Below are positions 1 through 64,000 of a DNA stretch of 64,000 nucleotides, piece by piece. Each line of letters opens with the position of its first letter. Position 1 is the stretch's first letter. The stretch is from Alphaproteobacteria bacterium (GTDB lineage: Bacteria > Pseudomonadota > Alphaproteobacteria > Bin95), in contig OZ224045.1 in the NCBI GenBank assembly GCA_963665325.3, positions 2,112,001-2,176,000 on the forward strand. The letters are read 5' to 3'. The notes beneath the pieces were generated by a model. It saw only the letters and a list, made by a program, of their open reading frames with translations, was not told the origin of the DNA and did not search any database. A program made the translations under genes and the position numbers.

Positions 1-1986
1 GGCGATCGCCATCAGCTCCTCGGCGACGAACCCGACATCGCCCTGGCGGCGCCAGACTGCGGAGATCATTCGGGTGACGGCCGTAACCCAGGCGTGGTGC
101 CGGGCGTCCTTCGTGGCGATGAAGATCTCGAAGGGACGGTTGTTGCCGTCCCGGTCAATGGTGTGGTTCAGCGTCAGGTAGAAGGCGTGCTCGCTGCCGG
201 GCCAGGGGACCTTGCGGGTCTGGCCGTGGAGGACGGAAGGCCGGTCCATGACGGTAGGGGCCGGCTCTCCGGGGCTGTCGCCGTCCGCGACCAGGATCGC
301 GCCGGTGATGTCGTTCGGCCGGTAGGTGGTGCAGCCCTTGCAGCCGGACTCCCAGGCGAGGAGGTAGATGTCCCTGAAGGCCTCGAAGGATATGTCCCTC
401 GGGACGTTCACGGTCTTGGAAACAGCGCTGTCGATATGCGCCTGGGCGGCGGCCTGCATCCGGACATGGTCCTCGGGAGATATGGTGCCGGCGTCGACGA
501 AATAGTCCGGAGGCAGCTCGTCGCCGCGCAGTCGGCGCCAGAGCGCCATCGAAGCGGATTCGACCCGCTCTTCGGTATGGGTGTTGTCCGGCTGCAGGAC
601 CCGGCGCGTGTAGCTGTGCGCGAAGACGGGTTCGATGCCGCCCGAGACGTTGCCGGCAACCAGGGAGATCGTGCCGGTCGGCGCGATCGAGGTGAGGTGG
701 GAGTTCCGGAGTCCGTTGTTGACGATGAAATCCAGCGTTTGCGGGTCGAGCTGCCTGGTGGTCTTGGTTTCGAGGAAGTGCTCGGCGTCCCAGAGCGGAT
801 AGGGCTCGGTCTCTGCGGCGAGGACCGCGCTTGCGCGGTAGGCGGCCGTCTGCACCATGGAGACGAGGTCGCGGGTGCGCTCGGCGGCGAGCTCGGAGCC
901 GTAGCGGATTCCCAGATACGCGAGCGCGTCGGCCAGGCCCGTGATGCCGAGGCCGAGGCGCCGCTTCGAGAGCGCCTCCTCGCGCTGTTGCTCCAGCGGA
1001 TAGAAGGAGGCGTCAACGACGCGGTCCAGCATCCGCACGGCCGTGCCGACCGTCCAGGCAAGGTGATCCTCGTTGATGTGCGCATCGTCCTCAAAGGGCG
1101 ACCGCACGAAGGCGGCAAGGTTGATGGAGCCCAGCAGGCAGGAGCCCCAGGGCGGGAGGGGCTGCTCGCCGCAGGGGTTGGTTGCGTAAATGGTCTCGCA
1201 GTGCCGGAGATTGTTCGCGGCGTTGATCCTGTCGATGAAGATCACGCCCGGTTCCGCGCAGTCGTAGGTCGAGCGCATGATCCGGTCCCAGAGTTCGCGG
1301 GCCGAGACCGTGCGATGGACTTCGCCGTTGAACACGAGGTCGTGGCCACCGTCCCGCTTGACCGCGTCCATGAAGTCGTCGGTGACCAGAACCGAGAGGT
1401 TGAACATGCGCAGGCGCTTGGCGTCGCGCTTGGCTTCGATGAACTCCCCGATGTCGGGATGGTCGATGCGCATCGTGCCCATCATGGCGCCGCGGCGGCT
1501 GCCGGCGCTCATGATCGTCTTGCACATGCTGTCCCACATGTTCATGAACGAGAGCGGCCCGGATGCGTCGGCGCCGACGCGGTGGACCGGGGCGCCCTTC
1601 GGACGGAGCGTCGAGAAGTCATGGCCGATGCCGCCTCCGGCCTGCATGGTCGTGGCGGCGTCCTTCAGCGCGTCCATGATGCCGTCGAGGCTGTCGTCGA
1701 TCCGGCCGAGCACGAAGCAGTTGATGTTGGTGACGCGCCGGTCCGTCCCGGCGCCGGCGAGGATCCGGCCGGCCGGCAGGAACTTCCAGCCGGACATGGC
1801 GTCCATGAACATCTGCTTTTCGGTGTCGTTCCCGGCCAGGAAGCCGGCAACGCGCCGGCGGGTGTCGTCCATCGTCGCGTCGACCGGCGTACTGTCCCGC
1901 TCCTTGAAGCGGTATTTCATGTCCCAGATGGTGTGAGCGACGGGCGGGAGCAGCTCGTCGCTGTCGGGCAGTGTCGCGGCGTCCAT
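1..1986 (-). CDS. nrdJ: Class II (adenosylcobalamin-dependent) ribonucleotide reductase, runs off the left edge
   Basis: Own translation of the minus frame from ATG 1986 (GGAGG upstream): FLPAGRILAGAG, TNINCFV, GGGIGHDFSTLRP, ATNPCGEQPLPPWGSCLLGSINL, IAPTGTISL, GCKGCTTYRP, then a TSCPD-like tail. Missing from the ORF track because there is no stop in the window. Confidence 0.93.
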   Translation of the reverse strand, partial: MDAATLPDSDELLPPVAHTIWDMKYRFKERDSTPVDATMDDTRRRVAGFLAGNDTEKQMFMDAMSGWKFLPAGRILAGAGTDRRVTNINCFVLGRIDDSLDGIMDALKDAATTMQAGGGIGHDFSTLRPKGAPVHRVGADASGPLSFMNMWDSMCKTIMSAGSRRGAMMGTMRIDHPDIGEFIEAKRDAKRLRMFNLSVLVTDDFMDAVKRDGGHDLVFNGEVHRTVSARELWDRIMRSTYDCAEPGVIFIDRINAANNLRHCETIYATNPCGEQPLPPWGSCLLGSINLAAFVRSPFEDDAHINEDHLAWTVGTAVRMLDRVVDASFYPLEQQREEALSKRRLGLGITGLADALAYLGIRYGSELAAERTRDLVSMVQTAAYRASAVLAAETEPYPLWDAEHFLETKTTRQLDPQTLDFIVNNGLRNSHLTSIAPTGTISLVAGNVSGGIEPVFAHSYTRRVLQPDNTHTEERVESASMALWRRLRGDELPPDYFVDAGTISPEDHVRMQAAAQAHIDSAVSKTVNVPRDISFEAFRDIYLLAWESGCKGCTTYRPNDITGAILVADGDSPGEPAPTVMDRPSVLHGQTRKVPWPGSEHAFYLTLNHTIDRDGNNRPFEIFIATKDARHHAWVTAVTRMISAVWRRQGDVGFVAEELMAIA

Positions 1987-2057
1987 GATAGGCCTCCGTC
2001 TGTTCGGTCCGCCTCGAAGAGGCTTCCCTCAAACTCCTGGGTTCGACCGGTTTCCGG

Positions 2058-2294
2058 TCATGGAAGATCCGGGGGGGCGTCGTCCGCATAGAGACCCGCA
2101 CAGGCGGGGTTCGCTGCGGCCTGTATCTGCGCGGCGCAGCCGGAACAGAGATCCGCTTCGATCCACCGGCACGGCCCGTCGAGTGCGTCCGCGCAGGCGT
2201 TCCTGTCCGAGTGGCGGCACTCGCGGTAGACTTGGTCTTGCGGTTCCGGCGGCGGGAGTTCCCGGCAAAGCCTCTCGGACGGGGCGTCAGCCAT
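2058..2294 (-). CDS. Small Cys-rich hypothetical protein
   Basis: 78 aa with 7 Cys; 8-nt overlap with the upstream ORF; co-oriented directly before nrdJ. Confidence 0.5.
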   Translation of the reverse strand: MADAPSERLCRELPPPEPQDQVYRECRHSDRNACADALDGPCRWIEADLCSGCAAQIQAAANPACAGLYADDAPPDLP

Positions 2295-2628
2295 GGTCCA
2301 GAAGTCTCCTGACTTGCGATTTGGCGCGGCGCAGGTCTGCGCTGAAATATTTCGGTGCCTGCCGCGGGAGGTGCGTCCGCAACGGCGTGGTCGCCTGCCA
2401 TTCAGTTCTGCCCCGGCCCAGCTTGACGAGCTCGCCCAGGAGATTGCGGACGTGTCCTCCCCTTCCGGTCCGCTGGACCCAGAAGACGGGCACGCTGCGA
2501 CGATCCCATGTCGGAAGGAAACCGTCCGGCTCCGTGTGGAGCTTTCCGAAACGCACGGTCACAGCGAGAGTCCTCCCGGGCGTGTAGGGGGTTGCGTCCG
2601 TCGACTCGATTTCGGCCGTGTCAGCCAT
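2287..2628 (-). CDS. Hypothetical protein
   Basis: 113 aa; 8-nt overlaps with both neighbours suggest translational coupling. Confidence 0.55.
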   Translation of the reverse strand: MADTAEIESTDATPYTPGRTLAVTVRFGKLHTEPDGFLPTWDRRSVPVFWVQRTGRGGHVRNLLGELVKLGRGRTEWQATTPLRTHLPRQAPKYFSADLRRAKSQVRRLLDHG

Positions 2629-3094
2629 GGCGTGCCCGGTCGAGAAGACCGTCCAGGGTCGCGGGCCGAGCGCCGGCCTGCAGGCATTTCAGCAGTTGCT
2701 GGTGATGCTCCTGGGACATGCCAGCGATCCGGACGAGGTCCCTCTTGCGCTCTGCGATGCGTGTGTCGGCCAGCTCGGCCTGAAGGGCCGGGGGGATGCG
2801 TTCGGCGATACGCACGGTCACCTGGATGGATCGGGTCGTGCAGCCGAGAACGCGCGCAGCGAAATCGGTGAAGCCGTATCGCTCTGGGTCGGGAACGTCG
2901 GATTGACGGTCCTCGCGGTTGCTGCCGGCGCGGAAGGCGGCGGACTGGCGATCTCCACCATGAGCGGTCGCCGGGTAATGCCGTTCGTGACGGCGCTTCC
3001 CGCGGGCAAGCGCTTGCGCCTGTTCCAGGGCGGTGAGCCGGCCGAAACGTTCGGGAAAGTCCGGAGCGGTGAGGAGGGGGACTGCTTTGGCCAT
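2621..3094 (-). CDS. ParB-derived HTH protein lacking the N-terminal CTPase domain
   Basis: MAKAVP start; LTALEQAQALARGKRRHERHYPATAHGGDRQS and IAERIPPALQAELADTRIAERKRDLVRIAGM align by eye to the C-terminal half of the ParBs at 4197 and 5817. Confidence 0.75.
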   Translation of the reverse strand: MAKAVPLLTAPDFPERFGRLTALEQAQALARGKRRHERHYPATAHGGDRQSAAFRAGSNREDRQSDVPDPERYGFTDFAARVLGCTTRSIQVTVRIAERIPPALQAELADTRIAERKRDLVRIAGMSQEHHQQLLKCLQAGARPATLDGLLDRARHG

Positions 3095-3258
3095 ATGCCT
3101 GTCCTTCAGGCCGTCTTGCCTGGCAGCGAACCGCGAGGCGCCGGTTGTGTGCAGGGAGGGCAAGGTGGATTGCCGCGGCATCGCCGGTGGGCGGCGACCG
3201 TGACACGGGAGCCGCGCGCGTTTAGCATCGGGCAGCGTCGACGACCGGAGTGAACGGT

Positions 3259-3837
3259 ATGAGTGCGCAGGGAGCGTTGCGGCGGTCCAGGTCGGCCCGC
3301 AGGGCCAGCTACCGGGACGTGCTCGACGCGCCGGCGCACATGGTCGCGGAGATCGTCGAGGGCGCGCTGCACATGCAGCCGAGACCGGCCAGTCGGCACG
3401 CACTGGCGGGATCGTCGCTCGGAATCGAGATCGGAGGCCCGTTCCAGAAGGGCCGGGGCGGACCCGGCGGCTGGTGGATCGTCGACGAGCCCGAGCTCCA
3501 TTTCGGGGAGGACGTCGTTGTGCCGGACCTCGCCGGCTGGCGCCGGGAGCTGATGCCCGACTATCCGGACGTGCCTTATTTCACGCTGGCGCCGGACTGG
3601 GTGTGCGAGGTTCTTTCGCCTTCGACGCGGAAGTTCGACCTCGAGAAGAAGCGCCCGGTCTATGCGCGGGAGGGCGTCGGTCACCTCTGGTTCGTCGATC
3701 CCGGTGCGAGAACGCTGGAGGCGTTCGCCCTGGAGGATGGCTCCTGGAAGCCCGCCGGCGCGGCGCGGGACGATGACCCGGTGTCCTTTCCGCCCTTCAA
3801 GGCGGTGACCTTCCCGTTGGACGCTCTCTGGCCCTGA
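3259..3837 (+). CDS. Uma2/DUF820 family PD-(D/E)xK endonuclease-like protein
   Basis: EIVEGALHMQPRP, VVPDLAGWRR, APDWVCEVLSPST, YAREGVGHLWFVDP. Confidence 0.9.
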   Translation: MSAQGALRRSRSARRASYRDVLDAPAHMVAEIVEGALHMQPRPASRHALAGSSLGIEIGGPFQKGRGGPGGWWIVDEPELHFGEDVVVPDLAGWRRELMPDYPDVPYFTLAPDWVCEVLSPSTRKFDLEKKRPVYAREGVGHLWFVDPGARTLEAFALEDGSWKPAGAARDDDPVSFPPFKAVTFPLDALWP

Positions 3838-3960
3838 CACTGTGTGAACCGGCCCGGGTCGCGTTCGGCCCGGTTCGGTCATGGCCATGCAGCCGCAACG
3901 CCAGGCTACAGCGGTGCCGTATCTCCGTTTGGAATCCATGACAGGATTGAAAGCGGGAAA

Positions 3961-4080
3961 ATCAAAGTGGGGATAATTCACATTTGATCGGCCGTGAGGC
4001 CGATTTTCAAAGTGGGTATTGTACCAACTTTGATCGGTGCGGGGCCGGAAGACCAAAGTGGGTATTATACCAATTTTGAT
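3961..4080. repeat. Three near-palindromic 26-27 bp AT-rich repeats with 46-bp period (candidate parS/operator array)
   Basis: CAAAGTGGGGATAATTCACATTTGAT (3963-3988), CAAAGTGGGTATTGTACCAACTTTGAT (4008-4034), CAAAGTGGGTATTATACCAATTTTGAT (4054-4080); 19-bp GC-rich spacers. Confidence 0.85.
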
Positions 4081-4196
4081 TTTTTCGGCGCCCGGCGCAG
4101 GCCTGAAGGCCGCCTCGATCAAGGAGAGACAATAGCGCGACGCGGCGGTTGTTGCAAGGGGTGCATTCATCTGTTTGTCGGGCCTCGATAGGCTTG

Positions 4197-5102
4197 TCAG
4201 GAACTCGTGGGTTGTCCGGCGCCGCCCTGTCCGTTCATGAGCTCGAGCCAGGCGATGAACTCTTCTTGCTCTTCGGCGCTGGCGGCGATCCACAATTTCT
4301 GGAGGCGCTCCAGGGTGGTCTTTTCCGGGGAAGGTTCGGCACCGGCGGGTGGCTCCGGAGCTTCGTCCGGTGGCTGTTCCTGTTCTCGGCGGGGATAGAC
4401 GTCGGACAGGGCCTCGACTTCGTAGTTGGCGCTCTGGAGGTCCTGTAGAAGGGCGTCCTGTTCGTCTGAGTCCATGCCGGAAATGGTGAAGAGGTCGCCT
4501 TCGCGGTGCGCGATGGGTGTCATGGCGAGCTCCTCGCGCAGCTCGTCGGTGATCTTGTCTCCAATACGGAGCGCCCGGCGGATCGTGTAGGAGCTGAAGG
4601 GAGTGAACGATGCGGTTGCGGCGACGAAACCCTGCTGCGAGCCATCGGCGTTCTGGTCCTGGAAGTCGCTGCTTCTTCGGTCGCCTCCGCGCCGGGTCTC
4701 CGGATAGAGGCGCTCGTAGATCTGCTTGCGCCGAGAGAGGAACAGGCCGCGGTCGAGCGGGTTGAGCTCGGCGCGCATCAGGTTCTCGTCGATCTCGAGC
4801 AGGGCCAGCGTGTCCTCGTCGAGCAGGTCGAGAACGAAGGCCTCGATATGCGGCCAGGCCAGGAAGCGTGCGGCCTGGACGCGATGGGCGCCGGAGACGA
4901 GCGCGTAACGGTCGCCGTCCATGCGCACCTGGATCGGATACTGAAGCCCGTGCAGCTTCATGCTCTCGGCAAGGTATTGGACGGTTCCGCCGTTGACGGT
5001 CCGGAGGCGCTTGCCGAGATCGATCAGGTCCAGCTCCAGAAGGACCGTCTGGCGGGGTTGTTCCCGCACGATGACGGGGGCGGCGGCCGGAGCGTCCATC
5101 AT
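4197..5102 (-). CDS. parB: ParB family protein, full-length (copy 2)
   Basis: LAESMKLHGLQYPIQV, LVSGAHRVQAA (GxxRxxA), EIDENLMRAELNPLDR, YPETRRGGDRRS, HTH. Confidence 0.9.
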   Translation of the reverse strand: MMDAPAAAPVIVREQPRQTVLLELDLIDLGKRLRTVNGGTVQYLAESMKLHGLQYPIQVRMDGDRYALVSGAHRVQAARFLAWPHIEAFVLDLLDEDTLALLEIDENLMRAELNPLDRGLFLSRRKQIYERLYPETRRGGDRRSSDFQDQNADGSQQGFVAATASFTPFSSYTIRRALRIGDKITDELREELAMTPIAHREGDLFTISGMDSDEQDALLQDLQSANYEVEALSDVYPRREQEQPPDEAPEPPAGAEPSPEKTTLERLQKLWIAASAEEQEEFIAWLELMNGQGGAGQPTSS

Positions 5103-5281
5103 TCTTCTCCTTCAGGCCCGTCGGGTAGTGAGGGGATCGTTGGATGTGCGCTGTCCGGTTCGGGCCAGGCGTCCTGGAGGGGGTCGAAGATCTGCTTTCG
5201 TGCCGCGAGCAGGCGGGCGCGGTCGAGCGGAGCAAGTCCCGGTCGGCGCGGCGCACCATCCATGTCGGCCAGGGCGGTCAT
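5099..5281 (-). CDS. 60-aa mini-ParB fragment (single conserved helix)
   Basis: MTALADMDG...GLAPLDRARLLAARKQIFD matches ELNPLDRGLFLSRRKQIYE of ParB; ATGA overlaps at both ends. Confidence 0.6.
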   Translation of the reverse strand: MTALADMDGAPRRPGLAPLDRARLLAARKQIFDPLQDAWPEPDSAHPTIPSLPDGPEGEE

Positions 5282-5820
5282 GACCCTGCATCCGGGTCGG
5301 CAAGCCACTCGCGGAATTCGTCGCGCTCGGCCCGGGAGGAGTTGCGCCAAATGCGCTTGAAGCGGTCGAGATTGCTTGGGGTTGGCGCCGGCGCGTCCGG
5401 GTTCGCCATGAGAGCGGACAGGGTGGCAGGCGGCTGTGCCGCTTCTTGCAGGCATCGCAGTAGCTGCTGCTGGTCGTCAGCGTCCATGTCGGCGATTTGC
5501 TCCAGGTCTCGAGTTCGCCTGGCAATCGGTGTGTTTGCGAGAGCGTCCAGGAGCGAGATTTCGATCCGCGCTCCGATCCTGGCGGCACGCTGGATGGTGC
5601 GCATGGACCACGGTGTCGACGCGGCGGCAACTGCCGCGAATGAGGGTGGGCGTTCCGTGGCTGTGATTTCGCGTAGAAACTGAGGGATGCTGAGGTGGGC
5701 GCCTCGTTTGGTTTCGGGATAGCAGTGCTCGTAGACCTGTTTCTCCTTCGCCAGATAGCGTGCGCGGCCCAATGGAGTTAGCGAGGTGAAAACATCGTCG
5801 TTTTCGGGCGAAGTGCTCAT
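5278..5820 (-). CDS. ParB-derived HTH protein lacking the CTPase domain
   Basis: LTPLGRARYLAKEKQVYEHCYPETKRG, WSMRTIQRAARIG, TPIARRTRDLEQIADMDAD; ATGA overlaps. Confidence 0.8.
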   Translation of the reverse strand: MSTSPENDDVFTSLTPLGRARYLAKEKQVYEHCYPETKRGAHLSIPQFLREITATERPPSFAAVAAASTPWSMRTIQRAARIGARIEISLLDALANTPIARRTRDLEQIADMDADDQQQLLRCLQEAAQPPATLSALMANPDAPAPTPSNLDRFKRIWRNSSRAERDEFREWLADPDAGS

Positions 5821-6755
5821 TTCTGTTCATCCGCGTGCTGCTGCTGGAGCCAGGTGTAAAACCGCCGCTGATGGGATTGAGGCGTCTTGTCCCAGAGTTT
5901 CTGCAGACGCTCGAAGGGGTCGGGTCTGGATGAGGGCCTGTAAGGGTTCGTCGTAAGAGCGGAGAGAGAGAGCGGCTGTCGTTCCGCGTTCTGGATGCGT
6001 TGCAGCAGGTCCTGCTGCTTGTCGGCGTCCATGTCGGCGATGCGCTCCAGGTCTTTCCGCCGACGGCCAATTGGCGTGCCGGAAAGAGCCTTGCGAAGGT
6101 CGGGATCGAGCCGCTCCCCGATGCGGGTGTAGACGTGAATCGTGTGGGGGGACCACCGGGTTGAAGCCGCGGTATCTTCGACGAATGAAAGCGGACGGGC
6201 TTGGGGGGTGTCATGGCCCTCTTGATCAAGTTGTCGTTTCGACAGGTTGATATTATTTCGGTATTGCAAGCTCTTACGATCTCCCCCGTGCCTGGTTTCC
6301 GGATACAGGCGCTGGTAGATCTCCTTGCGCGTGGCGAAGAAATGGGCCCTGTCGACCGGATCGAGCTCGGCGCGGCAAAGGTTCTCGTCGACTTCGAGAA
6401 GTCTCGCCTCTTCCTCCTCCAGGTCATCGACCAGGAATGCCTCGATGTGCGTCCATCCGAGCTTGCTGGCTGCGGCGATGCGGTGGGCACCCGCGATCAG
6501 ACGGAACCGGCCGGGCTCGATGGTCCTGATCTGTATGGGGTAGATCTGCCCGCGGGCCTCCATGGATTCCGCGATGTGGTCGACGGCTGCCTCGTCAACC
6601 GACCGAAGCCGGTCCTCGACTTCGATCATGTCGATCGGGGTTGGCAGCGAACGGCGGTGGGGAACCGCATTCGGTAGGTTGGCTGCTTCCGGAGCTCTGG
6701 GTGCGTTGGATTTTCCCTGGGCCATCTTGGTTTTGAGCTTGGCAAGGCCGGTCAT
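5817..6755 (-). CDS. parB: ParB family protein, full-length (copy 1)
   Basis: IAESMEARGQIYPIQI, LIAGAHRIAAA, EVDENLCRAELDPVDRA, YPETRHGGDRKS; ATGA overlap with parA. Confidence 0.9.
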   Translation of the reverse strand: MTGLAKLKTKMAQGKSNAPRAPEAANLPNAVPHRRSLPTPIDMIEVEDRLRSVDEAAVDHIAESMEARGQIYPIQIRTIEPGRFRLIAGAHRIAAASKLGWTHIEAFLVDDLEEEEARLLEVDENLCRAELDPVDRAHFFATRKEIYQRLYPETRHGGDRKSLQYRNNINLSKRQLDQEGHDTPQARPLSFVEDTAASTRWSPHTIHVYTRIGERLDPDLRKALSGTPIGRRRKDLERIADMDADKQQDLLQRIQNAERQPLSLSALTTNPYRPSSRPDPFERLQKLWDKTPQSHQRRFYTWLQQQHADEQK

Positions 6756-7432
6756 CGGGAATCTCCGTTGGGTCGGGAAGCGTCCGAAACGACGGTGAGT
6801 GAGGGTTCCGGCCAGGCGAAGACGGCTGCAGCGAAGGCGCGCGCCTCGGCTGCGGCAGGGGATCCGGGCGTGAATTCGCTCACGCCAAGGCCGTAGGTGC
6901 AGGCGTGGGCGAAGGCGGACCGTTGACGAAGCATGGTCGGGAGGATCGGAATCTTCTCGTCCAACAGGAGTTGCCGGGCTATGCCGACCAGACGGTGACC
7001 GCGCGTCGGTGCTGCCGAGAAGACGATGACCGCTGACGTCTGCGCCATTCGGCAGACGTCGAGGGTCATCCGGATCGAGGCGAGGTCGAAAACCTGGGGC
7101 CGGCAGGGAATGACGACGAGGGTGGCGAGTTGGGCCGCGGCCAGCATTGACATGTCCGTGTGTCCGGGTGTGTCGAGGACGATGACCTCGTAGCCCCGCT
7201 GGGCCGCCCCGCCGATCTCACGGGGGAGCCGGCTCGGCTGGGTCGTGATGACGTCTGGGAAGGGCTTCTCGCGGAGATCGCTCCAGGTGCCGGAGGAGCC
7301 CTGCGGGTCGGTATCCACGATCATCGCCCTCTTTCCGGCCAGGCAGGCCTCGACCGCGAGGTTCGTGGAGATCGTCGTCTTGCCGGATCCGCCCTTCTGG
7401 GAGATGACGGCGTAGATGTCGGGTTCGGTCAT
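6752..7432 (-). CDS. parA: Short ParA family partition ATPase (no N-terminal HTH)
   Basis: Deviant Walker A QKGGSGKTT, VDTDPQGS, VLDTPG, VIPCRP. Confidence 0.92.
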   Translation of the reverse strand: MTEPDIYAVISQKGGSGKTTISTNLAVEACLAGKRAMIVDTDPQGSSGTWSDLREKPFPDVITTQPSRLPREIGGAAQRGYEVIVLDTPGHTDMSMLAAAQLATLVVIPCRPQVFDLASIRMTLDVCRMAQTSAVIVFSAAPTRGHRLVGIARQLLLDEKIPILPTMLRQRSAFAHACTYGLGVSEFTPGSPAAAEARAFAAAVFAWPEPSLTVVSDASRPNGDSR

Positions 7433-8340
7433 GGATTTACTCCGTTGGCTTGGTCGGCGCCGGCGGAACGGCGGCGCGAAGATGCAAGGAGGTCGGCAAC
7501 AATGCGGTCGAGGTGGATTTGGTCAGAGGAGGCGCGGTCGATGATTTGACGGACGAGAGTGGTGGGGTTCCTGCTGCTGCTGGTTGCATGGTTTGCGCTG
7601 GAGAGAATGACTGCGACGGCCGCGCCGTGGGCGCGAAGTAAGGTGCGGAGAAGTTGCCAGGTCTTGTCCGAAACCCCAGCGTCGAGACTGAGGTCATGGC
7701 GGGCTTCGCGGATAACCTCGAGCCAGCCTGCGTCGGGTGAAAGTGGCTGCCAATCAGGGTCGATCAGCCGGAGACAGGCATGGACATCTGCAAGGGAAGG
7801 CAAGTGATCGATCGCGTAGGGGGGAGCGGGGTGACGGAGATTGCGTAGCTCTGTGAGAAAGCATGCGCATGCTCTGTCGAGATGGATTTCCTTCGCGTTC
7901 TCGGAGTCTCCCAATGTGTCGGTGAAGTTGTGCCGGGGTTCCGAGGGGAAGGGGCGAATGAGGCCGATCGCATAGGAGAGTATGTCGGCGGCGCTCCCGG
8001 GGCGGTCGCCGATTTCTGTGAAGATGCGCTGGGGCTCGGCGTCGAAGGGACGAAGGAGATCCATTGCGGCGGATAGAATGGAGGCGGTGGCGGCCGCACG
8101 GTCCCCGATTCTGCCGGATACGCGTTGCCAGGCGGTTTGAGGGGAATAGGTAATGCCGAGCCAGGGTTCCGAGATTTCGATGTTGACTTGCTGGGCCCGG
8201 ACCACGAGTTCGTCCCACGTATTGGGAACCGGACCGGGAGCGGCGTAGAGGAAGAGCTCGACAAGGCCGAGGAGATCGCGGAGCACCGGGAACGGCGGCA
8301 GCGAAAACACGGGGCTTTCACGAGGGGGTTCGAGCGTCAT
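7429..8340 (-). CDS. Protein with two RepC C-terminal-like domains
   Basis: TWDELVVRA...LGI...AWQRVSGRIGDRAAATASIL and GWLEVIREARHDLSLDAGVSDKTWQLLRTLLRAHGAAVAVIL...NPTTLVRQIIDRASSDQIHL resemble the RepC C-terminus; AAGGA RBS; ATGA overlap with parA. Confidence 0.7.
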   Translation of the reverse strand: MTLEPPRESPVFSLPPFPVLRDLLGLVELFLYAAPGPVPNTWDELVVRAQQVNIEISEPWLGITYSPQTAWQRVSGRIGDRAAATASILSAAMDLLRPFDAEPQRIFTEIGDRPGSAADILSYAIGLIRPFPSEPRHNFTDTLGDSENAKEIHLDRACACFLTELRNLRHPAPPYAIDHLPSLADVHACLRLIDPDWQPLSPDAGWLEVIREARHDLSLDAGVSDKTWQLLRTLLRAHGAAVAVILSSANHATSSSRNPTTLVRQIIDRASSDQIHLDRIVADLLASSRRRSAGADQANGVNP

Positions 8341-8507
8341 GTGAGCTGTCCTTTCGGGCGGTCCGGTCGTGGGCTTGAGGCCGTTCTGTGTGTTGGAATG
8401 CTGTGGGCGCTGGCGTAGCCGGTGCTCTGGAAGCGCTTCCGGTCGATGGTGGCGGCCCGGGCCGGCGCCGAATTGAACGGCGCTGCCGCAGGCTGTAGGA
8501 TCGGCCC

Positions 8508-8708
8508 ATGGACAGGTACAGAATCGGTGGCGAGCCGCCCGCCATACCGGGATTCCCGGAGGACTGGCGCGACCGGATCAAGGCCGACCTCGCGGCCCAG
8601 CTTGAGGCCGGGGGCACGCTCTACAGCCTCCGCCCGGACGGTGCCTATGTCGCGCGCACCAGGGAGGGAGACCGGGTGCTCGGTTGGCCCGACTGGGAGT
8701 GCGACTGA
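8508..8708 (+). CDS. Small protein, putative antitoxin partner of the zeta-like toxin
   Basis: 66 aa, directly upstream of and co-oriented with the P-loop gene. Confidence 0.5.
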   Translation: MDRYRIGGEPPAIPGFPEDWRDRIKADLAAQLEAGGTLYSLRPDGAYVARTREGDRVLGWPDWECD

Positions 8709-8728
8709 CCCGGCAGGCGCCGTTCGCC

Positions 8729-9301
8729 ATGGCAACACTGCATGTGGTTGCCGGCCCGAACGGATGCGGCAAGTCCACCCTGACAAGAATGAGGGGCTTC
8801 GGCGATATCGAGGCCATCGACCCGGACGCCATTGAGCGCGATCAAGGGTCCGGAAACCCGGGCGCGGCCGCCCGCGAGGCGTTGCGCCGGCGGCGGGACG
8901 CACTTGCATCCGGCCGGTCCCACCTGGTGGAAACCACCCTTGCCGGCGCCGGCGTTCTCCGCCACATGGAGGTCGCGCGGAGGGCAGGCTACCGGATCGT
9001 CCTGCACTATGTGTCCGTCGCCTCGTCCGCCCAGGCGCTTGATCGTATCCGCAACCGGGTCGCGTTCGGCGGTCACGATATCCCGGAAGCGGACGTGCGG
9101 CGGCGATTTGCGCGCTCGCACGCCAATCTGCCGGCGGCGATGGTGCGGGCGGACCTGTCTCTGCTCTACGACAACGCCGATTCTGATCGGCCGCATCGGG
9201 CGTTTGCGATTCTGGGCGAGGGGACAAGGTGGATTGCCAATGCGGTTCCAGGTTGGGCGGTCGCGGCTCTCGCCCGGGCCGGGCCGCTACTACCGGGGTG
9301 A
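8729..9301 (+). CDS. Zeta-toxin/AAA_33-like P-loop kinase
   Basis: VVAGPNGCGKSTLT, IDPDAI, VETTLAG, RVAFGGHDIPEADVRRRFARSHANL, LYDN. Confidence 0.85.
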   Translation: MATLHVVAGPNGCGKSTLTRMRGFGDIEAIDPDAIERDQGSGNPGAAAREALRRRRDALASGRSHLVETTLAGAGVLRHMEVARRAGYRIVLHYVSVASSAQALDRIRNRVAFGGHDIPEADVRRRFARSHANLPAAMVRADLSLLYDNADSDRPHRAFAILGEGTRWIANAVPGWAVAALARAGPLLPG

Positions 9302-9375
9302 GACCGGCGGACAATGCCAACCTGCGGTTGGATCGGCCGTTGGTGGAAACGGCCTTTGTGGCTATGGTGGCTATC

Positions 9376-9627
9376 ATGAAACAGATCGCAGCCAGGGATG
9401 CCAAGAACCGCTTCGGGCAATTTCTCGATGCCGCCCAGAGCTCGCCCGTGAGCGTGACCAAAATGGGTCGCCCGGTCGGGGTAATGATGTCGATGCAGCA
9501 CTATGAACGGCTGCGCGGTGCCGCCTGGGAACGTTTGGCTGCGACGATGGATGCAATAGGCGAAGAAGCATCCGCGAACGGTTTGACGGAGGACGGACTC
9601 GAAGCGCTTCTGGCGGATGAGAGCTGA
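9376..9627 (+). CDS. Phd/YefM family antitoxin
   Basis: MKQIAARDAKNRFGQFLDAAQSSPVSVTKMGRPVGV; tandem GTGGCTAT repeat just upstream (possible operator). Confidence 0.9.
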   Translation: MKQIAARDAKNRFGQFLDAAQSSPVSVTKMGRPVGVMMSMQHYERLRGAAWERLAATMDAIGEEASANGLTEDGLEALLADES

Positions 9628-10039
9628 CCGCGTTGTTGCCGATACCAACGTCCTGATCAGCGCGGTGCTGCGCCCTCAGGGACCGCCGCGCGCAGCGATC
9701 GATGCGGTCAGGCTGGAGAACGGTGTTCTCCTGTTGTCTGAGGGGACCCCGATGGAGCTTCGGACGCGGATTTTGGGCCGGAAGTTCGATCGTTATGTCG
9801 GCCGGGATGTGCGGACAGCGTGGGTGGCCCAGCTTGAAGCGGTCTCGGAATGGATTCCGGTCTTTGGCGCAAGGCTCGGGTGTCGGGATCCGGCCGACGA
9901 CAAGCTGCTTGAGACGGCCCTGATGGGCGATGCCGGCTGCCTGATTACGGGTGACCGGGACCTCTTGGCGATGTCGCCGTTTCGCGGGATTCCTGTGCTG
10001 ACGCCGGCTGCTTTCCTGGACAGCGTGAGGAGCGGATAG
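9617..10039 (+). CDS. PIN-domain (VapC-like) toxin
   Basis: VVADTNVLISA, CRDPADDKLLETA, LITGDRDLL; overlaps the antitoxin. Confidence 0.9.
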   Translation: MRADRVVADTNVLISAVLRPQGPPRAAIDAVRLENGVLLLSEGTPMELRTRILGRKFDRYVGRDVRTAWVAQLEAVSEWIPVFGARLGCRDPADDKLLETALMGDAGCLITGDRDLLAMSPFRGIPVLTPAAFLDSVRSG

Positions 10040-10059
10040 CGCCAATCGGGACAGGCCTG

Positions 10060-12081
10060 TCACAAGCCAGTCTCCAAGCTGACGGAATCAGACACCTCGA
10101 ACGAGGTCCTGGACCGGTAGAGGAGCGAATTGTGGGGGAACAGTTCCGGGAGAGACCCGGGGCGTGTGGCTTCGTGGAACACGATCCTGGCGAAGTCCTT
10201 GCGGTTCCGTTCCTCTTCGAAGGCAGTTGCCGCGAGCGCGGCGGCGGCGGCCCGGCGGGGGCCGAGAATTCGGCAGGCGCGCTGCCAGTCGTTCTCCGAG
10301 AGACCCAGCCGCCCGGTGGCAAGGCCGTGTGCGGCCGCGGTCAGCTCGTCCCAGTCCAGTTCGGAGCCGTCGTCGATGCGCTCGCGTATCGAACGGGGGC
10401 CGTGCCGCTTCATGACTTCCGGGCCGGGCAGAAGTTCGGGAGCTGCGGGCTGGAATTCACCGTTCTCGAGCGCGGCGACGACGGCCAGGTCGATCTCGGC
10501 CTCGATCGCGGAGAGAGCCCGTGCATGGATGCCGTGAAACCAGTTCCTGTCGTATTGGCTCCTCAGCGCGGCGATCCGGTGGATGAGGCGGGGCTCCGGG
10601 GCGAGGTGCGGGCGCGGCGCGGCATACAGGACCGCGGCGGCCGCGCCTCTGGGCCCGACTTTGTCTTCGAGACGGGCCCAGGTCTCGTCGTCGATGTCGA
10701 GCGTCTGTCGGCCCAGCCGTCGGGCATTGTCGATCACCGAGTCCCAGCCGTGGCACTGGCCGGGAGCGGCGGAGACAGGCGCCCATTGCGTTTCGGGGAT
10801 GCGTCCCCGGATGTCGTGGATGTCGGGGACCGGCTTGAGAGGCTCTGTGAAGGCGATGGCTGCCGGAGAAGTGCCGAACCCGTCTCCAGCGGAGACGATC
10901 TCGTCGAGATCGAGTGTGCCAGCGCGGGCCAAGCGTATCGCCGACTCGAAACAGAGCTCGGCCAGGCCGTAATGCCGGGGACTCCAGTTATCCCAAGACA
11001 GAGCCAGCATGGCGACGACCGTGAAGGCGCGCTGTCCCAGCAGCTCCTTCGCCTCCGACAGGTCGGGCTTGTTGGCGAACCGGTACCGGTTCGGAAGATG
11101 GATGCGCACCATCCGGTCGTAGAGATTGTGCCAGGAGCACATGTCCGTGTCCGGGCCTGTCGGCGAGTGCGGGCAGCGGCGTCTGTACAGTTCGCGGGCC
11201 CGCTCCAGCGACGGGGTCCGGACGTCCAGGGTTCCGGAGTTCGGGAGGAGGGACAGCCGCGCGGTTGCCTGGACGAGCTTGCGGGCGGTCCGGTCGAGGG
11301 TGGCGGGCTTCTTGAGCGCGGCGGCGACCGTGCCGCGCAACGAGCCCGCAGGGTCGGAGACGAGCTCGAGCGACTGCTTGGCCATTGCGATGATGGCGGC
11401 CGCAGCCGCGCCGTGCCGCCCGAGCTGCGTCCGGGCCTGCCGCCAGTCCTCTCTCGGGACGAGCCGGTCGAAGAGGGCGATGCGGCGGGCCTGGTGGATG
11501 ACCTGGGGCCAGAGGGGCGCCTGGCGGTCCGGCCCCGGCGGATGGATATGGCGAAGGAGAGTCGCCAGGACATTCGGGTCGGGAAGGCCAGGCGCCGCGA
11601 CTGCGGGCTCCGTCTCGTACCGGACTGCCGCGAGCAGCTCTTCCGCCCGGGCCCGCAGGTCGCAATCGCCCCGCGCCAGTGCGCTCAGGGTCTCGTCGAG
11701 CGCAGTCGGTCCCGGCAGGGTTCCGAGGTCCAGAGATTCGGCGACATCGGCAAGAATGACGGCTGCTGCTGCGGCTTCCGGGCCGACCTTGCGGGCATGG
11801 GCCTTGAAATGATCCTCGGGCTCTTCGACGTAGAGGTGCGATGGGGTTATCGGACCGCTGTCCCCGTCATCGAAATGGTGGAAGGGACTGCCCGGATATC
11901 CGGCCCAGAGGAAAGGAAGAATGTGGGGCGCCAGGCGTGCGAGGTCCTCCGGGGTTTCGGGCGGGCCGCCCGGGAGCACCCGGGGAGCGGCCTGCGACCA
12001 GGGCAGCAGCTGGCGCAGGGTCTCCAGTGAGGGAAGGGGGACGGGCGGCCGGTTCCCGGCCGCGATGTCGGTGTCGGTCAT
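10060..12081 (-). CDS. 673-aa protein of about five tandem RepC C-terminal-like domains
   Basis: Five units with the pattern (L/V/T)P..W..(L/V)...A....W..A...(L/V)G..(G/R)AAAA: KVGPEAAAAAVIL, DWRQARTQLGRHGAAAAAII, EAKELLGQRAFTVVAML, TWARLEDKVGPRGAAAAVL, LGLSENDWQRACRILGPRRAAAAAL; ATGA overlap with the upstream gene. Confidence 0.7.
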   Translation of the reverse strand: MTDTDIAAGNRPPVPLPSLETLRQLLPWSQAAPRVLPGGPPETPEDLARLAPHILPFLWAGYPGSPFHHFDDGDSGPITPSHLYVEEPEDHFKAHARKVGPEAAAAAVILADVAESLDLGTLPGPTALDETLSALARGDCDLRARAEELLAAVRYETEPAVAAPGLPDPNVLATLLRHIHPPGPDRQAPLWPQVIHQARRIALFDRLVPREDWRQARTQLGRHGAAAAAIIAMAKQSLELVSDPAGSLRGTVAAALKKPATLDRTARKLVQATARLSLLPNSGTLDVRTPSLERARELYRRRCPHSPTGPDTDMCSWHNLYDRMVRIHLPNRYRFANKPDLSEAKELLGQRAFTVVAMLALSWDNWSPRHYGLAELCFESAIRLARAGTLDLDEIVSAGDGFGTSPAAIAFTEPLKPVPDIHDIRGRIPETQWAPVSAAPGQCHGWDSVIDNARRLGRQTLDIDDETWARLEDKVGPRGAAAAVLYAAPRPHLAPEPRLIHRIAALRSQYDRNWFHGIHARALSAIEAEIDLAVVAALENGEFQPAAPELLPGPEVMKRHGPRSIRERIDDGSELDWDELTAAAHGLATGRLGLSENDWQRACRILGPRRAAAAALAATAFEEERNRKDFARIVFHEATRPGSLPELFPHNSLLYRSRTSFEVSDSVSLETGL

Positions 12082-12905
12082 GGTTTTTCGCCCTTGAGCT
12101 CGCGGGACTTGATGAACGCGGTCGTGCCTTCATGTGTGGAAAGCTGCTTCAGGATCTTGTCGGGCAACTCTTCCGGGACCGGTCCGGGATGTTCGAGGAT
12201 TTCGTTTACCGTGATGCACACGGCGATCACCGCGCCGAACTCGTCCTGGCGACGGCAAAGGGTCTTCCAGACGCGCGGCGATATCCGGAACTCGGGCAGG
12301 GCCCGCTTCGTCGCCGCGATCACGGTCTTGCAGTCCAGCCTGCCGAGAGGCGGCATGAACCGCGCGAGAGGCACGGGCATGCGGCTGACCGCCAGGGCGG
12401 CCAGCCAATGATCGATATCGGCCGGCGCAAGCGCGTCGCGCTCGGCTTCGGTCATCGTCTCGATCTTTTCGACGAGCGCGTGCGCTTCCCTGATCGAGGG
12501 GGGCATGCGCTCCCGTCCCCGTATCTCCACGGGCGGGAGATCGGCGAAAGCTGCGGGAGATATTGCCTGGAGCGGGGTATCGGAGGATCCGGGATCGTTG
12601 TCGTTCCCGATCTCGACCGGCACGAAAGCTCCGATCTCTCTGAGCCGGTGCGCATATTCCAGAAACTCGGCCTCGGTCAGTCCCAGTGCCATCATGGCTT
12701 GCTGCGGTGTCACGGTTGATACGGGACGCCCGCCCGCGAGCCATTCCTTCTCGTCGATGCTGCCAATCCAGTATTCCAGCAGGCGGACCGGCCCTTCCGG
12801 ATCGCTGCCCAGCCCCGCGCGCGCCGCAACAGCGGGGAGTCGCAGAAGCCGGATAACCTCCCGGGGGTCGGTGTCGTTTGGCAAGCCGTTGGCGAGGTCA
12901 GGCAT
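12078..12905 (-). CDS. Shortened, divergent RepC paralogue (wHTH-like N-terminus plus C-terminal domain)
   Basis: VRLLEYWIGSIDEKEWLAGGRPVSTVTPQQAMMALGLTEAEF resembles the RepC wHTH; FRISPRVWKTLCRRQDEFGAVIAVCI resembles the RepC C-terminus; 8-nt overlap with the repC stop. Confidence 0.65.
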   Translation of the reverse strand: MPDLANGLPNDTDPREVIRLLRLPAVAARAGLGSDPEGPVRLLEYWIGSIDEKEWLAGGRPVSTVTPQQAMMALGLTEAEFLEYAHRLREIGAFVPVEIGNDNDPGSSDTPLQAISPAAFADLPPVEIRGRERMPPSIREAHALVEKIETMTEAERDALAPADIDHWLAALAVSRMPVPLARFMPPLGRLDCKTVIAATKRALPEFRISPRVWKTLCRRQDEFGAVIAVCITVNEILEHPGPVPEELPDKILKQLSTHEGTTAFIKSRELKGEKP

Positions 12906-14598
12906 GGTGCAGTTCCGTTTCCCTTTCAGCTCTGCGGCTGCTGTTTCCTCCGGTGCGGACCGTTGCTTGCTCTGCAAGGAGCTGCTCGTAGTGGCGCTCG
13001 ACTTCGTCGAGATACGGCCAGCAGCGATATCGGGAGACCAGCTCTCGCCAGGCCAGAAGAAGACCGCGCGGGTCTGCGGCGGTCCGGCAGATGGCTGCCA
13101 TGGTCGCCTGGTCGGCCCGCTGCCCGCCGACTCGCAGCGGTACGGGTCGAAGGCTGGGCTCCGGACCGGGGATGGAATGTTCTTCCTCTGTTGCTGGCGC
13201 GACCCGGTCGACGTGAAGCTGCTCGCTGCGCTCGATCGCGCCCCATAGCGAGCCCGCAAGGTTGAGAGTTCCCTTCCGGGCCCGCTCCGTCAGCTTCCGG
13301 AAATAGCCGCCGGCGCTGGTGTGGATCTCGCCGGCGTCGTCCCGCGAGGCGACGATCACGACCGCCATGGATGCCCAGGCAGGCGAGAGAGCCGTACAGG
13401 CGTCGCGCCAGGCTTCGGGCGATATCCCGAGTTCGCTGCGGGTCCGCGCGGCGGCCTCGAAGAACTCCTCTGCGGTCGGAGGCCGCCCGGCAGGCAGGAA
13501 ACGCGACTGGCGCGGGCTGAGGGAGTCCAGGATGAGCCACGCCGGCGGTCCTCCGGGGACCGGCGAGCGGCCGAGGCCGGAGGGACTACCGTCTCCCCTT
13601 TCCGGCGAAGGGCGGGCGGCAGGCGCTGTGCGCGGTTTCGGAGAAGGCTCTGTCGGTGGGTCTGCCGCTACAAGAGTACTCTCTTGGAATTGGTCTGTAA
13701 TTGAATTGGACCCTGTCGTCAGAGGGTACCCCAGGGTGAAAATTTCAGCATCTTTTTCGGATTCAGGCGGTGCGGAGACAGAGGGTTCGACCTCCTCCAC
13801 GATCGGCAGTTCGCCAGCATCCAGGCGCGGTTCGGTGAGTGTGCGAGCCTGGTGCTCAACGTCGAGGGCCTCGTCCCGAAGAGAACGAAGGATGGCGATG
13901 TTGGAGCGGTCGATACGCTTCGCGTCGGGGAGCGCCAGGACACGGGCGAGCAACGGCTGGAGTGCGCCTGCGGGCGCCTCGTCCCTGCGCAGCGCGGCCT
14001 GGAGAAGAATCCGAGTGTGGCAGCGGATGGTCGAAATCCTGTGGACCAGGCCCTCGCTCTCGATCTCCTCTTCCTCGGCCAGCAGCTGCGCGTCATCGAC
14101 TTCATCGGCGATGGCGTCCAGGGGGGCGAAGGTCACGCCATTGGCCCAGCGGATGCGGCCGTCCTGCTTGCTGCGCTTGCCGTCGCGGCGCCGGCTGGCC
14201 GTGTCGGTCCAGTAAAGGAAGCCGGCCCGAGCGAGATCCTTCTCGATGTTGGAGACGGTGCGCGGGCTGAGGTCCAGCTTCTCGGCAAGTTTCCGTTTGC
14301 TTATCCAGACGGTGGGCGGGCAGTCGCCCGGCTCGAAGTCGTTCCGGAAAAGCTTCTTGAACGACAGACGGAGATATTCGACATGGACGGGCTTCAAGCC
14401 GAAGCGCTCCCGGACGCGCCTGACCTCGAGGCGGGCGTGAAGCGCCCAATGGTCGAGGCCGTCCTCGCGGCCCGTCCAGGCCTCGGCGGCATCGCGTGCA
14501 CGGTCGAACTCGGGCTTGTGGAGTCGGCAGCCGGTGGAACCGGGGCCGCGCGGGGTGTTGCCGCTGCGAGAGCGGCCTGTACCGTCTTGTTCTGACAT
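12898..14598 (-). CDS. repC: repABC-type replication initiator RepC with an extended C-terminus
   Basis: DFEPGDCPPTVWISKRKLAEKLDLSPRTVSNIEKDLARAGF, DTASRRRDGKR, ANGVTFAPL, LGISPEAWRDAC, SAGGYFRKLTERARKGTLNL; start MSEQ chosen over 14781. Confidence 0.85.
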   Translation of the reverse strand: MSEQDGTGRSRSGNTPRGPGSTGCRLHKPEFDRARDAAEAWTGREDGLDHWALHARLEVRRVRERFGLKPVHVEYLRLSFKKLFRNDFEPGDCPPTVWISKRKLAEKLDLSPRTVSNIEKDLARAGFLYWTDTASRRRDGKRSKQDGRIRWANGVTFAPLDAIADEVDDAQLLAEEEEIESEGLVHRISTIRCHTRILLQAALRRDEAPAGALQPLLARVLALPDAKRIDRSNIAILRSLRDEALDVEHQARTLTEPRLDAGELPIVEEVEPSVSAPPESEKDAEIFTLGYPLTTGSNSITDQFQESTLVAADPPTEPSPKPRTAPAARPSPERGDGSPSGLGRSPVPGGPPAWLILDSLSPRQSRFLPAGRPPTAEEFFEAAARTRSELGISPEAWRDACTALSPAWASMAVVIVASRDDAGEIHTSAGGYFRKLTERARKGTLNLAGSLWGAIERSEQLHVDRVAPATEEEHSIPGPEPSLRPVPLRVGGQRADQATMAAICRTAADPRGLLLAWRELVSRYRCWPYLDEVERHYEQLLAEQATVRTGGNSSRRAERETELHHA

Positions 14599-14656
14599 GA
14601 TTTTCGACGCTCGGCGGCGTCCATGCCTCGATCCCCACTTTTTTCGCTTTCCCGGC

Positions 14657-14685
14657 TTGACTGGGCAGACCGGGGGGGTTACCTT
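14657..14685 (+). promoter_or_regulatory. Sigma70-like promoter antisense to the repC leader
   Basis: TTGACT (14657-62), 17-bp spacer, TACCTT (14680-85). Confidence 0.55.
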
Positions 14686-14691
14686 CCGCGC

Positions 14692-14800
14692 TTGAGGCGC
14701 TTCGGAAGGTCCTTGATTGTCGTGTGGGGACTGAAGCTTCAGTCCGATTTTCGGGCTAAGATCGGGGGGCGGAAAGGGCATTCCGCTCCCCGCTTTCTTT
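14692..14800 (+). ncRNA. Putative counter-transcribed RNA (ctRNA) controlling repC
   Basis: Lies downstream of the promoter; perfect 18-bp palindrome GGACTGAAGCTTCAGTCC (14728-45); terminator-like GGGGGGCGGAA-AGGGCA-TTCCGCTCCCC followed by GCTTTCTTT. Confidence 0.5.
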
Positions 14801-15123
14801 AACCGCTTGACCGCTGAGGGCTAACCGAGCACAATTCTCCGGCTCCTAAGGTTAGAAGCCTGCCGGCTGTGGTGGCTAAGACAGGAGCATGTGCCAGCCC
14901 GGCGGGATCGCGGCGCCATCTTCGGGCTCCAGGTCCTGTCGCCCGAGCGTCTTTTGGAACAACAGCACGGGGGCTGCCGCCGCTACATCGCTGTCGGTCT
15001 GGCGGGTGCCGATATGGCTGCGGATATCGGCAAGATCGTCGGGCATGGGTCGCGTTTCCCCCTTGTCTCGTGTCTCGTCGCGACTCTATCACAGCGATTG
15101 CAGCGCGAGGAAAGCGCCAGCGG

Positions 15124-16980
15124 TCAGGCCATGCCGACCAGCTGATAGACGGCGACCGGCGCGGCTCGGCCCTTGACCTCCATCTCTCCCACCGGTTCGA
15201 CCTCGAACAGCCCGTCGAGATCGGCCACCGTCGCGGCGCTGAGGATGATCGCGACCTCGGCACCGGGCGAGACGTCCTTACCGAGCTGCTCCAGCCGCTG
15301 CGCGATGTTCACGTCGTCGCCGATGACCGTGTAGTTCACGCGGCTCGGCGGGCCGATATTGCCTGCCGTCGCCTGCCCCGAATGGATGCCGAGGCGCACG
15401 CGGACGGGCGGCTCGCCCCGGCTTTCCCGCTCGCGGTTGTCGGCGGCGATTCCCTCGCGGATGGCGAGCGCCGCCCAGCAGGCGCGGATGGCGCGATTCT
15501 TCTGCTTCTCCGGCGCGCCCCAAAACGCCATCACGCTGTCGCCGATGAACTTGTCCACGGTGCCTTCCTCGGCCTCGATGGCGCTCGTCAGGATGCCAAA
15601 ATGGCGGTTGAGCAGGTCTGCGACCTCAGCCGCGCTCTTGCCTTCGGATATCGTTGAGTATCCGGCGATGTCGCTGAACATCACGGTGACATTGCGCCGG
15701 TCCGACGCCAGCGATGCGAGGTCGCCTTCGCGCATGAGTTGATGGACCAGCGAGCGCGGCACATAGGCCTGGAACCATCTGAGCGCGCCTGTCATCGAGT
15801 TGAAGGCGTTCGACTGCTCGTCCAGTTCCCGCACCCGGCTCGCCGGCAGCTCCCGGATATCGTCCAGGCGTAATTCGCCGATCAGGCGGGCGACGGAGGA
15901 AAGGCGCAGCACGGGCCGCGAGAGCCGCCGGCCGATGAACAGCGCCAGCAGGACGGAGAGAACAAGCGCGCCGACGCCGATCACGATGGAATTGACCAGG
16001 CGGTCGATCTCGTCGCTGACGATGTCGGTGTCGAAATAGGTCCCGACGATGAGCGGCGTCGCCGTGTAGGAGTCGAACTGCCGGTAGAGGAACACGTAGT
16101 GGGAGCCGTCCGCCTCGACCAGATGGCTCTTCGTTGGCGGGAGGGGCTTGATCGTCGTTGGCCGCATGGTCTCCCGGTCCCACATGCGGGCCAGGATGCG
16201 GTCCCCGAATCCCGACAGCGCGGGCAGCGGCTCTTTCAGGGAGAGGCCCGGATATCCGGGCGCCATCAACTTGTGGGCCAGCACCCGCTCCTTGCCGTAG
16301 AGCAGGAAAGTGTGGGGAACCCTGCCATCGGTACCGCCCGCCAGATATTCCGACAGGCTCTTGACGCCGAGCACGATCACCAGGATGCCGCGGAAGCTGT
16401 CCTCGCTGTAGATGGGCACCTGCAGAGACAGGAACGTCGAGTCGTAATCGGGCCGGTAAATGGGCGGCACCCAGATCGGCTTCCTGCTGGACTGGCCGTA
16501 TCGCAGCGCCGCTTCGGCTGCCAGGTCGCCCGAGAAGTCCAGCGTCGCCACCTTCGCCAGGGTTTCCGTTCTCTCGGTCAGGGACGCTTGCCCGTCGGCG
16601 CGGATATAGACGATGGCGTTGATGGCGGGGTCCGCCGCCATCGCGCCGAACAGGAGCCCGCCCACATGGTCGAGGTCGTCAGGATCGACCTCTCCGGCAT
16701 GCAGGGCGCGCGCCACGAAGTCCGCCTGGTTGGCGGCAGCCTGGAAATGGCTTTCCACTTGCCGCGCGAGAGTGCCGATGCCGAGGTCCGCCCTGTCCCG
16801 CAACAGGTCCATGGTGTTGCGGGTCGCGCTGTAGACGGCGAAGCCCAGCACCACGAGGATGGAAATCGAGATCAGCGAGCCGAAACTCAGGACCAGCAGC
16901 CAGGACAGCGAAAGCCTGCGGCGCGGCTGTCGCTGCCCGGCGACGGGCGTTCCCAGGACAGCGGATTGCGGCCGGTTCAT
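15124..16980 (-). CDS. Membrane class III adenylate/guanylate cyclase (sensor, HAMP and cyclase domains)
   Basis: Two TM helices, VTVMFSDIAGYS, VDKFIGDSVMAFWGAP, VRLGIHSG, YTVIGDDVNIAQRLE. Confidence 0.93.
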   Translation of the reverse strand: MNRPQSAVLGTPVAGQRQPRRRLSLSWLLVLSFGSLISISILVVLGFAVYSATRNTMDLLRDRADLGIGTLARQVESHFQAAANQADFVARALHAGEVDPDDLDHVGGLLFGAMAADPAINAIVYIRADGQASLTERTETLAKVATLDFSGDLAAEAALRYGQSSRKPIWVPPIYRPDYDSTFLSLQVPIYSEDSFRGILVIVLGVKSLSEYLAGGTDGRVPHTFLLYGKERVLAHKLMAPGYPGLSLKEPLPALSGFGDRILARMWDRETMRPTTIKPLPPTKSHLVEADGSHYVFLYRQFDSYTATPLIVGTYFDTDIVSDEIDRLVNSIVIGVGALVLSVLLALFIGRRLSRPVLRLSSVARLIGELRLDDIRELPASRVRELDEQSNAFNSMTGALRWFQAYVPRSLVHQLMREGDLASLASDRRNVTVMFSDIAGYSTISEGKSAAEVADLLNRHFGILTSAIEAEEGTVDKFIGDSVMAFWGAPEKQKNRAIRACWAALAIREGIAADNRERESRGEPPVRVRLGIHSGQATAGNIGPPSRVNYTVIGDDVNIAQRLEQLGKDVSPGAEVAIILSAATVADLDGLFEVEPVGEMEVKGRAAPVAVYQLVGMA

Positions 16981-17007
16981 GATCCCTCCCCGGATTCCGC
17001 GCCGGCG

Positions 17008-18054
17008 TCACCAGGCTGTGGCATAGCCCTTGAAGGCGGTGGGCAGGCGGCGGATGTCCTGGATCAGGTCGGGCGGGATGTCCGGGCGCATGTCCATCGA
17101 GAGGCTGGCATAGATGGCGTCCGCCGCCCCGCCGAAGCGCTCTTCCACCGCGTCTGCAAGCTCGTCATGCCGGCCGACGGCCGCGAACAGGCGCAGCGTG
17201 TCGTCATCGACCTCGGCGGCGATCTTGTCCCAGGCGCCTTCCTTGGTCATGCGGTTGAGCTTGCGGCCAAGATCGCCGAGATCGTGCAGGTCCAGCACCG
17301 GCCAGTAGCCGGGCGTCGAGCCGTAGAAGGCGACCCGGTAGCGTATCCACTCGACCGCCTTCTCGACTTCCTCGTCGTCCGCGCCGGTGGCTATGAAGCC
17401 GCCGCCGGTGACCTCGAAACCCTCGCGCTTGCGCCCCGTCCGCGCCATGCCCTCGGCAATGCGCGGCAGGCAGACTTCCTCCAGGTAGCGCCTCGTGCAG
17501 AAGCCATGGAGCCGCACCCCGTCTGCGACCTCGCCCGAAAGGCGCAGCGAATAGTCGCCGACCGCCGCGAGGGTGACCGGCACCATGGGCTGGCCCGTCG
17601 ATGCCGGCGTGAAGTTCGGCGTCATCAGGGTGAAGGTGTAGTGCTCGCCCTCGAAGCGCAGCCGCTCGCCGGTCTCCCAGCTCCGCCAGATCGCCCGCAG
17701 CGCCTGCACATATTCGCGCAGCCGCGGCACCGGCGCTGTCCAGGGCACCGAGAAGCGCTTCTCGTTATGCGGTCGGATCTGCGGCCCGATGCCGAGCGCG
17801 AAGCGCCCCTTCGAGGCGGTCTGCAGGTCCCAGCAGGCGTTCGCCACCACCATCGGGCTGCGCGGGAAGGCGATGGCCACGGCTGTGCCGAGCGCGAGGC
17901 GCTCCGTCGCGGTGGCGGCGACGCCGAGCGCCAGGAACGGGTCGTGGCGGTTCTCCATGGTGAGCGCGCCGTCGAAGCCGGCGGCCTCGGCCGCGGCCGC
18001 GGCGGCGGGCACTTCGTTCAGGTCGTTCTGCGGCAGGGTCGTCAGTATGCGCAT
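17008..18054 (-). CDS. LLM-class, probably F420-dependent, oxidoreductase
   Basis: ENRHDPFL, LGTAVAIAFPRSPM, GRFALGIG, VAFYGSTPGY. Confidence 0.88.
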   Translation of the reverse strand: MRILTTLPQNDLNEVPAAAAAAEAAGFDGALTMENRHDPFLALGVAATATERLALGTAVAIAFPRSPMVVANACWDLQTASKGRFALGIGPQIRPHNEKRFSVPWTAPVPRLREYVQALRAIWRSWETGERLRFEGEHYTFTLMTPNFTPASTGQPMVPVTLAAVGDYSLRLSGEVADGVRLHGFCTRRYLEEVCLPRIAEGMARTGRKREGFEVTGGGFIATGADDEEVEKAVEWIRYRVAFYGSTPGYWPVLDLHDLGDLGRKLNRMTKEGAWDKIAAEVDDDTLRLFAAVGRHDELADAVEERFGGAADAIYASLSMDMRPDIPPDLIQDIRRLPTAFKGYATAW

Positions 18055-18082
18055 CGTCGGTCGGGCCTTCCCGGTGGAGGTG

Positions 18083-18853
18083 TCAGGAGCCGGCGGTCAT
18101 GCCGTGGTCGATGACGAGCTCGGAACCCGTCATGTAGGAGGAGTTGTCGGAGAGCAGGAACACGATGCCGTCCGCGATATTCCCCGGGCCGCCGGGCTGT
18201 CCGCCCGGCACCCGGCCCGAGGCGCGCTGCACGGGGTCGGTGGAGGCGGTCGGGTCGTTGAAGGGCGAGGGGCCGCTCTCCGCCATCCGGTCCCAGATCG
18301 GCGTGTCGATAATGCCGGGATGGACCGAGTTCACGCGCACGTTCCAGCCGCGCCGGGCGCTCTCCAGCGCGGCCGACTTGGTGAACAGGCAGACCGCGCC
18401 CTTGGTCGCGCTGTAGCAGGAAAGGCCGACAGAGTTGCCGCGCAGCCCGGCGACCGAGGAGAGGTTGACGATCGAGCCGCCGCCCGAATCGCGGATGACC
18501 GGCAGGATGTGCTTCACGCCGAGGAACACGCCCTCGACATTGACCGCCTGCTGCTTGCGCCAGTCTTCGAGGCTGGTTTCCAGCAGCGGGCGCACGATGG
18601 CGATGCCGGCATTGTTGACCAGCCCGTGCAGCGGCCCGGCGGCCTCGGCCACTTCCTGCCAGCGCGCCTCGTCGGTCACGTCCTGGCGCATGAAGCGACC
18701 GCCGGTCCGCTCGGCGGTCTCGCGCCCGCCGGCCTCGTCGATGTCGGTCGCAAGCACCGAAGCGCCCGCCGCCGCCGCCGCCAGCGCCGTCGCCCGGCCG
18801 ATGCCGGAGCCGGCGCCCGTAATCAGAATCGTCCTGCCGTCGAGCACGCCCAT
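18083..18853 (-). CDS. SDR family oxidoreductase
   Basis: TGAGSGIG, VNNAGI, YSATK, NSVHPG. Confidence 0.92.
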   Translation of the reverse strand: MGVLDGRTILITGAGSGIGRATALAAAAAGASVLATDIDEAGGRETAERTGGRFMRQDVTDEARWQEVAEAAGPLHGLVNNAGIAIVRPLLETSLEDWRKQQAVNVEGVFLGVKHILPVIRDSGGGSIVNLSSVAGLRGNSVGLSCYSATKGAVCLFTKSAALESARRGWNVRVNSVHPGIIDTPIWDRMAESGPSPFNDPTASTDPVQRASGRVPGGQPGGPGNIADGIVFLLSDNSSYMTGSELVIDHGMTAGS

Positions 18854-19080
18854 GGCTCTCCCTCCCATTCTGTCGCCGGCATTATGGCAGCAATCGAATG
18901 GGTTGGGGGGAAGCCCGGCCAACGGCCGCATATCGTTGCGACCTGCATCCGGCGCGCCCGCGAATCCGTTTGCCCTCGGCGAAGGCGGGGATCGCCTTCC
19001 GCGCCCATGTCGTCAAGCCGCCATATATACTCCCTTCGTGACGGGTAATACCGGCGGTGCCGGGTTGGGACTCATGGGTC

Positions 19081-19228
19081 GGCGCCGCCGCGCCGAACGC
19101 GGCGAACATTTCGGATGGCGGCGTTGGCGCCGCCGCGCCGAACGCGGCGATTGTTACGAATGGCGGCGTTGGTGCCGCCGCGCCGAACGCGGCGAACATT
19201 TCGGATGGCGGCGTTAGCGCCGCCCCGC
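19081..19228. repeat. 45-bp tandem repeat, about 3.3 copies, with an internal hairpin
   Basis: GGCGCCGCCGCGCCGAACGCGGCGAACATTTCGGATGGCGGCGTT-type units at 19081, 19126 and 19171, partial at 19216; CGCCGCG-CCGAA-CGCGGCG stem-loop in each full unit. Confidence 0.9.
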
Positions 19229-19502
19229 TCGGCGTCCCGGCCCTCTCCTCATCCTGAGTAGCGCCCGCGCCAGCGGGTGCGTATCGAAGGACCGTCCCGC
19301 CGGCGGAAACGCCCTGACAGTTCTTCTTCGACTGCCTCGCCGGCCAAGAGGTCAATCATCGTGTCGAGCTTACCGAGTGCGATGCGAATACGTTGCCCGT
19401 CCCTCTCGGCGCGATCCACGATTGATCGTGCCCTCTCCAGAGTAGCCCGAGCCCCGCCGCGGGCCTCGCCGGACCGCGAGCGCCCGTCCGCCCGCGTCGC
19501 AT

Positions 19503-19586
19503 ATGCCAGAGTAGTTTCCCGATCATCGGGAGACTTTCGCCGAGAGCCAAGGTGCGGGAAGCAAAGCTGGGAGGAAGATCGTCCAG
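19503..19586 (-). pseudogene. Decayed tyrosine integrase C-terminal fragment
   Basis: LDDLPPSFASRTLALGESLPMIGKLLWH is a degenerate LHDLRHSFASRALALGESLPMIGKLLGH. Confidence 0.7.
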
Positions 19587-19788
19587 CTGGAAGCGATCGG
19601 CGCAGGGAAGCCCGCAATGCAGACCGGAAGTGTCGGAGGGCCTGCCGGATACGTTCGCATCATGCATTTTCTCTCAATCGGCATTTTCATTGTCGGGCTT
19701 TCGCTGTTAGTGCGGAAAGCAAGTGGCGGAGAGCGCCGGGCGATGGGGTGTCCTCCGGGCCGCCAAGGCGCCTGTTGAGGAGGTGCCC

Positions 19789-20481
19789 ATGCATATCGGA
19801 CTGATCGGCGGCATCGGACCTGCCGCGACGGCGCATTACTACCGCCATCTTGTGCAGCATCACGAGGCGGCGGGCCGGCGCATGGAACTTACCATCGTCC
19901 ATGCCGACGCGCACGGCTTGGCGGCCAATGCAGAGGCGGGCGATGCCCAGGCGCAGGCGGCAGTCTTTGTCGGGCTCACCGAACGTCTCAAGGCAGCCGG
20001 CGCCGGGGCGGTGGCGATCTCCTCCATCGGCGGGCATTACTGCTTCTGCGCCTTCGAGCCGATCTCGCCCTTGCCGGCGCTCAATGTCGTGCCGGCAATC
20101 GCCGCCGGCCTGAGCGAACGCGGCATCGGGAAGATCGGCCTGATCGGCACGGCAGTGGCGATGACCAGCGGTATTTACGGCGGCCTTGCCGGGGTCGAAA
20201 CGGCAATCCCGGAAGGCGACGATCTAAAGGCCGTCCACGACGCCTATATCGCGCTTGCCAGGGCCGGCGCCGTCACCGAAGCGGGGCGCAATATCCTTTT
20301 CCGCATAGGCCGCGATCTGGTCGAACGACAGGGCGCGGAAGCGGTGCTGCTCGCCGGCACCGACCTGTTCCTCGCCTTCGAGGATCGCGACCCGGGCTAT
20401 CCGGTCATCGACGGCGCGCTGCTACATGTTGGGGCGATCGCCCGTGCCTCAACGGACGGGCTGGCGGCCTATGCGGCGTAG
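19789..20481 (+). CDS. Asp/Glu racemase family protein
   Basis: IGLIGGIGPAAT, IGLIGT, VLLAGTDL. Confidence 0.85.
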   Translation: MHIGLIGGIGPAATAHYYRHLVQHHEAAGRRMELTIVHADAHGLAANAEAGDAQAQAAVFVGLTERLKAAGAGAVAISSIGGHYCFCAFEPISPLPALNVVPAIAAGLSERGIGKIGLIGTAVAMTSGIYGGLAGVETAIPEGDDLKAVHDAYIALARAGAVTEAGRNILFRIGRDLVERQGAEAVLLAGTDLFLAFEDRDPGYPVIDGALLHVGAIARASTDGLAAYAA

Positions 20482-20698
20482 AAGAACCCGCTATACAAAC
20501 GGCAACAGCACCGTCGGGCCGCCTCTAAGCCCGCGTCGGCCAGCACGCGTGCCAGGGCGACGAACGCGATTGCGGCCTGGGTGGTCATGTCGTCTCCCAC
20601 CACCTGTCCGTTTTCGTTCAGCGACATCTGGCCGCCGACAAACACGAGGCCGCCTGCCCGAACGGCCTGTGTCTTTCCGGGAGAGGTCCCTCCGCGAT

Positions 20699-20806
20699 GA
20701 GCGCTTGCTCGTCACGGCAAGACAGGTCTTGGCGCTCAACGACCAAGCCGTCGAAGCCCTGGCCCATCGAAACCTGTCCGGGGAGGTTGCGATCGGAGCA
20801 ATCTAG
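20699..20806 (+). pseudogene. LysR regulator remnant (linker helix)
   Basis: ERLLVTARQVLALNDQAVEALAHRNLSGEVAIG resembles the LysR ERLL.YARRILALNDEA...LSG.VRLG segment; no HTH and an immediate stop. Confidence 0.55.
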
Positions 20807-21190
20807 GATAAAGCCTTGAAGAAGCTGTTTGTTCGAATTCAATTGGAAATTATTCTCGAAACAGCTTGACCTTCAGGAAATTATGCTAAGATGGGTGCGA
20901 GGTAGGCGGCGTCCGCGCGGACCACTTCCCTTCGCGCCGGCCCGGCGCGGAACGACCCCGATTCAGCAGACAGGCGAAGTGCGTCCTCCGGCTCGCGCGC
21001 GCAATCAGGCGCGCGAACCGCGCCGGCGCCGACACCCGCCCGCGCCCGCCCGCGATACGCGCGAAACAGGGTCGCTCCCCGTCGGGGCGACCTGTCTGTC
21101 CGTCAACGCCGTCCTCCCGGCCCGGCGCGGTCCTGCACCGCAGCCGGGCTTCCGGTATCGAACGCCAGCGGAACGAAGGAGCCGCACCCC

Positions 21191-22171
21191 ATGCCCATCA
21201 TCGACCCGGCCGTCGCGCTGTCCACACGCCAGGAGGCCTTCTGCCGCCACTATGCCGTCTCCGGCAATGCCGCAGACGCCGCAAGGCAAGCCGGCTACTC
21301 GGCGCGCTCCGCACGCCAGACCGGCTGCGCCCTGCTGGAGCGACCCTACATTGTGGAGCGGCTGCGTCGCATCCGCCTGTCGTGGAAGCGCACCGAGCGG
21401 GACGAGGCCCGCATCCTGCTTGCCCGGCTGGAGCAGGCTTGGGACGCGGCCGTCGCCAGCGGCTCGGCCTACTCGATGCTCCGGGTATTGCGCTTCCAGG
21501 CCGAGGTCGCGGGGCTTACGGGGCCGACGGCCGCGCGCCGTGCGGGGCTCTGGCCGCTGCCGCACGAGGACGAGCTCGGCGAGATCGAAGCGGGCGAGGC
21601 GCAGGAGGCCGGAACCGAACCCGGCCCCTTGGCCGAGGCCGTGCGCAGCGGCCTCGACCGCGCCCGATGCGCGCTCGCGCGGCACCGTGCCTGCCGGGAG
21701 GAGATGGAGGTGCAGGAGGGCTTCGACGGGGCCGCGCACGAGGAGGTTGCCCGCAGGCTCGCCGGGGCCGTCGAGGAGCGGACGCGACTGCCCGTCTGCT
21801 TCGAGGCCCCCGAACCGGCTTCGCCCGAAGACCGGCCCCCCGCCGACGACCCGCCCGAGCAGACCTACGAGGACTGCCCGTGGGCAGGCGGCGAAGGGTC
21901 CGGCGACGAGGACAGGATCGACGGTGACCGGGCCGACGGCGCCGAACATGACTGGCTCTACCAGCGCCGCAACGGCTACGCCGGAATCTACGACCCCTGG
22001 GCCCCGGAGGAGGTCCGGCAGCGAACGCGGAACCGCCTCGAACGGGAAGAGCGGGGCGGCGGCGAAGACGGTGACTGGAGTGGACCGGCGACGAAAAAGA
22101 AAAAGAAGAAGAGGGGAAGGAAGACCGTGCCCGAGGGCGCCGGTTTCGCGCCGGACCATGACAGATCATGA
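21191..22171 (+). CDS. Terminase small subunit-like protein with a long acidic tail (orphan)
   Basis: LSTRQEAFCRHYAVSGNAADAARQAGYSARSARQTGCALLERPYI is a typical TerS HTH. Confidence 0.75.
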   Translation: MPIIDPAVALSTRQEAFCRHYAVSGNAADAARQAGYSARSARQTGCALLERPYIVERLRRIRLSWKRTERDEARILLARLEQAWDAAVASGSAYSMLRVLRFQAEVAGLTGPTAARRAGLWPLPHEDELGEIEAGEAQEAGTEPGPLAEAVRSGLDRARCALARHRACREEMEVQEGFDGAAHEEVARRLAGAVEERTRLPVCFEAPEPASPEDRPPADDPPEQTYEDCPWAGGEGSGDEDRIDGDRADGAEHDWLYQRRNGYAGIYDPWAPEEVRQRTRNRLEREERGGGEDGDWSGPATKKKKKKRGRKTVPEGAGFAPDHDRS

Positions 22172-22285
22172 CATTCCACGACACTTCCCAAGGGGGGCCG
22201 AAAGCGGCGTTCGGCTCATCGACAACGCGCCGAAGGAAATGTAGGCTCCGCCGTCCGAAATTCGTTCGTGGAGGCTCACCCGCCC

Positions 22286-22912
22286 ATGCCGTCCCGCATC
22301 GTTCTCGCCGGCCTGCCGTTCGTTCTTGCCGCCGCGCCCGCCTTCGCCCACCACCCGATTGGCGGTGCGGTGCCCGCGACTTTCATGCAGGGGCTGCTGT
22401 CGGGCATCGGGCATCCGGTGATCGGGCTGGATCATTTCGCCTTCCTGGTGGCGCTGGGGCTGGCGGCGGCCTTCATGCGCAATGTCTGGGCGCCGCCGCT
22501 GGCGGCCGTCGCCGGCATGGCGGCCGGCTGCCTGCTCGCGGTCGGTTCTGTAGCCCCGCCGATGGTGGAGCCCGTCGTGGCGCTGTCCGTGCTGCTGCTC
22601 GGCGGCATGGTGCTGTTGGGGCGCAGTTTGTCCGCGCCGGCGGCAGCGGCCCTGTTTGCCGCCGCCGGACTCTTTCACGGCGCGGCCTATGGCAAAGCTG
22701 TGATCGGCGCGGAGGCAACGCCGATCGCCGCTTATCTCATCGGTCTCGCGGCGGTGCAGATGGCAATTGCGCTCGGCGCCGCCGCGGCGGTCCGGGGCAT
22801 CTGGAAGTCGGGCTCGGCCGCGGCGATTCAGCCGCGCCTCGCCGGCGCCGTCTGCGCCGGCATCGGCCTGGTCTTCGCTGTCGAGTTACTGGAAGGCGCG
22901 CTGCTCGGCTGA
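22286..22912 (+). CDS. HupE/UreJ family Ni/Co transporter
   Basis: Signal peptide AFAHH, GHPVIGLDHF, GLFHGAAYG. Confidence 0.9.
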   Translation: MPSRIVLAGLPFVLAAAPAFAHHPIGGAVPATFMQGLLSGIGHPVIGLDHFAFLVALGLAAAFMRNVWAPPLAAVAGMAAGCLLAVGSVAPPMVEPVVALSVLLLGGMVLLGRSLSAPAAAALFAAAGLFHGAAYGKAVIGAEATPIAAYLIGLAAVQMAIALGAAAAVRGIWKSGSAAAIQPRLAGAVCAGIGLVFAVELLEGALLG

Positions 22913-22931
22913 GCGCGCCGGCCCGCTGCAT

Positions 22932-23387
22932 CTACCGGCGTTTGCGCTTCGGCATCGTCTCGGCAAGCGGTGCCACGCGGATATCGACGGTTACCGGAGC
23001 GGCCTTCTCGAAAACGAGCGTGAGCGCGAAGCTGTCGCCCGTCTTTAGACCTGTTTTCATGCCGAAGAGCATGAGGTGGTCGCCGCCGGGCTCAAGCGCC
23101 GCCTCGCCGCCCGCGGGTACGGCGAGGCTCTCCACCTTGCGCATCATCATCACGCCGTCCTTGTGGATGTGCGTGTGAATCTCGACGCGCTCAGCTGCCG
23201 GGCTCTCGGCGCCGACCAGCCGGTCGTCACCGCCGGAATTGCGGATAGTCAGCCAGGCTGCCCCCGGACGGGACGGCAAGAGGACACGCGCGCGGGCGTC
23301 TTCCACGGTCAACGCGCCGCCGGCCGAGGCCGGAGTGGCGGTCGAAAGGAACGCAGCGAATGCAGCCCCGAGAGCAAGGCGGAGCAT
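22932..23387 (-). CDS. Periplasmic copper chaperone PCu(A)C
   Basis: Signal peptide, VEIHTH...VMMMR, LEPGGDHLML. Confidence 0.9.
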   Translation of the reverse strand: MLRLALGAAFAAFLSTATPASAGGALTVEDARARVLLPSRPGAAWLTIRNSGGDDRLVGAESPAAERVEIHTHIHKDGVMMMRKVESLAVPAGGEAALEPGGDHLMLFGMKTGLKTGDSFALTLVFEKAAPVTVDIRVAPLAETMPKRKRR

Positions 23388-24570
23388 CAGGCGGCGGTCA
23401 ACACCCTGAGACCCCGGTCGAGGCCGTCTATGGAGAGCGGGAACATCCGATTTGCCATGACCTCCTTGACGATCATGGTCGAGGGTGTGTGCTCCCAGCG
23501 GGTATCGGGCCGCGGATTGAGCCAGATGGCGTTCGGCCACTGGTCAAGCATGCGCTGTGCCCAGAGCAGGCCGGGCTCCTCGTTCCAGTGCTCCACGGAG
23601 CCGCCCTTGTAGGTGATTTCGTAGGGGCTCATGAAGGCGTCGCCGACGAAGATCACCTTGTAGTCCTTGGGATAGGTGTTGATGACATCCCATGTCGGCG
23701 TCCGCTGTTCGTGGCGTCGACGGTTGTCCCGCCACATGTATTCATAAGTGAAGTTGTGGAAATAGTAGTATTCGAGATGCTTGAACTCGGTTCGTGCGGC
23801 CGAGAACAACTCTTCGCAAACACGAATATGGTCGTCCATCGAGCCGCCGACATCGAAGAACATCAGCACCTTGACGCGGTTGCGGCGTTCCGGGCGCATG
23901 ACGATATCCAGCAGCCCGCCATTGTGCGCCGTGCCGCGGATCGTCTCGTCGAGGTCGAGTTCGTCGTCCTCGCCGACCCGCGCAAACTCCCGCAGCCGCC
24001 GCAGTGCGAGTTGGATATTGCGAATGCCGATCTGCACGGCGTCGTCGTAATTCTTGTAGTCGCGCCGGTCCCATACCTTGAGCGCACGGCCCTGCCGGCG
24101 GCGGCGCTGGCCGATGGCGACGCCTTCCGGATTGTAGCCGCCGGTGCCGAACGGCGAGGTGCCGGCAGTGCCGATCCAGCGGTTGCCGCCCTGGTGGCGT
24201 TCTTTTTGCTCCTCCAGCCGCTTGCGAAGCTCCTCCATGAGCTTCTCCCAGCCGCCCATGGCTTCTATGGCCGCCTTGTCCTCCTCGCTGAACAGCTTTT
24301 CCGCCTGAAGCAACAGCCATTCCTCGGGGATATCGCCGCCGAACAACGTCGCCGTTATGTCCTCGACGCCCTTGAAGAACGTCCCGAAAACGCGGTCGTA
24401 GCGGTCGAAATACTTCTCATCCTTCACCAGCGCCGCACGGGACAGATAGTAGAAATCGTCGATGTTGTACATCACGAGACGCTTGTCCATCGCCTCGATC
24501 AGCATCAGGAATTCGCGGATCGTTGCCGGTATCTTCGCCTTCTTTACGTCGAAAAAGAAGTTGATGAGCA

Positions 24571-24571
<1 letters not shown>
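23387..24571 (-). CDS. VWA/CoxE-like protein
   Basis: GGNRWIGTAGTSPFG, MIDAS DVGGSM, FVGDAFMSPYEI. Confidence 0.9.
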
Positions 24572-25425
<854 letters not shown>

Positions 25426-25605
25426 GGGGCGCCTGTTTCCTTCGTCGCTTCGCTCGCGCGGGTCGAGCGGACCCTAAAGGCGGGCCGGACCGTAATCAAG
25501 GCGCGGCGCGGTGACGCGGCAGGCCGCGCTGCGGGTCTCCGCGGCGTTGAACCGAGTGTCACAGTTCGCTAGAAGCGGCCCGGAGAAAGAGAGGAGACTA
25601 GGGCC

Positions 25606-25797
25606 GTGTGGGACAACGGGGTCGGAAAATATCTTTACGGGATGACAATGATCCTCTGCGCGGCGGGCTTCCTGTTCGTGGCAAGCCGGATGCACGGCGC
25701 GATGGAGTGGATCGCCTGGGCCGGTTTCCTCGGATGCACGGTCTTCGTCTTCTGGCTGATCGCGCACTACACCCGCGAGCCGGGCGGCGGGCACTGA
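25606..25797 (+). CDS. Small two-TM membrane protein
   Basis: 63 aa with two hydrophobic segments; GAGGAG RBS before the GTG start. Confidence 0.6.
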   Translation: MWDNGVGKYLYGMTMILCAAGFLFVASRMHGAMEWIAWAGFLGCTVFVFWLIAHYTREPGGGH

Positions 25798-25831
25798 GGC
25801 GCTAGCGGCGCCGCGTCCGGCGGCCGCACGT

Positions 25832-26245
25832 TCAGGGCGACTTGCGGACACCGCCGCGCGGGTCGCCCAGGCTGTCGATGATCGGGCAGTCCGGCCGGTC
25901 GTCGCCCCGGCACGCATCGACGAGGTGGGCGAGTTCATCGTGCAGCGACTGGAGTTCGCGCTGTTTCTTCGCGATTTGCTCCAGGCGCGCCGTTGCAATG
26001 CGCTTCACGTCTGCGCTTGAACGCCGGCGATCTTCATAGAGGCCCAGCAACTCCCGGCATTCCGAGATCGAGAATCCGAACTCCCGCGCCCGGCGCACGA
26101 ATACCAGCTTGCGCACCGAAGCGTCGTCATAGCTCCGGTAGCCGGATTCCGACCGTGCAGGGGCCGGCACCAGCCCGATGTCGGCGTAGTAGCGCACCGT
26201 CTTCGCGGGCAGTCCTGCAGCCTTCGAGGCAGTGGAGATATTCAT
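25832..26245 (-). CDS. cueR: Cu(I)-responsive MerR family regulator
   Basis: MNISTASKAAGLPAKTVRYYADIGL, C-terminal CRGDDRPDCPII. Confidence 0.92.
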   Translation of the reverse strand: MNISTASKAAGLPAKTVRYYADIGLVPAPARSESGYRSYDDASVRKLVFVRRAREFGFSISECRELLGLYEDRRRSSADVKRIATARLEQIAKKQRELQSLHDELAHLVDACRGDDRPDCPIIDSLGDPRGGVRKSP

Positions 26246-26257
26246 GGGCTCAGGCGC

Positions 26258-26288
26258 TTGACCTTCCAGCTGCTGGAAAGACTAGATT
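26258..26288 (+). promoter_or_regulatory. MerR-type promoter with CueR box
   Basis: TTGACC, 19-bp spacer containing the palindrome TTCCAGC-T-GCTGGAA, then TAGATT. Confidence 0.85.
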
Positions 26289-26318
26289 TCCAGTAGAACC
26301 CGTGCAAGAGCCATCGCC

Positions 26319-26765
26319 ATGGTCGCCATTACCGCAAGAGTCGCTATCGACTGGCACTGCCGCCACACTTGGCGCAGGGCTTCGAAGAACACGGCCTGGT
26401 GCCTGCTCGGCTGCGCCATTGGCGATTTCGCCACCATCGCCTTCTTTCAGTTCACCGGCATACCCTGGCCGACGATGGCGATCATGGTCCTCGCCATCGT
26501 GAACGGGTTGCTGACGTCCATCGCTCTGGAGACATTCATACTCTCCCGCCAGATGGACCTCGGGACTGCGTTCCGGACAGCCATCGGGATGTCCTTCATC
26601 TCGATGATCTCGATGGAAGCCATGATGAATGCGGTGGACTGGGCGCTGACCGGCGGCGCCATGCTGACATGGTGGGTCGTGCCGCTCATGCTGGCCGCCG
26701 GCTTCGTCACGCCGCTTCCCTACAATTACTGGCGGTTGAAGGCGCTTGGGAAGGCATGCCACTGA
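26319..26765 (+). CDS. DUF4396-like Met/Cys-rich membrane protein
   Basis: NTAWCLLGCAIGD, GMSFISMISME, PYNYWRL. Confidence 0.8.
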   Translation: MVAITARVAIDWHCRHTWRRASKNTAWCLLGCAIGDFATIAFFQFTGIPWPTMAIMVLAIVNGLLTSIALETFILSRQMDLGTAFRTAIGMSFISMISMEAMMNAVDWALTGGAMLTWWVVPLMLAAGFVTPLPYNYWRLKALGKACH

Positions 26766-27184
26766 GGCGGGTCGGGTTCCTGCTCGCCGCAATCGCCGCT
26801 GCAGGCCTCGGCGGATATCTCTATCTCGGGGGGTACAGCGACGACACGGGCGCCGACGGCGGGGCGCCCATCGTCGCCGTCAAGCTGCCCGAAGCCCTCT
26901 CCGCTCGGGCGCAACTGGGGCGGGACGCCTACGACGCCAACTGCGCAGAGTGCCATGGCCGCAATGCAACCGGACTGGCCGGGACCGCTCCGCCGCTGGT
27001 GCACGTCATTTACGAGCCCGGCCATCATGGCGACGAGTCGTTCCAGAGGGCGGTCGCCAGGGGAGTCAGGGCCCACCACTGGCGCTTCGGGAACATGCCG
27101 CCGGTGGACGGACTGACCCGCAGGGAGGTCGCCGACATCGTGGCCTATGTCCGGGAGCTTCAGCGGGTGAACGGCATCCGCTAA
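26756..27184 (+). CDS. Monoheme cytochrome c
   Basis: N-terminal anchor, CAECHG, YEPGHHGD, HHWRFGNMP. Confidence 0.88.
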   Translation: MPLRRVGFLLAAIAAAGLGGYLYLGGYSDDTGADGGAPIVAVKLPEALSARAQLGRDAYDANCAECHGRNATGLAGTAPPLVHVIYEPGHHGDESFQRAVARGVRAHHWRFGNMPPVDGLTRREVADIVAYVRELQRVNGIR

Positions 27185-27308
27185 GGCGACGGCGAGGAAG
27201 CGTTTTGCAGTGTCGGCCCCGTCGCGCTATCCATGGAAACGGCAATGCGCCGGGACATTCGAACGGGCCCGACCGGGGCCGAATCCGCACTGAGCGAGGC
27301 AATCTTCC

Positions 27309-28079
27309 ATGGCTGGAACGCCGGGTTATTTCCAAGGTAAGACCATCGTCATCACCGGCGCGGCGAGCGGCATCGGCCGGGCGACCGCGCAGATCTTCAC
27401 CCGCGAGGGCGCAAATGTCGTCGCATGCGACATCGATGACGACGGCAACGAGAACACGGTCGAGATCATCCGCCAGACCGGGGGCAGGGCGCTTGCCGTC
27501 GCCACCGATGTCACCCGCCGCGAGGATGTCGATGCGGCGGTCGCGGAGGCCATCCGGGAGTTCGGGCGGATCGACTTCATGTTCAACTGCGCAGGCGCCG
27601 CGGTGCGACGGTCCGGCTTTCTCGATATCGACGACGATCTCTGGCAGCGGACCTGGGCGATCAATGTGAACGGCGTGCTCTACGGCATGCAGGCGGTGCT
27701 GCCCCACATGCTGGAGAACGGCAAGGGCGTGATCGTGAATGTCGCCTCCATGTCCCACAAGCGGGGCGGGCCCGGCACCTCCGTGCACTACGCCTCCGCC
27801 AAGGGCGCGGTGCTCACCATGTCGCTCGGCGTGGCGCGGGAATTCGCAAGCCGAGGCATACGCTGCCTGTCGATTTCGCCGGGCCCGGTCGAGACTCCGT
27901 TCCAGGCCGCGGCCGCGACGACGCCCGACACGATGGCGACCTTCCTCTCGGACGTGCCGATGGGCCGCTTCGGCAAGCCGGAGGAGATCGGCGAGCTCGT
28001 GCTTTTCATGTGCTCCGACGCCTGCGAGTTCATGACCGCGGACACCGTTTATGTGAACGGCGGCGGCGGCTGGCGGTAA
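27309..28079 (+). CDS. SDR family oxidoreductase
   Basis: TGAASGIG, YASAK, ISPGPVET. Confidence 0.92.
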   Translation: MAGTPGYFQGKTIVITGAASGIGRATAQIFTREGANVVACDIDDDGNENTVEIIRQTGGRALAVATDVTRREDVDAAVAEAIREFGRIDFMFNCAGAAVRRSGFLDIDDDLWQRTWAINVNGVLYGMQAVLPHMLENGKGVIVNVASMSHKRGGPGTSVHYASAKGAVLTMSLGVAREFASRGIRCLSISPGPVETPFQAAAATTPDTMATFLSDVPMGRFGKPEEIGELVLFMCSDACEFMTADTVYVNGGGGWR

Positions 28080-28084
28080 GGCCT

Positions 28085-28651
28085 CTACTGCCCGAAGCGG
28101 TTTTTGGGCTCGGCGGCGAAGGCTTTCTCCTCGGGTGTGGAGGGGCGCCCCAGCACCGCATTGCGGTGGGGGAAACGCCCGAAGCGGCGGATGACCTTGC
28201 GGTGCCTTCGGGCGTATTCGCGGCTGTCGGCGCTGCCCCAGGCGTCAAACAGGCGGACGACGAGATCCTGATCGGCAAGTGCCTCGCTGTGTTCCAGCGG
28301 CATGTAGAGGAATGTGCGGAGCGCGGCCGGCACGGCCCGGTCGAAACCGCGCGCAAGGGCGAAGCGGGAGAGCTCGCGGGCGCGCGGGTCGCCGGCGAAG
28401 GCGCGCGCCGTCCCCCGGTAGATGTTGCGGGGGAACTGGTCGAGCAGCAGGATGAGCGCAAGGCAGTATCGCGGCCGCCAGCGCCAGTCGTCGAAGCCGC
28501 CGGCCAACGCCTCCTCGACGGCTGGTTCGAACCGGCGGCACAGTTCGTCGAATTCCGGTCCGCCCTGGAACCAGGCCTCGCGCGGCCAGCCGAAATCGGG
28601 CGCATCGGGCGGGCCGAACCAGAAGTCGAGCACGGCATCCGGTTCCGTCAT
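28085..28651 (-). CDS. DUF924 family protein
   Basis: VLDFWF, ILLLDQFPRNIYRG, YMPLEHSE, RFGRFPHRN. Confidence 0.9.
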   Translation of the reverse strand: MTEPDAVLDFWFGPPDAPDFGWPREAWFQGGPEFDELCRRFEPAVEEALAGGFDDWRWRPRYCLALILLLDQFPRNIYRGTARAFAGDPRARELSRFALARGFDRAVPAALRTFLYMPLEHSEALADQDLVVRLFDAWGSADSREYARRHRKVIRRFGRFPHRNAVLGRPSTPEEKAFAAEPKNRFGQ

Positions 28652-29607
28652 CCGATCAACCCCTTCTCCTGCAGCAGGCGGTCTAGGCCGCCGGGGTCGC
28701 GCCATTCGATATTTACGGGCACGGTCTCCACCGCGCCGCGTATGTCCGGCGGCAGGCGCACGGCGTCCTTCTCAGTCGTGACGCATCGTGCGCCGAGCGC
28801 CGCCGCCTGCTCAAGGAGCGTCATCGCCTCCTCCGGCCGGTAGGCGTGGTGGTCCGGAAAGGCGCGGAAGTCCACCAGCCGCACGCCCAGCTCCTGCAGC
28901 GTTTCTGCGAATTTGGCCGGGCGCCCGATGCCGGCAAAGCCGAACACGGGCTCGCCCGCGAGCCGCTCGCTGCCCGGCGCCGGCATGAGACGCGCCTCGA
29001 GCCGGGGCAGGCCGTTCGGCAGGGCGCATAGAGGGCTGCCGATCACGATGAGCGCATCGGCCCGCGCATGGGCCGCTTCGGCGGGCTCGCGCAATGGTCC
29101 GGCCGGGAAGACCCGGCCATTGCCGTAGCCGACCGCGCCGTCGGCCACCAGGAGCGCCGCGTCCTTGGCGAGGCTCCCGTTCTGGAAGCCGTCGTCCATC
29201 ACGACGATGCTGGCGCCCGCTTCGGCAGCGGCGAGTGCGCCGGCGGGGCGGTTGCGCGCAACCCAGGCCGGCGCGGCGCGGGCAAGCAGCAGCGGTTCGT
29301 CGCCGACATCGCCCGCACTGTGCGCCGCCGGATCGACCCGCACCGGGCCGCGCTGCCGTCCGCCGTAGCCGCGGGAGAGGAAATGCGGGCGGTGCCCGGC
29401 GGCGGCGAGGCGTTCGGCAACGGCAAGCGCAACCGGGGTCTTGCCGGCCCCGCCCAGCACGGCATTGCCGATGCATACCACCGGAATGGGCGCCCGCCGC
29501 GCTCCGCCCTGTCGGGGACGCGCGATCCGCGCATAGAGCCAGGCCGCAGGGGCAAGCAGCCGGCCTTGCGGCGCGCCCGCATCGTTCCAGAAGGCTGGCG
29601 GACGCAC
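28648..29607 (-). CDS. lpxK: Tetraacyldisaccharide 4'-kinase
   Basis: CIGNAVLGGAGKTP, LSRGYGG, GDEPLLLA, MDDGFQN, TTEKDAVR. Confidence 0.95.
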   Translation of the reverse strand: MRPPAFWNDAGAPQGRLLAPAAWLYARIARPRQGGARRAPIPVVCIGNAVLGGAGKTPVALAVAERLAAAGHRPHFLSRGYGGRQRGPVRVDPAAHSAGDVGDEPLLLARAAPAWVARNRPAGALAAAEAGASIVVMDDGFQNGSLAKDAALLVADGAVGYGNGRVFPAGPLREPAEAAHARADALIVIGSPLCALPNGLPRLEARLMPAPGSERLAGEPVFGFAGIGRPAKFAETLQELGVRLVDFRAFPDHHAYRPEEAMTLLEQAAALGARCVTTEKDAVRLPPDIRGAVETVPVNIEWRDPGGLDRLLQEKGLIG

Positions 29608-29611
29608 AGGC

Positions 29612-30880
29612 TCAGATGCGGGCGAGCAGCGGCGAGAGCGCGCCTAGCACCTCGTCCAGCACGCCGCCGCGGGCGTTGGCCACCGCCGCCGCGCGGGCCG
29701 CCTGCGTGCGCCGCGCTTCGCTGTCGGAAAGCAGTATGCCGATGGCGGACACCAGCTCGTCCCGGTCCGCGACCCGGCGCGCGCCCCCCGCTGCCGCCAG
29801 TTCGGTCACGATCTCGGTGAAATTGAACATGGCCGGCCCGTGTACGAGCGCCGCGCCCAGCCGCGCCGGCTCGAGCGGGTTCTGCCCGCCATGCGGCACC
29901 AGCGAGCCGCCGACGAACACCGCCTCCGCCACGCGGTAGAACAGTCCGAGCTCGTCCAGTGTGTCGATCAGATAGACCCCGGTCGCCGCGCCCGGCAGTT
30001 CCCCGCGCGAGCGCCTGGCGACGGCGAGGCCGTTCTTCACCGAAAGCAGCGTCTCGATCTCGTCGCCGCGTTCGGGGTGGCGGGGCGCAAGCAGGGTCAA
30101 CACACCGGCATGGCTGTGCCTGAGCGCCTCGTGCGCATAGGCGACCTGCGCCTCTTCGCCGGGATGGGTGGAGGCGGCAAGCCAGACCGGCCGGTCGGCC
30201 ACCGCATCTAGCACCGCTTCGAGCGCCGTTTCGTCCGCGCCGAGCGGCGGGGCCGCGTATTTCAGGTTGCCGGGAATACGCACGGGATCGGCCCCCAGCA
30301 TGCGGAACCGCGCCGCATGTTCGGCGTCCTGCGCGAGCGTCACATCGAACGAGTCGAGCAGCCTGCGGGCGAAGCGCGGGAAGCGCCGCCAGCGCCTGAA
30401 GGAGACGGGCGACATGCGCGCATTCAGGAGCGCCGCCGGCACGCTTTGCATTCGGAGCTCGCAAAGCATGTTGGGCCAGAGCTCGGACTCGATCCAGAGC
30501 GCGAGGTCCGGGCGCCAGTGCTTCAGGAAACGGCGCACCCACGCCGTCCTGTCCATGGGGTAGTACTGGTGGATGGCACCCGGCGGCAGGCGCCGTGCCA
30601 GCAGTGTGGCGGCAGTGCGGGTGACGGAGGTTGCGAGCACCGCCGCATCCGGGCGCATGGTGGTGATCCTGTCGATCAGCGGCAGGACGGAGGCGGTTTC
30701 GCCGATGCTTGCGCCGTGGAACCATACCAGCGGCCCGTCGGGCCGCGCCGCGCCGGCGATGCCCCGCCGCTCGGGCAGGCGCGCCGGGTCTTCCCGGCCG
30801 CGCCGCCGGCGGTGGGCGACGTAAAACGGCAGCGCGGGCGCCAGCAGGCCGGTCGCCGCCCGGTAGGCGAGATGCATCAT
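29612..30880 (-). CDS. waaA: Kdo transferase
   Basis: WFHGASIGE, ESELWPN, GNLKY, AASTHPGEE, APRHPER, GGQNPLEPA. Confidence 0.95.
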   Translation of the reverse strand: MMHLAYRAATGLLAPALPFYVAHRRRRGREDPARLPERRGIAGAARPDGPLVWFHGASIGETASVLPLIDRITTMRPDAAVLATSVTRTAATLLARRLPPGAIHQYYPMDRTAWVRRFLKHWRPDLALWIESELWPNMLCELRMQSVPAALLNARMSPVSFRRWRRFPRFARRLLDSFDVTLAQDAEHAARFRMLGADPVRIPGNLKYAAPPLGADETALEAVLDAVADRPVWLAASTHPGEEAQVAYAHEALRHSHAGVLTLLAPRHPERGDEIETLLSVKNGLAVARRSRGELPGAATGVYLIDTLDELGLFYRVAEAVFVGGSLVPHGGQNPLEPARLGAALVHGPAMFNFTEIVTELAAAGGARRVADRDELVSAIGILLSDSEARRTQAARAAAVANARGGVLDEVLGALSPLLARI

Positions 30881-31563
30881 GGCACGGCCCCGGACGGCAG
30901 CGGCTGGTGTCCGCACAGCCGGTCGGCGCGGTCGGTCAGGCTGTCCAGCGCTTCCTGGAGGCGCGGCAAGGCGTCGTCGTCCGAAACCGGCAGCGCTTCG
31001 CCGAACAGATAGACGCCGCGATTGACGGGAAGCGGCAGCAGCAGCCGGTCCCAGCTTCGCAGAAGAACGCGGCGTCGGACCGACCAAGACACCGGCAGGA
31101 TGCGCACCCTGGTGAGCCGCGCGAGAGCCGTCGCCCCCGGATGCGGCACCCCGCGCGGTCCGCGCGGCCCGTCGGGGGTGATCGCCACGATATCTCCTGC
31201 GCGTACCAGCCTGACCAGCCGACGCAGCGCCAGCGCCCCGCCGCGCTCGGTCGAGCCGGAGACGGTATGCAGGCCGAAACCCTCTGCGATGGAGCCGCCG
31301 ATCTGGCCGTCGCGATGCGCGGAAATGAGCACATGCGTGCGGTCGGGCCAGGGCCAGTCCACCGGAAAGAGCATCAGCCGGCCATGCCAGAAGCAGACCA
31401 CGGCGCTGCCGTCTTCCTTCAGCGCCGTTTCCAGGTGCTCGCGCCCTTCGACGCGCCAGCGCGTCGTGCCGGCCACCAGCCGGACATAGGCGACCAGCAA
31501 CCGCTTCGCGAGGCGCTGCGCCGCCGGGTGGCGCAACAGCCGCCTGCCGAGGCGTCTAGGCAA
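30877..31563 (-). CDS. DUF374 / lysophospholipid acyltransferase family protein
   Basis: CFWHGRL, LISAHRDG, GSTERGG, ITPDGPRGP; TTG start inferred. Confidence 0.85.
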   Translation of the reverse strand: MPRRLGRRLLRHPAAQRLAKRLLVAYVRLVAGTTRWRVEGREHLETALKEDGSAVVCFWHGRLMLFPVDWPWPDRTHVLISAHRDGQIGGSIAEGFGLHTVSGSTERGGALALRRLVRLVRAGDIVAITPDGPRGPRGVPHPGATALARLTRVRILPVSWSVRRRVLLRSWDRLLLPLPVNRGVYLFGEALPVSDDDALPRLQEALDSLTDRADRLCGHQPLPSGAVP

Positions 31564-33325
31564 TGCGGCGGTCCGCTTCGGCGAACTGGAGCGCATGCAG
31601 GCGTGCATAGACGCCGCTCCGCGCCAGAAGCGCACCGTGAGCACCCGACTCGATAACCCGGCCCTTGTCGATGACATGAATGACGTCGGCATTGGCCACG
31701 GTGGAGAGGCGGTGCGCGATGACGACGGTTGTGCGGCCCTGCTTCAGCCGCTCGAGCGCGGCCTGGACCAGCCGCTCGGTCTCGGTGTCGAGCGCCGAGG
31801 TCGCTTCGTCCAGCAGCAGGATAGGCGCGTCCTTCAACATGGCGCGCGCGATGGCGATGCGCTGGCGCTGGCCGCCCGAGAGCCTGACGCCGAACTCCCC
31901 GACCCGCGTCCGGTAACCTTCCGGCATGGCCTCGACGAAGTCATGCGCGCCCGCGTTGCGCGCGGCGGCCTCGACCTCCTCCTCCGCCGCGTCCGGCCGC
32001 CCGCAGGCGATATTGGCGTGAATGCTGTCGTCGAACAGCGAAACCTCCTGGCTCACCAGCGCGATCTTGTCCCTGAGCGAGGCGAGGGTGACGCCGCGCA
32101 GGTCCTGCCCGTCTATGGCCACCCGGCCGGCTTTGACATCGTAGAAGCGCGGAATGAGGTTGAGGATCGTAGTCTTGCCGGCCCCGGAAGCCCCGACCAG
32201 GGCCGATGTGCGGCCCGCCGGAAAGGTGAGCGAGAGGCCGGATAGCGCCGCCGGTCCTCCCGAATAGGAGAAAGACACATCCTCGAACGCGATTTCGCCG
32301 CGTTCGACGCGGAGCGGCACGGCGTCCGGCGCATCCACGATTTCGGGTTTCCGGTCCAGCAGTTCGAAGCAGCGCTGCGCGCCAACCAGTCCCTGCTGGA
32401 TGGCGGCGTTGACGCTGACGAGATGCTTGACCGGCCGGTAGGCGATCAGGAAGGCCGTGAGGAAGGCGACGATGGTGCCCGGCGTTATGTTGCCGGCGGC
32501 GACCTGCCCGCCGCCGTAGAAGATGACGGCCGCGATGGCGACAGCGCCCAGGAACTCCATGATCGGACGGGAGATCGCCTGCACGCGCACTGTCTTGATC
32601 GTCAGGCGCCGGATGCGATCGATGGCGGTGTCAGCTTCCCTGCGCTCGCGTTCCTCCAACCGGTAGGCCTTGATGTGGCGGATGCCGGTGAGCGTTTGTT
32701 CGAGCGTGGCGGTGAACTCGCCCCAGCTCGTCTGCGTGGAGCGCGTGATCCGGCGGATGCGCCGGCCGATGCGCAGGACCAGGATGAGCGTCGTCGGGAA
32801 CACGAACAGCACGATCAGGGAAAGCAGCCAGTCCTGGTAGAACAGCACGCCTAGCACGAAGACGATGGTAAGGCTGTCCCTGCCCAGCGTGAGCAGCGTT
32901 GTGGACAGCGCCCCGCGCATCAGGTTCACATCGTTGGTGAAGCGCGAGATCAGCGCGCCGGTGCGGCTGTTGTCGAAAAACACCAGGTCCGCGTGGACCA
33001 GATGGCCGAACATCGCGGACTGGAAGGAGGCGACCACGCCCTGACCGACCCTGGCGAGAATGACGGCCGAAAAATAGGCCGAGAAGCCTTGCACCAGGCC
33101 CAGCGCGAAGATCGTCAGGGAAACGAAAACGATCAGCGCTTCGTTTCCTGCGACCAGTACCTCGTCGACCAGCTCCTGCACTACGCGGATGTAGCCGGCC
33201 TGCGCGGCGGCGCTCAGCGCCATCGCCAGCGCGGCCAGGCGGAGCGCCGGCAGGTTGGCGCGGATATGGCCTCGCCAGAGGCGGCCGATCAGCGCGCGGA
33301 CGGGAAGGTCCTGGGGGGAAGCCAT
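31556..33325 (-). CDS. msbA: Lipid A flippase-type ABC transporter
   Basis: TMD plus GASGAGKTT, LSGGQRQR, LDEATSALD; adjacent to waaA and lpxK. Confidence 0.88.
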   Translation of the reverse strand: MASPQDLPVRALIGRLWRGHIRANLPALRLAALAMALSAAAQAGYIRVVQELVDEVLVAGNEALIVFVSLTIFALGLVQGFSAYFSAVILARVGQGVVASFQSAMFGHLVHADLVFFDNSRTGALISRFTNDVNLMRGALSTTLLTLGRDSLTIVFVLGVLFYQDWLLSLIVLFVFPTTLILVLRIGRRIRRITRSTQTSWGEFTATLEQTLTGIRHIKAYRLEERERREADTAIDRIRRLTIKTVRVQAISRPIMEFLGAVAIAAVIFYGGGQVAAGNITPGTIVAFLTAFLIAYRPVKHLVSVNAAIQQGLVGAQRCFELLDRKPEIVDAPDAVPLRVERGEIAFEDVSFSYSGGPAALSGLSLTFPAGRTSALVGASGAGKTTILNLIPRFYDVKAGRVAIDGQDLRGVTLASLRDKIALVSQEVSLFDDSIHANIACGRPDAAEEEVEAAARNAGAHDFVEAMPEGYRTRVGEFGVRLSGGQRQRIAIARAMLKDAPILLLDEATSALDTETERLVQAALERLKQGRTTVVIAHRLSTVANADVIHVIDKGRVIESGAHGALLARSGVYARLHALQFAEADRRIA

Positions 33326-33479
33326 AAGGTGCGCTTCATAACACGAGCGGGCGACAGGCGGGAGCGTCGATGCGCGCCCGGACGGGACAGTTGCTTGTCT
33401 CGCGGGAGCAGGCGTAAAGTCGCCGAGGCTGAAGCAGGGTCCGGGGGAACCGGACTTCACATCTGGGAGGATGCCTACC

Positions 33480-34652
33480 ATGAAACGTTCGCTTCTTGTT
33501 GCGACAGCAACGGCAGCGGTCCTGACCGCCGGCGCCGTCCAGGCTGACGAGATCAGGATCGGGGTGCTCTATCCGATCGCCGGAACCGGAGCGGTTTACG
33601 GCGAGCCGGCGATGCACGGCCACAATATGGCCGTGGACGAACTCAATGCCGCGGGCGGCATCCTCGGCAAGAAGATCGTGAGCTTCGCCCGCGACACCAA
33701 GCTGAAGCCGGCCGCCGCCTCGGCTGCCGCCAAGGAGCTGATCACCAAGGACGACGTCAACGTGCTGGTCGGCGGGCTCTCCTCGGCCGTCGGCCTCGCG
33801 ATTTCCGAAGTCGCGCGGCAGGAGGGGGTCGTCTATGTCGCGACGATCCCGAAGACGATCAAGCTCACCACCGAAAAGCGCCACGACCATGTCTTCCGGA
33901 CCGCCTCGCATACGGACTTCGAAGGCGATGCGATGGGCCAGATCGTCGCCAAGCTCGGGCTGAAGAAGATCTGCGACATCCAGCTCGACTACGCCTACGG
34001 CCACGACCTCGCCGCCGGCATCGAGAAAGGGCTGAAGCGCCATGCGCCGGACGCCGAGAAAGTGCTGGACCTGCGCGTCAAGCTCGGCGCGACGGACTAC
34101 AACGCCTTCATTTCCCAGATCATGGGCGCGGGCTGCGACGGCGTGACGAGCGGCCTCTGGGGCTCGCATTTCGTCAACTTCGCCCAGCAGGGCAGCCCGT
34201 TCGGCCTCTTCAACCAGATCAAGTACATCTCGGGCGGCGAGATCGCGAGCCACGAGATCGCCGGCAAGATGAAGGGCGACTATCCGGACAATGTGTGGTC
34301 GAACACCTATGAGCTCTGGTACCACCACCACGATCCGAGCCATGTTGCCTTCCAGGAGGCGTTGGCCGAGCGTTCCGGTACCAAGGAAACGGCCATGTGG
34401 CCGGTGCTCGCCTATATCGGCGTGAAGTTCATCGCGGCCGCCGCCGAGAAGGCCGGCTCGATGGACGCGGATGCGCTTGCCGCCGCGCTGAAGGGCATGA
34501 GCATCAGCACGCCCGTCGGCCCGCGCACCATCGACCCGGAGACCCACCAGGCCGATACCGGCCAGTTCTGGGGCCCGATGGTCAAGAAAGAAGGCGTGGA
34601 CTACCGTGTGATGGACCCGGTGACCCTCATCCCGGCGGTCATCGCAGAATAG
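33480..34652 (+). CDS. LivJ-type ABC substrate-binding protein
   Basis: Signal peptide, IRIGVLYPIAG, NAAGGILG, DYAYG. Confidence 0.9.
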   Translation: MKRSLLVATATAAVLTAGAVQADEIRIGVLYPIAGTGAVYGEPAMHGHNMAVDELNAAGGILGKKIVSFARDTKLKPAAASAAAKELITKDDVNVLVGGLSSAVGLAISEVARQEGVVYVATIPKTIKLTTEKRHDHVFRTASHTDFEGDAMGQIVAKLGLKKICDIQLDYAYGHDLAAGIEKGLKRHAPDAEKVLDLRVKLGATDYNAFISQIMGAGCDGVTSGLWGSHFVNFAQQGSPFGLFNQIKYISGGEIASHEIAGKMKGDYPDNVWSNTYELWYHHHDPSHVAFQEALAERSGTKETAMWPVLAYIGVKFIAAAAEKAGSMDADALAAALKGMSISTPVGPRTIDPETHQADTGQFWGPMVKKEGVDYRVMDPVTLIPAVIAE

Positions 34653-34663
34653 CGGCACTGAAG

Positions 34664-34703
34664 AAGCGCGGCCGGCCCTTCCGCCGGCCGCGCTTTCCCT
34701 TTT
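34664..34703 (+). terminator. Intergenic hairpin / intrinsic terminator
   Basis: AAGCGCGGCCGGC-CCTTCC-GCCGGCCGCGCTT followed by TCCCTTTT. Confidence 0.65.
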
Positions 34704-34727
34704 CCGACACAGGAACGGAGCCCGTCC

Positions 34728-35672
34728 GTGGACTCCATCATCCAGTTCGTGCAGCAGGATCTGGGCAATCCGGGGCTGGCGGCTCTGCTGTCCAACCCGT
34801 CTTTCGCTTTCATCCAGCTCATGAATTCCTTCTCGCAGGCGATGAACCTGTTCATTATCGCCGCGGGCCTGTCGCTGATCTTCGGCGTCTTGCGCGTCAT
34901 CAACTTCGCGCATGGCGCCTTCTATATGTTCGGCGCCTATATCGTTTATTCCGTTGCCCAGGAATGGACCGGCAATTTCTGGCTGGGCGTCGCCGCCGCC
35001 GGCCTCGGCCTCGCGGTGATGGCGGTCGTGATCGAGCGCGGCCTCTTCCAGTATATCTACGACAAGGAGCATCTCATGCAGTTGCTCCTGACCTTCGCCG
35101 TCGTTCTGATTCTCTCCGACGTCGCGAAGATAATCTGGGGGACCGACCAGTACAGCGTCTCCTATCCGGCGAGCATGAAGGGCGCCGTCGATCTGGGCGT
35201 CACCTCCTATCCGACCTACCGGCTGTTCCTGATCATGGTCGGCCCCGCCATCGCCATCGGGCTCTGGCTGTTTATCGAGCGCACGCGCTTCGGGCGCCTG
35301 ACCCGCGCCGCTACGCAGGACCGCGAAATGCTCTCTGCGCTGGGCGTCAATGTGCCGATCATCTACACCGGCGTCTTCATCTTGGGATCGGTGCTGGCCG
35401 GCATCGGCGGCGGGCTCGCCGCGCCGTTCAACTCGCCGACGCCCGGCATGGATGCGACGATCATTGTCGATTGCTTCGTCATCGTCATCGTCGGCGGCCT
35501 CGGCTCGATCTGGGGCAGCTTCATCGGCGCGATCATCTATGGGCTGGTCTTCAATTACGGCTCGGTGATCGTGCCCAACTGGCAGGACGTCTTCCCGTTC
35601 CTGATCCTGCTGGCGGTGCTGCTGGTCCGGCCGTGGGGCCTCTTCGGCAAGCCCGAGGGGGGGAACGCCTGA
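34728..35672 (+). CDS. LivH-type ABC permease
   Basis: GLSLIFGVLRVINFAHG, GGLGSIWG. Confidence 0.9.
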   Translation: MDSIIQFVQQDLGNPGLAALLSNPSFAFIQLMNSFSQAMNLFIIAAGLSLIFGVLRVINFAHGAFYMFGAYIVYSVAQEWTGNFWLGVAAAGLGLAVMAVVIERGLFQYIYDKEHLMQLLLTFAVVLILSDVAKIIWGTDQYSVSYPASMKGAVDLGVTSYPTYRLFLIMVGPAIAIGLWLFIERTRFGRLTRAATQDREMLSALGVNVPIIYTGVFILGSVLAGIGGGLAAPFNSPTPGMDATIIVDCFVIVIVGGLGSIWGSFIGAIIYGLVFNYGSVIVPNWQDVFPFLILLAVLLVRPWGLFGKPEGGNA

Positions 35673-35673
35673 A

Positions 35674-36615
35674 ATGACCGGCCCGATGACCCGTCCGGTC
35701 CTGGCCGCCTGCGCGGTCGTGCTGGTCCTGCTCGCACTGGTACCGGTGCTGGAATCGAACTACCTGATAGACCTCTTCAACGAGATCATGATCTACGCGC
35801 TTTTCGCGCTCAGCCTGAATGTCATTATCGGCTATTCGGGCAATGTCTCCTTCGGGCATGCCGCCTATTTCGCCATCGGCGGTTACACCATGGCGATCCT
35901 GCTCACGACTTACCAGTGGCCGCTGCTGCCTGCTTTCGCGGCTTCGGTTGCGTTCTCGTTCGTTGCCTCCGGCGTGGTCGCCTATTTCTGCACGCGGCTG
36001 ACCGACATCTATTTCGCCATGCTGACGCTCGCCTTCTCCATGCTGGTCTGGGGCGTCGCCTTCAAATGGCGGTCGATGACCGGCGGCGACGACGGTTTCG
36101 TCGGCGTGGATGTGCCGGCCTTCATCGCCGAGCGGGTGCCGTTCTACTATTTCTCGTTGGTCGTGATCGCGATAGCGGTGGCGGTGCTCTGGGTCATCTG
36201 CCATTCCGCTTTCGGGCGTGCCCTGCTGGCGGTGCGCGAGAACCCGGTTCGCGCGGGCTTCGTCGGTATCAACACACGGCTGATGCGCTGGTGGGCGTTC
36301 GTCGTGGCGGGCACGTTCGCCGGAATAGCGGGCTCGCTGTTCGCCATGGTACATCGCGGCATGTACACGGAGTCGGCGTTCTGGCCCGAGAGTGCGACCG
36401 TGCTCATCATGACCCTGCTGGGTGGCATGTACTCCTTCTTCGGCCCGGCGATCGGGGCCGCGAGCCTGTTCCTGCTGGAGCGGTTGACCAACGAATACAC
36501 TGAATACTGGCCGCTGGTGCTTGGCACGATCCTGCTGGTGATCCTGATGTTCCTGCCCGAGGGGCTGGCGGGGTTGGCGCAGGCGGTCCGCCGCCAGCTC
36601 CAGCGGGAGCGCTGA
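35674..36615 (+). CDS. LivM-type ABC permease
   Basis: VSFGHAAYF, YFAMLTLAF, TGGDDG. Confidence 0.9.
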   Translation: MTGPMTRPVLAACAVVLVLLALVPVLESNYLIDLFNEIMIYALFALSLNVIIGYSGNVSFGHAAYFAIGGYTMAILLTTYQWPLLPAFAASVAFSFVASGVVAYFCTRLTDIYFAMLTLAFSMLVWGVAFKWRSMTGGDDGFVGVDVPAFIAERVPFYYFSLVVIAIAVAVLWVICHSAFGRALLAVRENPVRAGFVGINTRLMRWWAFVVAGTFAGIAGSLFAMVHRGMYTESAFWPESATVLIMTLLGGMYSFFGPAIGAASLFLLERLTNEYTEYWPLVLGTILLVILMFLPEGLAGLAQAVRRQLQRER

Positions 36616-36619
36616 GGCC

Positions 36620-37375
36620 ATGCTGAAGATAGACGGCCTCTTCAAGCAGTTCGGCGGCTTCGTGGCCATAAACGATGTCTCCTTCGAGCTCATCGAAGGC
36701 GAGAAGCACGCTATCATCGGACCGAACGGCGCCGGCAAGACGACCTTCTTCAACCTGGTCACGGGCCATTTGCTGCCGGACCGGGGCACTGTCGCTTTCC
36801 AAGGCGACGACATCACCGGCCGGCCGCCGCACCGAATCGTCAAGCTCGGCCTCGCTCGCTCTTTCCAGCGGATCAACATTTATCCGCGCATGTCGGTGTT
36901 CGAGAATGTCCAGGTGGCGCTTATCGCCCGGGAGCGGCGCGAGTTCCGCTTCTTCACGCTCGCCGCGGGACTCTGCGGCCCCGAAACGCGCGCGCTGCTG
37001 GAGCTTGTCAGCCTCGCCGACGAGGCGGAGGAGCTCGCCGGCGAACTCGCCTATGGCAAACAGAAGCAGTTGGAACTTGCCATCGCCCTGGCGGAAAACC
37101 CCCGGGTGCTGCTGCTCGATGAGCCGACCGCCGGCATGTCGCCGAGCGAGACCGAGGAAGCGATCCGGCTGATCCGTGAGATTGCCGACGCGCGTGGCCT
37201 GACGCTGCTGTTCACCGAGCACGACATGACGGTGGTGTTCGGCATCGCCGACCGGATCACGGTTCTGCACCACGGTGAGGTCATCGCGTCGGGAGCGCCG
37301 GAGGCCGTGCGCAGCGATCCGATGGTGCGCCAAGTCTATCTCGGCGACGAGGAGGTGGGGAATGGCGCAGCTTGA
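36620..37375 (+). CDS. LivG-type ABC ATPase
   Basis: GPNGAGKTT, LLDEPTAGM, EHDM. Confidence 0.92.
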   Translation: MLKIDGLFKQFGGFVAINDVSFELIEGEKHAIIGPNGAGKTTFFNLVTGHLLPDRGTVAFQGDDITGRPPHRIVKLGLARSFQRINIYPRMSVFENVQVALIARERREFRFFTLAAGLCGPETRALLELVSLADEAEELAGELAYGKQKQLELAIALAENPRVLLLDEPTAGMSPSETEEAIRLIREIADARGLTLLFTEHDMTVVFGIADRITVLHHGEVIASGAPEAVRSDPMVRQVYLGDEEVGNGAA

Positions 37376-38069
37376 AGCCAGGAACCTGCACACCTCCTAT
37401 GGGCTCTCACGAGTGCTGTTCGGTGTCTCCTTCGAGGTCGAGCAGGGCTCCTGCATCGCCCTGATCGGGCGCAATGGAGTCGGCAAGACCACCACCATGC
37501 GCTCGCTTATCGGCCTGACGCCGCCCTCCGAAGGCGAGGTGGTCTGGGAAGGCCGCCAGATCTCCGGGTTCGCCCCGCATACCGTTGCCAAGCTGGGCAT
37601 CGGCTTCGTGCCCGAGGACCGGCGCATTTTCCCGGAGCTTACCGTGTGGGAGAACCTCGACATTGCGCGCCGGCCTGCAGAGCCGGGGCGGCAGGCCTGG
37701 GGCGAGGACGAAGTGTTCGACCTGTTCCCCGATCTCAGGGATATCCAGTCGCGGGCGGGCGGCGTGCTTTCGGGCGGCCAGCAGCAGATGCTCACCATCG
37801 CCCGCTCGCTGATGGGTAATCCGCGGCTGCTGCTGCTCGACGAGCCGTCGGAGGGTCTGGCCCCGCGCGTCGTGGAGACGCTCCGCGAGCGCGTGCGGAC
37901 GCTCAAGGAAAGCGGCCTTTCGATCATTCTGGCGGAACAGAATCTCGGTTTCGTGCTGGCGCTTTCGGACATGTGCCATATCATGGAGAAGGGCGAGATC
38001 GTTTATTCCGGCACGCCCGGCCATCTGCGCGAGAACCGCGATGTGCTCGACAGGCATCTGACGCTTTGA
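37362..38069 (+). CDS. LivF-type ABC ATPase
   Basis: GRNGVGKTT, LSGGQQQM, LDEPSEGLAP. Confidence 0.92.
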   Translation: MAQLEARNLHTSYGLSRVLFGVSFEVEQGSCIALIGRNGVGKTTTMRSLIGLTPPSEGEVVWEGRQISGFAPHTVAKLGIGFVPEDRRIFPELTVWENLDIARRPAEPGRQAWGEDEVFDLFPDLRDIQSRAGGVLSGGQQQMLTIARSLMGNPRLLLLDEPSEGLAPRVVETLRERVRTLKESGLSIILAEQNLGFVLALSDMCHIMEKGEIVYSGTPGHLRENRDVLDRHLTL

Positions 38070-38860
38070 AGGAAGCGGAAGTTTTTCGCGACGAGGGCGT
38101 CGCCGTTTTGCGCGGCGTGCTCGACGCTGCATGGCTCGACCGGTTGGCCGAGGCGGTGGCCGCCAACATGGCATCGCCGGGGCCCTACGGACGCGACCAT
38201 GCCGAGCCGGGGCAGGGCAGCTATTTCGGCGACTATGTGAATTGGCATCGCTTCCCGGCCTATCTGGAGGTCGGGCGCGAGGGGCCGCTCGGTCGCCTCG
38301 CCGCGGCGCTCACCGGGGCCGAGCGGGTGCAGTTCTTCCACGAGCATGTGCTGGTGAAGGAGCCGGGGACCTCGCAGCCGACGCCCTGGCACCAGGACAT
38401 GCCCTATTACTGCATGTCCGGCGCGATGACGGTGAGCTTCTGGGTGCCGCTCGACCCGGTCCGCGCGGAAGTCTGCCCGCATTTCCTGGCCGGCAGCCAC
38501 CGCTCGCGCACCGCCTGGCTGCCGCGCCGCTTCAAGACCATGGCGGCGCTGGAGGGCGACACGAGCGAATACGAGCCATTCCCCGACATCGACGAGGCGG
38601 CGCAGGCAGAGGACATCCGCAGCTTCGACCTGGAGCCGGGCGACATTGTGGCGTTCGACTTCCACACCCTGCACAACGCCCCGCCCAACCGCGCGGCCAC
38701 GCGCCGCCGGGCGGTCAGCCTGCGCTATGTCGGCGAGGACGCTCGCTATCTCGACCGCCCCCACGCCGTCTCGCCGCCCTTCCCCGACCTCGGCCTTTGC
38801 GCCGCGCCGGGCGAACCGCTGCCGGACGACTGGTTTCCCGTGGTCTGGGAGCAGGGCTGA
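38066..38860 (+). CDS. Phytanoyl-CoA dioxygenase (PhyH) family Fe/2OG oxygenase
   Basis: VKEPG, TPWHQD, WVPLDPV, TLHNAPPN, RRA; TTG start inferred. Confidence 0.88.
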   Translation: MKEAEVFRDEGVAVLRGVLDAAWLDRLAEAVAANMASPGPYGRDHAEPGQGSYFGDYVNWHRFPAYLEVGREGPLGRLAAALTGAERVQFFHEHVLVKEPGTSQPTPWHQDMPYYCMSGAMTVSFWVPLDPVRAEVCPHFLAGSHRSRTAWLPRRFKTMAALEGDTSEYEPFPDIDEAAQAEDIRSFDLEPGDIVAFDFHTLHNAPPNRAATRRRAVSLRYVGEDARYLDRPHAVSPPFPDLGLCAAPGEPLPDDWFPVVWEQG

Positions 38861-38899
38861 GAAAAGTCCGCATCCGCACAGGACCTCGGGAGGCGAGCG

Positions 38900-39856
38900 A
38901 TGACCAGGCTGATTTCGGAGGAGAGCAGGGGCGTCTTCGTCATCATGGCGACCCCGTTCGCCGATGACGGAGCGCTCGACCTGCGAAGCGCGGACCGGCT
39001 GGTCGAGTTCTGCCTGGAGGAAGGCGTTTACGGGTTCACGCTGCTTGGCGTCATGGGCGAAGCGCCGAAACTCTCGCTTGAGGAGCAGGCCGAGTTCACG
39101 GACCATGTCCTGAAGCGCATTGACGGCCGGGTTCCGGTGATCGTCGGGGTGAGCAATCCCGGGATGGACAATCTGGTGGCGTTGTCGAAGAACGCGATGG
39201 ACCGGGGCGCGGGCGGTGTGATGGTCGCCGGCATGCCGGGGCTGAAGACCGATGAGCAGGTGGAGACCTACTTCCAGGCCGTCGGGGACCGGCTCGGCGA
39301 AGAGATTCCGGTCTGCCTGCAGGACTACCCGCCGACCACCACGGTGTTCATCTCGGTCCCCGTGGTGAACAGGCTGATCGCGAAGCTGCCCCAGCTAAAG
39401 ATGTTCAAGCATGAGGACTGCCCCGGCCATCGCAAGCTGACCCGCCTGAGGGAAGCGCCGGCAACCGACGGCGTGCGGCGGGTGAGCATCCTGACCGGCA
39501 ATAACGGCCTCTATGTGCCGCAGGAGCTTGCGCGGGGCGCCGACGGCATCATGACCGGCTTCGCTTTTACGGGCATGCTGGTCGAGGTCTATCGCCTGTT
39601 CGAGAGCGGCAGGGCGGAGGAAGCGGAGGACCTGTTCGACCTCTATCTGCCGGTGTTGAGGCACGAGGCGCAGTTCGGGGTCGGGTTGGCGCTCCGCAAG
39701 GAGGTGCTGCGCCGACGGGGCGCCATAGCATCCGCCAGAGCCCGCGACCCGGGCCCGAGCATGAACGCGAGGGACCACGCCGAACTGGACGGCCTGCTCG
39801 AACGTCTCAAGGCAAAGCTGGCCGCCGCAGGCCGCCCGCTCCCCGCCGGCATTTAG
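38900..39856 (+). CDS. Dihydrodipicolinate synthase family lyase
   Basis: ATPF, LGVMGE, LQDYP, KHED. Confidence 0.88.
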   Translation: MTRLISEESRGVFVIMATPFADDGALDLRSADRLVEFCLEEGVYGFTLLGVMGEAPKLSLEEQAEFTDHVLKRIDGRVPVIVGVSNPGMDNLVALSKNAMDRGAGGVMVAGMPGLKTDEQVETYFQAVGDRLGEEIPVCLQDYPPTTTVFISVPVVNRLIAKLPQLKMFKHEDCPGHRKLTRLREAPATDGVRRVSILTGNNGLYVPQELARGADGIMTGFAFTGMLVEVYRLFESGRAEEAEDLFDLYLPVLRHEAQFGVGLALRKEVLRRRGAIASARARDPGPSMNARDHAELDGLLERLKAKLAAAGRPLPAGI

Positions 39857-39928
39857 GCCGAGAGTATCGGCGCGGAAAAGTCCGAATCCGGGTGGACGGG
39901 CGGCAGCCGGGGCAGTAGGCCGGCAAGC

Positions 39929-40630
39929 ATGAGCGATGCAATCGACAGGCTGGATTGGCCGGCGTTGGGGGCGGACCTGTTGGAACGGGGCCATGCGCAG
40001 GCGGAGGACGTGCTTTCCCGGGATGCGTGCACGGCGTTGCGGGCCTGCTGGGAGCGGGACGAACTGTTCCGCCGGCGCATCGTCATGGCGCGGCATGGCT
40101 ATGGGGAAGGCGCCTACGCCTATTTCGCCGACCCGCTGCCGGAGGCGGTGCAGGCGCTGAGGGAGGGGCTCTACCGGCATCTCGCGCCGCTCGCCAACGA
40201 GGCCATGACCCGGCTCGGCAGGGCGGCGCGCTATCCGGCCGACCACGCGGCCTACCGGGCCGAGTGCCATGCGGCGGGACAGACCAAGCCGACGCCCCTG
40301 CTGCTGCGCTACGCGGAAGGGGGCTACAATCGCCTGCACCGCGACCTTTACGGCGAGCTCGCCTTCCCGTTCCAGGCGACCTTCCTGCTGTCGGAACCCG
40401 GTCTCGACTATACCGGCGGCGAGTTCCTGCTGGTCGAGAACAGGATGCGGATGCAGGCCAGGGGTGAGGCCGTGCCTCTGGAGCGGGGCGATATGGTCAT
40501 CTTTCCCGTGCGCGACCGGCCGGTGGCAGGCAAGCGCGGCCATGTCCGGGCGGAGATGCGCCACGGCGTTTCCCGGGTCCGTTCGGGCGAACGCTTCACG
40601 CTCGGCATCATCTTCCACGACGCCGCCTAA
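39929..40630 (+). CDS. 2OG-Fe(II) oxygenase (DUF2086-like)
   Basis: MARHGYGEG, PTPLLLRY, LHRDLYG, RHGVSRVRSGER. Confidence 0.88.
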   Translation: MSDAIDRLDWPALGADLLERGHAQAEDVLSRDACTALRACWERDELFRRRIVMARHGYGEGAYAYFADPLPEAVQALREGLYRHLAPLANEAMTRLGRAARYPADHAAYRAECHAAGQTKPTPLLLRYAEGGYNRLHRDLYGELAFPFQATFLLSEPGLDYTGGEFLLVENRMRMQARGEAVPLERGDMVIFPVRDRPVAGKRGHVRAEMRHGVSRVRSGERFTLGIIFHDAA

Positions 40631-40649
40631 CCTGGAATTCTCACCGATG

Positions 40650-41579
40650 TCATGGCTGCCGTTGCACGGGGCTGACCGTATCCGGCACGATTCCAGCGAT
40701 GATGTTCGCCAGGTTCTCGACCAGAGTCATGCGAGGATAGCCTTTCCGGTGCACCAGCCGGATCGTCCGCCCGGCAGTTCCGCTTCGTTCGCGGCGGATG
40801 GCGATGCCGGCATCCGCAGCCCAGCCGCCCGCCAGGCTCATGGCAGGGACCAGCGTAATGCCGTCGCCCGAGCCGACGAGCGCCAGGATCGTGGGCAGGC
40901 TCGTCTTCTGCGTCCTGGGACCGGACATGTCGAAGGGGCGTGACCGGTCCAGCTTGCACGCTTCGAAGACCTGGTCTCTCAGGCAATGGCCGTCGGATAG
41001 CAGCAGCAGTTCCTCCGGCTCGATCTGCTCGATATCGACAGTATCGTGGCGGCTCAACGGGTGCTCCTCGGGAACCGCCACCCAGAATGGCTCGTCATAA
41101 AGGACGACTTCCGAGAGGTTCGCGCGGGTCGGGGTCGTGGCGAGGATGGCAAGGTCGAGGCGGCCATCGGCCAGCTGCTGTTCCAGGTGGTCGGTGAAGT
41201 CCTCGATCAACTCCAGGCCCACCTCCGGCAGGCGGTGCTTCATGGCCGGCAACAACAACGGCGTCAGATACGGGCAGACCGTCGGAGGCATGCCAATCGT
41301 GCAGTCGCCGACGAGCGGGTCCTTGTGGGCCGCCGCGATCTTCTCCAGTTCCTCCACCTCGCGCAGAATTTCCCGGGCGCGTTCCACGATCCGGTCGCCG
41401 ATCGCCGTCACTCGCACATATCGCTTGGTACGCTCGAACACCTTCACGCCGAGTCGTTCCTCGAGCTTGCGCAACTGGCCGCTCAGGGCGGGCTGGCTGG
41501 CGTTGCAACGCTCCGCCGCCCGGCCGAAATGCAACTCCTCGGCGACAGCGACCAGATACTCGAGATCGCGGGTGTTCAT
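40650..41579 (-). CDS. oxyR: H2O2-sensing LysR regulator
   Basis: LysR HTH; redox pair GHCLRDQVFEAC; divergent from katG. Confidence 0.92.
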   Translation of the reverse strand: MNTRDLEYLVAVAEELHFGRAAERCNASQPALSGQLRKLEERLGVKVFERTKRYVRVTAIGDRIVERAREILREVEELEKIAAAHKDPLVGDCTIGMPPTVCPYLTPLLLPAMKHRLPEVGLELIEDFTDHLEQQLADGRLDLAILATTPTRANLSEVVLYDEPFWVAVPEEHPLSRHDTVDIEQIEPEELLLLSDGHCLRDQVFEACKLDRSRPFDMSGPRTQKTSLPTILALVGSGDGITLVPAMSLAGGWAADAGIAIRRERSGTAGRTIRLVHRKGYPRMTLVENLANIIAGIVPDTVSPVQRQP

Positions 41580-41625
41580 GACGGTATTTCCTCCGATCCA
41601 TGCCGGGCGTCAGCTTACATTTCTA

Positions 41626-41691
41626 ATCGGAATTATCGATAAAAACAATGTTTATCGCTTATTTGACTTATTTCAGATGCCGGAATATCTT
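41626..41691 (+). promoter_or_regulatory. OxyR site and katG promoter
   Basis: ATCG-N7-CGAT-N7-ATGT-N7-TTAT (41626-62) directly followed by TTGACT-17-TATCTT. Confidence 0.75.
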
Positions 41692-41801
41692 TTGCTCCCG
41701 AGCCCTGCCGCGAGCTGCTGCGTCGGGGTCATAACGGGTTGGCCGAGAGGGAGGCGCAGCCTCTTCCGGCGTTCCGAACGGCACGGATGACGAGACGATG
41801 A

Positions 41802-44024
<2,223 letters not shown>

Positions 44025-44047
44025 CCTTCGCGAAGGTCCACGTAAGG

Positions 44048-44078
44048 GGCCCCCGGGCAATCCGCCCGGGGGCCTTTT
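44048..44078 (+). terminator. Intrinsic terminator after katG
   Basis: GGCCCCCGGGC-AATCC-GCCCGGGGGCC-TTTT. Confidence 0.8.
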
Positions 44079-44172
44079 GCTTGGGAAGGACAATCGTGCG
44101 GGGAGGCGCTACAGGCCGCGACAACAGCAATGAACACGCGTTAGACTGGTGAAGGACAGGAGGGTTCGAACG

Positions 44173-45255
44173 ATGGGATATCCCGATGCGCCTGTGCCGA
44201 TCCGCGCCGACATTCTGGCGGCCCATGCCCGCGCCTGGGCGTGGATCGCGGCTCCTGGCAACTGGCTGACCGGCGCCGAGCGGGTTGCCATAGCGGCTGA
44301 GACCCGCCATGCGCTGGACTGCCAGCTCTGTGCGGCGCGTAAGGAGGCGCTCTCGCCCGAGGCGGTCGCCGGCGAGCATGACGGACCGGGCATTCTCGAG
44401 CCGCCAATGGTGGAAATCGTCCACCGTATCGTTACGGATCCCGCGCGCCTGACACGTCGCTGGTTCCAGGCGCGGCAGGCCGAGGGCATCGAGGACACGC
44501 GCTATGTGGAGACGGTAGGCGTCGCGGCAGTCACCGTTTCGCTCGACACCTTCGCCCGCTCGATGGGCGTGGCGCCGCGCCGGCTGCCGGAGCCTGGGCC
44601 CGGAGAGCCGTCAGGCTATCGGCCTGCCTCGGCGCGCATGGAGGAGGCCTGGGTGCCGCTGATCGTGCATGGCGAGGAAAGCGGCGCCGAGGCAGACCTT
44701 TATTCGGGTTCGAAGGGCGCCTACATCCTCATGGCGCTCTCCTTGGTGCCACAGGCCAAGCGGGCATTTTTCGATCTCGTCGAGACGCAATATCTACCGG
44801 GCCGCTGGATGCGCATATTCGACGTCGAACACCGCGCCATCAGCCACGCGCAGATCGAGTTTCTGGCCGCAAGGATTTCCGCGCTCAACCAATGCGTTTA
44901 CTGAACCACCAGCCATGCGCTGCTGCTCCGTGAGAGCAGCCGGACAACAGGCAAGAGCTATGATCTGGACGCAATCGTAAACGGCGGCGGCGGCGGGGTC
45001 GCGGCGGGCGAGGAACTCGCGGCGTTCGCCGAGGCCGTTGCCGGGGACGCCGATATGGCCGCAGCCATATCGGCGCTGCGGCGCGCGGTCGGGGATGACG
45101 GCTGGGTGGATGCGGCGGGCGTGGCTGCAACCTTCAACGCCATCGACCGGGTTGCGGACGCGACCGGCATTCCGCTCGAGCCCCGCAAGGCGGAGGTGAG
45201 CGCCGATTTCCGGGGTGCGCTCGAAATCGACGACTGGGCCGAAGCGCGCGGGTAG
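44173..45255 (+). CDS. AhpD-like alkylhydroperoxidase-related selenoprotein (UGA at 44902-04 read as Sec)
   Basis: EFLAARISALNQCVY-TGA-TTSH gives a CxxU motif; the frame stays open for 116 more codons (FNAIDRVADATGIPLE); SECIS-like hairpin downstream. Confidence 0.8.
44922..44940 (+). promoter_or_regulatory. Putative bacterial SECIS hairpin
   Basis: GCTGCTC-CGTGA-GAGCAGC, loop about 25 nt after the UGA with G at loop position 2. Confidence 0.7.
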
Positions 45256-45267
45256 GGAGGGACTTTC

Positions 45268-46638
45268 ATGATCGAACGCAAGCGCGACGATGAGTTCGTC
45301 GTCGTCTCCAATGGGATGCTGGGCTACGGCTTTCGCGAAGAATCGCTCCGGGACGCCGTGGAGGCTGGCGTGGACCTCATAGCATGCGATGCGGGGTCGA
45401 GCGATCCGGGGCCGTACTATCTGGGCACGGGCAAGCCCTTTGTCGGCGACGCGATGATCCTGCGCGACCTGCGCCTGCTGGTGCAGGCGGGCGCGGATGC
45501 GGGCGTGCCGCTTGTCATCGGCTCCGCCGGTGGGGCAGGCGGCGACGGGCAGGTGGACCACCTGCTGGCGCTGCTGCGCCGGGTGCTGGAGGAACTGGGA
45601 CTCGACCGGAAGGTGGCCGTGCTGCGCTCGGAGCTCGACCGGGAGACGGTGCGCGGAGCGGTCGAGGACGGGCGCGTTCGCACCTTCGAGACCGGCATGG
45701 CGCTAACGGTCGAGGATGTCGATGCCGCCGCCCATATCGTGGCGCAGGTCGGCCCGGAATCCTATTTCCGGGCGCTCGCCGACGGGCCGGACATCCTGGT
45801 CGTTGGCCGGGCCTGGGACGTGTCCAACATCGCCGCGCTGCCGCTGATGCAGGGCCATGACCGCGGCCTCGCGCTGCATATGGGCAAGATCCTCGAATGT
45901 GGCAGCCTGGCCGCGCGCCCGACCGGCGGCGGCGACCTCATTCTCGGGCGGCTCCGGGACGACCATTTCATTGTCGAGCCGACCCATCCGGAAAAGGCCT
46001 GCACCGAGGCCTCCGTCTCGGCGCACACCTTCTACGAGAAATCGGACCCGGTGATGTTGGCGGGGCCGGGCGGCTCGGTCGATCTGCGCCGGACACGGTT
46101 CGACCAGATCGATCCGCGTCGCATCCGCGTCTCGGGCAGCGCCTTCCAGGAGGCCGAACGGTACACGGTCAAACTGGAGGGCGCCCGGCTCGCGGGGCAC
46201 CGGGCATTGACGGTCGGCGGTGCGCGCGACCCGGCCTTCATCCGTTCCATCGACGCGATCCAGCAAGCTGTCAGGGACAAGATCCACGAGACCCAGTCCG
46301 GCTTCATCGACCCCTCGCAATACAGCATTACCTTCCATCGCTACGGCTTGGACGGGGTAATGGGCGCCTGGGAGCCGAACCGGCAGGCTGCACACGAGAT
46401 CGGCATCCTGATCGATGTCGTGGCGGAAACCCCGGAGATTGCCGAAGCGGTCTGCGGCCTTGCACGTTCGACCATCCTGCATGTGCCCTTCGAGGGCAGG
46501 CGGGCGACGGCGGGCAACATCGCCTTCCCGTTTTCGCCGGCGGAGATTCCGGCCGGGCCAGTCTACGAATTCAACATCTATCACCTGATGGAAATCGGCG
46601 ACCCGGAGAGCTTCGGACGGCTCGAATGGCTGCAATGA
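45268..46638 (+). CDS. AtuA/DUF1446-like protein
   Basis: GMLGYGF, DAGSSDPGPYYLG, GSAGGAG, GKILECG, HTFYEKSDP. Confidence 0.85.
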   Translation: MIERKRDDEFVVVSNGMLGYGFREESLRDAVEAGVDLIACDAGSSDPGPYYLGTGKPFVGDAMILRDLRLLVQAGADAGVPLVIGSAGGAGGDGQVDHLLALLRRVLEELGLDRKVAVLRSELDRETVRGAVEDGRVRTFETGMALTVEDVDAAAHIVAQVGPESYFRALADGPDILVVGRAWDVSNIAALPLMQGHDRGLALHMGKILECGSLAARPTGGGDLILGRLRDDHFIVEPTHPEKACTEASVSAHTFYEKSDPVMLAGPGGSVDLRRTRFDQIDPRRIRVSGSAFQEAERYTVKLEGARLAGHRALTVGGARDPAFIRSIDAIQQAVRDKIHETQSGFIDPSQYSITFHRYGLDGVMGAWEPNRQAAHEIGILIDVVAETPEIAEAVCGLARSTILHVPFEGRRATAGNIAFPFSPAEIPAGPVYEFNIYHLMEIGDPESFGRLEWLQ

Positions 46639-46949
46639 GGACGCTCGGGGAGCTCGCGGAGGTCATCCGGTCCAAGAATGCGGGCCCCTTCATCGTGACC
46701 TTCGACATCCTGTTCGACACCGAGGAGACGTTCGAGGCGGTCCGGTCGGCGGGAATGCTGAGCCGCCAGGCGGTCTGCAAGCTCTACGGCGTCTCCGACA
46801 ACGAGCTGCTCGGGTTCGACTTCTATCCCTTCGCGCGGGCGGTCAAGTTCTCGCTCCGGCGCCCCGTCGGCTCCGGCGGCCCGCGCGACGCGGATGTCTA
46901 TGGCGCGCAGCAGCACGCCCCCCTGCTCGATCTCGCCGTCCTGCCCTGA
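46635..46949 (+). CDS. DUF4387 family protein
   Basis: IRSKNAGPFIVTFDI, DVYGAQQH; ATGA overlap. Confidence 0.85.
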   Translation: MRTLGELAEVIRSKNAGPFIVTFDILFDTEETFEAVRSAGMLSRQAVCKLYGVSDNELLGFDFYPFARAVKFSLRRPVGSGGPRDADVYGAQQHAPLLDLAVLP

Positions 46950-46952
46950 CCG

Positions 46953-47795
46953 TTACCTGGCGGCGATGGCTTCGCTGGCGGCCCAGAGGCGTTCCTGGTC
47001 TTCGACTGAGAGCGAGGCGGGAGAGGAGGGGACTTCCTTGCCGTCGGAGAAGTAGCGCCCGCTGACGCCCTCCAGCGCCGGGTCGGAGGCGAGCCGGATG
47101 TTGAGTTCCGCGCCTTCCTCGACGCCGATGGCGCCGCTGACCCGGAACGCCAGTTTCAGCCCATTGCGGAACAGCCAGCCATTGTTGCTGCCGAAACGGC
47201 TCGCCACCAGGCCCGGATGCAGCGCGTTGACCGTGACCGGGCTGCCCTCCAGCCGCCGCGCCAGCGCATAGGCGAACATCACATTGGCAAGCTTGGAACG
47301 GCTGTAGGCGGTCCGCACGCTGTAGCGGCGCTCGCATTGCAGGTCGTCGAAGTCCAGTTCGGCCCGCCGGTGGGCAATGGAGGCGACGACGACGATGCGC
47401 CCCGCCTCCGCCGCTCTCAGCCGATTTAGCAGCAGGTTGGTGAGCAGGAAATAGCTCATGTGGTTGAGGGCGAATGTGGCTTCGAGGCCGTCCGCCGTCA
47501 CCTGCCGCCGCGAGAAGATGGCGCCGGCATTGTTCACCAGCACATCCAGCCGTTCGGTCGACTCGGCGATGTTGCGGGCGAGACGGCGGCTTTCGTCCAG
47601 AAGCGAGAGGTCGGCACGTTCGAAGCGGACCTCTGCGCCAGGCACCTCTGTCCGGATCGCCCGCGCCGCCTGCTCGCCGCGCTGCGGGTTGCGGCCGACA
47701 ATGGTGACGGCCGCACCCTTCTCTGCAAGCACGCGGGCGGTGACGAAACCGATACCGGTCGTGCCTCCGGTGACGAGTGCGGTCTTGCCCTGCAT
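46953..47795 (-). CDS. SDR family (retinol dehydrogenase-like) oxidoreductase
   Basis: TGGTTGIG, VNNAG, YSRSK, LHPG. Confidence 0.9.
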   Translation of the reverse strand: MQGKTALVTGGTTGIGFVTARVLAEKGAAVTIVGRNPQRGEQAARAIRTEVPGAEVRFERADLSLLDESRRLARNIAESTERLDVLVNNAGAIFSRRQVTADGLEATFALNHMSYFLLTNLLLNRLRAAEAGRIVVVASIAHRRAELDFDDLQCERRYSVRTAYSRSKLANVMFAYALARRLEGSPVTVNALHPGLVASRFGSNNGWLFRNGLKLAFRVSGAIGVEEGAELNIRLASDPALEGVSGRYFSDGKEVPSSPASLSVEDQERLWAASEAIAAR

Positions 47796-47845
47796 GGAAC
47801 CGGAGTTTACAGGCTGCAGGCGCAATCGGGAACGAGGAGGCCGTC

Positions 47846-49105
47846 ATGGTGCTGGAACGCGTCGCGGCAGGCGTGGACGAAGCCGGGCTCTGGAAGATGC
47901 ATGAGGATATGGCGCGCTTCGGGGCGACGGCCAAGGGCGGCGTGTGCCGCGAGGCGCTGACGCCGGAAGACTTCGAGGCGCGCCGCCTTTTTGCCGAATG
48001 GGGCAGGGATGCCGGCTTTTCGCTGGCGGTGGACGCCATTGGCAACATGTTCCTGCGCCGCGAGGGGCTGGACCCGGACCTGCTGCCCGTAACGACCGGC
48101 TCGCATCTGGATTCCCAGCCGACGGGCGGGCGGTTCGACGGCAGTTTCGGCGTGCTGGCCGGGCTGGAGGCGCTGTTCGCTCTGGAGCGCGCGGGCGTGC
48201 GGACCCGCGCGCCGGTAGAGGTCGTCAACTGGACCAATGAAGAGGGCGGGCGCTTCGTGCCGGGCGTGATGGGTTCGGGCGTCTATGCGGACCCGCCGAC
48301 CCTGCAGACCATGCTGGAGGTGCGCGACAAGACGGGCGCGCGGCTCGGCGACGAGCTCGGAAAGCTGGGTCCGCTGCTGTCCTCTGTCGGCCCCGTGGGC
48401 GAGCGGGCGCTGGCCGCGCCGATGGGCGCCTTCATCGAAGGCCATATCGAGCAGGCGCCTCGCCTGGAGGAGACCGGGAACACCATCGGCGTCGTCACAG
48501 GCATCCAGGGCACGCGCAAGTTCCAGGTCGAGGTAATGGGCGAGGAGGCCCATGCCGGAACGACCCCTCGGCGGCGGCGCAAAGACGCCGTGCTGGCGGC
48601 CGCCTGCATGGTCCAGGCGCTGCACCGGATGATGGAGGACGCCGACGACCTGCTGCGGTTCACCATCGGGGCGTTCGAGGCATTCCCGGGCGCGCCTTCC
48701 GTCGTGCCGGGGCGGGTGCGCTTCTCCATCGATTTCCGACATCCGGACGACGACCTCCGGGCCCGGCTGGGCGACGCCATCCAGCCGCTCTGCGAGGCGC
48801 TGGCGGGGCCGTGCGGCGTGAGCATCGAGGAGCCGCAGGCCGCGTCCTCCGTCGATTTCCACGGGGCGGCGATCGACGCCGTGCGCCATGCCGTCGAAGT
48901 GGTGGGCGCGTCCCACATGGACCTCTATTCCGGCGCCGGCCACGATGCGCGCAACATGGCCATGCTCTGCCCTTCGGCCATGGTGTTCGTGCCGTGCGAA
49001 AAGGGGATCAGCCACAATGAGGCGGAAAACGCCAAACCCCAAGACCTGGCCGAAGGCGCCAGAGTCATCGCGGTTGCGCTCGCCGAGCTTGCCGGTGCGG
49101 AGTGA
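47846..49105 (+). CDS. M20 Zn-dependent amidohydrolase (N-carbamoyl-amino acid hydrolase-like)
   Basis: GSHLDSQPTGGRFDG, TNEEG, HIEQ, HAGTTP, SGAGHDA, GISHNE. Confidence 0.92.
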   Translation: MVLERVAAGVDEAGLWKMHEDMARFGATAKGGVCREALTPEDFEARRLFAEWGRDAGFSLAVDAIGNMFLRREGLDPDLLPVTTGSHLDSQPTGGRFDGSFGVLAGLEALFALERAGVRTRAPVEVVNWTNEEGGRFVPGVMGSGVYADPPTLQTMLEVRDKTGARLGDELGKLGPLLSSVGPVGERALAAPMGAFIEGHIEQAPRLEETGNTIGVVTGIQGTRKFQVEVMGEEAHAGTTPRRRRKDAVLAAACMVQALHRMMEDADDLLRFTIGAFEAFPGAPSVVPGRVRFSIDFRHPDDDLRARLGDAIQPLCEALAGPCGVSIEEPQAASSVDFHGAAIDAVRHAVEVVGASHMDLYSGAGHDARNMAMLCPSAMVFVPCEKGISHNEAENAKPQDLAEGARVIAVALAELAGAE

Positions 49106-49168
49106 CGCTTGTCGCGGGCCGTGTCGCGCTGACCTGAAGAACCGATTCGAAGCACCGGGGTGCACGTC

Positions 49169-50089
49169 ATGATTCAACAAGCCAATGAGCGGGTCGCCTA
49201 TCACAATGGCGAAATCAAGCCCGAGAGCCGGGTGCTCGTGTCGTTCCGCGACCGCGGGTTCAAGTACGGCGAGGCGGTATTCGACACGGCACGAACCGTC
49301 CGGCACAAGCCGTTCAGGCTTGAGGAGCATATCGACCGGCTCTACCGCTCGATGCGCTATCTCCAGATCGACTCGGGCCTCGGCAAGGGCGAGATGCTGT
49401 CCATCTCCCATGAGGTGCTGGAGCGCAACCTGCACCTGATCGGTCCGGACGAGGATTACTGGCTGTTCCAGCGGGTGAGCCCCGGTGTCTCGGATCCTTT
49501 TCTGAGCGACGGAAAGGCCAGGCCCACGGTCATCGTCGAGTGCACGCCGCTGCCGCTTCAGGCCCGTGCGCCGCTCTACCGGGATGGCGTTCGCGTGCAG
49601 ATACCGGCGACCCGGCGCACGCCGCCCGACGCGGTCAGCCCGAGGGCCAAGACCCAGAACTACATCAACCTCCAGATCGCGGACCGCGAGGTGCGCGCCC
49701 AGGACCCGCAAGCCTGGGCCATCCTTCTCGACCATGACGGCAATCTCGCGGAAGGGCTCGGCAGCAACATCTTCTTCGTGCGCGATGGCGAGCTGTTTAC
49801 CCCGCGGGCCCGGTTCGTGCTGCCGGGCATCAGCCGCGAAACGGTGATCGAGCTGGCGGAGGCGGAAGGCATCGCCGTGCACGAGACCGACCTCGACCTC
49901 TTCGATGCGTTCACCAGCGACGAATGCTTCCTGACATCGACGAGCCTGTGCATGGTGCCGGTGGCGTCGGTCAACGGCCGCTCCATCGGCGGGGGCAGCG
50001 TGCCCGGGCCGGTGACGGCGCGCCTCATGGAAGCCTACAAGCGGCTGCTCGATTTCGACTTCGTGGCGCAATACACGGACAAGCTGTAG
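49169..50089 (+). CDS. Class IV PLP aminotransferase
   Basis: DRGFKYGEAVFDT, KTQNY, EGLGSNIF, LPGISR. Confidence 0.92.
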   Translation: MIQQANERVAYHNGEIKPESRVLVSFRDRGFKYGEAVFDTARTVRHKPFRLEEHIDRLYRSMRYLQIDSGLGKGEMLSISHEVLERNLHLIGPDEDYWLFQRVSPGVSDPFLSDGKARPTVIVECTPLPLQARAPLYRDGVRVQIPATRRTPPDAVSPRAKTQNYINLQIADREVRAQDPQAWAILLDHDGNLAEGLGSNIFFVRDGELFTPRARFVLPGISRETVIELAEAEGIAVHETDLDLFDAFTSDECFLTSTSLCMVPVASVNGRSIGGGSVPGPVTARLMEAYKRLLDFDFVAQYTDKL

Positions 50090-50097
50090 CGCGCGGG

Positions 50098-50142
50098 TGG
50101 CGACCCCGGCAGGACTCGAACCTGCGACCTACGGATTAGGAA
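50098..50142. repeat. att core: duplicated 3' 45 bp of tRNA-Arg (partner at 56659-56703)
   Basis: TGGCGACCCCGGCAGGACTCGAACCTGCGACCTACGGATTAGGAA at both positions. Confidence 0.95.
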
Positions 50143-50304
50143 ACTGTAATTTATCGTTTACCGATACATACCGACCCTTACCGGTGTGTCACATACTCCA
50201 CTGATTTCATGCGATAATTTCGGCATATATTTTACCTTGGCTTACCGGAGCGCCCCGGCTTATACTGGCGAAATGCTGACACGGTGCTGACACGGGAGGC
50301 TGAC

Positions 50305-51503
50305 ATGGCATTGACCGAACGCCAAATCAGGGACGCCAGGCCGGGACCGAAAACCCGGATTGAGTGGGATTCGACCGTCGCGGGATTCGGCCTTCGCGTG
50401 ACCGCCAAGGGTGCGCTGGCGTCATCCTGAACTATCGAATCGACGGCCGGGAGCGCCGCGTCACACTTGGCCGGCCCGCCGAAATGAACCTGAAAGAAGC
50501 CCGTCGCCGGGCTGGCGAAATGCTGGCGGGCGTCCGCGACGGCGCGGACCCGCTGGCGGAACGCCAAGCCCGCCGGGACGCGCCGACCGTGGCGGAGGGC
50601 GTCGAGAGATTCTTCAAGGAATATGCTCCGCGCCGCATGAACGATGGCCGCCTGTCTGCGCGGACGCTGCGAGACTATCGGCAACAATGGGGCAGGGTTG
50701 TGAAGGCGGCTCCCGCTCTCGGCGACAAGAAGATTGCCGCCGTGACGCGGCATGACATAGAGCGCGCCGTCGCCAAACGCGCACCTGTCCAGCGCAATCG
50801 CTCGCTGGCCTTCCTGTCGCGGCTGTTCAATCTCTTCGAGGCGTGGGAACTCCGGCCGCAGCACTCTAACCCGACGCGCCACATTGAGAAGGCGCGGGAG
50901 GAACCGCGCGACCGGACCCTTGCGCCGTCCGAACTGGCGGCGCTGGCCGATGCGTTGGCAGTAGAGGCGGAAGCCCGCCCGGCGGCCGTCGCGGCTATCC
51001 GAATTGCAGCCGTGACCGGCTTGCGCATCGGCGAAGTACTGCGCATCCGCTGGCAGGATGTGGATTTCGAGGCGGGCCGCTTGACCATGCCGGAGACGAA
51101 GACGGGCCGGAGAGTGCATGACTTGCCAGCCGCCGCGCTCGCTATCTTGGCGGACCAGCCGCACATAAACGAATGGGCGTTCACAAACGGGCGGAACGCG
51201 CCGGCAGGCTACCAGCGGACGCGAGACGCCTTCGCGCAATCTGCGAAGCGTGCCGGGCTGGAAGATGTCCGGCTCCACGACTTGCGCCGCACAGTTATGA
51301 CAAACGCGGCGGCAGCGGGAGTCGGAACGCACATTCTCCGAGACCTTCTAGGCCATAAGACAACTGCGATGGCCGACCGCTATGTGCGATCCGTAGGCAA
51401 TCCCGTACGGGAGGCGCGGGAGCAAGTGGGCGCGACCATGGCGGCAATGATGGCCGGCAAGACGGCGGAGGTTGTGCCGCTCCGGGGGCGGCGCAACCCT
51501 TAG
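50305..51503 (+). pseudogene. Tyrosine integrase with arm-binding N-domain, frameshifted near 50420
   Basis: MALTERQIRDARPG...WDSTVAGFGLRVTAKGA in one frame continues as ILNYRIDGRERRVTLG in another; catalytic TGLRIGE, HDLRRT, LLGH and RY are intact. Confidence 0.85.
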
Positions 51504-51645
51504 TCTTCCCTGCCGATAATTTGCCTTTTCTTTCCTTACGGGCCGGAGTAGCATCCGGCCCGAATTGCTTCCCCACTACCGCGCGTGATTTGCAATGGGG
51601 GATGTAGCGCGCGTCCTGAAAACGCAAAATTGCGAGGGCGCGCTT

Positions 51646-51840
51646 ATGTTCGACGAAACCCGATTATATCTCCCGACCGACCCGGTACTCCGGCAGATTG
51701 CAGCGGTGCAAACGCTAGCGAATTGGCGACACGAAGGGCGCGGCCCGGCCTTCATCAAGGTAGGCGCGCGCGTCGCCTATTCCGGCAAGGCGCTGAACGA
51801 TTGGCTTGCTCGCCAAACCGTCGAACCGGCCGCCGCCTGA
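51646..51840 (+). CDS. AlpA/Xis-like HTH protein
   Basis: QTLANWRHEGRGPAFIKVGARVAYSGKALNDWL. Confidence 0.85.
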   Translation: MFDETRLYLPTDPVLRQIAAVQTLANWRHEGRGPAFIKVGARVAYSGKALNDWLARQTVEPAAA

Positions 51841-51947
51841 CCCTGAAAAGGAAAGCCCGCCGGCATCGCGCAACGCCGGCGGGCTAAGAGCATCTTCGGA
51901 CACATGGCGGTGAGTGAAAATGCAAAGACATCACATCGGGCAACGCA

Positions 51948-52430
51948 ATGTCTAGGACCGAACCTAGCGGGCGCTTTCCGCCCCGGTCAAGTCTATTGCC
52001 AGCCGACTTTCAGCGGGTGCAGGCCATCCGGGGCCGCGCGAGTGGTCTAGCGCGCCGGAGACAGGTTCATGGCCGTGACCGGGCCATCCGGTCAAGCAGG
52101 CGAGCCGGCATGACATACAGGGCGATTGCGCTCCGGCATGGCGTTTCGTTGGGAACGGCGCATAGGGTTTGCATGGGCCGTCTCTGGATGATGGAGCGCG
52201 AATTTCTCCGGCTTCCGGGCGTGTTCAACGAACGGTTAAGCTGTACCCGCAGGAAGGTTCATGCTTATGTTTCATTCAGATTTAGATCTGGAATTGTTGG
52301 AGTGCCAATTGCGCGCGTGACGAAAGAATTTTTCCGAAAAGGGGTTGTTTGGGAATATGGACCGAATATCGAGCGTCCAGCCGGAATTCGGCTATACTGG
52401 GAAACCGAAAATGAGGACTGCGAACGATGA
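51948..52430 (+). CDS. Hypothetical protein with HTH
   Basis: AGMTYRAIALRHGVSLGTAHRV. Confidence 0.5.
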   Translation: MSRTEPSGRFPPRSSLLPADFQRVQAIRGRASGLARRRQVHGRDRAIRSSRRAGMTYRAIALRHGVSLGTAHRVCMGRLWMMEREFLRLPGVFNERLSCTRRKVHAYVSFRFRSGIVGVPIARVTKEFFRKGVVWEYGPNIERPAGIRLYWETENEDCER

Positions 52431-52603
52431 GCGATGAAACTCTGGCGGGCCACTACAACGCTATCGCGCGGGCGCTCGAAGATGCGCGCAATTATGCGAA
52501 CAATACGCCGGGCCTCGAACGGGAGGCGGGATTGTTCGATGGGCTGGAAAGGCTCTTTCGGGAGAAAATCGGGGACGAACTAGGGAGGCAATCGCCATCG
52601 TAA
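52427..52603 (+). CDS. Small hypothetical protein (58 aa)
   Basis: MSDETLAGHYNAIARALEDA...; ATGA overlap with the upstream ORF. Confidence 0.45.
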   Translation: MSDETLAGHYNAIARALEDARNYANNTPGLEREAGLFDGLERLFREKIGDELGRQSPS

Positions 52604-52614
52604 CCGGAGTCAAA

Positions 52615-52870
52615 ATCACGACGCGGGGCGGACACAAGCTGCGCGCTCATCTACGCGACATGAAGCGCAAGGCGGCTGCACTCGAAGGCAAGGCCGTGGG
52701 CGTCGGCTTTCACGATGACCATGTTGCCGCCATCGCCCGGCTTCATGAATTCGGGCATCCGGCAATCCAGCTCCCGAGCCGGCCCGCGTTTCGCGCCGCA
52801 CGGGAGCCGATGAATAGGGCCGTTCACAACGCCATCAAGACGGCCGGGCCGCTCCCGCCCGATGTTGTGC
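52615..52870 (+). pseudogene. Phage neck/tail-completion-like gene truncated by the IS
   Basis: VGVGFHDDHVAAIARLHEFG...LPSRPAFR resembles the VG..A..HEFG..IP.RPF.R motif of phage morphogenesis proteins. Confidence 0.55.
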
Positions 52871-53071
52871 TGTCAATCGGCTTTCAATAATGACCCCCTA
52901 TCGGCGTGCAAAATTGACCCCCTGAGAGGCACGGTGGAGGTTGTCCCGGTAGTCAATAGGGGGGACCCGCGCGGCTTCGTGTAGCGTCTCACGCTACGCG
53001 GAGCGAAGCCGCGTGGGGGGTCCCTGTTGACCCACCGGGGCAACCGGGCCGCAGGGGAGGCCGGCGGCGGG

Positions 53072-53800
53072 TCAGGAGCGGTTCTTGAAGCGCCAGCTCT
53101 CGTTGCCGGTCTCGATGATCTCGCAATGGTGGGTGAGACGATCGAGCAACGCCGTGGTCATCTTGGGATCGCCGAAGACGGACGGCCACTCGCCGAAGGC
53201 GAGGTTGGTGGTGATGACGATCGAGGTTCGCTCGTAGAGCCGGCTCATGAGGTGGAAGAGGAGCTGTCCGCCGGCTTGGGCGAAGGGCAGGTAGCCGAGT
53301 TCGTCGAGGATGACGAAGTCGCGTCGGACGAGCTGGTCTGCGGTGCGGCCCTGGCGCCCGGCACGGAGTTCGGCCTCGAGGTGGTTCACCAGGTCGACGA
53401 CGTTGTAGCAGCGGCCACGGGCGCCCTTGCGGATGCAGGAGCGCGCGACGGCGACGGCGAGATGGGTCTTGCCGGTGCCGGTGCCGCCGACCAGGACGAT
53501 GTTGCGCTGGCCCTCGAGGAAGCCGCCGCCGGCGAGCTCCTGGATCAGGGGCTCGTTGACCGGCGAGCCGGCGAAGTCGAAGTCGGCCAGTTCCTTGGCC
53601 GTGGGCAGCTTGGCGGACGCCATCTGGTACTTGATCGAGCGTGCCCTCTTGTCGGCGATCTCGACCTGCAGCAGCGTACCGATGATCTGCTGCACCGGAT
53701 GACGGCGCTTGAGCCCGTCGGCGAGGATGTCGTCATAGGCGGCTCGCATGCCTGCGAGCTTCAGCTGGGTCATCATCTCCAGCACATCATGACGCTCCAT
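53072..53800 (-). CDS. istB: IS21 helper ATPase
   Basis: [33 protein letters not shown]. Confidence 0.95.
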
Positions 53801-55301
53801 GACCGGCCTCCCTCAGGCTGTCGTAGCGCTGACAGTCGGCCACCGGCTGGTGGCGGAGCTTCAGGCCCTCGGGCGTCGGGATGATTGCCGGCGGTGCCGG
53901 CTGGCGCTGCCGGGCGAGGATGTTGAGCACGACGTCGGCGCTGCAGGCGCCGCAGGCGAGCGCCTCGGCGCAGGCCGCCTCGACCGCCTCCAGCCCGTCC
54001 TCCAGCACCGCCGCGAGGATCTTGACGAACTGCCGGTCGCCGTCGTCGTGGCCGGCGAGCCGGGTTCGCAGGCGGCCCAGCGCGTTGGGCAACTGCCAGT
54101 CCTTGAAGGGTGCGCCGTTCCTCAGTGCGCCGGGCTTCCTCGTCAGGATCGGCACGTAATGCCACGGATCGTAGACGAACCGACCGCGCCCGAAGCTCCG
54201 GGGATGCTCGGCGACGATCTCGCCGTCCTGGCGGATGACGATCCGCTCGGCATAGGCCCGCACGTCCACCGGCCGTCCCACCGCGCGGGCAGAGACGCTG
54301 TACTGGTTGTTGTCGAAGCGCACCAGGCAGGTCTTCGAGACTGACACCTCGCTGGCATGGAAGCCGTCGAAGGGACCGCGGTATGCCATCAGGAAGGGCC
54401 GCTCCTCCTCGAATACCTGCCACACCGTCTTGCCCTCGATCGTCGGATGCGGCTGCTTCCTGGCCTCCTCGATGCACCGATCCATCAGCCACTCGTTGAT
54501 CTCGGTGTAGGAGCGGCCCCGCGGGCTGCGCGCGAACAGACGCCCGCGAAGGTCTCCCACCTGCTTCTCAACCTGCCCCTTCTCCCAGCCCGCCCCTGGC
54601 GTGCACGCCACTGGCTCCACCAGATGGTGCGAGCACATCTCCTGGAAGCGGCGGTTGTAGGCACGCTCCTTGCCGACGAAGATCGTGTTCACCGCCGTCT
54701 TCATGTTGTCGTAGATGCCCCGTCGGCAGACCCCGCCGAAGAAGCGGAAGGCACGCTCGTGCGCCTCAAAGACCATCTCCTGGCTCTCGCGGGGAAAGAT
54801 CTGCACCAGATACATGCGGCTGTGGCACAGCCGCATGTGCGCCGCCTTCACCTTGGTCGTCGCTCCCGCCAGACGCGCATACTCGTGGCTCCAGTCGAAC
54901 TGGTAGGCCTCGCCCGGATCGAAGATCAGCGGCACATAGGCCTGCGACGGCGATAACAGACGGCGTCGGCGCCGCCACGCCCTGGCGTAGCGCCGGACCG
55001 CGTCATAGCCGCCCTTGTAGCCCAGCTCGCCAAGGTCCTCATGGATCTGCAGCAGGGACAGGCGATCCCGGCGCTTCTTCTTCTCGTTGGCCTCCAGCTG
55101 GCGCTCAAGCTCTGCCACCCAAGGCCCAAGCTTCGGCATCGGCTGGATCTTGCGCTCATAGCTGTGCGAGGTCGTATCGCCCCGAACCACCTTGCGTATC
55201 GTGTTCTTCGAAACCCTCAAATCCCGCGCCAGCTTCTTGATCGGAACGCCCTTCACCAGATGATCCCGACGGATCCGCGCTATCGTCTCCACAACCAGCA
55301 T
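53787..55301 (-). CDS. istA: IS21 DDE transposase
   Basis: [42 protein letters not shown]. Confidence 0.95.
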
Positions 55302-55412
55302 CTCCCCCACCCCGTCCGTCCAACGACAGGGCGTGTTCATGGACACAATCCATGGGGGGTCAATTTTGGACGCCGATAACCCCCAACAGGGGGTCAATCT
55401 TCCACGCTTACA

Positions 55413-56156
55413 ACAGGCGAGACGGACCCGGACGGCTGGACATGCACCGCAACGGCTTACGGCCCTTCCGGCTCCTCGACATGGCGGCTCCCGTGGCAAT
55501 CGGTTGTGTTCGCGGCATGGGGAAGCCCGAACGCTCGCCCCTACCGTGGCTTGCCCCCGACCGGATGCGCCTCCGATTCCGCCCGCCTGTCCGCGCAAGC
55601 GGAAAAGAGCCTTGCCGATGAGGCCGGCGGGCCGCTGGCGCAAATACTGACAATCCCGGCCGGCTCCGATGGCGGCGACGGGAGCGAGGATGACCCGCTA
55701 GCGGACATGAAGCGCGACATTGCCAAGGCGCGCGGCAAGGCGGCTTTCGTCGAAACGACGGCCGCCGGCTGGGACCAGGGCCGGAGCGGAGCGCCGCAAC
55801 GGGACTGGCAGGCAACCCGGCTCGGGCCGAACATGCCGGCCGCCATGGTGGAACTGGCGCGGGACAGCTTCGCGCGCACTCTTGCGGCTTGCGGATGCTC
55901 CCCGGCGCTGTTCGACGATAGCGACGGCACAAGCAAGCGGGAGGCGTTGCGCCAGTGGCATATGGGCACTGTCCAGCCGCTTGCCCGGATGTTGGAGGCC
56001 GAACTGGCCGCGAAGCTGGAGGCTCCGATTCGGCTCGCCTTCGATTCCTACCCGCTGGACCTAGCGGGCCGCGCCCAGGCATTTCAGAAGCTGGTAGCCG
56101 GCGGCATGGAGATTGACCGGGCGCTTGCCGTGACGGGACTGCTTGGCGAGGAATGA
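55413..56156 (+). pseudogene. Phage portal-like protein, 5'-truncated at the IS end
   Basis: Frame is open from the IS boundary; LAACGCSPALF, TVQPLARMLEAELAAKL..IRLAFD...DLAGRAQAFQKLVAGG resembles an HK97-type portal C-terminus. Confidence 0.6.
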
Positions 56157-56383
56157 GCGCCCCGGCCCTATGGTCGCGCGCGGAAATCGCATGGTGTTGG
56201 AACTGCGAAATGGATGGGCCTGCGACTTACTGTCCGACGATGCACGGCGGCAAGTGGCAATGCGATGAATGCCGGCATCCGGCCTCCTATCGCCCGCCCG
56301 TCCAGTCTTGGGAGTCGCGGGCATGGAAGAAGCGGGGCGGGGCGCGCAAGCCGACCCGGTATGACGGGGCCGACGATGAATGA
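56153..56383 (+). CDS. Small zinc-ribbon protein
   Basis: CWNC...CDEC; ATGA overlap with the portal-like gene. Confidence 0.55.
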   Translation: MSAPALWSRAEIAWCWNCEMDGPATYCPTMHGGKWQCDECRHPASYRPPVQSWESRAWKKRGGARKPTRYDGADDE

Positions 56384-56658
56384 CCGGGCCGGAAATCCCT
56401 TACTGAAAAAGGCTTGACATGCCTCCGGGCAAATCGCGCCGTTTCAACGGGTTAGCCTACCCCGTCATCATGATGAGGCTTGCCGGGGGAATGTGCGGCG
56501 GCCGCCGGCCGAGTCTCCCCGGCCTCCGATGCATCACGGCTTATGAAACGGCCGCCGCCGGGGGCCATTCTACTGACATGACCGGCGCATCTACTGACAT
56601 AGTGCTGACACGGAGTTTTCATTGTGTCAGTGAACTTTCGCTAATCCGTTGATTTTCT

Positions 56659-56735
56659 TGGCGACCCCGGCAGGACTCGAACCTGCGACCTACGGATTAG
56701 GAATCCGTCGCTCTATCCGGCTGAGCTACGGGGCC
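56659..56735 (-). tRNA. tRNA-Arg(CCT)
   Basis: GGCCCCGTAGCTCAGCCGGATAGAGCGACGGATT-CCT-AATCCGTAGGTCGCAGGTTCGAGTCCTGCCGGGGTCGCCA, 77 nt. Confidence 0.97.
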
Positions 56736-57023
56736 GTGTCCCCGGCTTCGTAGAAAACCGCGCTACACCGGTCAAGCGTTCCGAGGGCAGGGTGGTATAC
56801 AATCGCCTATTCAAACTGCGGACGACGGTTGGCATTCGATGACCTCTTGGTCGAGATTCGCGACTTCGCCGGCAACCGATCTATCGCATCTCCAGAGCCG
56901 ACGAACCGAGCAATTCACGGTCTGCGGGCTCCACTTCCTGTCCCGGAGGCATGCTAGCGCACGATTCGATCCGTCCGAATCGCCGGCTGCAAGTCGGATA
57001 ACCGCCGGCTTCGCGCCCCACCT

Positions 57024-57151
57024 CGTCGCCCCGGCCCCTGAGCCGGGGCCCGGCCTCGACAGGCTCGGCGCGGAGCAAGGCCGGGGGATGGACCCCGGCT
57101 CTCCCCTGGATCGGGTCCGGGGCAGGCTTCTTCGCTCCGGCCGGGGTGACG
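57024..57151. repeat. 128-bp palindromic REP/MITE-like element
   Basis: 13-bp terminal inverted repeats CGTCGCCCCGGCC / GGCCGGGGTGACG (1 mismatch) with internal GC hairpins. Confidence 0.55.
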
Positions 57152-57211
57152 AATTCGGGCCTGGCCTGATATGCGGTCCAATCCGAAGGGATTCCGCACA
57201 AAGGAGGGAAA

Positions 57212-58399
57212 ATGTCATCGCAGAACGACAGCACGCTCGTTTGGGACGGGCGACCGCCGCGCGCCTTCGAGATCGCCGTCGAGGACAAGGTGCTCGATGA
57301 CCTGCGCAGACGCCTCCGCGCCACCCGCTGGCCCGACCGGGCGCCTGGCGGCCCGTGGCAGTTCGGCACCGATGTCGCCTATCTCGAAGCTCTGTGCGCA
57401 TACTGGGCCGGGGACTATGACTGGCGGGCCCAGGAGACGGCGCTCAACAGCCTGCACAACTGCAAAGTCACCATCGCGGGCTACGACCTGCACTATGCCC
57501 ACGTGCCGGGAGAGTCGCCGGATGCGCCGCCGTTGCTGCTGACCCACGGGTGGCCCGGATCCTTCTACGAGTACCACCAACTGATCCCGCGCCTGACCCG
57601 GCCGTCGGACTTTGGCGGCCGCGCGGAAGACTCTTTCACCGTCGTGGCGCCGTCGCTGCCCGGTTACGGATTTTCCTTCACGCCGGGCCAGCGCCGCTTC
57701 GGCCTCAGGGACGCCACGGACATCCTCGCAGTGCTGATGACCGACGTGCTGGGCTATGACCGGTTCTTCGCCCACGGCCAGGATTTCGGCTCCTATGTTG
57801 CGGCCCATCTCGGCAACGCCCACACCGACAAGACGCGGGGCATCCACATCACGCTGATGGCGCTGCCGCGGGTCCTGCCCGAATTGGCCCAGCCAACCGA
57901 GGACGAGGAGCGCTATCGGGCGCAGCTGGCGCACTGGCTGACCGAAGAAACCGGCTATGTCCAGATCATGGGGACCAAACCGCAAACCCTCGCTTTCGGG
58001 CTCACCGATTCGCCCGCCGGGCTGGCGTCGTGGATCGTCGAGAAGTGGCGCTCGTGGAGCGATTGCGGGGGCGATGTCGATGCCCATTTCGGCCGGGACA
58101 CGCTCCTGACGAACATCATGATCTATTGGATTACCGGCGCGATCGGCTCCTCGGCCTGGCCATACTACCAGCGTGTCCGGGAGCCCTGGATCCTATCGGA
58201 AGACGAACCGGTGACAGTGCCCACCGCCTATGTCGAGCATCCTCTCGAGATCCTGACGCCGCCGCGCTCGCTCGCCGAGACCATGTACACCAACATTCAG
58301 CGCTGGACGGTCAGGGAAAGCGGCGGCCATTTCGCGGCCCTGGAAGACCCGGATTGGCTGGCCGCCGACATTTCCTCCTTCTTCGGCAGCCTGCGGTAG
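57212..58399 (+). CDS. Epoxide hydrolase (microsomal/EHN type)
   Basis: HGWPGSFYE, APSLPGYGFS, GQDFGS, GGHFAALE. Confidence 0.93.
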   Translation: MSSQNDSTLVWDGRPPRAFEIAVEDKVLDDLRRRLRATRWPDRAPGGPWQFGTDVAYLEALCAYWAGDYDWRAQETALNSLHNCKVTIAGYDLHYAHVPGESPDAPPLLLTHGWPGSFYEYHQLIPRLTRPSDFGGRAEDSFTVVAPSLPGYGFSFTPGQRRFGLRDATDILAVLMTDVLGYDRFFAHGQDFGSYVAAHLGNAHTDKTRGIHITLMALPRVLPELAQPTEDEERYRAQLAHWLTEETGYVQIMGTKPQTLAFGLTDSPAGLASWIVEKWRSWSDCGGDVDAHFGRDTLLTNIMIYWITGAIGSSAWPYYQRVREPWILSEDEPVTVPTAYVEHPLEILTPPRSLAETMYTNIQRWTVRESGGHFAALEDPDWLAADISSFFGSLR

Positions 58400-58491
58400 A
58401 GCACGACCCGTTCAGGCAGCAACGGAGGTCCGGCCGGCGCCCCGTCTCAAAACGGTCGGATACCGCTCTAACAGACCCCTTCGCCAGCGCC

Positions 58492-58563
58492 ATCTGCAGC
58501 GGGAAGGCCGCGCCTTGCCCGCTCGACAAGGTCAATCGCCGGTTCCGCGCCACGGCGCCGCCG
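58492..58563 (+). pseudogene. IS3-family transposase OrfB remnant
   Basis: SGKAAPCPLDKVNRRFRATAP matches the IS3/IS51-group AAPCPLDxVNRQF.A..P motif. Confidence 0.6.
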
Positions 58564-58751
58564 GAGGCGTCGAGTCAGGCTCCCGGGCTCGCAGTCGCGC
58601 GGTCCCGGCGAACCTCTCGTCGGTCGCCGTTATTCCTGCTACACGGGTGCGCCTCGACACTGCCGCAAGCGGTTGAATTGGAGTCTTCGCGCGGCGTATC
58701 GTCGATCTGACCGTCGCTTCAGCGTCACCCGACTGGGACAAGGAAACAGAG

Positions 58752-59354
58752 ATGAAGGTATATTTTGCCCCCGGATCTCGTGCAGTTCGCACAGTCTGGC
58801 TCTTGGAGGAAATCGGCAAGACGTATGACCTGGTGAGGTTCACGCTCGGCCAGAAGGAAATGCGCGGCCCCGAATACACCAGGATCAACCCGAACGGCCG
58901 CGTGCCGACCCTGGTCGACGGCGACACGACCATCACGGAAAGCACGGCCATCGCACAGTATCTGGGGGCAAAATACGCGCCGGAACTGGCCCCCGGCCCG
59001 GACGCAGCGAATTTTGCAACTTATCTGCAATGGCTCAACTATGCGGAAGGCATGATCATGCCGCCGATCAACAACTATGTGGTCGAGACGATCCTGCTTC
59101 CGCCTGAGCGTCGGAACGCCGAAATCGCGGCGCGCTCGTTGAAGCTCTTGAACCGGACGCTCGGCGCCGCCGAGGCGCATATGGAAGGGCGGGATTTCCT
59201 CGCAGGCGACTTTACCGTCGCCGACACGATTACCGGTCATGCCGTCATCATGTCCCGCCGTCTCGGCGCCGATTTCAGCGGATGTCCGAACCTTACCGCC
59301 TATGCCGACCGGCTCGAGGCCCGGGAGGCGTTCAAGACTGCGAACTCAGCCTGA
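58752..59354 (+). CDS. Glutathione S-transferase
   Basis: APGSRA, INPNGRVPTL, ITESTAI, FTVAD. Confidence 0.92.
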   Translation: MKVYFAPGSRAVRTVWLLEEIGKTYDLVRFTLGQKEMRGPEYTRINPNGRVPTLVDGDTTITESTAIAQYLGAKYAPELAPGPDAANFATYLQWLNYAEGMIMPPINNYVVETILLPPERRNAEIAARSLKLLNRTLGAAEAHMEGRDFLAGDFTVADTITGHAVIMSRRLGADFSGCPNLTAYADRLEAREAFKTANSA

Positions 59355-59451
59355 CGGCCCGACGACACCGCGCGGACCGTGACCCTGGCAGGAAATTCGG
59401 GCCAGGTTCGAGACGGGGTCGGTCGGGCCGAAGCCTTGGAAACAGGCCGGA

Positions 59452-60966
59452 TCAGAGAGAACGCCAGTCGTAATTCGCCTCGAATGCCGCCGCGGCCCTG
59501 TAGATGGTTGGTTCGTCCCACCAGCGCCCGGTAATCATCAGGCCGACCGGCAAGCCGTCCACTGCACCGCAGGGCACCGACATGGAAGGCTGGCCCGTAT
59601 AGTTGTAGGTCGGACAGTTGGCCAGCATGTTCCAGGCGTGCATGCAGTATTCGGTTATCGAGGCATCCGGCCCCGGGAAGGCTTGCGCGACCAGCGGGCA
59701 GGTCGGCATCAGCAGGAGGTCGTAGCTCTCCATCAGCCGCGCGAAGCCGTCCTTCGCCTTGCGCTGCAGGTTCATGCCCTTGGCATAGACGCGCCCTTCC
59801 AGCGCCTCCATGTAGTAGGCCCCGAGCAGCGTGAAGGCGCGGACGGTAGGCGGCAGTTCGTGCGCGCGTTCCATCCACCGGTTGCTGCGTTCGAGCGCTC
59901 CGGCGACATACATACCCGGCAGGCCGTAGAACACGCCGCCCTGGAGCATCATCTCCCGGGCGAGCCCCTCTGCCAGCGCCGGCATGTACATGACCGCCGC
60001 CTCGCGGTGCAGCGGGAATGAGATGGTCTCGACCTCGGCGCCGAGCTCGCTGAACCTGGCGCAGGCGGCTCGGACCACGGCGTCGGACTCCGCCTCGGAA
60101 CCGGGATGGCCGAACCCGTCCTCGATCACGGCGATCCTGAGGCCCGAAACCCCGCCGTCCAGCATCTCCGAATAGGGATGGGTGACGACATCGCGCTGGC
60201 GCCCGTCGATGCCGTCGGGCCCTGCAATCGCCTCCAGCATGAGTGCGTTGTCGGCGACGTTGGCCGTCATCGGCCCGACATGGTCGATCCCGGCCTCGAT
60301 GCCGAGAACGCCCGTGTAAGGCACGAGACCGTGCGTGGGCTTCATGCCGTATATGCCGCAGAACGAGGCCGGCATCCGAATGGAGCCGCCCTGGTCGCCG
60401 CCGATCGCCATGTCGACCTCGCCGGCCGCTACCAGCGCTGCGCTGCCGGAAGACGAGCCGCCGGCGCTGTAACCCATCCGGTGGGGATTGTGGCACGGCC
60501 CGGTCGCGTTGCTGTGGCTGCTGCCTGAGAGGCAGTAGTTCTCGCAATGCGCCTTGCCGAGGATCGTTGCGCCGGCATCGAGCAGGCGCGTCGCGACCGT
60601 CGCGTCCACCTCCGGAATATAGCCCTCGAGGACCGAGGTCCCGTTCATCATCGGCACGCCGGCCAGCATGATGTTGTCCTTGAGGGCGGCCGTCTTGCCT
60701 TTCAGCTTGCCCTCGGACGCGCCCTCGATCCGGCTCTTGTAGTACCAGGCGTTGTACCTGTTCTCCTCGCCCTCCGGCCGGTAGCCGGGGGTTCGCGGAT
60801 ATTTCACCGCCGGCAGATAGTCCGGCATTTTCTGCTGTGCGTCGGCCATGGCGACCAGCGGCGCCAGCAGCTCGCTGTATTCCCCGGCTTCCTCAGCGGT
60901 AAGGCCGAAGCCCAGGGACCGGGCGAGATCCTGCAATTGCGAAGCCTTGGGACCCTGAAGTGTCAT
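59452..60966 (-). CDS. Amidase signature family enzyme (paralogue 2)
   Basis: ALKDN, GGSSSGS, GGDQGGSIRMPA. Confidence 0.93.
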   Translation of the reverse strand: MTLQGPKASQLQDLARSLGFGLTAEEAGEYSELLAPLVAMADAQQKMPDYLPAVKYPRTPGYRPEGEENRYNAWYYKSRIEGASEGKLKGKTAALKDNIMLAGVPMMNGTSVLEGYIPEVDATVATRLLDAGATILGKAHCENYCLSGSSHSNATGPCHNPHRMGYSAGGSSSGSAALVAAGEVDMAIGGDQGGSIRMPASFCGIYGMKPTHGLVPYTGVLGIEAGIDHVGPMTANVADNALMLEAIAGPDGIDGRQRDVVTHPYSEMLDGGVSGLRIAVIEDGFGHPGSEAESDAVVRAACARFSELGAEVETISFPLHREAAVMYMPALAEGLAREMMLQGGVFYGLPGMYVAGALERSNRWMERAHELPPTVRAFTLLGAYYMEALEGRVYAKGMNLQRKAKDGFARLMESYDLLLMPTCPLVAQAFPGPDASITEYCMHAWNMLANCPTYNYTGQPSMSVPCGAVDGLPVGLMITGRWWDEPTIYRAAAAFEANYDWRSL

Positions 60967-60996
60967 CGGCCCGTTCCTCCGTGTTGGCGTTTCGGT

Positions 60997-62511
60997 TCAG
61001 AGGCTTTTCCAGTCCTCTGCCTGCTCGAAGGCGTATGCGGCCCGGTAGATGGTGGCCTCGCCATAGCGCTTGCCGGCCAGCATCATGCCGATGGGAAGCC
61101 CGTCGCCCATGCCGCACGGGATCGACATCGCCGGATGGTGCGTGATGTCGAAGGGCGCGGTATTGCCGATCATCTCCAGCGCGCGCTGCACATATTCTTC
61201 GCGCGAGGCGTCGGGGCCCGGAAGCGGCGTGGCCTTGAGCGGCACCGTCGGCAGGAGCAGCAGGTCGCACTCGTCCAGCAACCTGTCGTATTCGGCCGCC
61301 AGGCGACGCGAGAGGTTGACCCCCTTGCCGTAGTAGCGCAGGCCGTAATGGTTGCGGATATAGGTGCCGAGCATGGTGAAGAGCTTGGTGGTCTCGGACA
61401 TCTGGTCTGCGCGGTCCCGCCACCGGTGGTGGAAGTCCATCAGGCTCGTCACATAAAGGTCCTGGCGGCTGTGGCCGTAGCCATCGCCCCACATCATGGT
61501 GCCGGTTAGCCCCTCGACGCCGATGGGGGTCCAGATGGCGGCGCCGATGGTGTGCATCGGGGCCGAGACCTCCCGGACTTCCGCGCCCATCTTCGCGAAA
61601 ATGTCCGCTGCCGCGCGGTTGGCCGCATCCACATCGGCTTCCGAGTTCGGGTGCCCGAAGCCTTCCTTGAGCACGCCGATCTTCATGCCCCGAACGCCGC
61701 CTTCCAGCATTTCGGAATAGGGGTGCGTCTCGACATCGTATTGCCTCGGGTCCAACCCGTCGGAGCCGGCGATGGCCTCCAGCATCAGCGCGTTGTCGCT
61801 GACGTTGCCCGTCATCGGGCCGGTATGGTCGACATAGACCTCGATGGGCATGATGCCGGTGTAGGGGACGAGCCCATGCGTCGGCTTCATGCCGTAGATG
61901 CCGCAATAGGCGGCCGGCATGCGGATCGAACCGCCCTGGTCGCCGCCGACCGCCATGTCCACTTCCCCGGCGGCGACGAGGGCCGCGGAGCCCGAGGACG
62001 AGCCGCCTGCGGAATAGCCCATCCGGTGCGGGTTGTGGACCGCGCCCGTTGCGTTGGTGTGGCTGCCGCCGGAGAGGCAGAAATTCTCGCAGTGCGCCTT
62101 GCCCTCGATGGTGGCGCCCGCATCCAGCAGCCGCTCGACGATGGTCGCGTCGACGTCCGGCACATAGCCTTCCAGCGTGGCCGCGCCGTTCATCATCGGT
62201 ACGCCCGCCAGCATCACATTGTCCTTGAGCGCGACCGTCTTGCCTTCGAGCTTGCCCCCTGCCGCGCCCTGGATGCGGGTCTTGTAGTACCAGGCGTTGT
62301 ACTTGTTCTCCTCGCCCTCCGGCCGGTAGCCGGGCACTCGTGGATAGCGAACCCGCGGCAGGTTGTCGGGAAGAGCGTCAACGACATTGTATGCGTCGAT
62401 GCTTCCGGCGATGAGGCCGAGGAAGGACTGGACGTCATCCTCGCTCAGCGACAGGCCCATCTCGTCCGCGACATCGCGCAACTGCTCCGCAGTCGGCATC
62501 TGAACTGGCAT
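60997..62511 (-). CDS. Amidase signature family enzyme (paralogue 1)
   Basis: ALKDN, GGSSSGS, GGDQGGSIRMPA. Confidence 0.93.
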   Translation of the reverse strand: MPVQMPTAEQLRDVADEMGLSLSEDDVQSFLGLIAGSIDAYNVVDALPDNLPRVRYPRVPGYRPEGEENKYNAWYYKTRIQGAAGGKLEGKTVALKDNVMLAGVPMMNGAATLEGYVPDVDATIVERLLDAGATIEGKAHCENFCLSGGSHTNATGAVHNPHRMGYSAGGSSSGSAALVAAGEVDMAVGGDQGGSIRMPAAYCGIYGMKPTHGLVPYTGIMPIEVYVDHTGPMTGNVSDNALMLEAIAGSDGLDPRQYDVETHPYSEMLEGGVRGMKIGVLKEGFGHPNSEADVDAANRAAADIFAKMGAEVREVSAPMHTIGAAIWTPIGVEGLTGTMMWGDGYGHSRQDLYVTSLMDFHHRWRDRADQMSETTKLFTMLGTYIRNHYGLRYYGKGVNLSRRLAAEYDRLLDECDLLLLPTVPLKATPLPGPDASREEYVQRALEMIGNTAPFDITHHPAMSIPCGMGDGLPIGMMLAGKRYGEATIYRAAYAFEQAEDWKSL

Positions 62512-62529
62512 TTTCTTCCTCCCTCGACG

Positions 62530-63246
62530 TCACCGTGCCGGTGTGCTGAAGCCCGTATAGGCGCTCATCATCTCGGCATTGCCCAGGTCGCGGCTGTCGA
62601 CCTGGCGGGTGATTTCACCCTTTTGCAGGATTAGCACGCGCTCAGCCAGCGCGGCGATGAAGTCCAGATTCTGCTCGACGAGCACGATCGTCAGCTTCTG
62701 CTGCGCTCGCAGGTCGCTCATGACGGCAGCAATTTCCTGGATGATGGAGGGCTGGATGCCCTCGGTCGGCTCGTCCAGCAGGATCAGGGACGGCCGGGCA
62801 CAGAGACAGCGGGCGAGCGCGAGCAATTGCTGTTCTCCGCCGCTGAGCGCTCCGCCGCGGCGGTCCAGCAATTCGCGCAGCCGCGGGAAATAGCCGAGGA
62901 TTTCCTCGACCCGCCCCCCGGGCTCCTCGCCGCGCGGAATGCCGACGAGCATGTTCTGGAGTACGGTCAGGTTGGGAAATATCTCCCGCCCCTGGGGCAC
63001 GAGCGCCATGCCGAGCCTGGCGCGACGCCAGGTCGGCAGCCGCCGAATTTCCCGTCCGTCGAAACGAATGCTGCCGCCGCTGACATTGACGAACCCCATG
63101 ATCGCGCGCAGCAGGGTGGTCTTGCCCATGCCGTTATGGCCGAGGATGCCGACTAGCTCCCCCTCGTCGACATCGAGCTCGATTCCATGCAGGACCGGGA
63201 CCGGCCCGTAGGTCGCCTGCAAGCCGCGTATCTCAAGCAGCGGCAT
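62530..63246 (-). CDS. UrtE/LivF-type ABC ATPase
   Basis: GHNGMGKTT, VPQGREIF, LSGGEQQ, DEPTEGIQPSI. Confidence 0.9.
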   Translation of the reverse strand: MPLLEIRGLQATYGPVPVLHGIELDVDEGELVGILGHNGMGKTTLLRAIMGFVNVSGGSIRFDGREIRRLPTWRRARLGMALVPQGREIFPNLTVLQNMLVGIPRGEEPGGRVEEILGYFPRLRELLDRRGGALSGGEQQLLALARCLCARPSLILLDEPTEGIQPSIIQEIAAVMSDLRAQQKLTIVLVEQNLDFIAALAERVLILQKGEITRQVDSRDLGNAEMMSAYTGFSTPAR

Positions 63247-63970
63247 TCGTTTCCTTTCCCAGATAAATCTCCTGGACCTCGGAATGCGCCATGATCTCCT
63301 CGACATGGCCCTCGATGAAGATGCGCCCGCGGTGGAACACGGTGACCGTGCTGGCGATGTCCTTGATGAAGTCCATGTCATGCTCGACGACGATCAGCGT
63401 CGTCTCGCCCGCGAGGTTCCGCACCACGCTTGCGAGGCGCGCGCGCTCCTCGCCCGCCATGCCCGCGGCCGGCTCGTCGAGCAGCACCAGGCGCGGCCGG
63501 CCGGCGAGCACCATCGCAAGCTCGACGAGCTGGCGTTGACCGTGGGCGAGCGTCCCGACCGTGTCTCCGGCAATCTCCGGTATCTGCATGAGTTCGAGCA
63601 CTTCGTCTGCGACCCGCGCCGCGGCATCGGCCCGGTTCGTGCGGGCCGCCGCCAGGCTGATGTTCTCGTAGGCCGGCAGGCCTTCGAACAGGTTCGGCAC
63701 CTGGGTCTTGATGCCGATGCCGCGCGCGACGATTTCGTGGGTGTGGCGGCCGCCTATTTCCTCGCCGTCGAACAGGATGGAACCGCTGCTGGGCCGCAAC
63801 TGTCCGGTAAGGCACTTGAAGAAGGTGCTCTTGCCTGCCCCGTTCGGCCCGATAAGGCAGCGCAACTCGCCCCGGGCCACGCTGAAATCGACATTGTCCA
63901 CCGCCACAACCCCGCCGAACCGCATGGTGAGATGCGATGTGGCCAGGATAGGTTCGGATGCGGGGCTCAT
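63233..63970 (-). CDS. UrtD/LivG-type ABC ATPase
   Basis: GPNGAGKST, LDEPAAGM, EHDM. Confidence 0.9.
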   Translation of the reverse strand: MSPASEPILATSHLTMRFGGVVAVDNVDFSVARGELRCLIGPNGAGKSTFFKCLTGQLRPSSGSILFDGEEIGGRHTHEIVARGIGIKTQVPNLFEGLPAYENISLAAARTNRADAAARVADEVLELMQIPEIAGDTVGTLAHGQRQLVELAMVLAGRPRLVLLDEPAAGMAGEERARLASVVRNLAGETTLIVVEHDMDFIKDIASTVTVFHRGRIFIEGHVEEIMAHSEVQEIYLGKETNAAA

Positions 63971-64000
63971 TGCGCCCGCTCCCGCGACGGCTGGCGAAGA

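Follow-up and report, generated by a model that had tools for sequence, protein, structure and literature searches.

A repC-parA-parB locus with shortened RepC and ParB paralogues in an uncultured alphaproteobacterial genus

Genes and features of the locus

The window analysed was a stretch of alphaproteobacterial DNA of 64,000 nucleotides, and all positions refer to it. Within positions 1-14,900 the minus strand carried, in this order, repC, p275, p673, p303, a short parA, parB1, dN1, mini-ParB, parB2, an inverted-repeat array, dN2, p113 and nrdJ, with a toxin-antitoxin cassette between p673 and p303 (Table 1). Gene order and identities were checked using ORF and GC3 maps, Pfam/NCBIfam and PHROGs, and those given for the RepC, ParA and ParB genes in a sequence-only reading of the same DNA were confirmed. 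GC3 in the coding frame was 0.82. The ATGA and 8-nt overlaps described in that reading were recovered at eight junctions between real genes: ATGA at p275/p673, p303/ParA, ParA/ParB1, ParB1/dN1, dN1/mini-ParB and mini-ParB/ParB2, and 8 nt at RepC/p275 and dN2/p113. The ATGA at 8337-8340 was not counted, the partner of p303 there being a spurious ORF.

Table 1. Features of the locus (window positions).
Feature	Position	Strand	Basis or remarks
Conserved non-coding leader upstream of repC	14599..14875	-	alignment of 7 orthologous loci
Predicted antisense (counter-transcribed) RNA	14657..14803	+	promoter-like site, palindrome, terminator hairpin
repC, initiator	12898..14598 (longest ORF to 14781)	-	566 aa from Met62; RP-C N and RP-C_C
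AT-rich dip (47-49% GC), candidate oriV	13661..13780	.	composition scan; NTD-CTD linker of repC
p275, short RepC paralogue	12078..12905	-	275 aa; one CTD (residues 172-255); 8-nt overlap with repC stop
p673, five RepC-CTD repeats	10060..12081	-	673 aa; Pfam RP-C_C 3e-15; iterated profile
PIN_3 toxin	9617-10039	+	Pfam
Phd antitoxin	9376-9627	+	Pfam
zeta/AAA_33-like kinase	8729-9301	+	Pfam
p303, two RepC-CTD repeats	7429..8340	-	303 aa; residues 8-113 and 180-290; ATGA overlap with parA
Short ParA ATPase	6752..7432	-	226 aa; without N-terminal DNA-binding extension
ParB1, full-length ParB	5817..6755	-	Lys-rich N-terminal peptide; ParB_N
dN1, ParB without N-domain	5278..5820	-	DNA-binding part and C-terminal helix; ParB alignment, PHROGs
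mini-ParB remnant	5099..5281	-	60 aa; aligns to ParB residues ~119-170
ParB2, full-length ParB	4197..5102	-	without basic N-peptide; ParB_N
Promoter-like TTGCAA-17-TATTGT and inverted-repeat array; candidate centromere or operator	3950..4190	.	hexamers read by eye
Uma2-family endonuclease gene	3259..3837	+	Pfam 7.4e-22; inserted between array and dN2
dN2, ParB DNA-binding domain only	2621..3094	-	157 aa; ParB alignment, PHROGs, AF2 model
p113, conserved	2287..2628	-	113 aa; 8-nt overlap with dN2 stop
nrdJ, class II ribonucleotide reductase	1..1986	-	cut by window edge; Pfam 3.4e-125

A search of genomes for the same gene order recovered RepC-ParA-ParB1-ParB2-dN2 in G013, G016, G007, G004, G012 and G005, six further species in the uncultured genus to which this genome belongs, and once more within this genome, at a second locus (C3). 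Two small ORFs had been proposed next to nrdJ; p113 was upheld (81-93% identity in 3 relatives, dN/dS 0.11-0.26) and gave no lead in Pfam, PHROG or Atlas, while ORF 2058-2294 was dropped, having no support in the ORF/GC3 maps or Pfam. The module had also been credited with its own ribonucleotide reductase. That was not supported: nrdJ lies 300 nt downstream as a unit of its own, adjoins the module in 5 of 7 loci and evolves like a core gene; it is a frequent, conserved neighbour. The addiction-type cassette (8729..10039, plus strand) is an insertion for which no match was found at other loci at the thresholds used. The Uma2 gene was present at 7 places in the genome, and at a different position in G007.

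RepC, its leader and its C-terminal paralogues

The ORF at 12898-14781 matched the Pfam families RP-C N (3.6e-15) and RP-C_C (2.1e-20), and scored 110 bits against NF040974, under the 150 cut-off. Met62, at 14598, is the likely true start, since the homologues are of 565-567 aa; one of these carries the NCBI name RepC. The AF2 model comprised a winged-helix N-terminal domain (NTD), a disordered linker (259-344) and a helical C-terminal domain (CTD). The NTD resembled the DnaD N-domain (Z 7.4-7.5; Foldseek best E 7.6e-3); fold identification was attempted for the CTD and none was obtained. Experimentally mapped oriV sites of repABC plasmids are placed inside repC, at the same position as the AT-rich dip here, in passages of PMC3155836 and PMC6090056.

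Homology among the 7 orthologous loci had a sharp upstream edge near 14875. Their alignment contained long invariant blocks in the leader, while the RepC proteins were only 33-77% identical. Leader indels were not multiples of 3, an in-frame stop was present in G016, and the leader had no match in Rfam. An antisense RNA is predicted from three elements: a promoter-like TTGACT-17-TACCTT on the plus strand (14657-14685; within an invariant block, its hexamers identified by eye), a 16-nt palindrome, GACTGAAGCTTCAGTC, at 14729-14744, kept in 6/8 loci scanned (all 6 orthologous loci), and a hairpin (14763-14792) that leads into a T tract, a terminator-like site on the plus strand. The hairpin paired in 83/83 cells when read on the plus strand and in 79/84 when read on the sense strand; one pair was compensatory (GC 4, CG 3). 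Hairpin and T tract were present with differing letters at the paralogous C3 locus. Against the prediction, it draws on 7 closely related sequences and this one compensatory pair, and the observed score was reached by 20 of 500 shuffles.

Using an iterated profile, RepC-CTD copies were located in RepC (1), p275 (1), p673 (5) and p303 (2). RP-C_C was found in 0/14 control genomes and 9/401 sampled genomes of the class, and because it is so rare, nine copies in 7 kb are not due to chance. p275 was linked to RepC by jackhmmer (3.4e-13) and to the RepC CTD by hhalign (E 9.4e-5); five of its 10 homologues were of 272-275 aa, the C-terminal half was rich in invariant positions, and dN/dS was 0.37 versus G005. 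The p673 protein, with repeats at residues 89-152, 163-276, 288-397, 418-495 and 548-637, was collinear with 6 relatives at 25-86% identity; the length of ~670-690 aa and the collinearity were kept, free of frameshifts, down to 25-40% identity. Eleven relatives of p673 were found among 1.84 billion representatives. p303 matched RP-C_C at 3.4e-7 (30.9 bits, under the 32.6 cut-off). At saturating divergence the multi-CTD proteins had dN/dS of 0.6-0.8.

Pairwise identity among the CTD repeats was 13-29%; they are therefore old rather than the product of recent amplification. In the CTD tree a separate clade (96/99) united the three true RepC CTDs of this genome; the accessory CTDs lay on long separate branches. 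Accessory CTDs numbered 0 to 8 per locus. A CTD-only ORF lay between repC and parA in 5/7 orthologous loci, a second CTD was fused to RepC in G004, G007, C3 and another locus of this genome (C1b), and separate CTD proteins were absent from G007 and from the simple RepC loci C1b and L016. P0038 is a natural RepC-N::p673 fusion.

Partition genes, truncated ParBs and the repeat array

ParA matched NF041546 (4.6e-48; 163.5 bits, under the 180 cut-off), was 80-97% identical in 6 relatives and had dN/dS of 0.10-0.23. The N-domain of ParB1 was matched by sequence to Noc and ParB structures. Its basic N-peptide was present in 7/7 ParB1 orthologues and 0/7 ParB2, and ParB1 (dN/dS 0.27-0.34) is presumed to be the partner of ParA. 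ParB2 (dN/dS 0.17-0.36) formed its own clade (99/98 support). Both matched the 337-position profile phrog_3264 end to end (ParB1 3e-54, ParB2 1e-48), and a ParB2 search returned 10 phage records versus only 2 of 72,556 plasmid records; these results support the description of the module as RepC, a short ParA and phage-type ParBs.

dN1, dN2 and mini-ParB shared 33-43% identity with the full-length ParBs over the middle and C-terminal portions of the latter, and dN1 and dN2 matched phrog_3264 positions 144-326 and 144-279, respectively. The AF2 model of dN2 (pLDDT 80.6) showed a ParB-type DNA-binding fold; its six best VIA matches, at Z 5.1-6.9, were the DNA-binding domains of ParB, KorB or SopB. 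dN/dS of dN2 was 0.26-0.32, like that of the full ParBs; 32 of 36 database homologues were of 156-168 aa, and its clade (100/99 support) included the copy at C3. dN1 (dN/dS 0.30-0.45) was full-length in 2/7 loci, reduced to the last ~100 aa in 2/7 and absent from 3/7; mini-ParB had dN/dS of 0.45-0.84 on 32-60 codons. To the sequence-only reading the truncated copies looked like maintained genes, not debris. For most of them this was borne out: sequence comparison showed it for dN2, p275 and the five-repeat protein, which by dN/dS, length and collinearity are intact, constrained genes; mini-ParB and dN1 look like relics.

The array consisted of three AT-rich inverted repeats of the type AAAATCAAAGT-N13-ACTTTGATTTT at 46-nt spacing and was the GC minimum of the region in a composition scan. 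Its motif was found only at this locus within the 5.58-Mb genome. Among 8 loci scanned the array was in 6, five others having two copies at the same spacing 3' of ParB2; G013 and L016 did not have it.

Replicon context and interpretation

This genome had three loci with RepC and four with ParA-ParB. The locus shared a contig with dnaA in 4/5 genomes tested (G000, G012, G013 and G016), and the origin may therefore be chromosome-embedded and need not fire. G016 and G012 are single contigs, yet have RepC loci; in G005 a 2.2-Mb record entitled 'chromosome: 3' carried the locus, and dnaA was on another contig. Replicon assignment is uncertain because all genomes are metagenome-assembled. A strong one-sided GC-skew domain adjoined each such locus. 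The sign of the skew beside the locus was opposite to that expected for bidirectional firing of oriV.

By sequence, the order leader with predicted antisense RNA, repC, CTD-only paralogues, short parA, parB1, parB2, array, dN2 and p113 was shown to be conserved across species and at the second locus. We consider it somewhat probable that the locus is the replication-and-partition control of a RepC-type low-copy replicon of one uncultured alphaproteobacterial genus, a rearranged and elaborated repABC derivative. It keeps hallmarks of repABC: RepC comprises both NTD and CTD, repC contains an AT-rich region and is preceded by an antisense RNA (predicted here), and the operon also takes in the par genes. 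The candidate 'new system' of the earlier reading is not categorically new; the locus derives from repABC logic in a lineage-specific form and is no new kind of system. New here are the very conserved non-coding leader 5' of repC with its predicted antisense RNA, the AT-rich dip within repC and the basic N-terminal peptide confined to ParB1.

In the proposed mechanism RepC would initiate replication within its own gene, at the AT-rich stretch, and repC expression would be limited by the predicted antisense RNA, as in repABC. The CTD-only proteins would act through the RepC CTD, titrating or bridging RepC and setting initiation frequency, because the repABC CTD sets origin specificity and incompatibility and has been proposed to dimerise. 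Passages of PMC3155836 attribute incompatibility to the final 39 aa of the CTD and hypothesise CTD dimerisation; according to excerpts of PMC6090056 the CTD alone cannot bind DNA, yet confers specificity. ParA would move the replicon together with ParB1, the sole ParB with the basic N-terminal peptide, and ParB2 and the clamp-less dN2 would bind the array as another ParB complex, which has a regulatory or silencing role and makes no contact with ParA. The catalytically incomplete RepC and ParB copies may be regulators, decoys or interference agents. Against a regulatory role, the accessory CTD number (0-8) fits dispensable or conflict-driven genes equally. Also against the proposed mechanism are the multi-CTD dN/dS values, the separate branches of the accessory CTDs, the lack of a fold match for the CTD, the sign of the GC skew, and the toxin-antitoxin insertion, which in G000 parts p303-parA-parB from the repC promoter.

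It is possible, though unlikely, that a plasmid- or chromid-derived module now lies inside the main chromosome as a silenced origin, with CTD-only RepCs and N-domain-less ParBs as dominant-negative silencers or conditional licensers. The shared dnaA contigs, the RepC loci in the single-contig genomes, the sharp boundary at ~14,875, the plasmid-like, IS-rich domain of deviant skew next to the locus and the role of the CTD as incompatibility domain in repABC work (parts of PMC3155836) are in keeping with it. Against this, the accessory genes also occur in G005, off the dnaA contig, and so are not peculiar to embedded loci; repC, leader and parA are still constrained, which is unexpected under permanent silence; and metagenome-assembled contig structure is weak evidence on replicon structure. 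We regard as improbable a role in conflict or coordination between replicons, in which divergent CTDs would act as incompatibility or exclusion determinants against the RepCs of co-resident RepC replicons or of incoming plasmids and extra ParBs would occupy foreign or sister centromeres. The several RepC and ParA-ParB loci of this genome, the replicon-specific incompatibility set by the CTD in p42d (sections of PMC3155836), the fast evolution and variable number of the CTD copies, and the P0038 fusion, a sign of recombination among modules, favour it; however, the accessory CTDs group with no other RepC CTD of this genome, and dN2 and ParB2 are conserved with one cognate-looking array, at their own locus only.

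That the truncated genes are mostly debris, decaying tandem repC and parB duplications whose frames stay open only through the few stops in high-GC DNA, is very unlikely. The short mini-ParB with dN/dS up to 0.84, the losses and truncations of dN1, the multi-CTD dN/dS values and the unstable CTD copy number would suit decay, whereas dN2, p275 and p113 keep lengths and starts at dN/dS 0.11-0.37, the five-repeat protein remains collinear, GC3 is high in the coding frame, start-stop overlaps are retained and the dN2 clade is older than the split of the two paralogous loci. In DnaD-class initiators a second domain contacts host replication proteins. The DnaD-like NTD, and CTD-only genes that are translationally coupled to repC, could point to multi-CTD proteins as positive scaffolds that gather RepCs or host replisome factors at oriV and raise the cooperativity of origin opening. 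Cooperative origin binding by RepC, with specificity from the CTD, is described in portions of PMC6090056. We hold this to be very unlikely as well, as C1b, L016 and G007 are without separate CTD proteins and the CTD yielded no fold.

If the module were a silenced origin, its silencing would keep the chromosome stable despite the presence of two origin types. Under the preferred reading, a repABC-derived control locus, the shortened RepC and ParB copies would tune when and how the replicon is copied and divided.

Gene layout, insertions and neighbours

The window covers positions 2,112,001-2,176,000 of C1 (2.57 Mb), the largest of five contigs in a genome (G000) of 5.58 Mb and 67% GC. The gene series was drawn from ORF maps with codon-position GC and from family scans with Pfam, NCBIfam and PHROGs. 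An 11,051-base contig from sequencing run X1, which may come from the source sample, matches positions 3582-14632 with 0 differences and so confirms contiguity. On these maps and scans, nearly every detail of gene order and identity given in the sequence-only reading was right. The start-stop overlaps it had described were found, as ATGA or 8-nt overlaps, at eight junctions between real genes, whereas the frame that the ATGA at 8337 links with p303 is spurious; of its two small ORFs, p113 stood and the ORF at 2058-2294 was unsupported.

Features of the locus in window coordinates, with C-terminal domains of RepC abbreviated CTD and dN/dS calculated pairwise by the Nei-Gojobori method
Feature	Position	Strand	Content or family match	dN/dS
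56-aa ORF	14876-15046	-		
Leader palindrome	14729-14744		16 nt; candidate parS	
repC	12898-14781	-	RP-C N 3.6e-15, RP-C_C 2.1e-20	0.39-0.66
AT-rich dip within repC	13661-13780		GC 47-49%; candidate oriV	
p275	12078-12905	-	one CTD	0.37
p673	10060-12081	-	five CTDs; Pfam RP-C_C 3e-15	0.60-0.80, dS saturated
PIN toxin, Phd antitoxin and zeta/AAA_33-like kinase insert	8729-10039	+		
p303	7429-8340	-	two CTDs; Pfam RP-C_C 3.4e-7, just below cut-off	
ParA	6752-7432	-	226 aa	0.10-0.23
ParB1	5817-6755	-	full ParB	0.27-0.34
dN1	5278-5820	-	ParB without N-domain	0.30-0.45
mini ORF	5099-5281	-	60-aa ParB remnant	0.45-0.84
ParB2	4197-5102	-	full ParB	0.17-0.36
AT-rich repeat array	about 3950-4085		candidate parS	
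Uma2 gene	3259-3837	+		
dN2	2621-3094	-	ParB without N-domain	0.26-0.32
p113	2287-2628	-	small gene coupled to dN2	0.11-0.26
nrdJ	1-1986	-		0.14-0.21

The start of repC is most likely at 14598, because RepC homologues are called at 565-567 aa and the 5' 183 nt of the longest repC ORF carry non-triplet indels between species and, in G016, an in-frame stop.

The toxin-antitoxin cassette and the Uma2 gene are insertions particular to some genomes. The cassette holds adjacent small antitoxin and PIN toxin genes, as in type II systems (Phd/YefM, PF02604, 4.9e-11; PIN, PF13470, 5.9e-16), which overlap at 9617-9627. Together with the kinase gene it stands in the opposite orientation between p673 and p303, parting p303-parA-parB from the repC promoter, and among the loci compared it was seen in G000 only. 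Genes of the Uma2 endonuclease family occupy seven places in G000 (63-80% identity, one copy split). Their place in the locus varies, being the gap between ParB2 and dN2 in G000, G004 and G005 and the position after p113 in G007. Pfam gave no match at E≤5 for p113, the 56-aa ORF or two ORFs near the zeta-like gene; for p113 the best score in Atlas was 0.84, with no family. The 56-aa ORF upstream of repC is 89% identical in G004 and G005, has no family match, and its end coincides exactly with the point at which the seven loci become homologous. Insertion or rearrangement of the module may have cut a gene of which this ORF is the stump.

The sequence-only reading had given the locus its own class II RNR. 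nrdJ is treated here as a neighbour: about 300 nt separate it from p113, it adjoins the locus in five of the seven loci visible, and it evolves like a core gene. Two relatives have an insert in nrdJ near residue 217-241, of about 2.1 kb in G016 (L010 3320-7380), where the halves are two separate stop-to-stop ORFs, and of about 3.5 kb in G005 (L015 12554-18018).

Truncated forms of RepC and ParB

The same gene order was sought in other genomes, as had been proposed from the sequence, and was found in all loci of six other species of the genus, all metagenome-assembled, and in a second locus of G000 on C3. The C3 locus encodes RepC, a two-CTD protein, ParA, ParB1', a mini-like relic, ParB2' and dN2'.

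Both RepC domains (PF03428 and PF11800) scored above their cut-offs; the NF040974 equivalog gave 110 bits, below its cut-off of 150, and identity to plasmid RepCs in PLSDB was only 25-34%. The AF2 model of RepC has a winged-helix N-terminal domain (NTD), a disordered linker and a helical CTD. Structure search with the whole model was dominated by a generic three-helix segment (176-260) and thus did not probe the CTD; Foldseek returned no match at E≤1e-3. Against PDB sequences RepC had no match, and a profile of 15 CTD copies reached E 0.15 at best.

An iterated profile seeded with the RepC CTD located a single copy each in RepC and p275, five copies in p673 and two in p303. These repeats are only 13-29% identical to one another and are old, so that the amplification described from the sequence is not a recent one. 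The idea that the accessory CTDs mimic those of the other two RepCs of G000 was dropped, as they do not cluster with them. Accessory CTDs number eight in the G000 locus, four or five in G013 and G016, and one in G005; G004 has two plus one fused, and G007 and C1b, a simple RepC locus of G000, have a fused second CTD only. The ten p275 homologues include five of 272-275 aa and three of 167-192 aa that consist of the CTD half only. Relatives of p673 were rare (11 among 1.84 billion representatives; no match in 72,556 plasmid records). Four of these relatives (669-689 aa) and two ORFs, of 763 and 776 aa, from G013 and G016 aligned collinearly with p673 at identities as low as 25%, and each repeat has Trp, Gly, Leu and Pro residues that are invariant. 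A database protein from a 5.38-Mb contig elsewhere, P0038, has both RepC Pfam domains and joins the N-part of a RepC (79% identity) to the last 440 residues of a p673 relative (84%); this natural fusion is evidence for recombination among CTD repeats. In the class, RP-C_C was found in 9 of 401 sampled genomes, and two matches within one ORF were seen only in G000.

ParA has the features of a Walker-type ParABS ATPase, with Pfam matches to AAA_31, CbiA and ParA and an NF041546 match of 4.6e-48 (163.5 bits, below the cut-off of 180). ParB1 and ParB2 are each predicted to combine a ParB_N domain of the CTPase fold (34.2 and 28.5 bits; cut-off 26.3) with an HTH DNA-binding domain. Their N-domain matches Noc and ParB chains, and the alignment shows a GxxR motif (GAHR) and ENLxR. 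Both match the phage ParB profile phrog_3264 end to end (3e-54 and 1e-48). The family occurs mainly in alphaproteobacterial phages (10 phage records, as against 2 of 72,556 plasmid records), which bears out the phage-type label they had been given.

dN1, dN2 and the mini ORF share 33-43% identity with the two full ParBs, to whose middle and C-terminal part they align. On phrog_3264, dN1 and dN2 cover only positions 144-326 and 144-279, and Pfam found no ParB_N in either; both are predicted to be ParB-derived DNA-binding domains, not complete ParBs. The dN2 model, a confident one (pLDDT 80.6), had six best structural matches, all to DNA-binding domains of the ParB family: Spo0J (Z 6.9), KorB (6.0 and 5.6), Caulobacter ParB (5.7) and SopB (5.7 and 5.1). 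These Z values are middling yet consistent with the paralogy seen in sequence. In a tree of the DNA-binding region all dN2 proteins, the C3 copy included, formed one clade (100/99) and all ParB2 another (99/98), with dN1 on long branches near ParB1. Clusters of at least three adjacent ParB DNA-binding-domain matches were also present at G001:C29:11,991-14,024, G006:C205:15,583-18,049 and G016:C1:767,198-774,329, and multi-ParB operons therefore recur in the genus beyond the locus studied.

In ParABS systems that have been characterised, ParA is activated by a basic peptide at the N-terminus of ParB. The N-terminus of ParB1 is Lys-rich (MxxxxKLxxKL-type) in seven of seven orthologues, and ParB1 is therefore the likely partner of ParA. 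That of ParB2 reads MMDAPAA, with no basic residue, in all seven, and ParB2 is likely to be a ParA-blind ParB in the style of KorB, Noc or VirB.

The truncated copies had been taken for maintained genes and not debris. This held for part of them: on dN/dS, lengths and collinearity the five-repeat protein, dN2, p275 and p113 have the behaviour of genes, while the mini ORF and dN1 appear to behave as relics or dispensable parts. In a collection of 5.8 billion proteins 36 dN2 homologues were found, 32 of them 156-168 aa long and none with a Pfam domain. dN1 is missing from three loci and is reduced to its last ~100 residues in two. Of 17 genomes in the genus, 7 have true dN2 orthologues (>260 bits); with matches of any kind to the dN2 profile counted, the figures are 12 of 37 genomes for the order and 0 of 20 for the two sister genera.

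Cis elements, replicon type and GC skew

The leader, about 280 nt of non-coding DNA upstream of repC, is the best-conserved DNA of the locus, although the RepC proteins are only 33-77% identical. The strand opposite repC carries an invariant promoter-like TTGACT-17-TACCTT (read by eye) and a T tract preceded by a GC-rich hairpin of 12 bp. Pairing in the hairpin is kept in 83 of 83 cells on the antisense strand versus 79 of 84 on the repC-sense strand, because G-U pairs become A-C. One pair is compensatory (GC in four, CG in three). The observed score was reached by 20 of 500 column shuffles, so that support for the hairpin is modest. In the C3 paralogue the hairpin and T tract are kept with different letters. 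The predicted 116-nt antisense RNA gave a folding z of -2.3. Position and layout suggest an element like the counter-transcribed RNA (ctRNA) of repABC replicons described in PMC6090056. No Rfam family, those of ctRNAs included, matched the leader at E≤1, and an Rfam scan of window positions 1-16,000 returned a single chance-level match.

The AT-rich dip within repC falls in the linker region between NTD and CTD of the AF2 model. The oriV of p42d and pTi is placed at the same position, inside repC, in passages of PMC3155836 and PMC6090056, and the dip is suggested as a candidate oriV. Downstream of ParB2 a promoter-like TTGCAA-17-TATTGT precedes the repeat array, which consists of two or three copies of AAAATCAAAGT-N13-ACTTTGATTTT spaced 46 nt apart. 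The motif occurs nowhere else in the genome. Among eight loci scanned it was present in six, and absent from G013 and the simple RepC locus L016. In relatives that have no Uma2 insertion, dN2 directly follows the array. The leader palindrome is kept in all six orthologous loci. Array and palindrome are candidate parS centromeres.

In G000, G012, G013 and G016 dnaA is on the contig of the locus. G005 has the two on separate contigs, with the locus on a 2.2-Mb record that bears the title 'chromosome: 3'. On these metagenome-assembled genomes the locus would therefore be the origin region either of a large secondary replicon or of a replicon now fused with the chromosome. RepC N-domains were found in five of five relatives tested, single-contig genomes included, and G000 has three RepC loci.

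GC skew over G000 C1:1,970,000-2,127,000, of which window 1-14,900 forms the right end, is +0.09 to +0.22 per 10 kb versus about 0 ± 0.04 elsewhere. Further skew domains lie at G000 C1:2.29-2.345 Mb, at G000 C3:458-625 kb and at G005:C3:721-787 kb. The domains are one-sided, start at the repC leader and extend 55-155 kb downstream of each RepC/par operon, whose sense strand is always the C-rich strand. The other RepC and ParAB loci of G000 show the same polarity, and GC3 skew depends on the DNA strand, whichever strand is coding. Over about 65 kb of G005, in a block collinear with the G000 domain by blastn, the skew lies between -0.08 and -0.16. Beside the locus the sign of the skew is opposite to that expected on that side from bidirectional firing at repC. 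Such a domain could arise from unidirectional replication of a plasmid-like block, as a relic or as an ongoing process, or from a fork trap at the locus; both are possible. Used to locate origins, GC skew gave no contig with a clean V. Within the G000 domain, at C1:1,984,000-2,101,000, are eight near-identical copies of an insertion sequence with two ORFs (507 and 292 aa), the shorter of which recalls in size the 282- and 246-aa DnaA-like/IstB-type matches at other coordinates.

Known systems and proposed working

The closest known system, repABC of plasmids and chromids in alphaproteobacteria, shares the architecture of RepC, differs in equivalog score, gene order and the types of RepA and RepB, and is suggested to have counterparts here for its ctRNA and oriV. 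As in p42d and pTi (parts of PMC3155836 and PMC6090056), a RepC initiator with NTD, hydrophilic linker and CTD is encoded, an AT-rich stretch lies mid-repC, and a short antisense RNA gene, predicted here, lies just upstream of repC; palindromic sites are present and the ParA- and ParB-family genes share their direction of transcription. Unlike in repABC, where it is last, repC is first; ParA has 226 aa against ~400 for RepA (TIGR03453 49.1, cut-off 348), and the ParBs are of the phrog_3264 type and not RepB (ParB1 on TIGR03454 50.1, cut-off 201.5). Order and scores agree with the departure from canonical repABC noticed from the sequence. The extra CTD-only RepC paralogues and three ParB paralogues are further differences, as are the RepC equivalog shortfall and the lack of a match to the Rfam ctRNA families.

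Likenesses to other systems are partial. In RK2/IncP, as described in parts of PMC13768133, IncC is the ParA, KorB a ParB-CTPase silencer and KorA its small DNA-binding partner; a ParB-family protein thus serves regulation beside partition and is paired with a small DNA-binding protein from the same operon, an arrangement that the locus would share. The KorB DNA-binding domain is also among the best structural matches of dN2. On the other side, dN2 is a paralogue of the ParB DNA-binding domain and not of the KorA type, and two full ParBs are present here. Type Ib ParABS likewise combines a short Walker-type ParA that has no DNA-binding domain at its N-terminus with a ParB partner that bears a basic peptide there, and its centromere consists of repeat arrays (a candidate here). 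Its difference lies in the ParBs, which here are ParB/HTH-type with ParB_N, as in type Ia and chromosomal systems, and comprise two full proteins plus truncated ones. Siphophages of alphaproteobacteria, among them Rhizobium phage RR1-B and Rhodobacter phage RcWaterboi, have ParB-like proteins of phrog_3264 that are 25-42% identical (10 phage records), whereas the phage genes, judged from match positions, are single, near the genome end and without parA or repC. Initiators of iteron plasmids are negatively controlled by dimerisation, handcuffing or shortened isoforms. The concept is alike, in that initiator-derived polypeptides without full activity limit initiation; here, by contrast, the shortened forms are separate ancient genes with up to five copies of one domain. 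RepC replicons are described as lacking iterons in passages of PMC6090056. Searches of open-access text turned up no paper on CTD-only RepC genes or on an operon of ParB1, ParB2 and dN2, and none of the titles and abstracts listed described an operon with N-terminally truncated ParB paralogues.

With the parts, order, constraint and cis elements of the locus established, its working can be outlined. By analogy with repABC, RepC would initiate at the AT-rich site inside repC and the antisense RNA would limit RepC synthesis. According to parts of PMC6090056, the RepC CTD is unable to bind DNA alone yet confers RepC specificity; its last 39 residues decide incompatibility (parts of PMC3155836), and CTD-mediated dimerisation of RepC into an inactive form has been proposed (parts of both sources). 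From this literature and the translational coupling to repC, the CTD-only proteins are best read as modulators that would bind RepC through the CTD and act by titration or bridging. dN2, which would bind DNA without closing a CTP clamp or reaching ParA, would act at the adjacent array as a competitor, as a roadblock or as a repressor that binds an operator.

A wider reading is offered as speculation that we hold to be improbable. The genus would manage its chromosomes with a DnaA origin and at least one RepC origin; the CTD arrays, ParA-blind ParB2 and clamp-less dN2 would form a dedicated layer of licensing and silencing that decides whether an embedded RepC origin fires and insulates the adjoining 60-155-kb domain. 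Unidirectional replication or a fork trap would then have left, as its mutational footprint, the strong one-sided GC-skew domain, which in two species or more begins right at repC.

In alphaproteobacteria a large share of the accessory genome, and even of the core, is carried on RepC replicons, and the role of the CTD has only been hypothesised (dimerisation, incompatibility). As the organisms are uncultured, tests will need heterologous hosts. The locus is of interest to plasmid and chromid biologists because it holds natural single-domain versions of RepC and ParB, whose roles are inferred. A lineage that encodes the CTD alone, once, twice or five times, in coupled genes provides natural separation-of-function alleles, and the ParB trio dissects ParB functions within one operon, ParB1 having the putative ParA-activating peptide, ParB2 lacking it and dN2 retaining the predicted DNA-binding domain only. 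The locus shares a contig with dnaA in some species, in another it lies apart on a large contig of its own, and it is thereby a candidate system for the study of secondary-origin tolerance after replicon fusion.

What the first reader, a model, noticed from the sequence alone, without database searches (positions are those of the whole stretch)
2621..7432. One ParA with five ParB-related proteins, three lacking the CTP-binding domain
Seen: two full ParBs with intact GxxRxxA and ENLxR motifs (312 and 301 aa). Proteins of 180 and 157 aa start at the helix after ENLxR and keep the HTH. A 60-aa peptide keeps only that helix (PLDRARLLAARKQIF). The predicted recognition helices differ (PHTIHVYTRIG, SYTIRRALRIG, MRTIQRAARIG, TRSIQVTVRIA), which suggests different DNA specificities. 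Established: ParB clamp sliding needs the N-terminal CTPase domain. Inference: the short forms act as non-spreading roadblocks, repressors or heterodimeric modulators of the ParB clamp.
Basis: partly seen in the sequence, partly recalled or inferred. Interest (0 to 1): 0.78.

Follow-up and report, generated by a model that had tools for sequence, protein, structure and literature searches.

The report
ParB gene array with headless copies
A plasmid-like replicon of uncultured Alphaproteobacteria carries one ParA gene, two complete ParB genes and three ParB-derived genes lacking the nucleotide-binding head; two of the three look like working DNA-binding proteins and the smallest looks like a remnant.

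Summary
On the minus strand, five genes plus an upstream RepC-like gene are chained by ATGA start/stop overlaps: RepC_C-like (303 aa), ParA, ParB1 (312 aa), S180, P60, ParB2 (301 aa). Three 25-bp palindromic repeats follow at 3953-4083. S157 lies 1.1 kb further on.

- **Full copies:** only ParB1 and ParB2 have a ParB_N domain, GAHRxxA and ENLxR.
- **Short copies:** S180 and S157 align to ParB from the helix after ENLxR, and both match phrog_3264 from profile position 144.
- **S157:** a conserved family (36 clusters, 54-92% identity, dN/dS 0.09-0.27). Its model resembles ParB DNA-binding domains.
- **S180:** a truncated duplicate of the ParB1 lineage. Eight clusters keep 180-182 aa; sister lineages have a 132-aa form without most of the HTH (dN/dS 0.43-0.52).
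- **P60:** stays 60-61 aa in 4 clusters, but its 92-aa counterpart shows no third-codon bias (4/7/6).

Two syntenic MAG loci share the layout.

Best reading: an in-place ParB duplication array. S157 and S180 act as static, non-clamping DNA binders; P60 is a remnant kept as a translational coupler. Heterodimeric clamp poisoning is untested, because the complex prediction gave no verdict. Box II is GAHR, not GERR, so CTPase activity is unproven.

The parts
12898..14781 (-). RepC replication initiator (627 aa). It marks the region as the replication and partition core of a RepC-type replicon.
   Evidence: Pfam RP-C 3.6e-15 and RP-C_C 2.1e-20, both above their cutoffs.
7429..8340 (-). RepC C-terminal-like ORF (303 aa). 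It is the first gene of the ATGA-coupled chain, and its stop overlaps the parA start.
   Evidence: RP-C_C 3.4e-7, 30.9 bits, below the 32.6-bit cutoff. The overlap is read.
6752..7432 (-). ParA, a small Walker-type partition ATPase (226 aa).
   Evidence: NF041546 ParA_partition 4.6e-48 (163.5 bits, below the 180-bit cutoff). Pfam AAA_31 and CbiA are above their cutoffs. dN/dS 0.13-0.22.
5817..6755 (-). ParB1: full-length ParB-like protein (312 aa) with GAHRIAA, ENLCR, an HTH, a C-terminal W..F..WL motif and a Lys-rich N-terminal extension.
   Evidence: ParB_N 34.2 bits, TIGR00180 60.0 bits (cutoff 58.45) and phrog_3264 3.4e-54. N-domain hits to Noc and ParB structures at 1.7e-13. dN/dS 0.28-0.30.
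5278..5820 (-). S180: N-domain-less ParB1-type paralogue (180 aa) made of the post-box-III helix, a linker, the HTH and the C-terminal motif.
   Evidence: BLASTP to ParB1 E 2e-39. phrog_3264 profile positions 144-326, 1.5e-8. 12 short homologue clusters. It nests beside ParB1 in the tree. AF2 pLDDT 74.7.
5099..5281 (-). P60: 60-aa ORF holding only a degenerate box III and the following helix. It has ATGA overlaps with S180 and with ParB2, and its last codons (GGAGAAGAA) lie where a ribosome-binding site for parB2 would be.
   Evidence: BLASTP to ParB2 E 1e-6. 4 clusters of 60-61 aa down to 58% identity. The 92-aa counterpart shows no third-position bias, 4/7/6.
4197..5102 (-). ParB2: full-length ParB-like protein (301 aa) with GAHRVQA and ENLMR. 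It lacks the roughly 30-residue N-terminal extension of ParB1.
   Evidence: ParB_N 28.5 bits. TIGR00180 49.9 bits, below its cutoff. phrog_3264 1.2e-48. dN/dS 0.04-0.27. Alignment A7.
3953..4083 (.). Three iterated repeats at 45-46 nt spacing: two good 25-bp palindromes (CAAAGTnGGTAnnnTACCnACTTTG) and one degenerate copy. This is the candidate centromere or operator.
   Evidence: Repeat families D3 and D6. 2 matches in the window against 0 in 100 shuffles. 5 of the 7 half-site matches in the window lie here. Two copies at the same place and spacing follow parB2 in L001 and L002.
3250..3837 (+). Uma2-family endonuclease gene on the opposite strand. It is probably a passenger and not part of the system; its position differs in L001.
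   Evidence: Pfam Uma2 7.8e-22. Loci.
2621..3094 (-). S157: N-domain-less and C-terminal-motif-less ParB paralogue (157 aa) made of the post-box-III helix, an HGGDR linker and the HTH domain.
   Evidence: BLASTP to ParB2 E 9e-17. phrog_3264 positions 144-279, 8e-7. 36 clusters, 30 of them 156-166 aa. dN/dS 0.09-0.27. AF2 pLDDT 80; the top Foldseek hits are ParB, Noc, SopB and KorB DNA-binding domains.
2287..2562 (-). Strongly conserved 91-aa protein of unknown family directly downstream of S157, possibly co-transcribed with it.
   Evidence: Substitutions by codon position are 4/1/22 and 3/1/23 against L001 and L002. No Pfam, PHROG or Atlas name.

Best explanation
The locus is the partition module of a RepC-type, chromid-like replicon. 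A ParB of a divergent, mobile-element-type ParB family (phrog_3264-like, box II GAHR) has been duplicated several times in place.

Shown:
- ParB1 and ParB2 are complete.
- S180 is a tandem copy of the ParB1 lineage that lost the whole N-terminal nucleotide-binding fold.
- S157 is a separate, older N-less copy that also lacks the C-terminal motif.
- P60 is a helix-only piece.
- The genes are chained by ATGA overlaps, and a conserved cluster of palindromic repeats follows parB2.

Inferred:
- S157, and S180 in the window's lineage, are kept by selection as static site-specific DNA binders with a ParB-type HTH. They cannot bind nucleotide or close into a sliding clamp.
- Their most likely job is operator or centromere occupancy: autoregulation of the par/rep genes, or an accessory or boundary role at the repeats. 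The small ParA has no DNA-binding domain of its own to do this.
- P60, like S132 and P92 in the sister lineage, is a decaying remnant. Its reading frame survives mainly because it carries the translational coupling, and the likely ribosome-binding site, that feed parB2.
For: - **Domains and motifs:**
- **Pairwise homology:**
- **Coupling:** five consecutive ATGA overlaps read. The matching junctions are kept in L001 and L002 as 4-nt or 1-nt overlaps.
- **Synteny:** the same layout is seen in 2 of the 2 related loci fetched.
- **Tree** (59 hand-picked rows, quick method): ParB2 clade 100*, S157 clade 99*, and ParB1 plus S180 in one clade at 96* with S180 nested.
- **S157:** 36 clusters at 54-92% identity, 30 of them 156-166 aa. 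There are 38 invariant columns in 31 sequences, spread over the N-terminal helix and the HTH domain. dN/dS is 0.09-0.27, like ParB1 and ParB2 at 0.04-0.30. AF2 pLDDT is 80, and 9 of the 10 first Foldseek PDB hits are ParB-family DNA-binding domains (probability 0.99 for the Caulobacter ParB-parS entry 6t1f; E-values only 0.2-1.3; TM 0.42-0.44).
- **S180:** 8 clusters keep 180-182 aa (one of them 182 aa) at 59-99% identity, plus a 199-aa form at 52%. Invariant residues concentrate from the recognition helix through the C-terminal motif.
- **P60 and S132 relaxed:** dN/dS is 0.35-0.96 and 0.43-0.52. In L001 against L002, substitutions by codon position are 4/7/6 (P92) and 4/5/9 (S132), against 9/8/58 pooled for ParA, ParB2 and S157. 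Fisher p is 0.0023 and 0.037.
- **Repeats:** unique in the window and conserved in place.
- **Mechanistic basis:** clamp closure needs N-domain self-dimerisation on CTP (PMC8367383 abstract and passages).
Against: - No binding site was assigned to any of the four DNA-binding paralogues. No conserved palindrome was found upstream of S157 or upstream of the operon.
- There are no expression data.
- Selection estimates rest on only three loci. For S180 proper, only protein-level conservation is available.
- S180 dN/dS was measured against the rearranged S132 form, so it may overstate relaxation.
- The P60 N-terminal helix is conserved in 4 clusters, which a pure spacer would not need.
- S132 keeps an intact C-terminal half without the HTH in 4 clusters. 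That fits a protein-protein role better than a DNA-binding one.
- Foldseek E-values are weak (none at or below 0.001). The shared region has no sequence match to any solved structure.
Confidence: 0.45

Rival explanations
1. Heterodimeric clamp modulators. S180, and possibly S132, pairs with full-length ParB1 through the shared C-terminal motif. S180, S157 and P60 offer the post-box-III helix to the N-gate. The result is half-clamps that load at the site but cannot close or slide, which limits spreading or turnover.
For: - S180 derives from the ParB1 lineage and keeps the family's C-terminal motif, with W288 and F299 nearly invariant.
- The ParB1 of L001 and L002 carries an extra S180-like copy of that motif, so the modules recombine.
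- S132 keeps the C-terminal half although its HTH is gone.
- All short forms start at the same helix.
- A free B. subtilis ParB C-terminal domain is dominant negative in vitro and in vivo (PMC5731820 passages).
- The family lacks the box II Glu whose loss locks the Caulobacter clamp, so a non-hydrolytic way to limit clamps would be useful.
Against: - No interaction evidence of any kind was obtained.
- S157, the best-conserved short form, lacks the C-terminal motif.
- Paralogous ParBs usually avoid cross-dimerisation (general knowledge, not tested here).
- S132 evolves under relaxed constraint.
Confidence: 0.2
2. S157 does not belong to the partition system. It is a transcription factor for the genes that follow it: the conserved 91-aa gene and the class II ribonucleotide reductase gene. 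It lies near the par operon only by descent.
For: - S157, the 91-aa gene and nrdJ are co-directional.
- S157 is always followed by the 91-aa gene in the 3 loci.
- S157 is separated from parB2 by an opposite-strand Uma2 gene in the window and in L002.
- The S157 family (36 clusters) is wider than the S180 family (12 clusters).
Against: - In L001, S157 lies directly after the repeat cluster and parB2.
- Contig lengths suggest that S157 and S180-family proteins share contigs: 31534, 24315 and 2975 appear in both lists.
- No repeated or palindromic site was found upstream of S157.
- In L001, nrdJ is separated from the S157/91-aa pair by inserted genes.
Confidence: 0.15
3. All three short ORFs are non-functional debris of tandem duplication and recombination between parB copies.
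For: - The layout is mosaic and variable: 180 against 132 aa, and 60 against 92 aa.
- There are chimeric ParB1 tails.
- P92 lacks third-position bias and S132 shows relaxed constraint.
- Among 15 inspected short hits in the family, 9 look like partial or fragmentary N-domain forms.
Against: - S157 has dN/dS 0.09-0.27 and 36 conserved clusters.
- S180 length is kept in 8 clusters down to 59% identity.
- There are no frameshifts or intergenic junk; every junction is a clean start/stop overlap.
- This reading is tenable only for P60, P92 and S132.
Confidence: 0.1

Closest known systems
Canonical ParABS with a ParB-CTPase sliding clamp (chromosomal Spo0J/ParB, Noc)
   Same: - One Walker ParA is followed by ParB.
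- ParB1 and ParB2 have a ParB_N fold with GxxR and ENLxR boxes, a central HTH and a C-terminal motif.
- A palindromic repeated site lies next to the genes.
   Different: - Box II is GAHR, not GERR, and box I reads RLR where QPR is expected.
- No LG-R/K-GL ParA-binding motif is present in either ParB (motif definition from PMC12704722).
- A conserved YPET-HGGDR linker lies between box III and the HTH.
- There are two full copies plus three N-less copies.
phrog_3264 'ParB-like partition protein' (phage and plasmid ParB-like family)
   Same: ParB1 and ParB2 match it nearly end to end (3.4e-54 and 1.2e-48). S180 and S157 both match from profile position 144 onwards.
   Different: - The family model describes full-length proteins. 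The N-less forms here are stand-alone genes.
- The setting is a RepC replicon carrying housekeeping genes, not a phage.
KorB with the clamp-locking partners KorA and TrbA (plasmid RK2)
   Same: A ParB-family protein doubles as partition protein and regulator, and small DNA-binding partners encoded nearby stop its sliding. This is taken from titles and abstracts in the search listing. KorB DNA-binding-domain structures are among the Foldseek hits.
   Different: - KorA and TrbA are, by recall, not ParB-derived. Here the candidate partners are truncated ParB paralogues.
- No interaction is shown here.
Engineered ParB truncations (free C-terminal domain of B. subtilis ParB)
   Same: A ParB fragment lacking the N-domain interferes with full-length ParB networks in a dominant-negative way (PMC5731820 passages).
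   Different: Those are laboratory constructs. Here the truncated forms are natural, separately encoded and conserved.
repABC replicons of Alphaproteobacteria
   Same: A RepC initiator lies beside ParA-like and ParB-like genes on a secondary replicon.
   Different: - RepA and RepB equivalog models are far below their cutoffs: 49.1 bits against 348, and 50.1 against 201.5.
- repC lies 5.5 kb upstream rather than downstream in one operon.
- Extra RepC_C-like genes are present.

Membership tests
ParB/Spo0J CTPase family (ParB1, ParB2) | ParB N-terminal domain (Pfam PF02195) above the gathering score | tested here: met
   34.2 and 28.5 bits against a cutoff of 26.3. None of S180, S157 or P60 matches.
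ParB/Spo0J CTPase family (ParB1, ParB2) | Box II P-motif GxxR (canonical GERR) and box III ENLxR | tested here: met
   GAHRIAA/ENLCR and GAHRVQA/ENLMR. However, the canonical Glu and the first Arg are replaced by Ala and His (alignment to Noc; invariant G, H, R in 20 sequences).
ParB/Spo0J CTPase family (ParB1, ParB2) | Box I (C-motif) QPR | tested here: inconclusive
   The aligned stretch reads RLR (R49 and R51 nearly invariant). The Gln is not kept. The register rests on my reading.
ParB/Spo0J CTPase family (ParB1, ParB2) | CTP binding, hydrolysis and clamp closure | not testable with these tools
   PMC12704722 states that NTP specificity cannot be predicted from sequence (section heading and passages).
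ParB/Spo0J CTPase family (ParB1, ParB2) | TIGR00180 parB_part above its cutoff | tested here: inconclusive
   ParB1 scores 60.0 bits against 58.45 (met). ParB2 scores 49.9 bits (not met).
ParA-partnered (non-orphan) ParB | N-terminal ParA-binding motif (L/F/I)G(K/R)G(L/F/I) | tested here: not met
   The regex finds none in any of the five proteins. ParB1 has a Lys-rich N-terminal extension that ParB2 lacks. Plasmid ParBs can use divergent motifs (PMC12704722).
ParB-type DNA-binding domain (S157, S180) | HTH domain with the ParB/KorB/SopB fold | tested here: inconclusive
   - S157: 9 of the first 10 Foldseek hits are ParB-family DNA-binding domains, probability up to 0.99, but E is 0.2-1.3 and TM 0.42-0.44.
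- S180: weaker, with SopB and KorB at probability 0.25-0.51.
- The sequence profile has no PDB match.
- Homology to the HTH part of ParB1, ParB2 and phrog_3264 is firm.
phrog_3264 ParB-like partition protein | Profile match | tested here: met
   ParB1 3.4e-54, ParB2 1.2e-48, S180 1.5e-8 (positions 144-326), S157 8e-7 (positions 144-279). P60 has no match.
ParA partition ATPase | NF041546 equivalog or Pfam P-loop models | tested here: inconclusive
   NF041546 scores 163.5 bits, below the 180-bit cutoff. AAA_31 (52.8 against 27) and CbiA (44.5 against 25.4) are met.
repABC operon | RepA and RepB equivalogs with repC in one operon | tested here: not met
   TIGR03453 scores 49.1 against 348 and TIGR03454 50.1 against 201.5. 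A RepC with both domains lies at 12898-14781, apart from the par genes.
C-terminal dimerisation domain shared by ParB1, ParB2 and S180 | Homo- or heterodimer formation | not testable with these tools
   Only a conserved two-helix motif is seen.

The most novel reading that the evidence does not exclude
A ParB system whose clamps are naturally hydrolysis-poor is held in check by its own headless paralogues rather than by nucleotide turnover. Box II is GAHR, and the Glu whose loss locks the Caulobacter clamp is absent. S180, S132 and P60 would exchange into ParB1 or ParB2 dimers, or cap the N-gate helix, giving half-clamps that cannot close. S157 would sit as a fixed boundary at the centromere. 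This would be a genetically encoded, paralogue-based clamp-control mechanism.
Probability: 0.12. Interest if true: 0.85.

Novelty: new variant of a known kind. Interest (0 to 1): 0.55.

Why it matters
ParB clamps and the small proteins that lock or stop them (KorA, TrbA) are a current topic. So far, the effects of removing the ParB N-domain are known to me only from laboratory truncations.

Here nature supplies separately encoded N-less ParB paralogues next to two full ParBs, one ParA and one repeat cluster. One of them is as constrained as the full proteins. That gives a compact, testable set of six proteins and one 130-bp site. With it one can ask whether ParB-derived static binders regulate, delimit or poison a ParB clamp.

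The array also shows stages of birth and decay of such genes: a full copy, an N-less copy, an N-less copy without the HTH, and a helix-only piece.

Five literature searches found no description of natural N-less ParB paralogues inside a par operon. This covers only the held library. The ESM Atlas lookup suggests that short ParB-HTH-like proteins exist widely but are unnamed.

Tried and rejected
- **Complex prediction:** full-length ParB1 (alignment A7) with S180 (A2) gave no verdict (score 0.23, mark 0.32; controls not run). It counts neither way.
- **Plasmid searches:** megablast of 2500-7700 against plasmids found no match. tblastn of S180 found no match. tblastn of ParB2 found only 2 weak records at 31-35% identity.
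- **Related loci:** the genome-contig scan had 157 pattern matches, of which only 2 were confirmed as loci. Operon-level conservation therefore rests on 2 loci.
- **Cluster members:** The organisms and source names of the homologues stayed unchecked.
- **PDB sequence search with the shared-region profile:** only one spurious hit, E 0.26.
- **Rfam on 1800-8800:** nothing at E up to 0.1.
- **Promoter and terminator scan:** not above the shuffles.
- **Further sites:** none was found upstream of S157, upstream of the operon or around repC. No canonical parS was found within 3 mismatches.
- **91-aa ORF as non-coding RNA leader:** considered, then rejected because of its codon-position bias.
- **ParB1 as the ParA partner:** I considered calling ParB1 the ParA partner on the basis of its N-terminal peptide. 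The canonical motif is absent from both ParBs, so this stays a weak inference.

Full report
**What is in the sequence**

All genes of the finding lie on the minus strand:
- ParA, 6752-7432 (226 aa)
- ParB1, 5817-6755 (312 aa)
- S180, 5278-5820 (180 aa)
- P60, 5099-5281 (60 aa)
- ParB2, 4197-5102 (301 aa)
- S157, 2621-3094 (157 aa), which lies 1.1 kb beyond ParB2, past an opposite-strand Uma2 endonuclease gene (3250-3837)

The strand read shows five consecutive ATGA start/stop overlaps. They link a 303-aa RepC_C-like ORF (7429-8340) to ParA, ParA to ParB1, ParB1 to S180, S180 to P60, and P60 to ParB2. There is no intergenic DNA or frameshift debris between the ParB-derived genes.

**Domain and motif check**
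- Pfam ParB_N is found in ParB1 (34.2 bits) and ParB2 (28.5 bits; cutoff 26.3), and in none of the short ORFs.
- NCBIfam TIGR00180 is passed by ParB1 (60.0 against 58.45) but not by ParB2 (49.9).
- A regex finds GAHRIAA/ENLCR and GAHRVQA/ENLMR only in the two long proteins.
- BLASTP gives S180 against ParB1 39% identity, E 2e-39, starting at ParB1 residue 131. S157 against ParB2 gives 35%, E 9e-17, from residue 113. P60 against ParB2 gives 43% over residues 100-136, E 1e-6. ParB1 against ParB2 gives 40%, E 3e-67.
- An independent library agrees. phrog_3264 ('ParB-like partition protein', 337 positions) covers ParB1 and ParB2 almost end to end (3.4e-54, 1.2e-48). It covers S180 and S157 from the same profile position 144 (1.5e-8, 8e-7). 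P60 has no match.

- P60 begins a few residues earlier and includes a degenerate box III.
- Box II is GAHR rather than GERR. The alignment to Noc structures pairs 'agahr' with 'agerr'. G, H and R are invariant in a 20-member family alignment.

**Fold**

AlphaFold2 models were built on family alignments:
- S157 has pLDDT 80.0 from 31 sequences and is all-helical.
- S180 has pLDDT 74.7 from 13 sequences, with its recognition helix at H73-85 and two C-terminal helices.

Foldseek searches against the PDB found no match with E at or below 0.001 for either model.
- For S157, 9 of the first 10 hits are ParB-family DNA-binding domains: Caulobacter ParB-parS 6t1f (probability 0.99), Noc, SopB and KorB.
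- For S180, SopB and KorB DNA-binding domains appear with probability 0.25-0.51.

A sequence profile of the shared region finds no solved structure; the one hit has E 0.26 and is unrelated. The ParB-type DNA-binding fold is therefore supported mainly by homology to the full-length paralogues, and only moderately by structure comparison.

**Surroundings**

The window is high in GC.
- Upstream of the par genes lie a zeta-like kinase gene, a Phd/PIN pair, a 673-aa protein with RepC C-terminal segments (10060-12081), and a RepC with both domains (12898-14781).
- Further on lie lpxK, a Kdo transferase gene and an MsbA-like ABC gene, then an integrase and an IS21 element.
- A class II ribonucleotide reductase gene runs off the window's start.

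This is the replication and partition core of a RepC-type replicon that carries housekeeping genes, so it is chromid-like. It is not a classical repABC operon: the RepA and RepB equivalog models are far below their cutoffs.

**A candidate cis site**

Directly after parB2 lie three repeats at 45-46 nt spacing (3953-4083). Two are good 25-bp palindromes. The pattern has 2 matches in 64 kb against 0 in 100 shuffles. Five of the 7 half-site matches in the window lie in this cluster.

No other repeated or palindromic element stood out upstream of S157, upstream of the operon or around repC.

**Conservation elsewhere**

*S180* has 16 hits.
- Eight clusters have 180-182 aa (one of them 182 aa) at 59-99% identity.
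- One 199-aa form has 52% identity.
- Four clusters have 132 aa.
- Three of the four distant full-length ParB_N proteins have 36-38% identity (the fourth 34%).
- The 132-aa form has the N-terminus of the P60 type joined to the C-terminal two thirds of S180, and it lacks most of the HTH.

*S157* has 36 clusters at 54-92% identity, 30 of them 156-166 aa. In an alignment of 31 of them, 38 columns are invariant, spread over the N-terminal helix and the HTH domain.

*P60* has 4 clusters of 60-61 aa at 58-100% identity. The first 30 or so residues and the last six (PEGEE) are conserved. The PEGEE codons lie where a ribosome-binding site for parB2 would be.

*Whole-library profile search.* The shared region finds 5915 representatives with E at or below 0.001, and 3226 with E at or below 1e-10.
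- Of the 150 listed, 18 have the match starting within the first 35 residues. I inspected 15 of these 18.
- Five begin at or after the post-box-III helix with no ENLxR (147-205 aa).
- One is a chain of four N-less modules.
- Nine still hold an ENLxR box at their start, and 3 of those do not begin with M, so they may be fragments.

N-less forms therefore recur in this family, but they are a minority.

*ESM Atlas.* The lookup for S157 lists unnamed clusters of 168-214 aa. Eleven of its 30 hits are clusters in which a share of members carry HTH_ParB (33% in the example listed). This is a lead only.

**Related loci**

Both come from Alphaproteobacteria MAGs. Both show RepC-like, ParA, ParB1 (318 or 327 aa), S132, a 92-aa P60 counterpart, ParB2 (304 aa), two copies of the palindromic repeat at 46 nt spacing, and an S157 orthologue (160 aa) followed by the 91-aa gene.

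Start/stop overlaps are kept at all ParB-array junctions. Uma2 lies between parB2 and S157 in L002, as in the window, but after them in L001. The ParB1 of L001 and L002 carries a second, S180-like copy of the C-terminal motif. This is evidence of recombination among the paralogues.

**Tree**

I built a tree from 59 hand-picked rows:
- the window, L001 and L002 proteins;
- 10 of the 12 S180-family hits (P0001 and P0011 left out);
- 9 of the 36 S157-family hits;
- 22 full-length and 6 short representatives.

It used 188 columns and the quick method. Distinct clades appear for ParB2 (100*), S157 (99*) and ParB1 plus S180 (96*). The S180 and S132 rows (98*) are nested beside ParB1. Long-branch warnings apply to the placement of two outlying short forms next to S157. 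S180 is thus a truncated duplicate of the ParB1 lineage, and S157 is a separate, older lineage.

**Selection**

Nei-Gojobori dN/dS was computed among the three loci:

| Gene | dN/dS |
|---|---|
| ParA | 0.13-0.22 |
| ParB1 | 0.28-0.30 |
| ParB2 | 0.04-0.27 |
| S157 | 0.09-0.27 |
| S180/S132 | 0.43-0.52 |
| P60/P92 | 0.35-0.96 |

Between L001 and L002, substitutions by codon position are 4/7/6 in P92 and 4/5/9 in S132. The pooled count for ParA, ParB2 and S157 is 9/8/58. Fisher p is 0.0023 and 0.037.

S157 is therefore as constrained as the full ParBs. S132 is relaxed, and P92 shows no sign of protein-level constraint. For S180 proper, only protein-level conservation could be seen, because no DNA of its close relatives was available.

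**How it most likely works**

Established knowledge: ParB spreading needs CTP-driven self-dimerisation of the N-domain to close the clamp (PMC8367383, abstract and passages). S180, S157 and P60 lack that domain entirely, so they cannot be clamps.

Inference:
- S157, and S180 in the window's lineage, are static site-specific binders. They would act as autoregulators of the par/rep genes, or as accessory or boundary proteins at the repeats. The 226-aa ParA has no DNA-binding domain of its own to do this.
- P60, P92 and S132 are remnants. Their frames persist because they carry the translational coupling into parB2.

I give this reading 0.45.

The heterodimer or poison model (0.2) has real attractions:
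- S180 shares the C-terminal motif.
- S132 keeps that half without an HTH.
- A free ParB C-terminal domain is dominant negative in B. subtilis (PMC5731820 passages).

No interaction was shown, however, and the single complex prediction returned no verdict.

S157 may instead regulate the genes that follow it (0.15). Pure debris (0.1) is tenable only for the smallest pieces.

**A caveat on 'CTP-binding domain'**
- The family has GAHR for GERR and RLR where QPR is expected.
- In Caulobacter, E102A binds CTP, does not hydrolyse it and gives a locked clamp (PMC8367383 passages). That E102 is the Glu of GERR is my recollection.
- Neither ParB has the LG-R/K-GL ParA-binding motif as defined in PMC12704722. 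ParB1 has a Lys-rich N-terminal extension that ParB2 lacks.
- Nucleotide specificity cannot be read from sequence (PMC12704722 passages).

Whether ParB1 and ParB2 are CTPases, and which of them serves ParA, therefore remains open.

**Comparison and novelty**

The system works like a ParABS module and belongs to a phage/plasmid-type ParB-like family (phrog_3264). It differs from canonical ParABS in three ways:
- its box II;
- the missing ParA-binding motif;
- above all, the conserved, separately encoded N-less paralogues.

The nearest functional analogy is KorB with its clamp-locking partners KorA and TrbA (search listing and abstracts). By recall, those partners are not ParB-derived.

Five literature searches turned up no natural N-less ParB paralogue within a par operon. 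This covers only the held library.

I rate it a new variant of a known kind, with interest 0.55. The short genes are real and partly well conserved, and the arrangement is unusual and testable. Against that, their function is inferred and part of the array is evidently decaying.

**Left unchecked**
- Any expression evidence.

Noticed in passing
window 2287-2562 (-): A 91-aa ORF directly after S157 is about 96% identical in protein to its L001 and L002 copies, whereas S157 is only about 60% identical. Substitutions by codon position are 4/1/22 and 3/1/23, so it is a real, strongly constrained small protein. It has no Pfam, PHROG or Atlas name. The listed 113-aa ORF probably starts too early.
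   Followed up: partly
window 7429-8340 and 10060-12081 (-): Two extra proteins carry RepC C-terminal-like segments, besides the complete RepC at 12898-14781. The 303-aa one is ATGA-coupled to parA. The 673-aa one has two matched RP-C_C stretches.
   Followed up: no
L001 6174-7130 and L002 7392-8375: ParB1 of the sister lineage ends with two copies of the C-terminal W..F..WL motif, and the second copy is S180-like. The adjacent 132-aa gene looks like a P60-type N-terminus joined to the S180 C-terminal part. This points to recombination among the tandem paralogues.
   Followed up: partly
proteins P0058 (310 aa) and P0109 (302 aa): Single polypeptides made of two to four tandem copies of the N-less ParB module (helix, HGG linker, HTH). 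The module therefore also multiplies within one gene elsewhere.
   Followed up: no
window 3250-3837 (+); L001 10131-10709 (-); L002 10421-10999 (-): The Uma2-family endonuclease gene lies between parB2 and S157 in the window and L002, but beyond S157 and the 91-aa gene in L001. This is a local rearrangement next to the repeat cluster.
   Followed up: no
window 8684-10039 (+): A zeta-toxin/AAA_33-like kinase gene (8684-9301) and a Phd antitoxin plus PIN toxin pair (9400-10039) lie between the par operon and the RepC-like genes. These are typical plasmid-maintenance cargo.
   Followed up: no
window 28648-33481 and 50364-55643: lpxK, a Kdo transferase gene and an MsbA-like ABC exporter gene lie on the same replicon as RepC and ParAB, which is chromid-like. 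A tyrosine integrase and an IS21 pair (IstA- and IstB-like) lie at 50-56 kb.
   Followed up: no
window 14782-15123: The non-coding stretch upstream of repC shares many exact 12-mers, in order, with the stretch upstream of the RepC-like gene in L002 (3415-3660) and L001. This marks a conserved control or origin region.
   Followed up: no
ParB family alignment A7: A nearly invariant YPET..HGGDR(K/R)S stretch lies between the post-box-III helix and the HTH in the full and the short forms. It is predicted to be disordered in S157 (residues 44-65). Its role is unknown.
   Followed up: no
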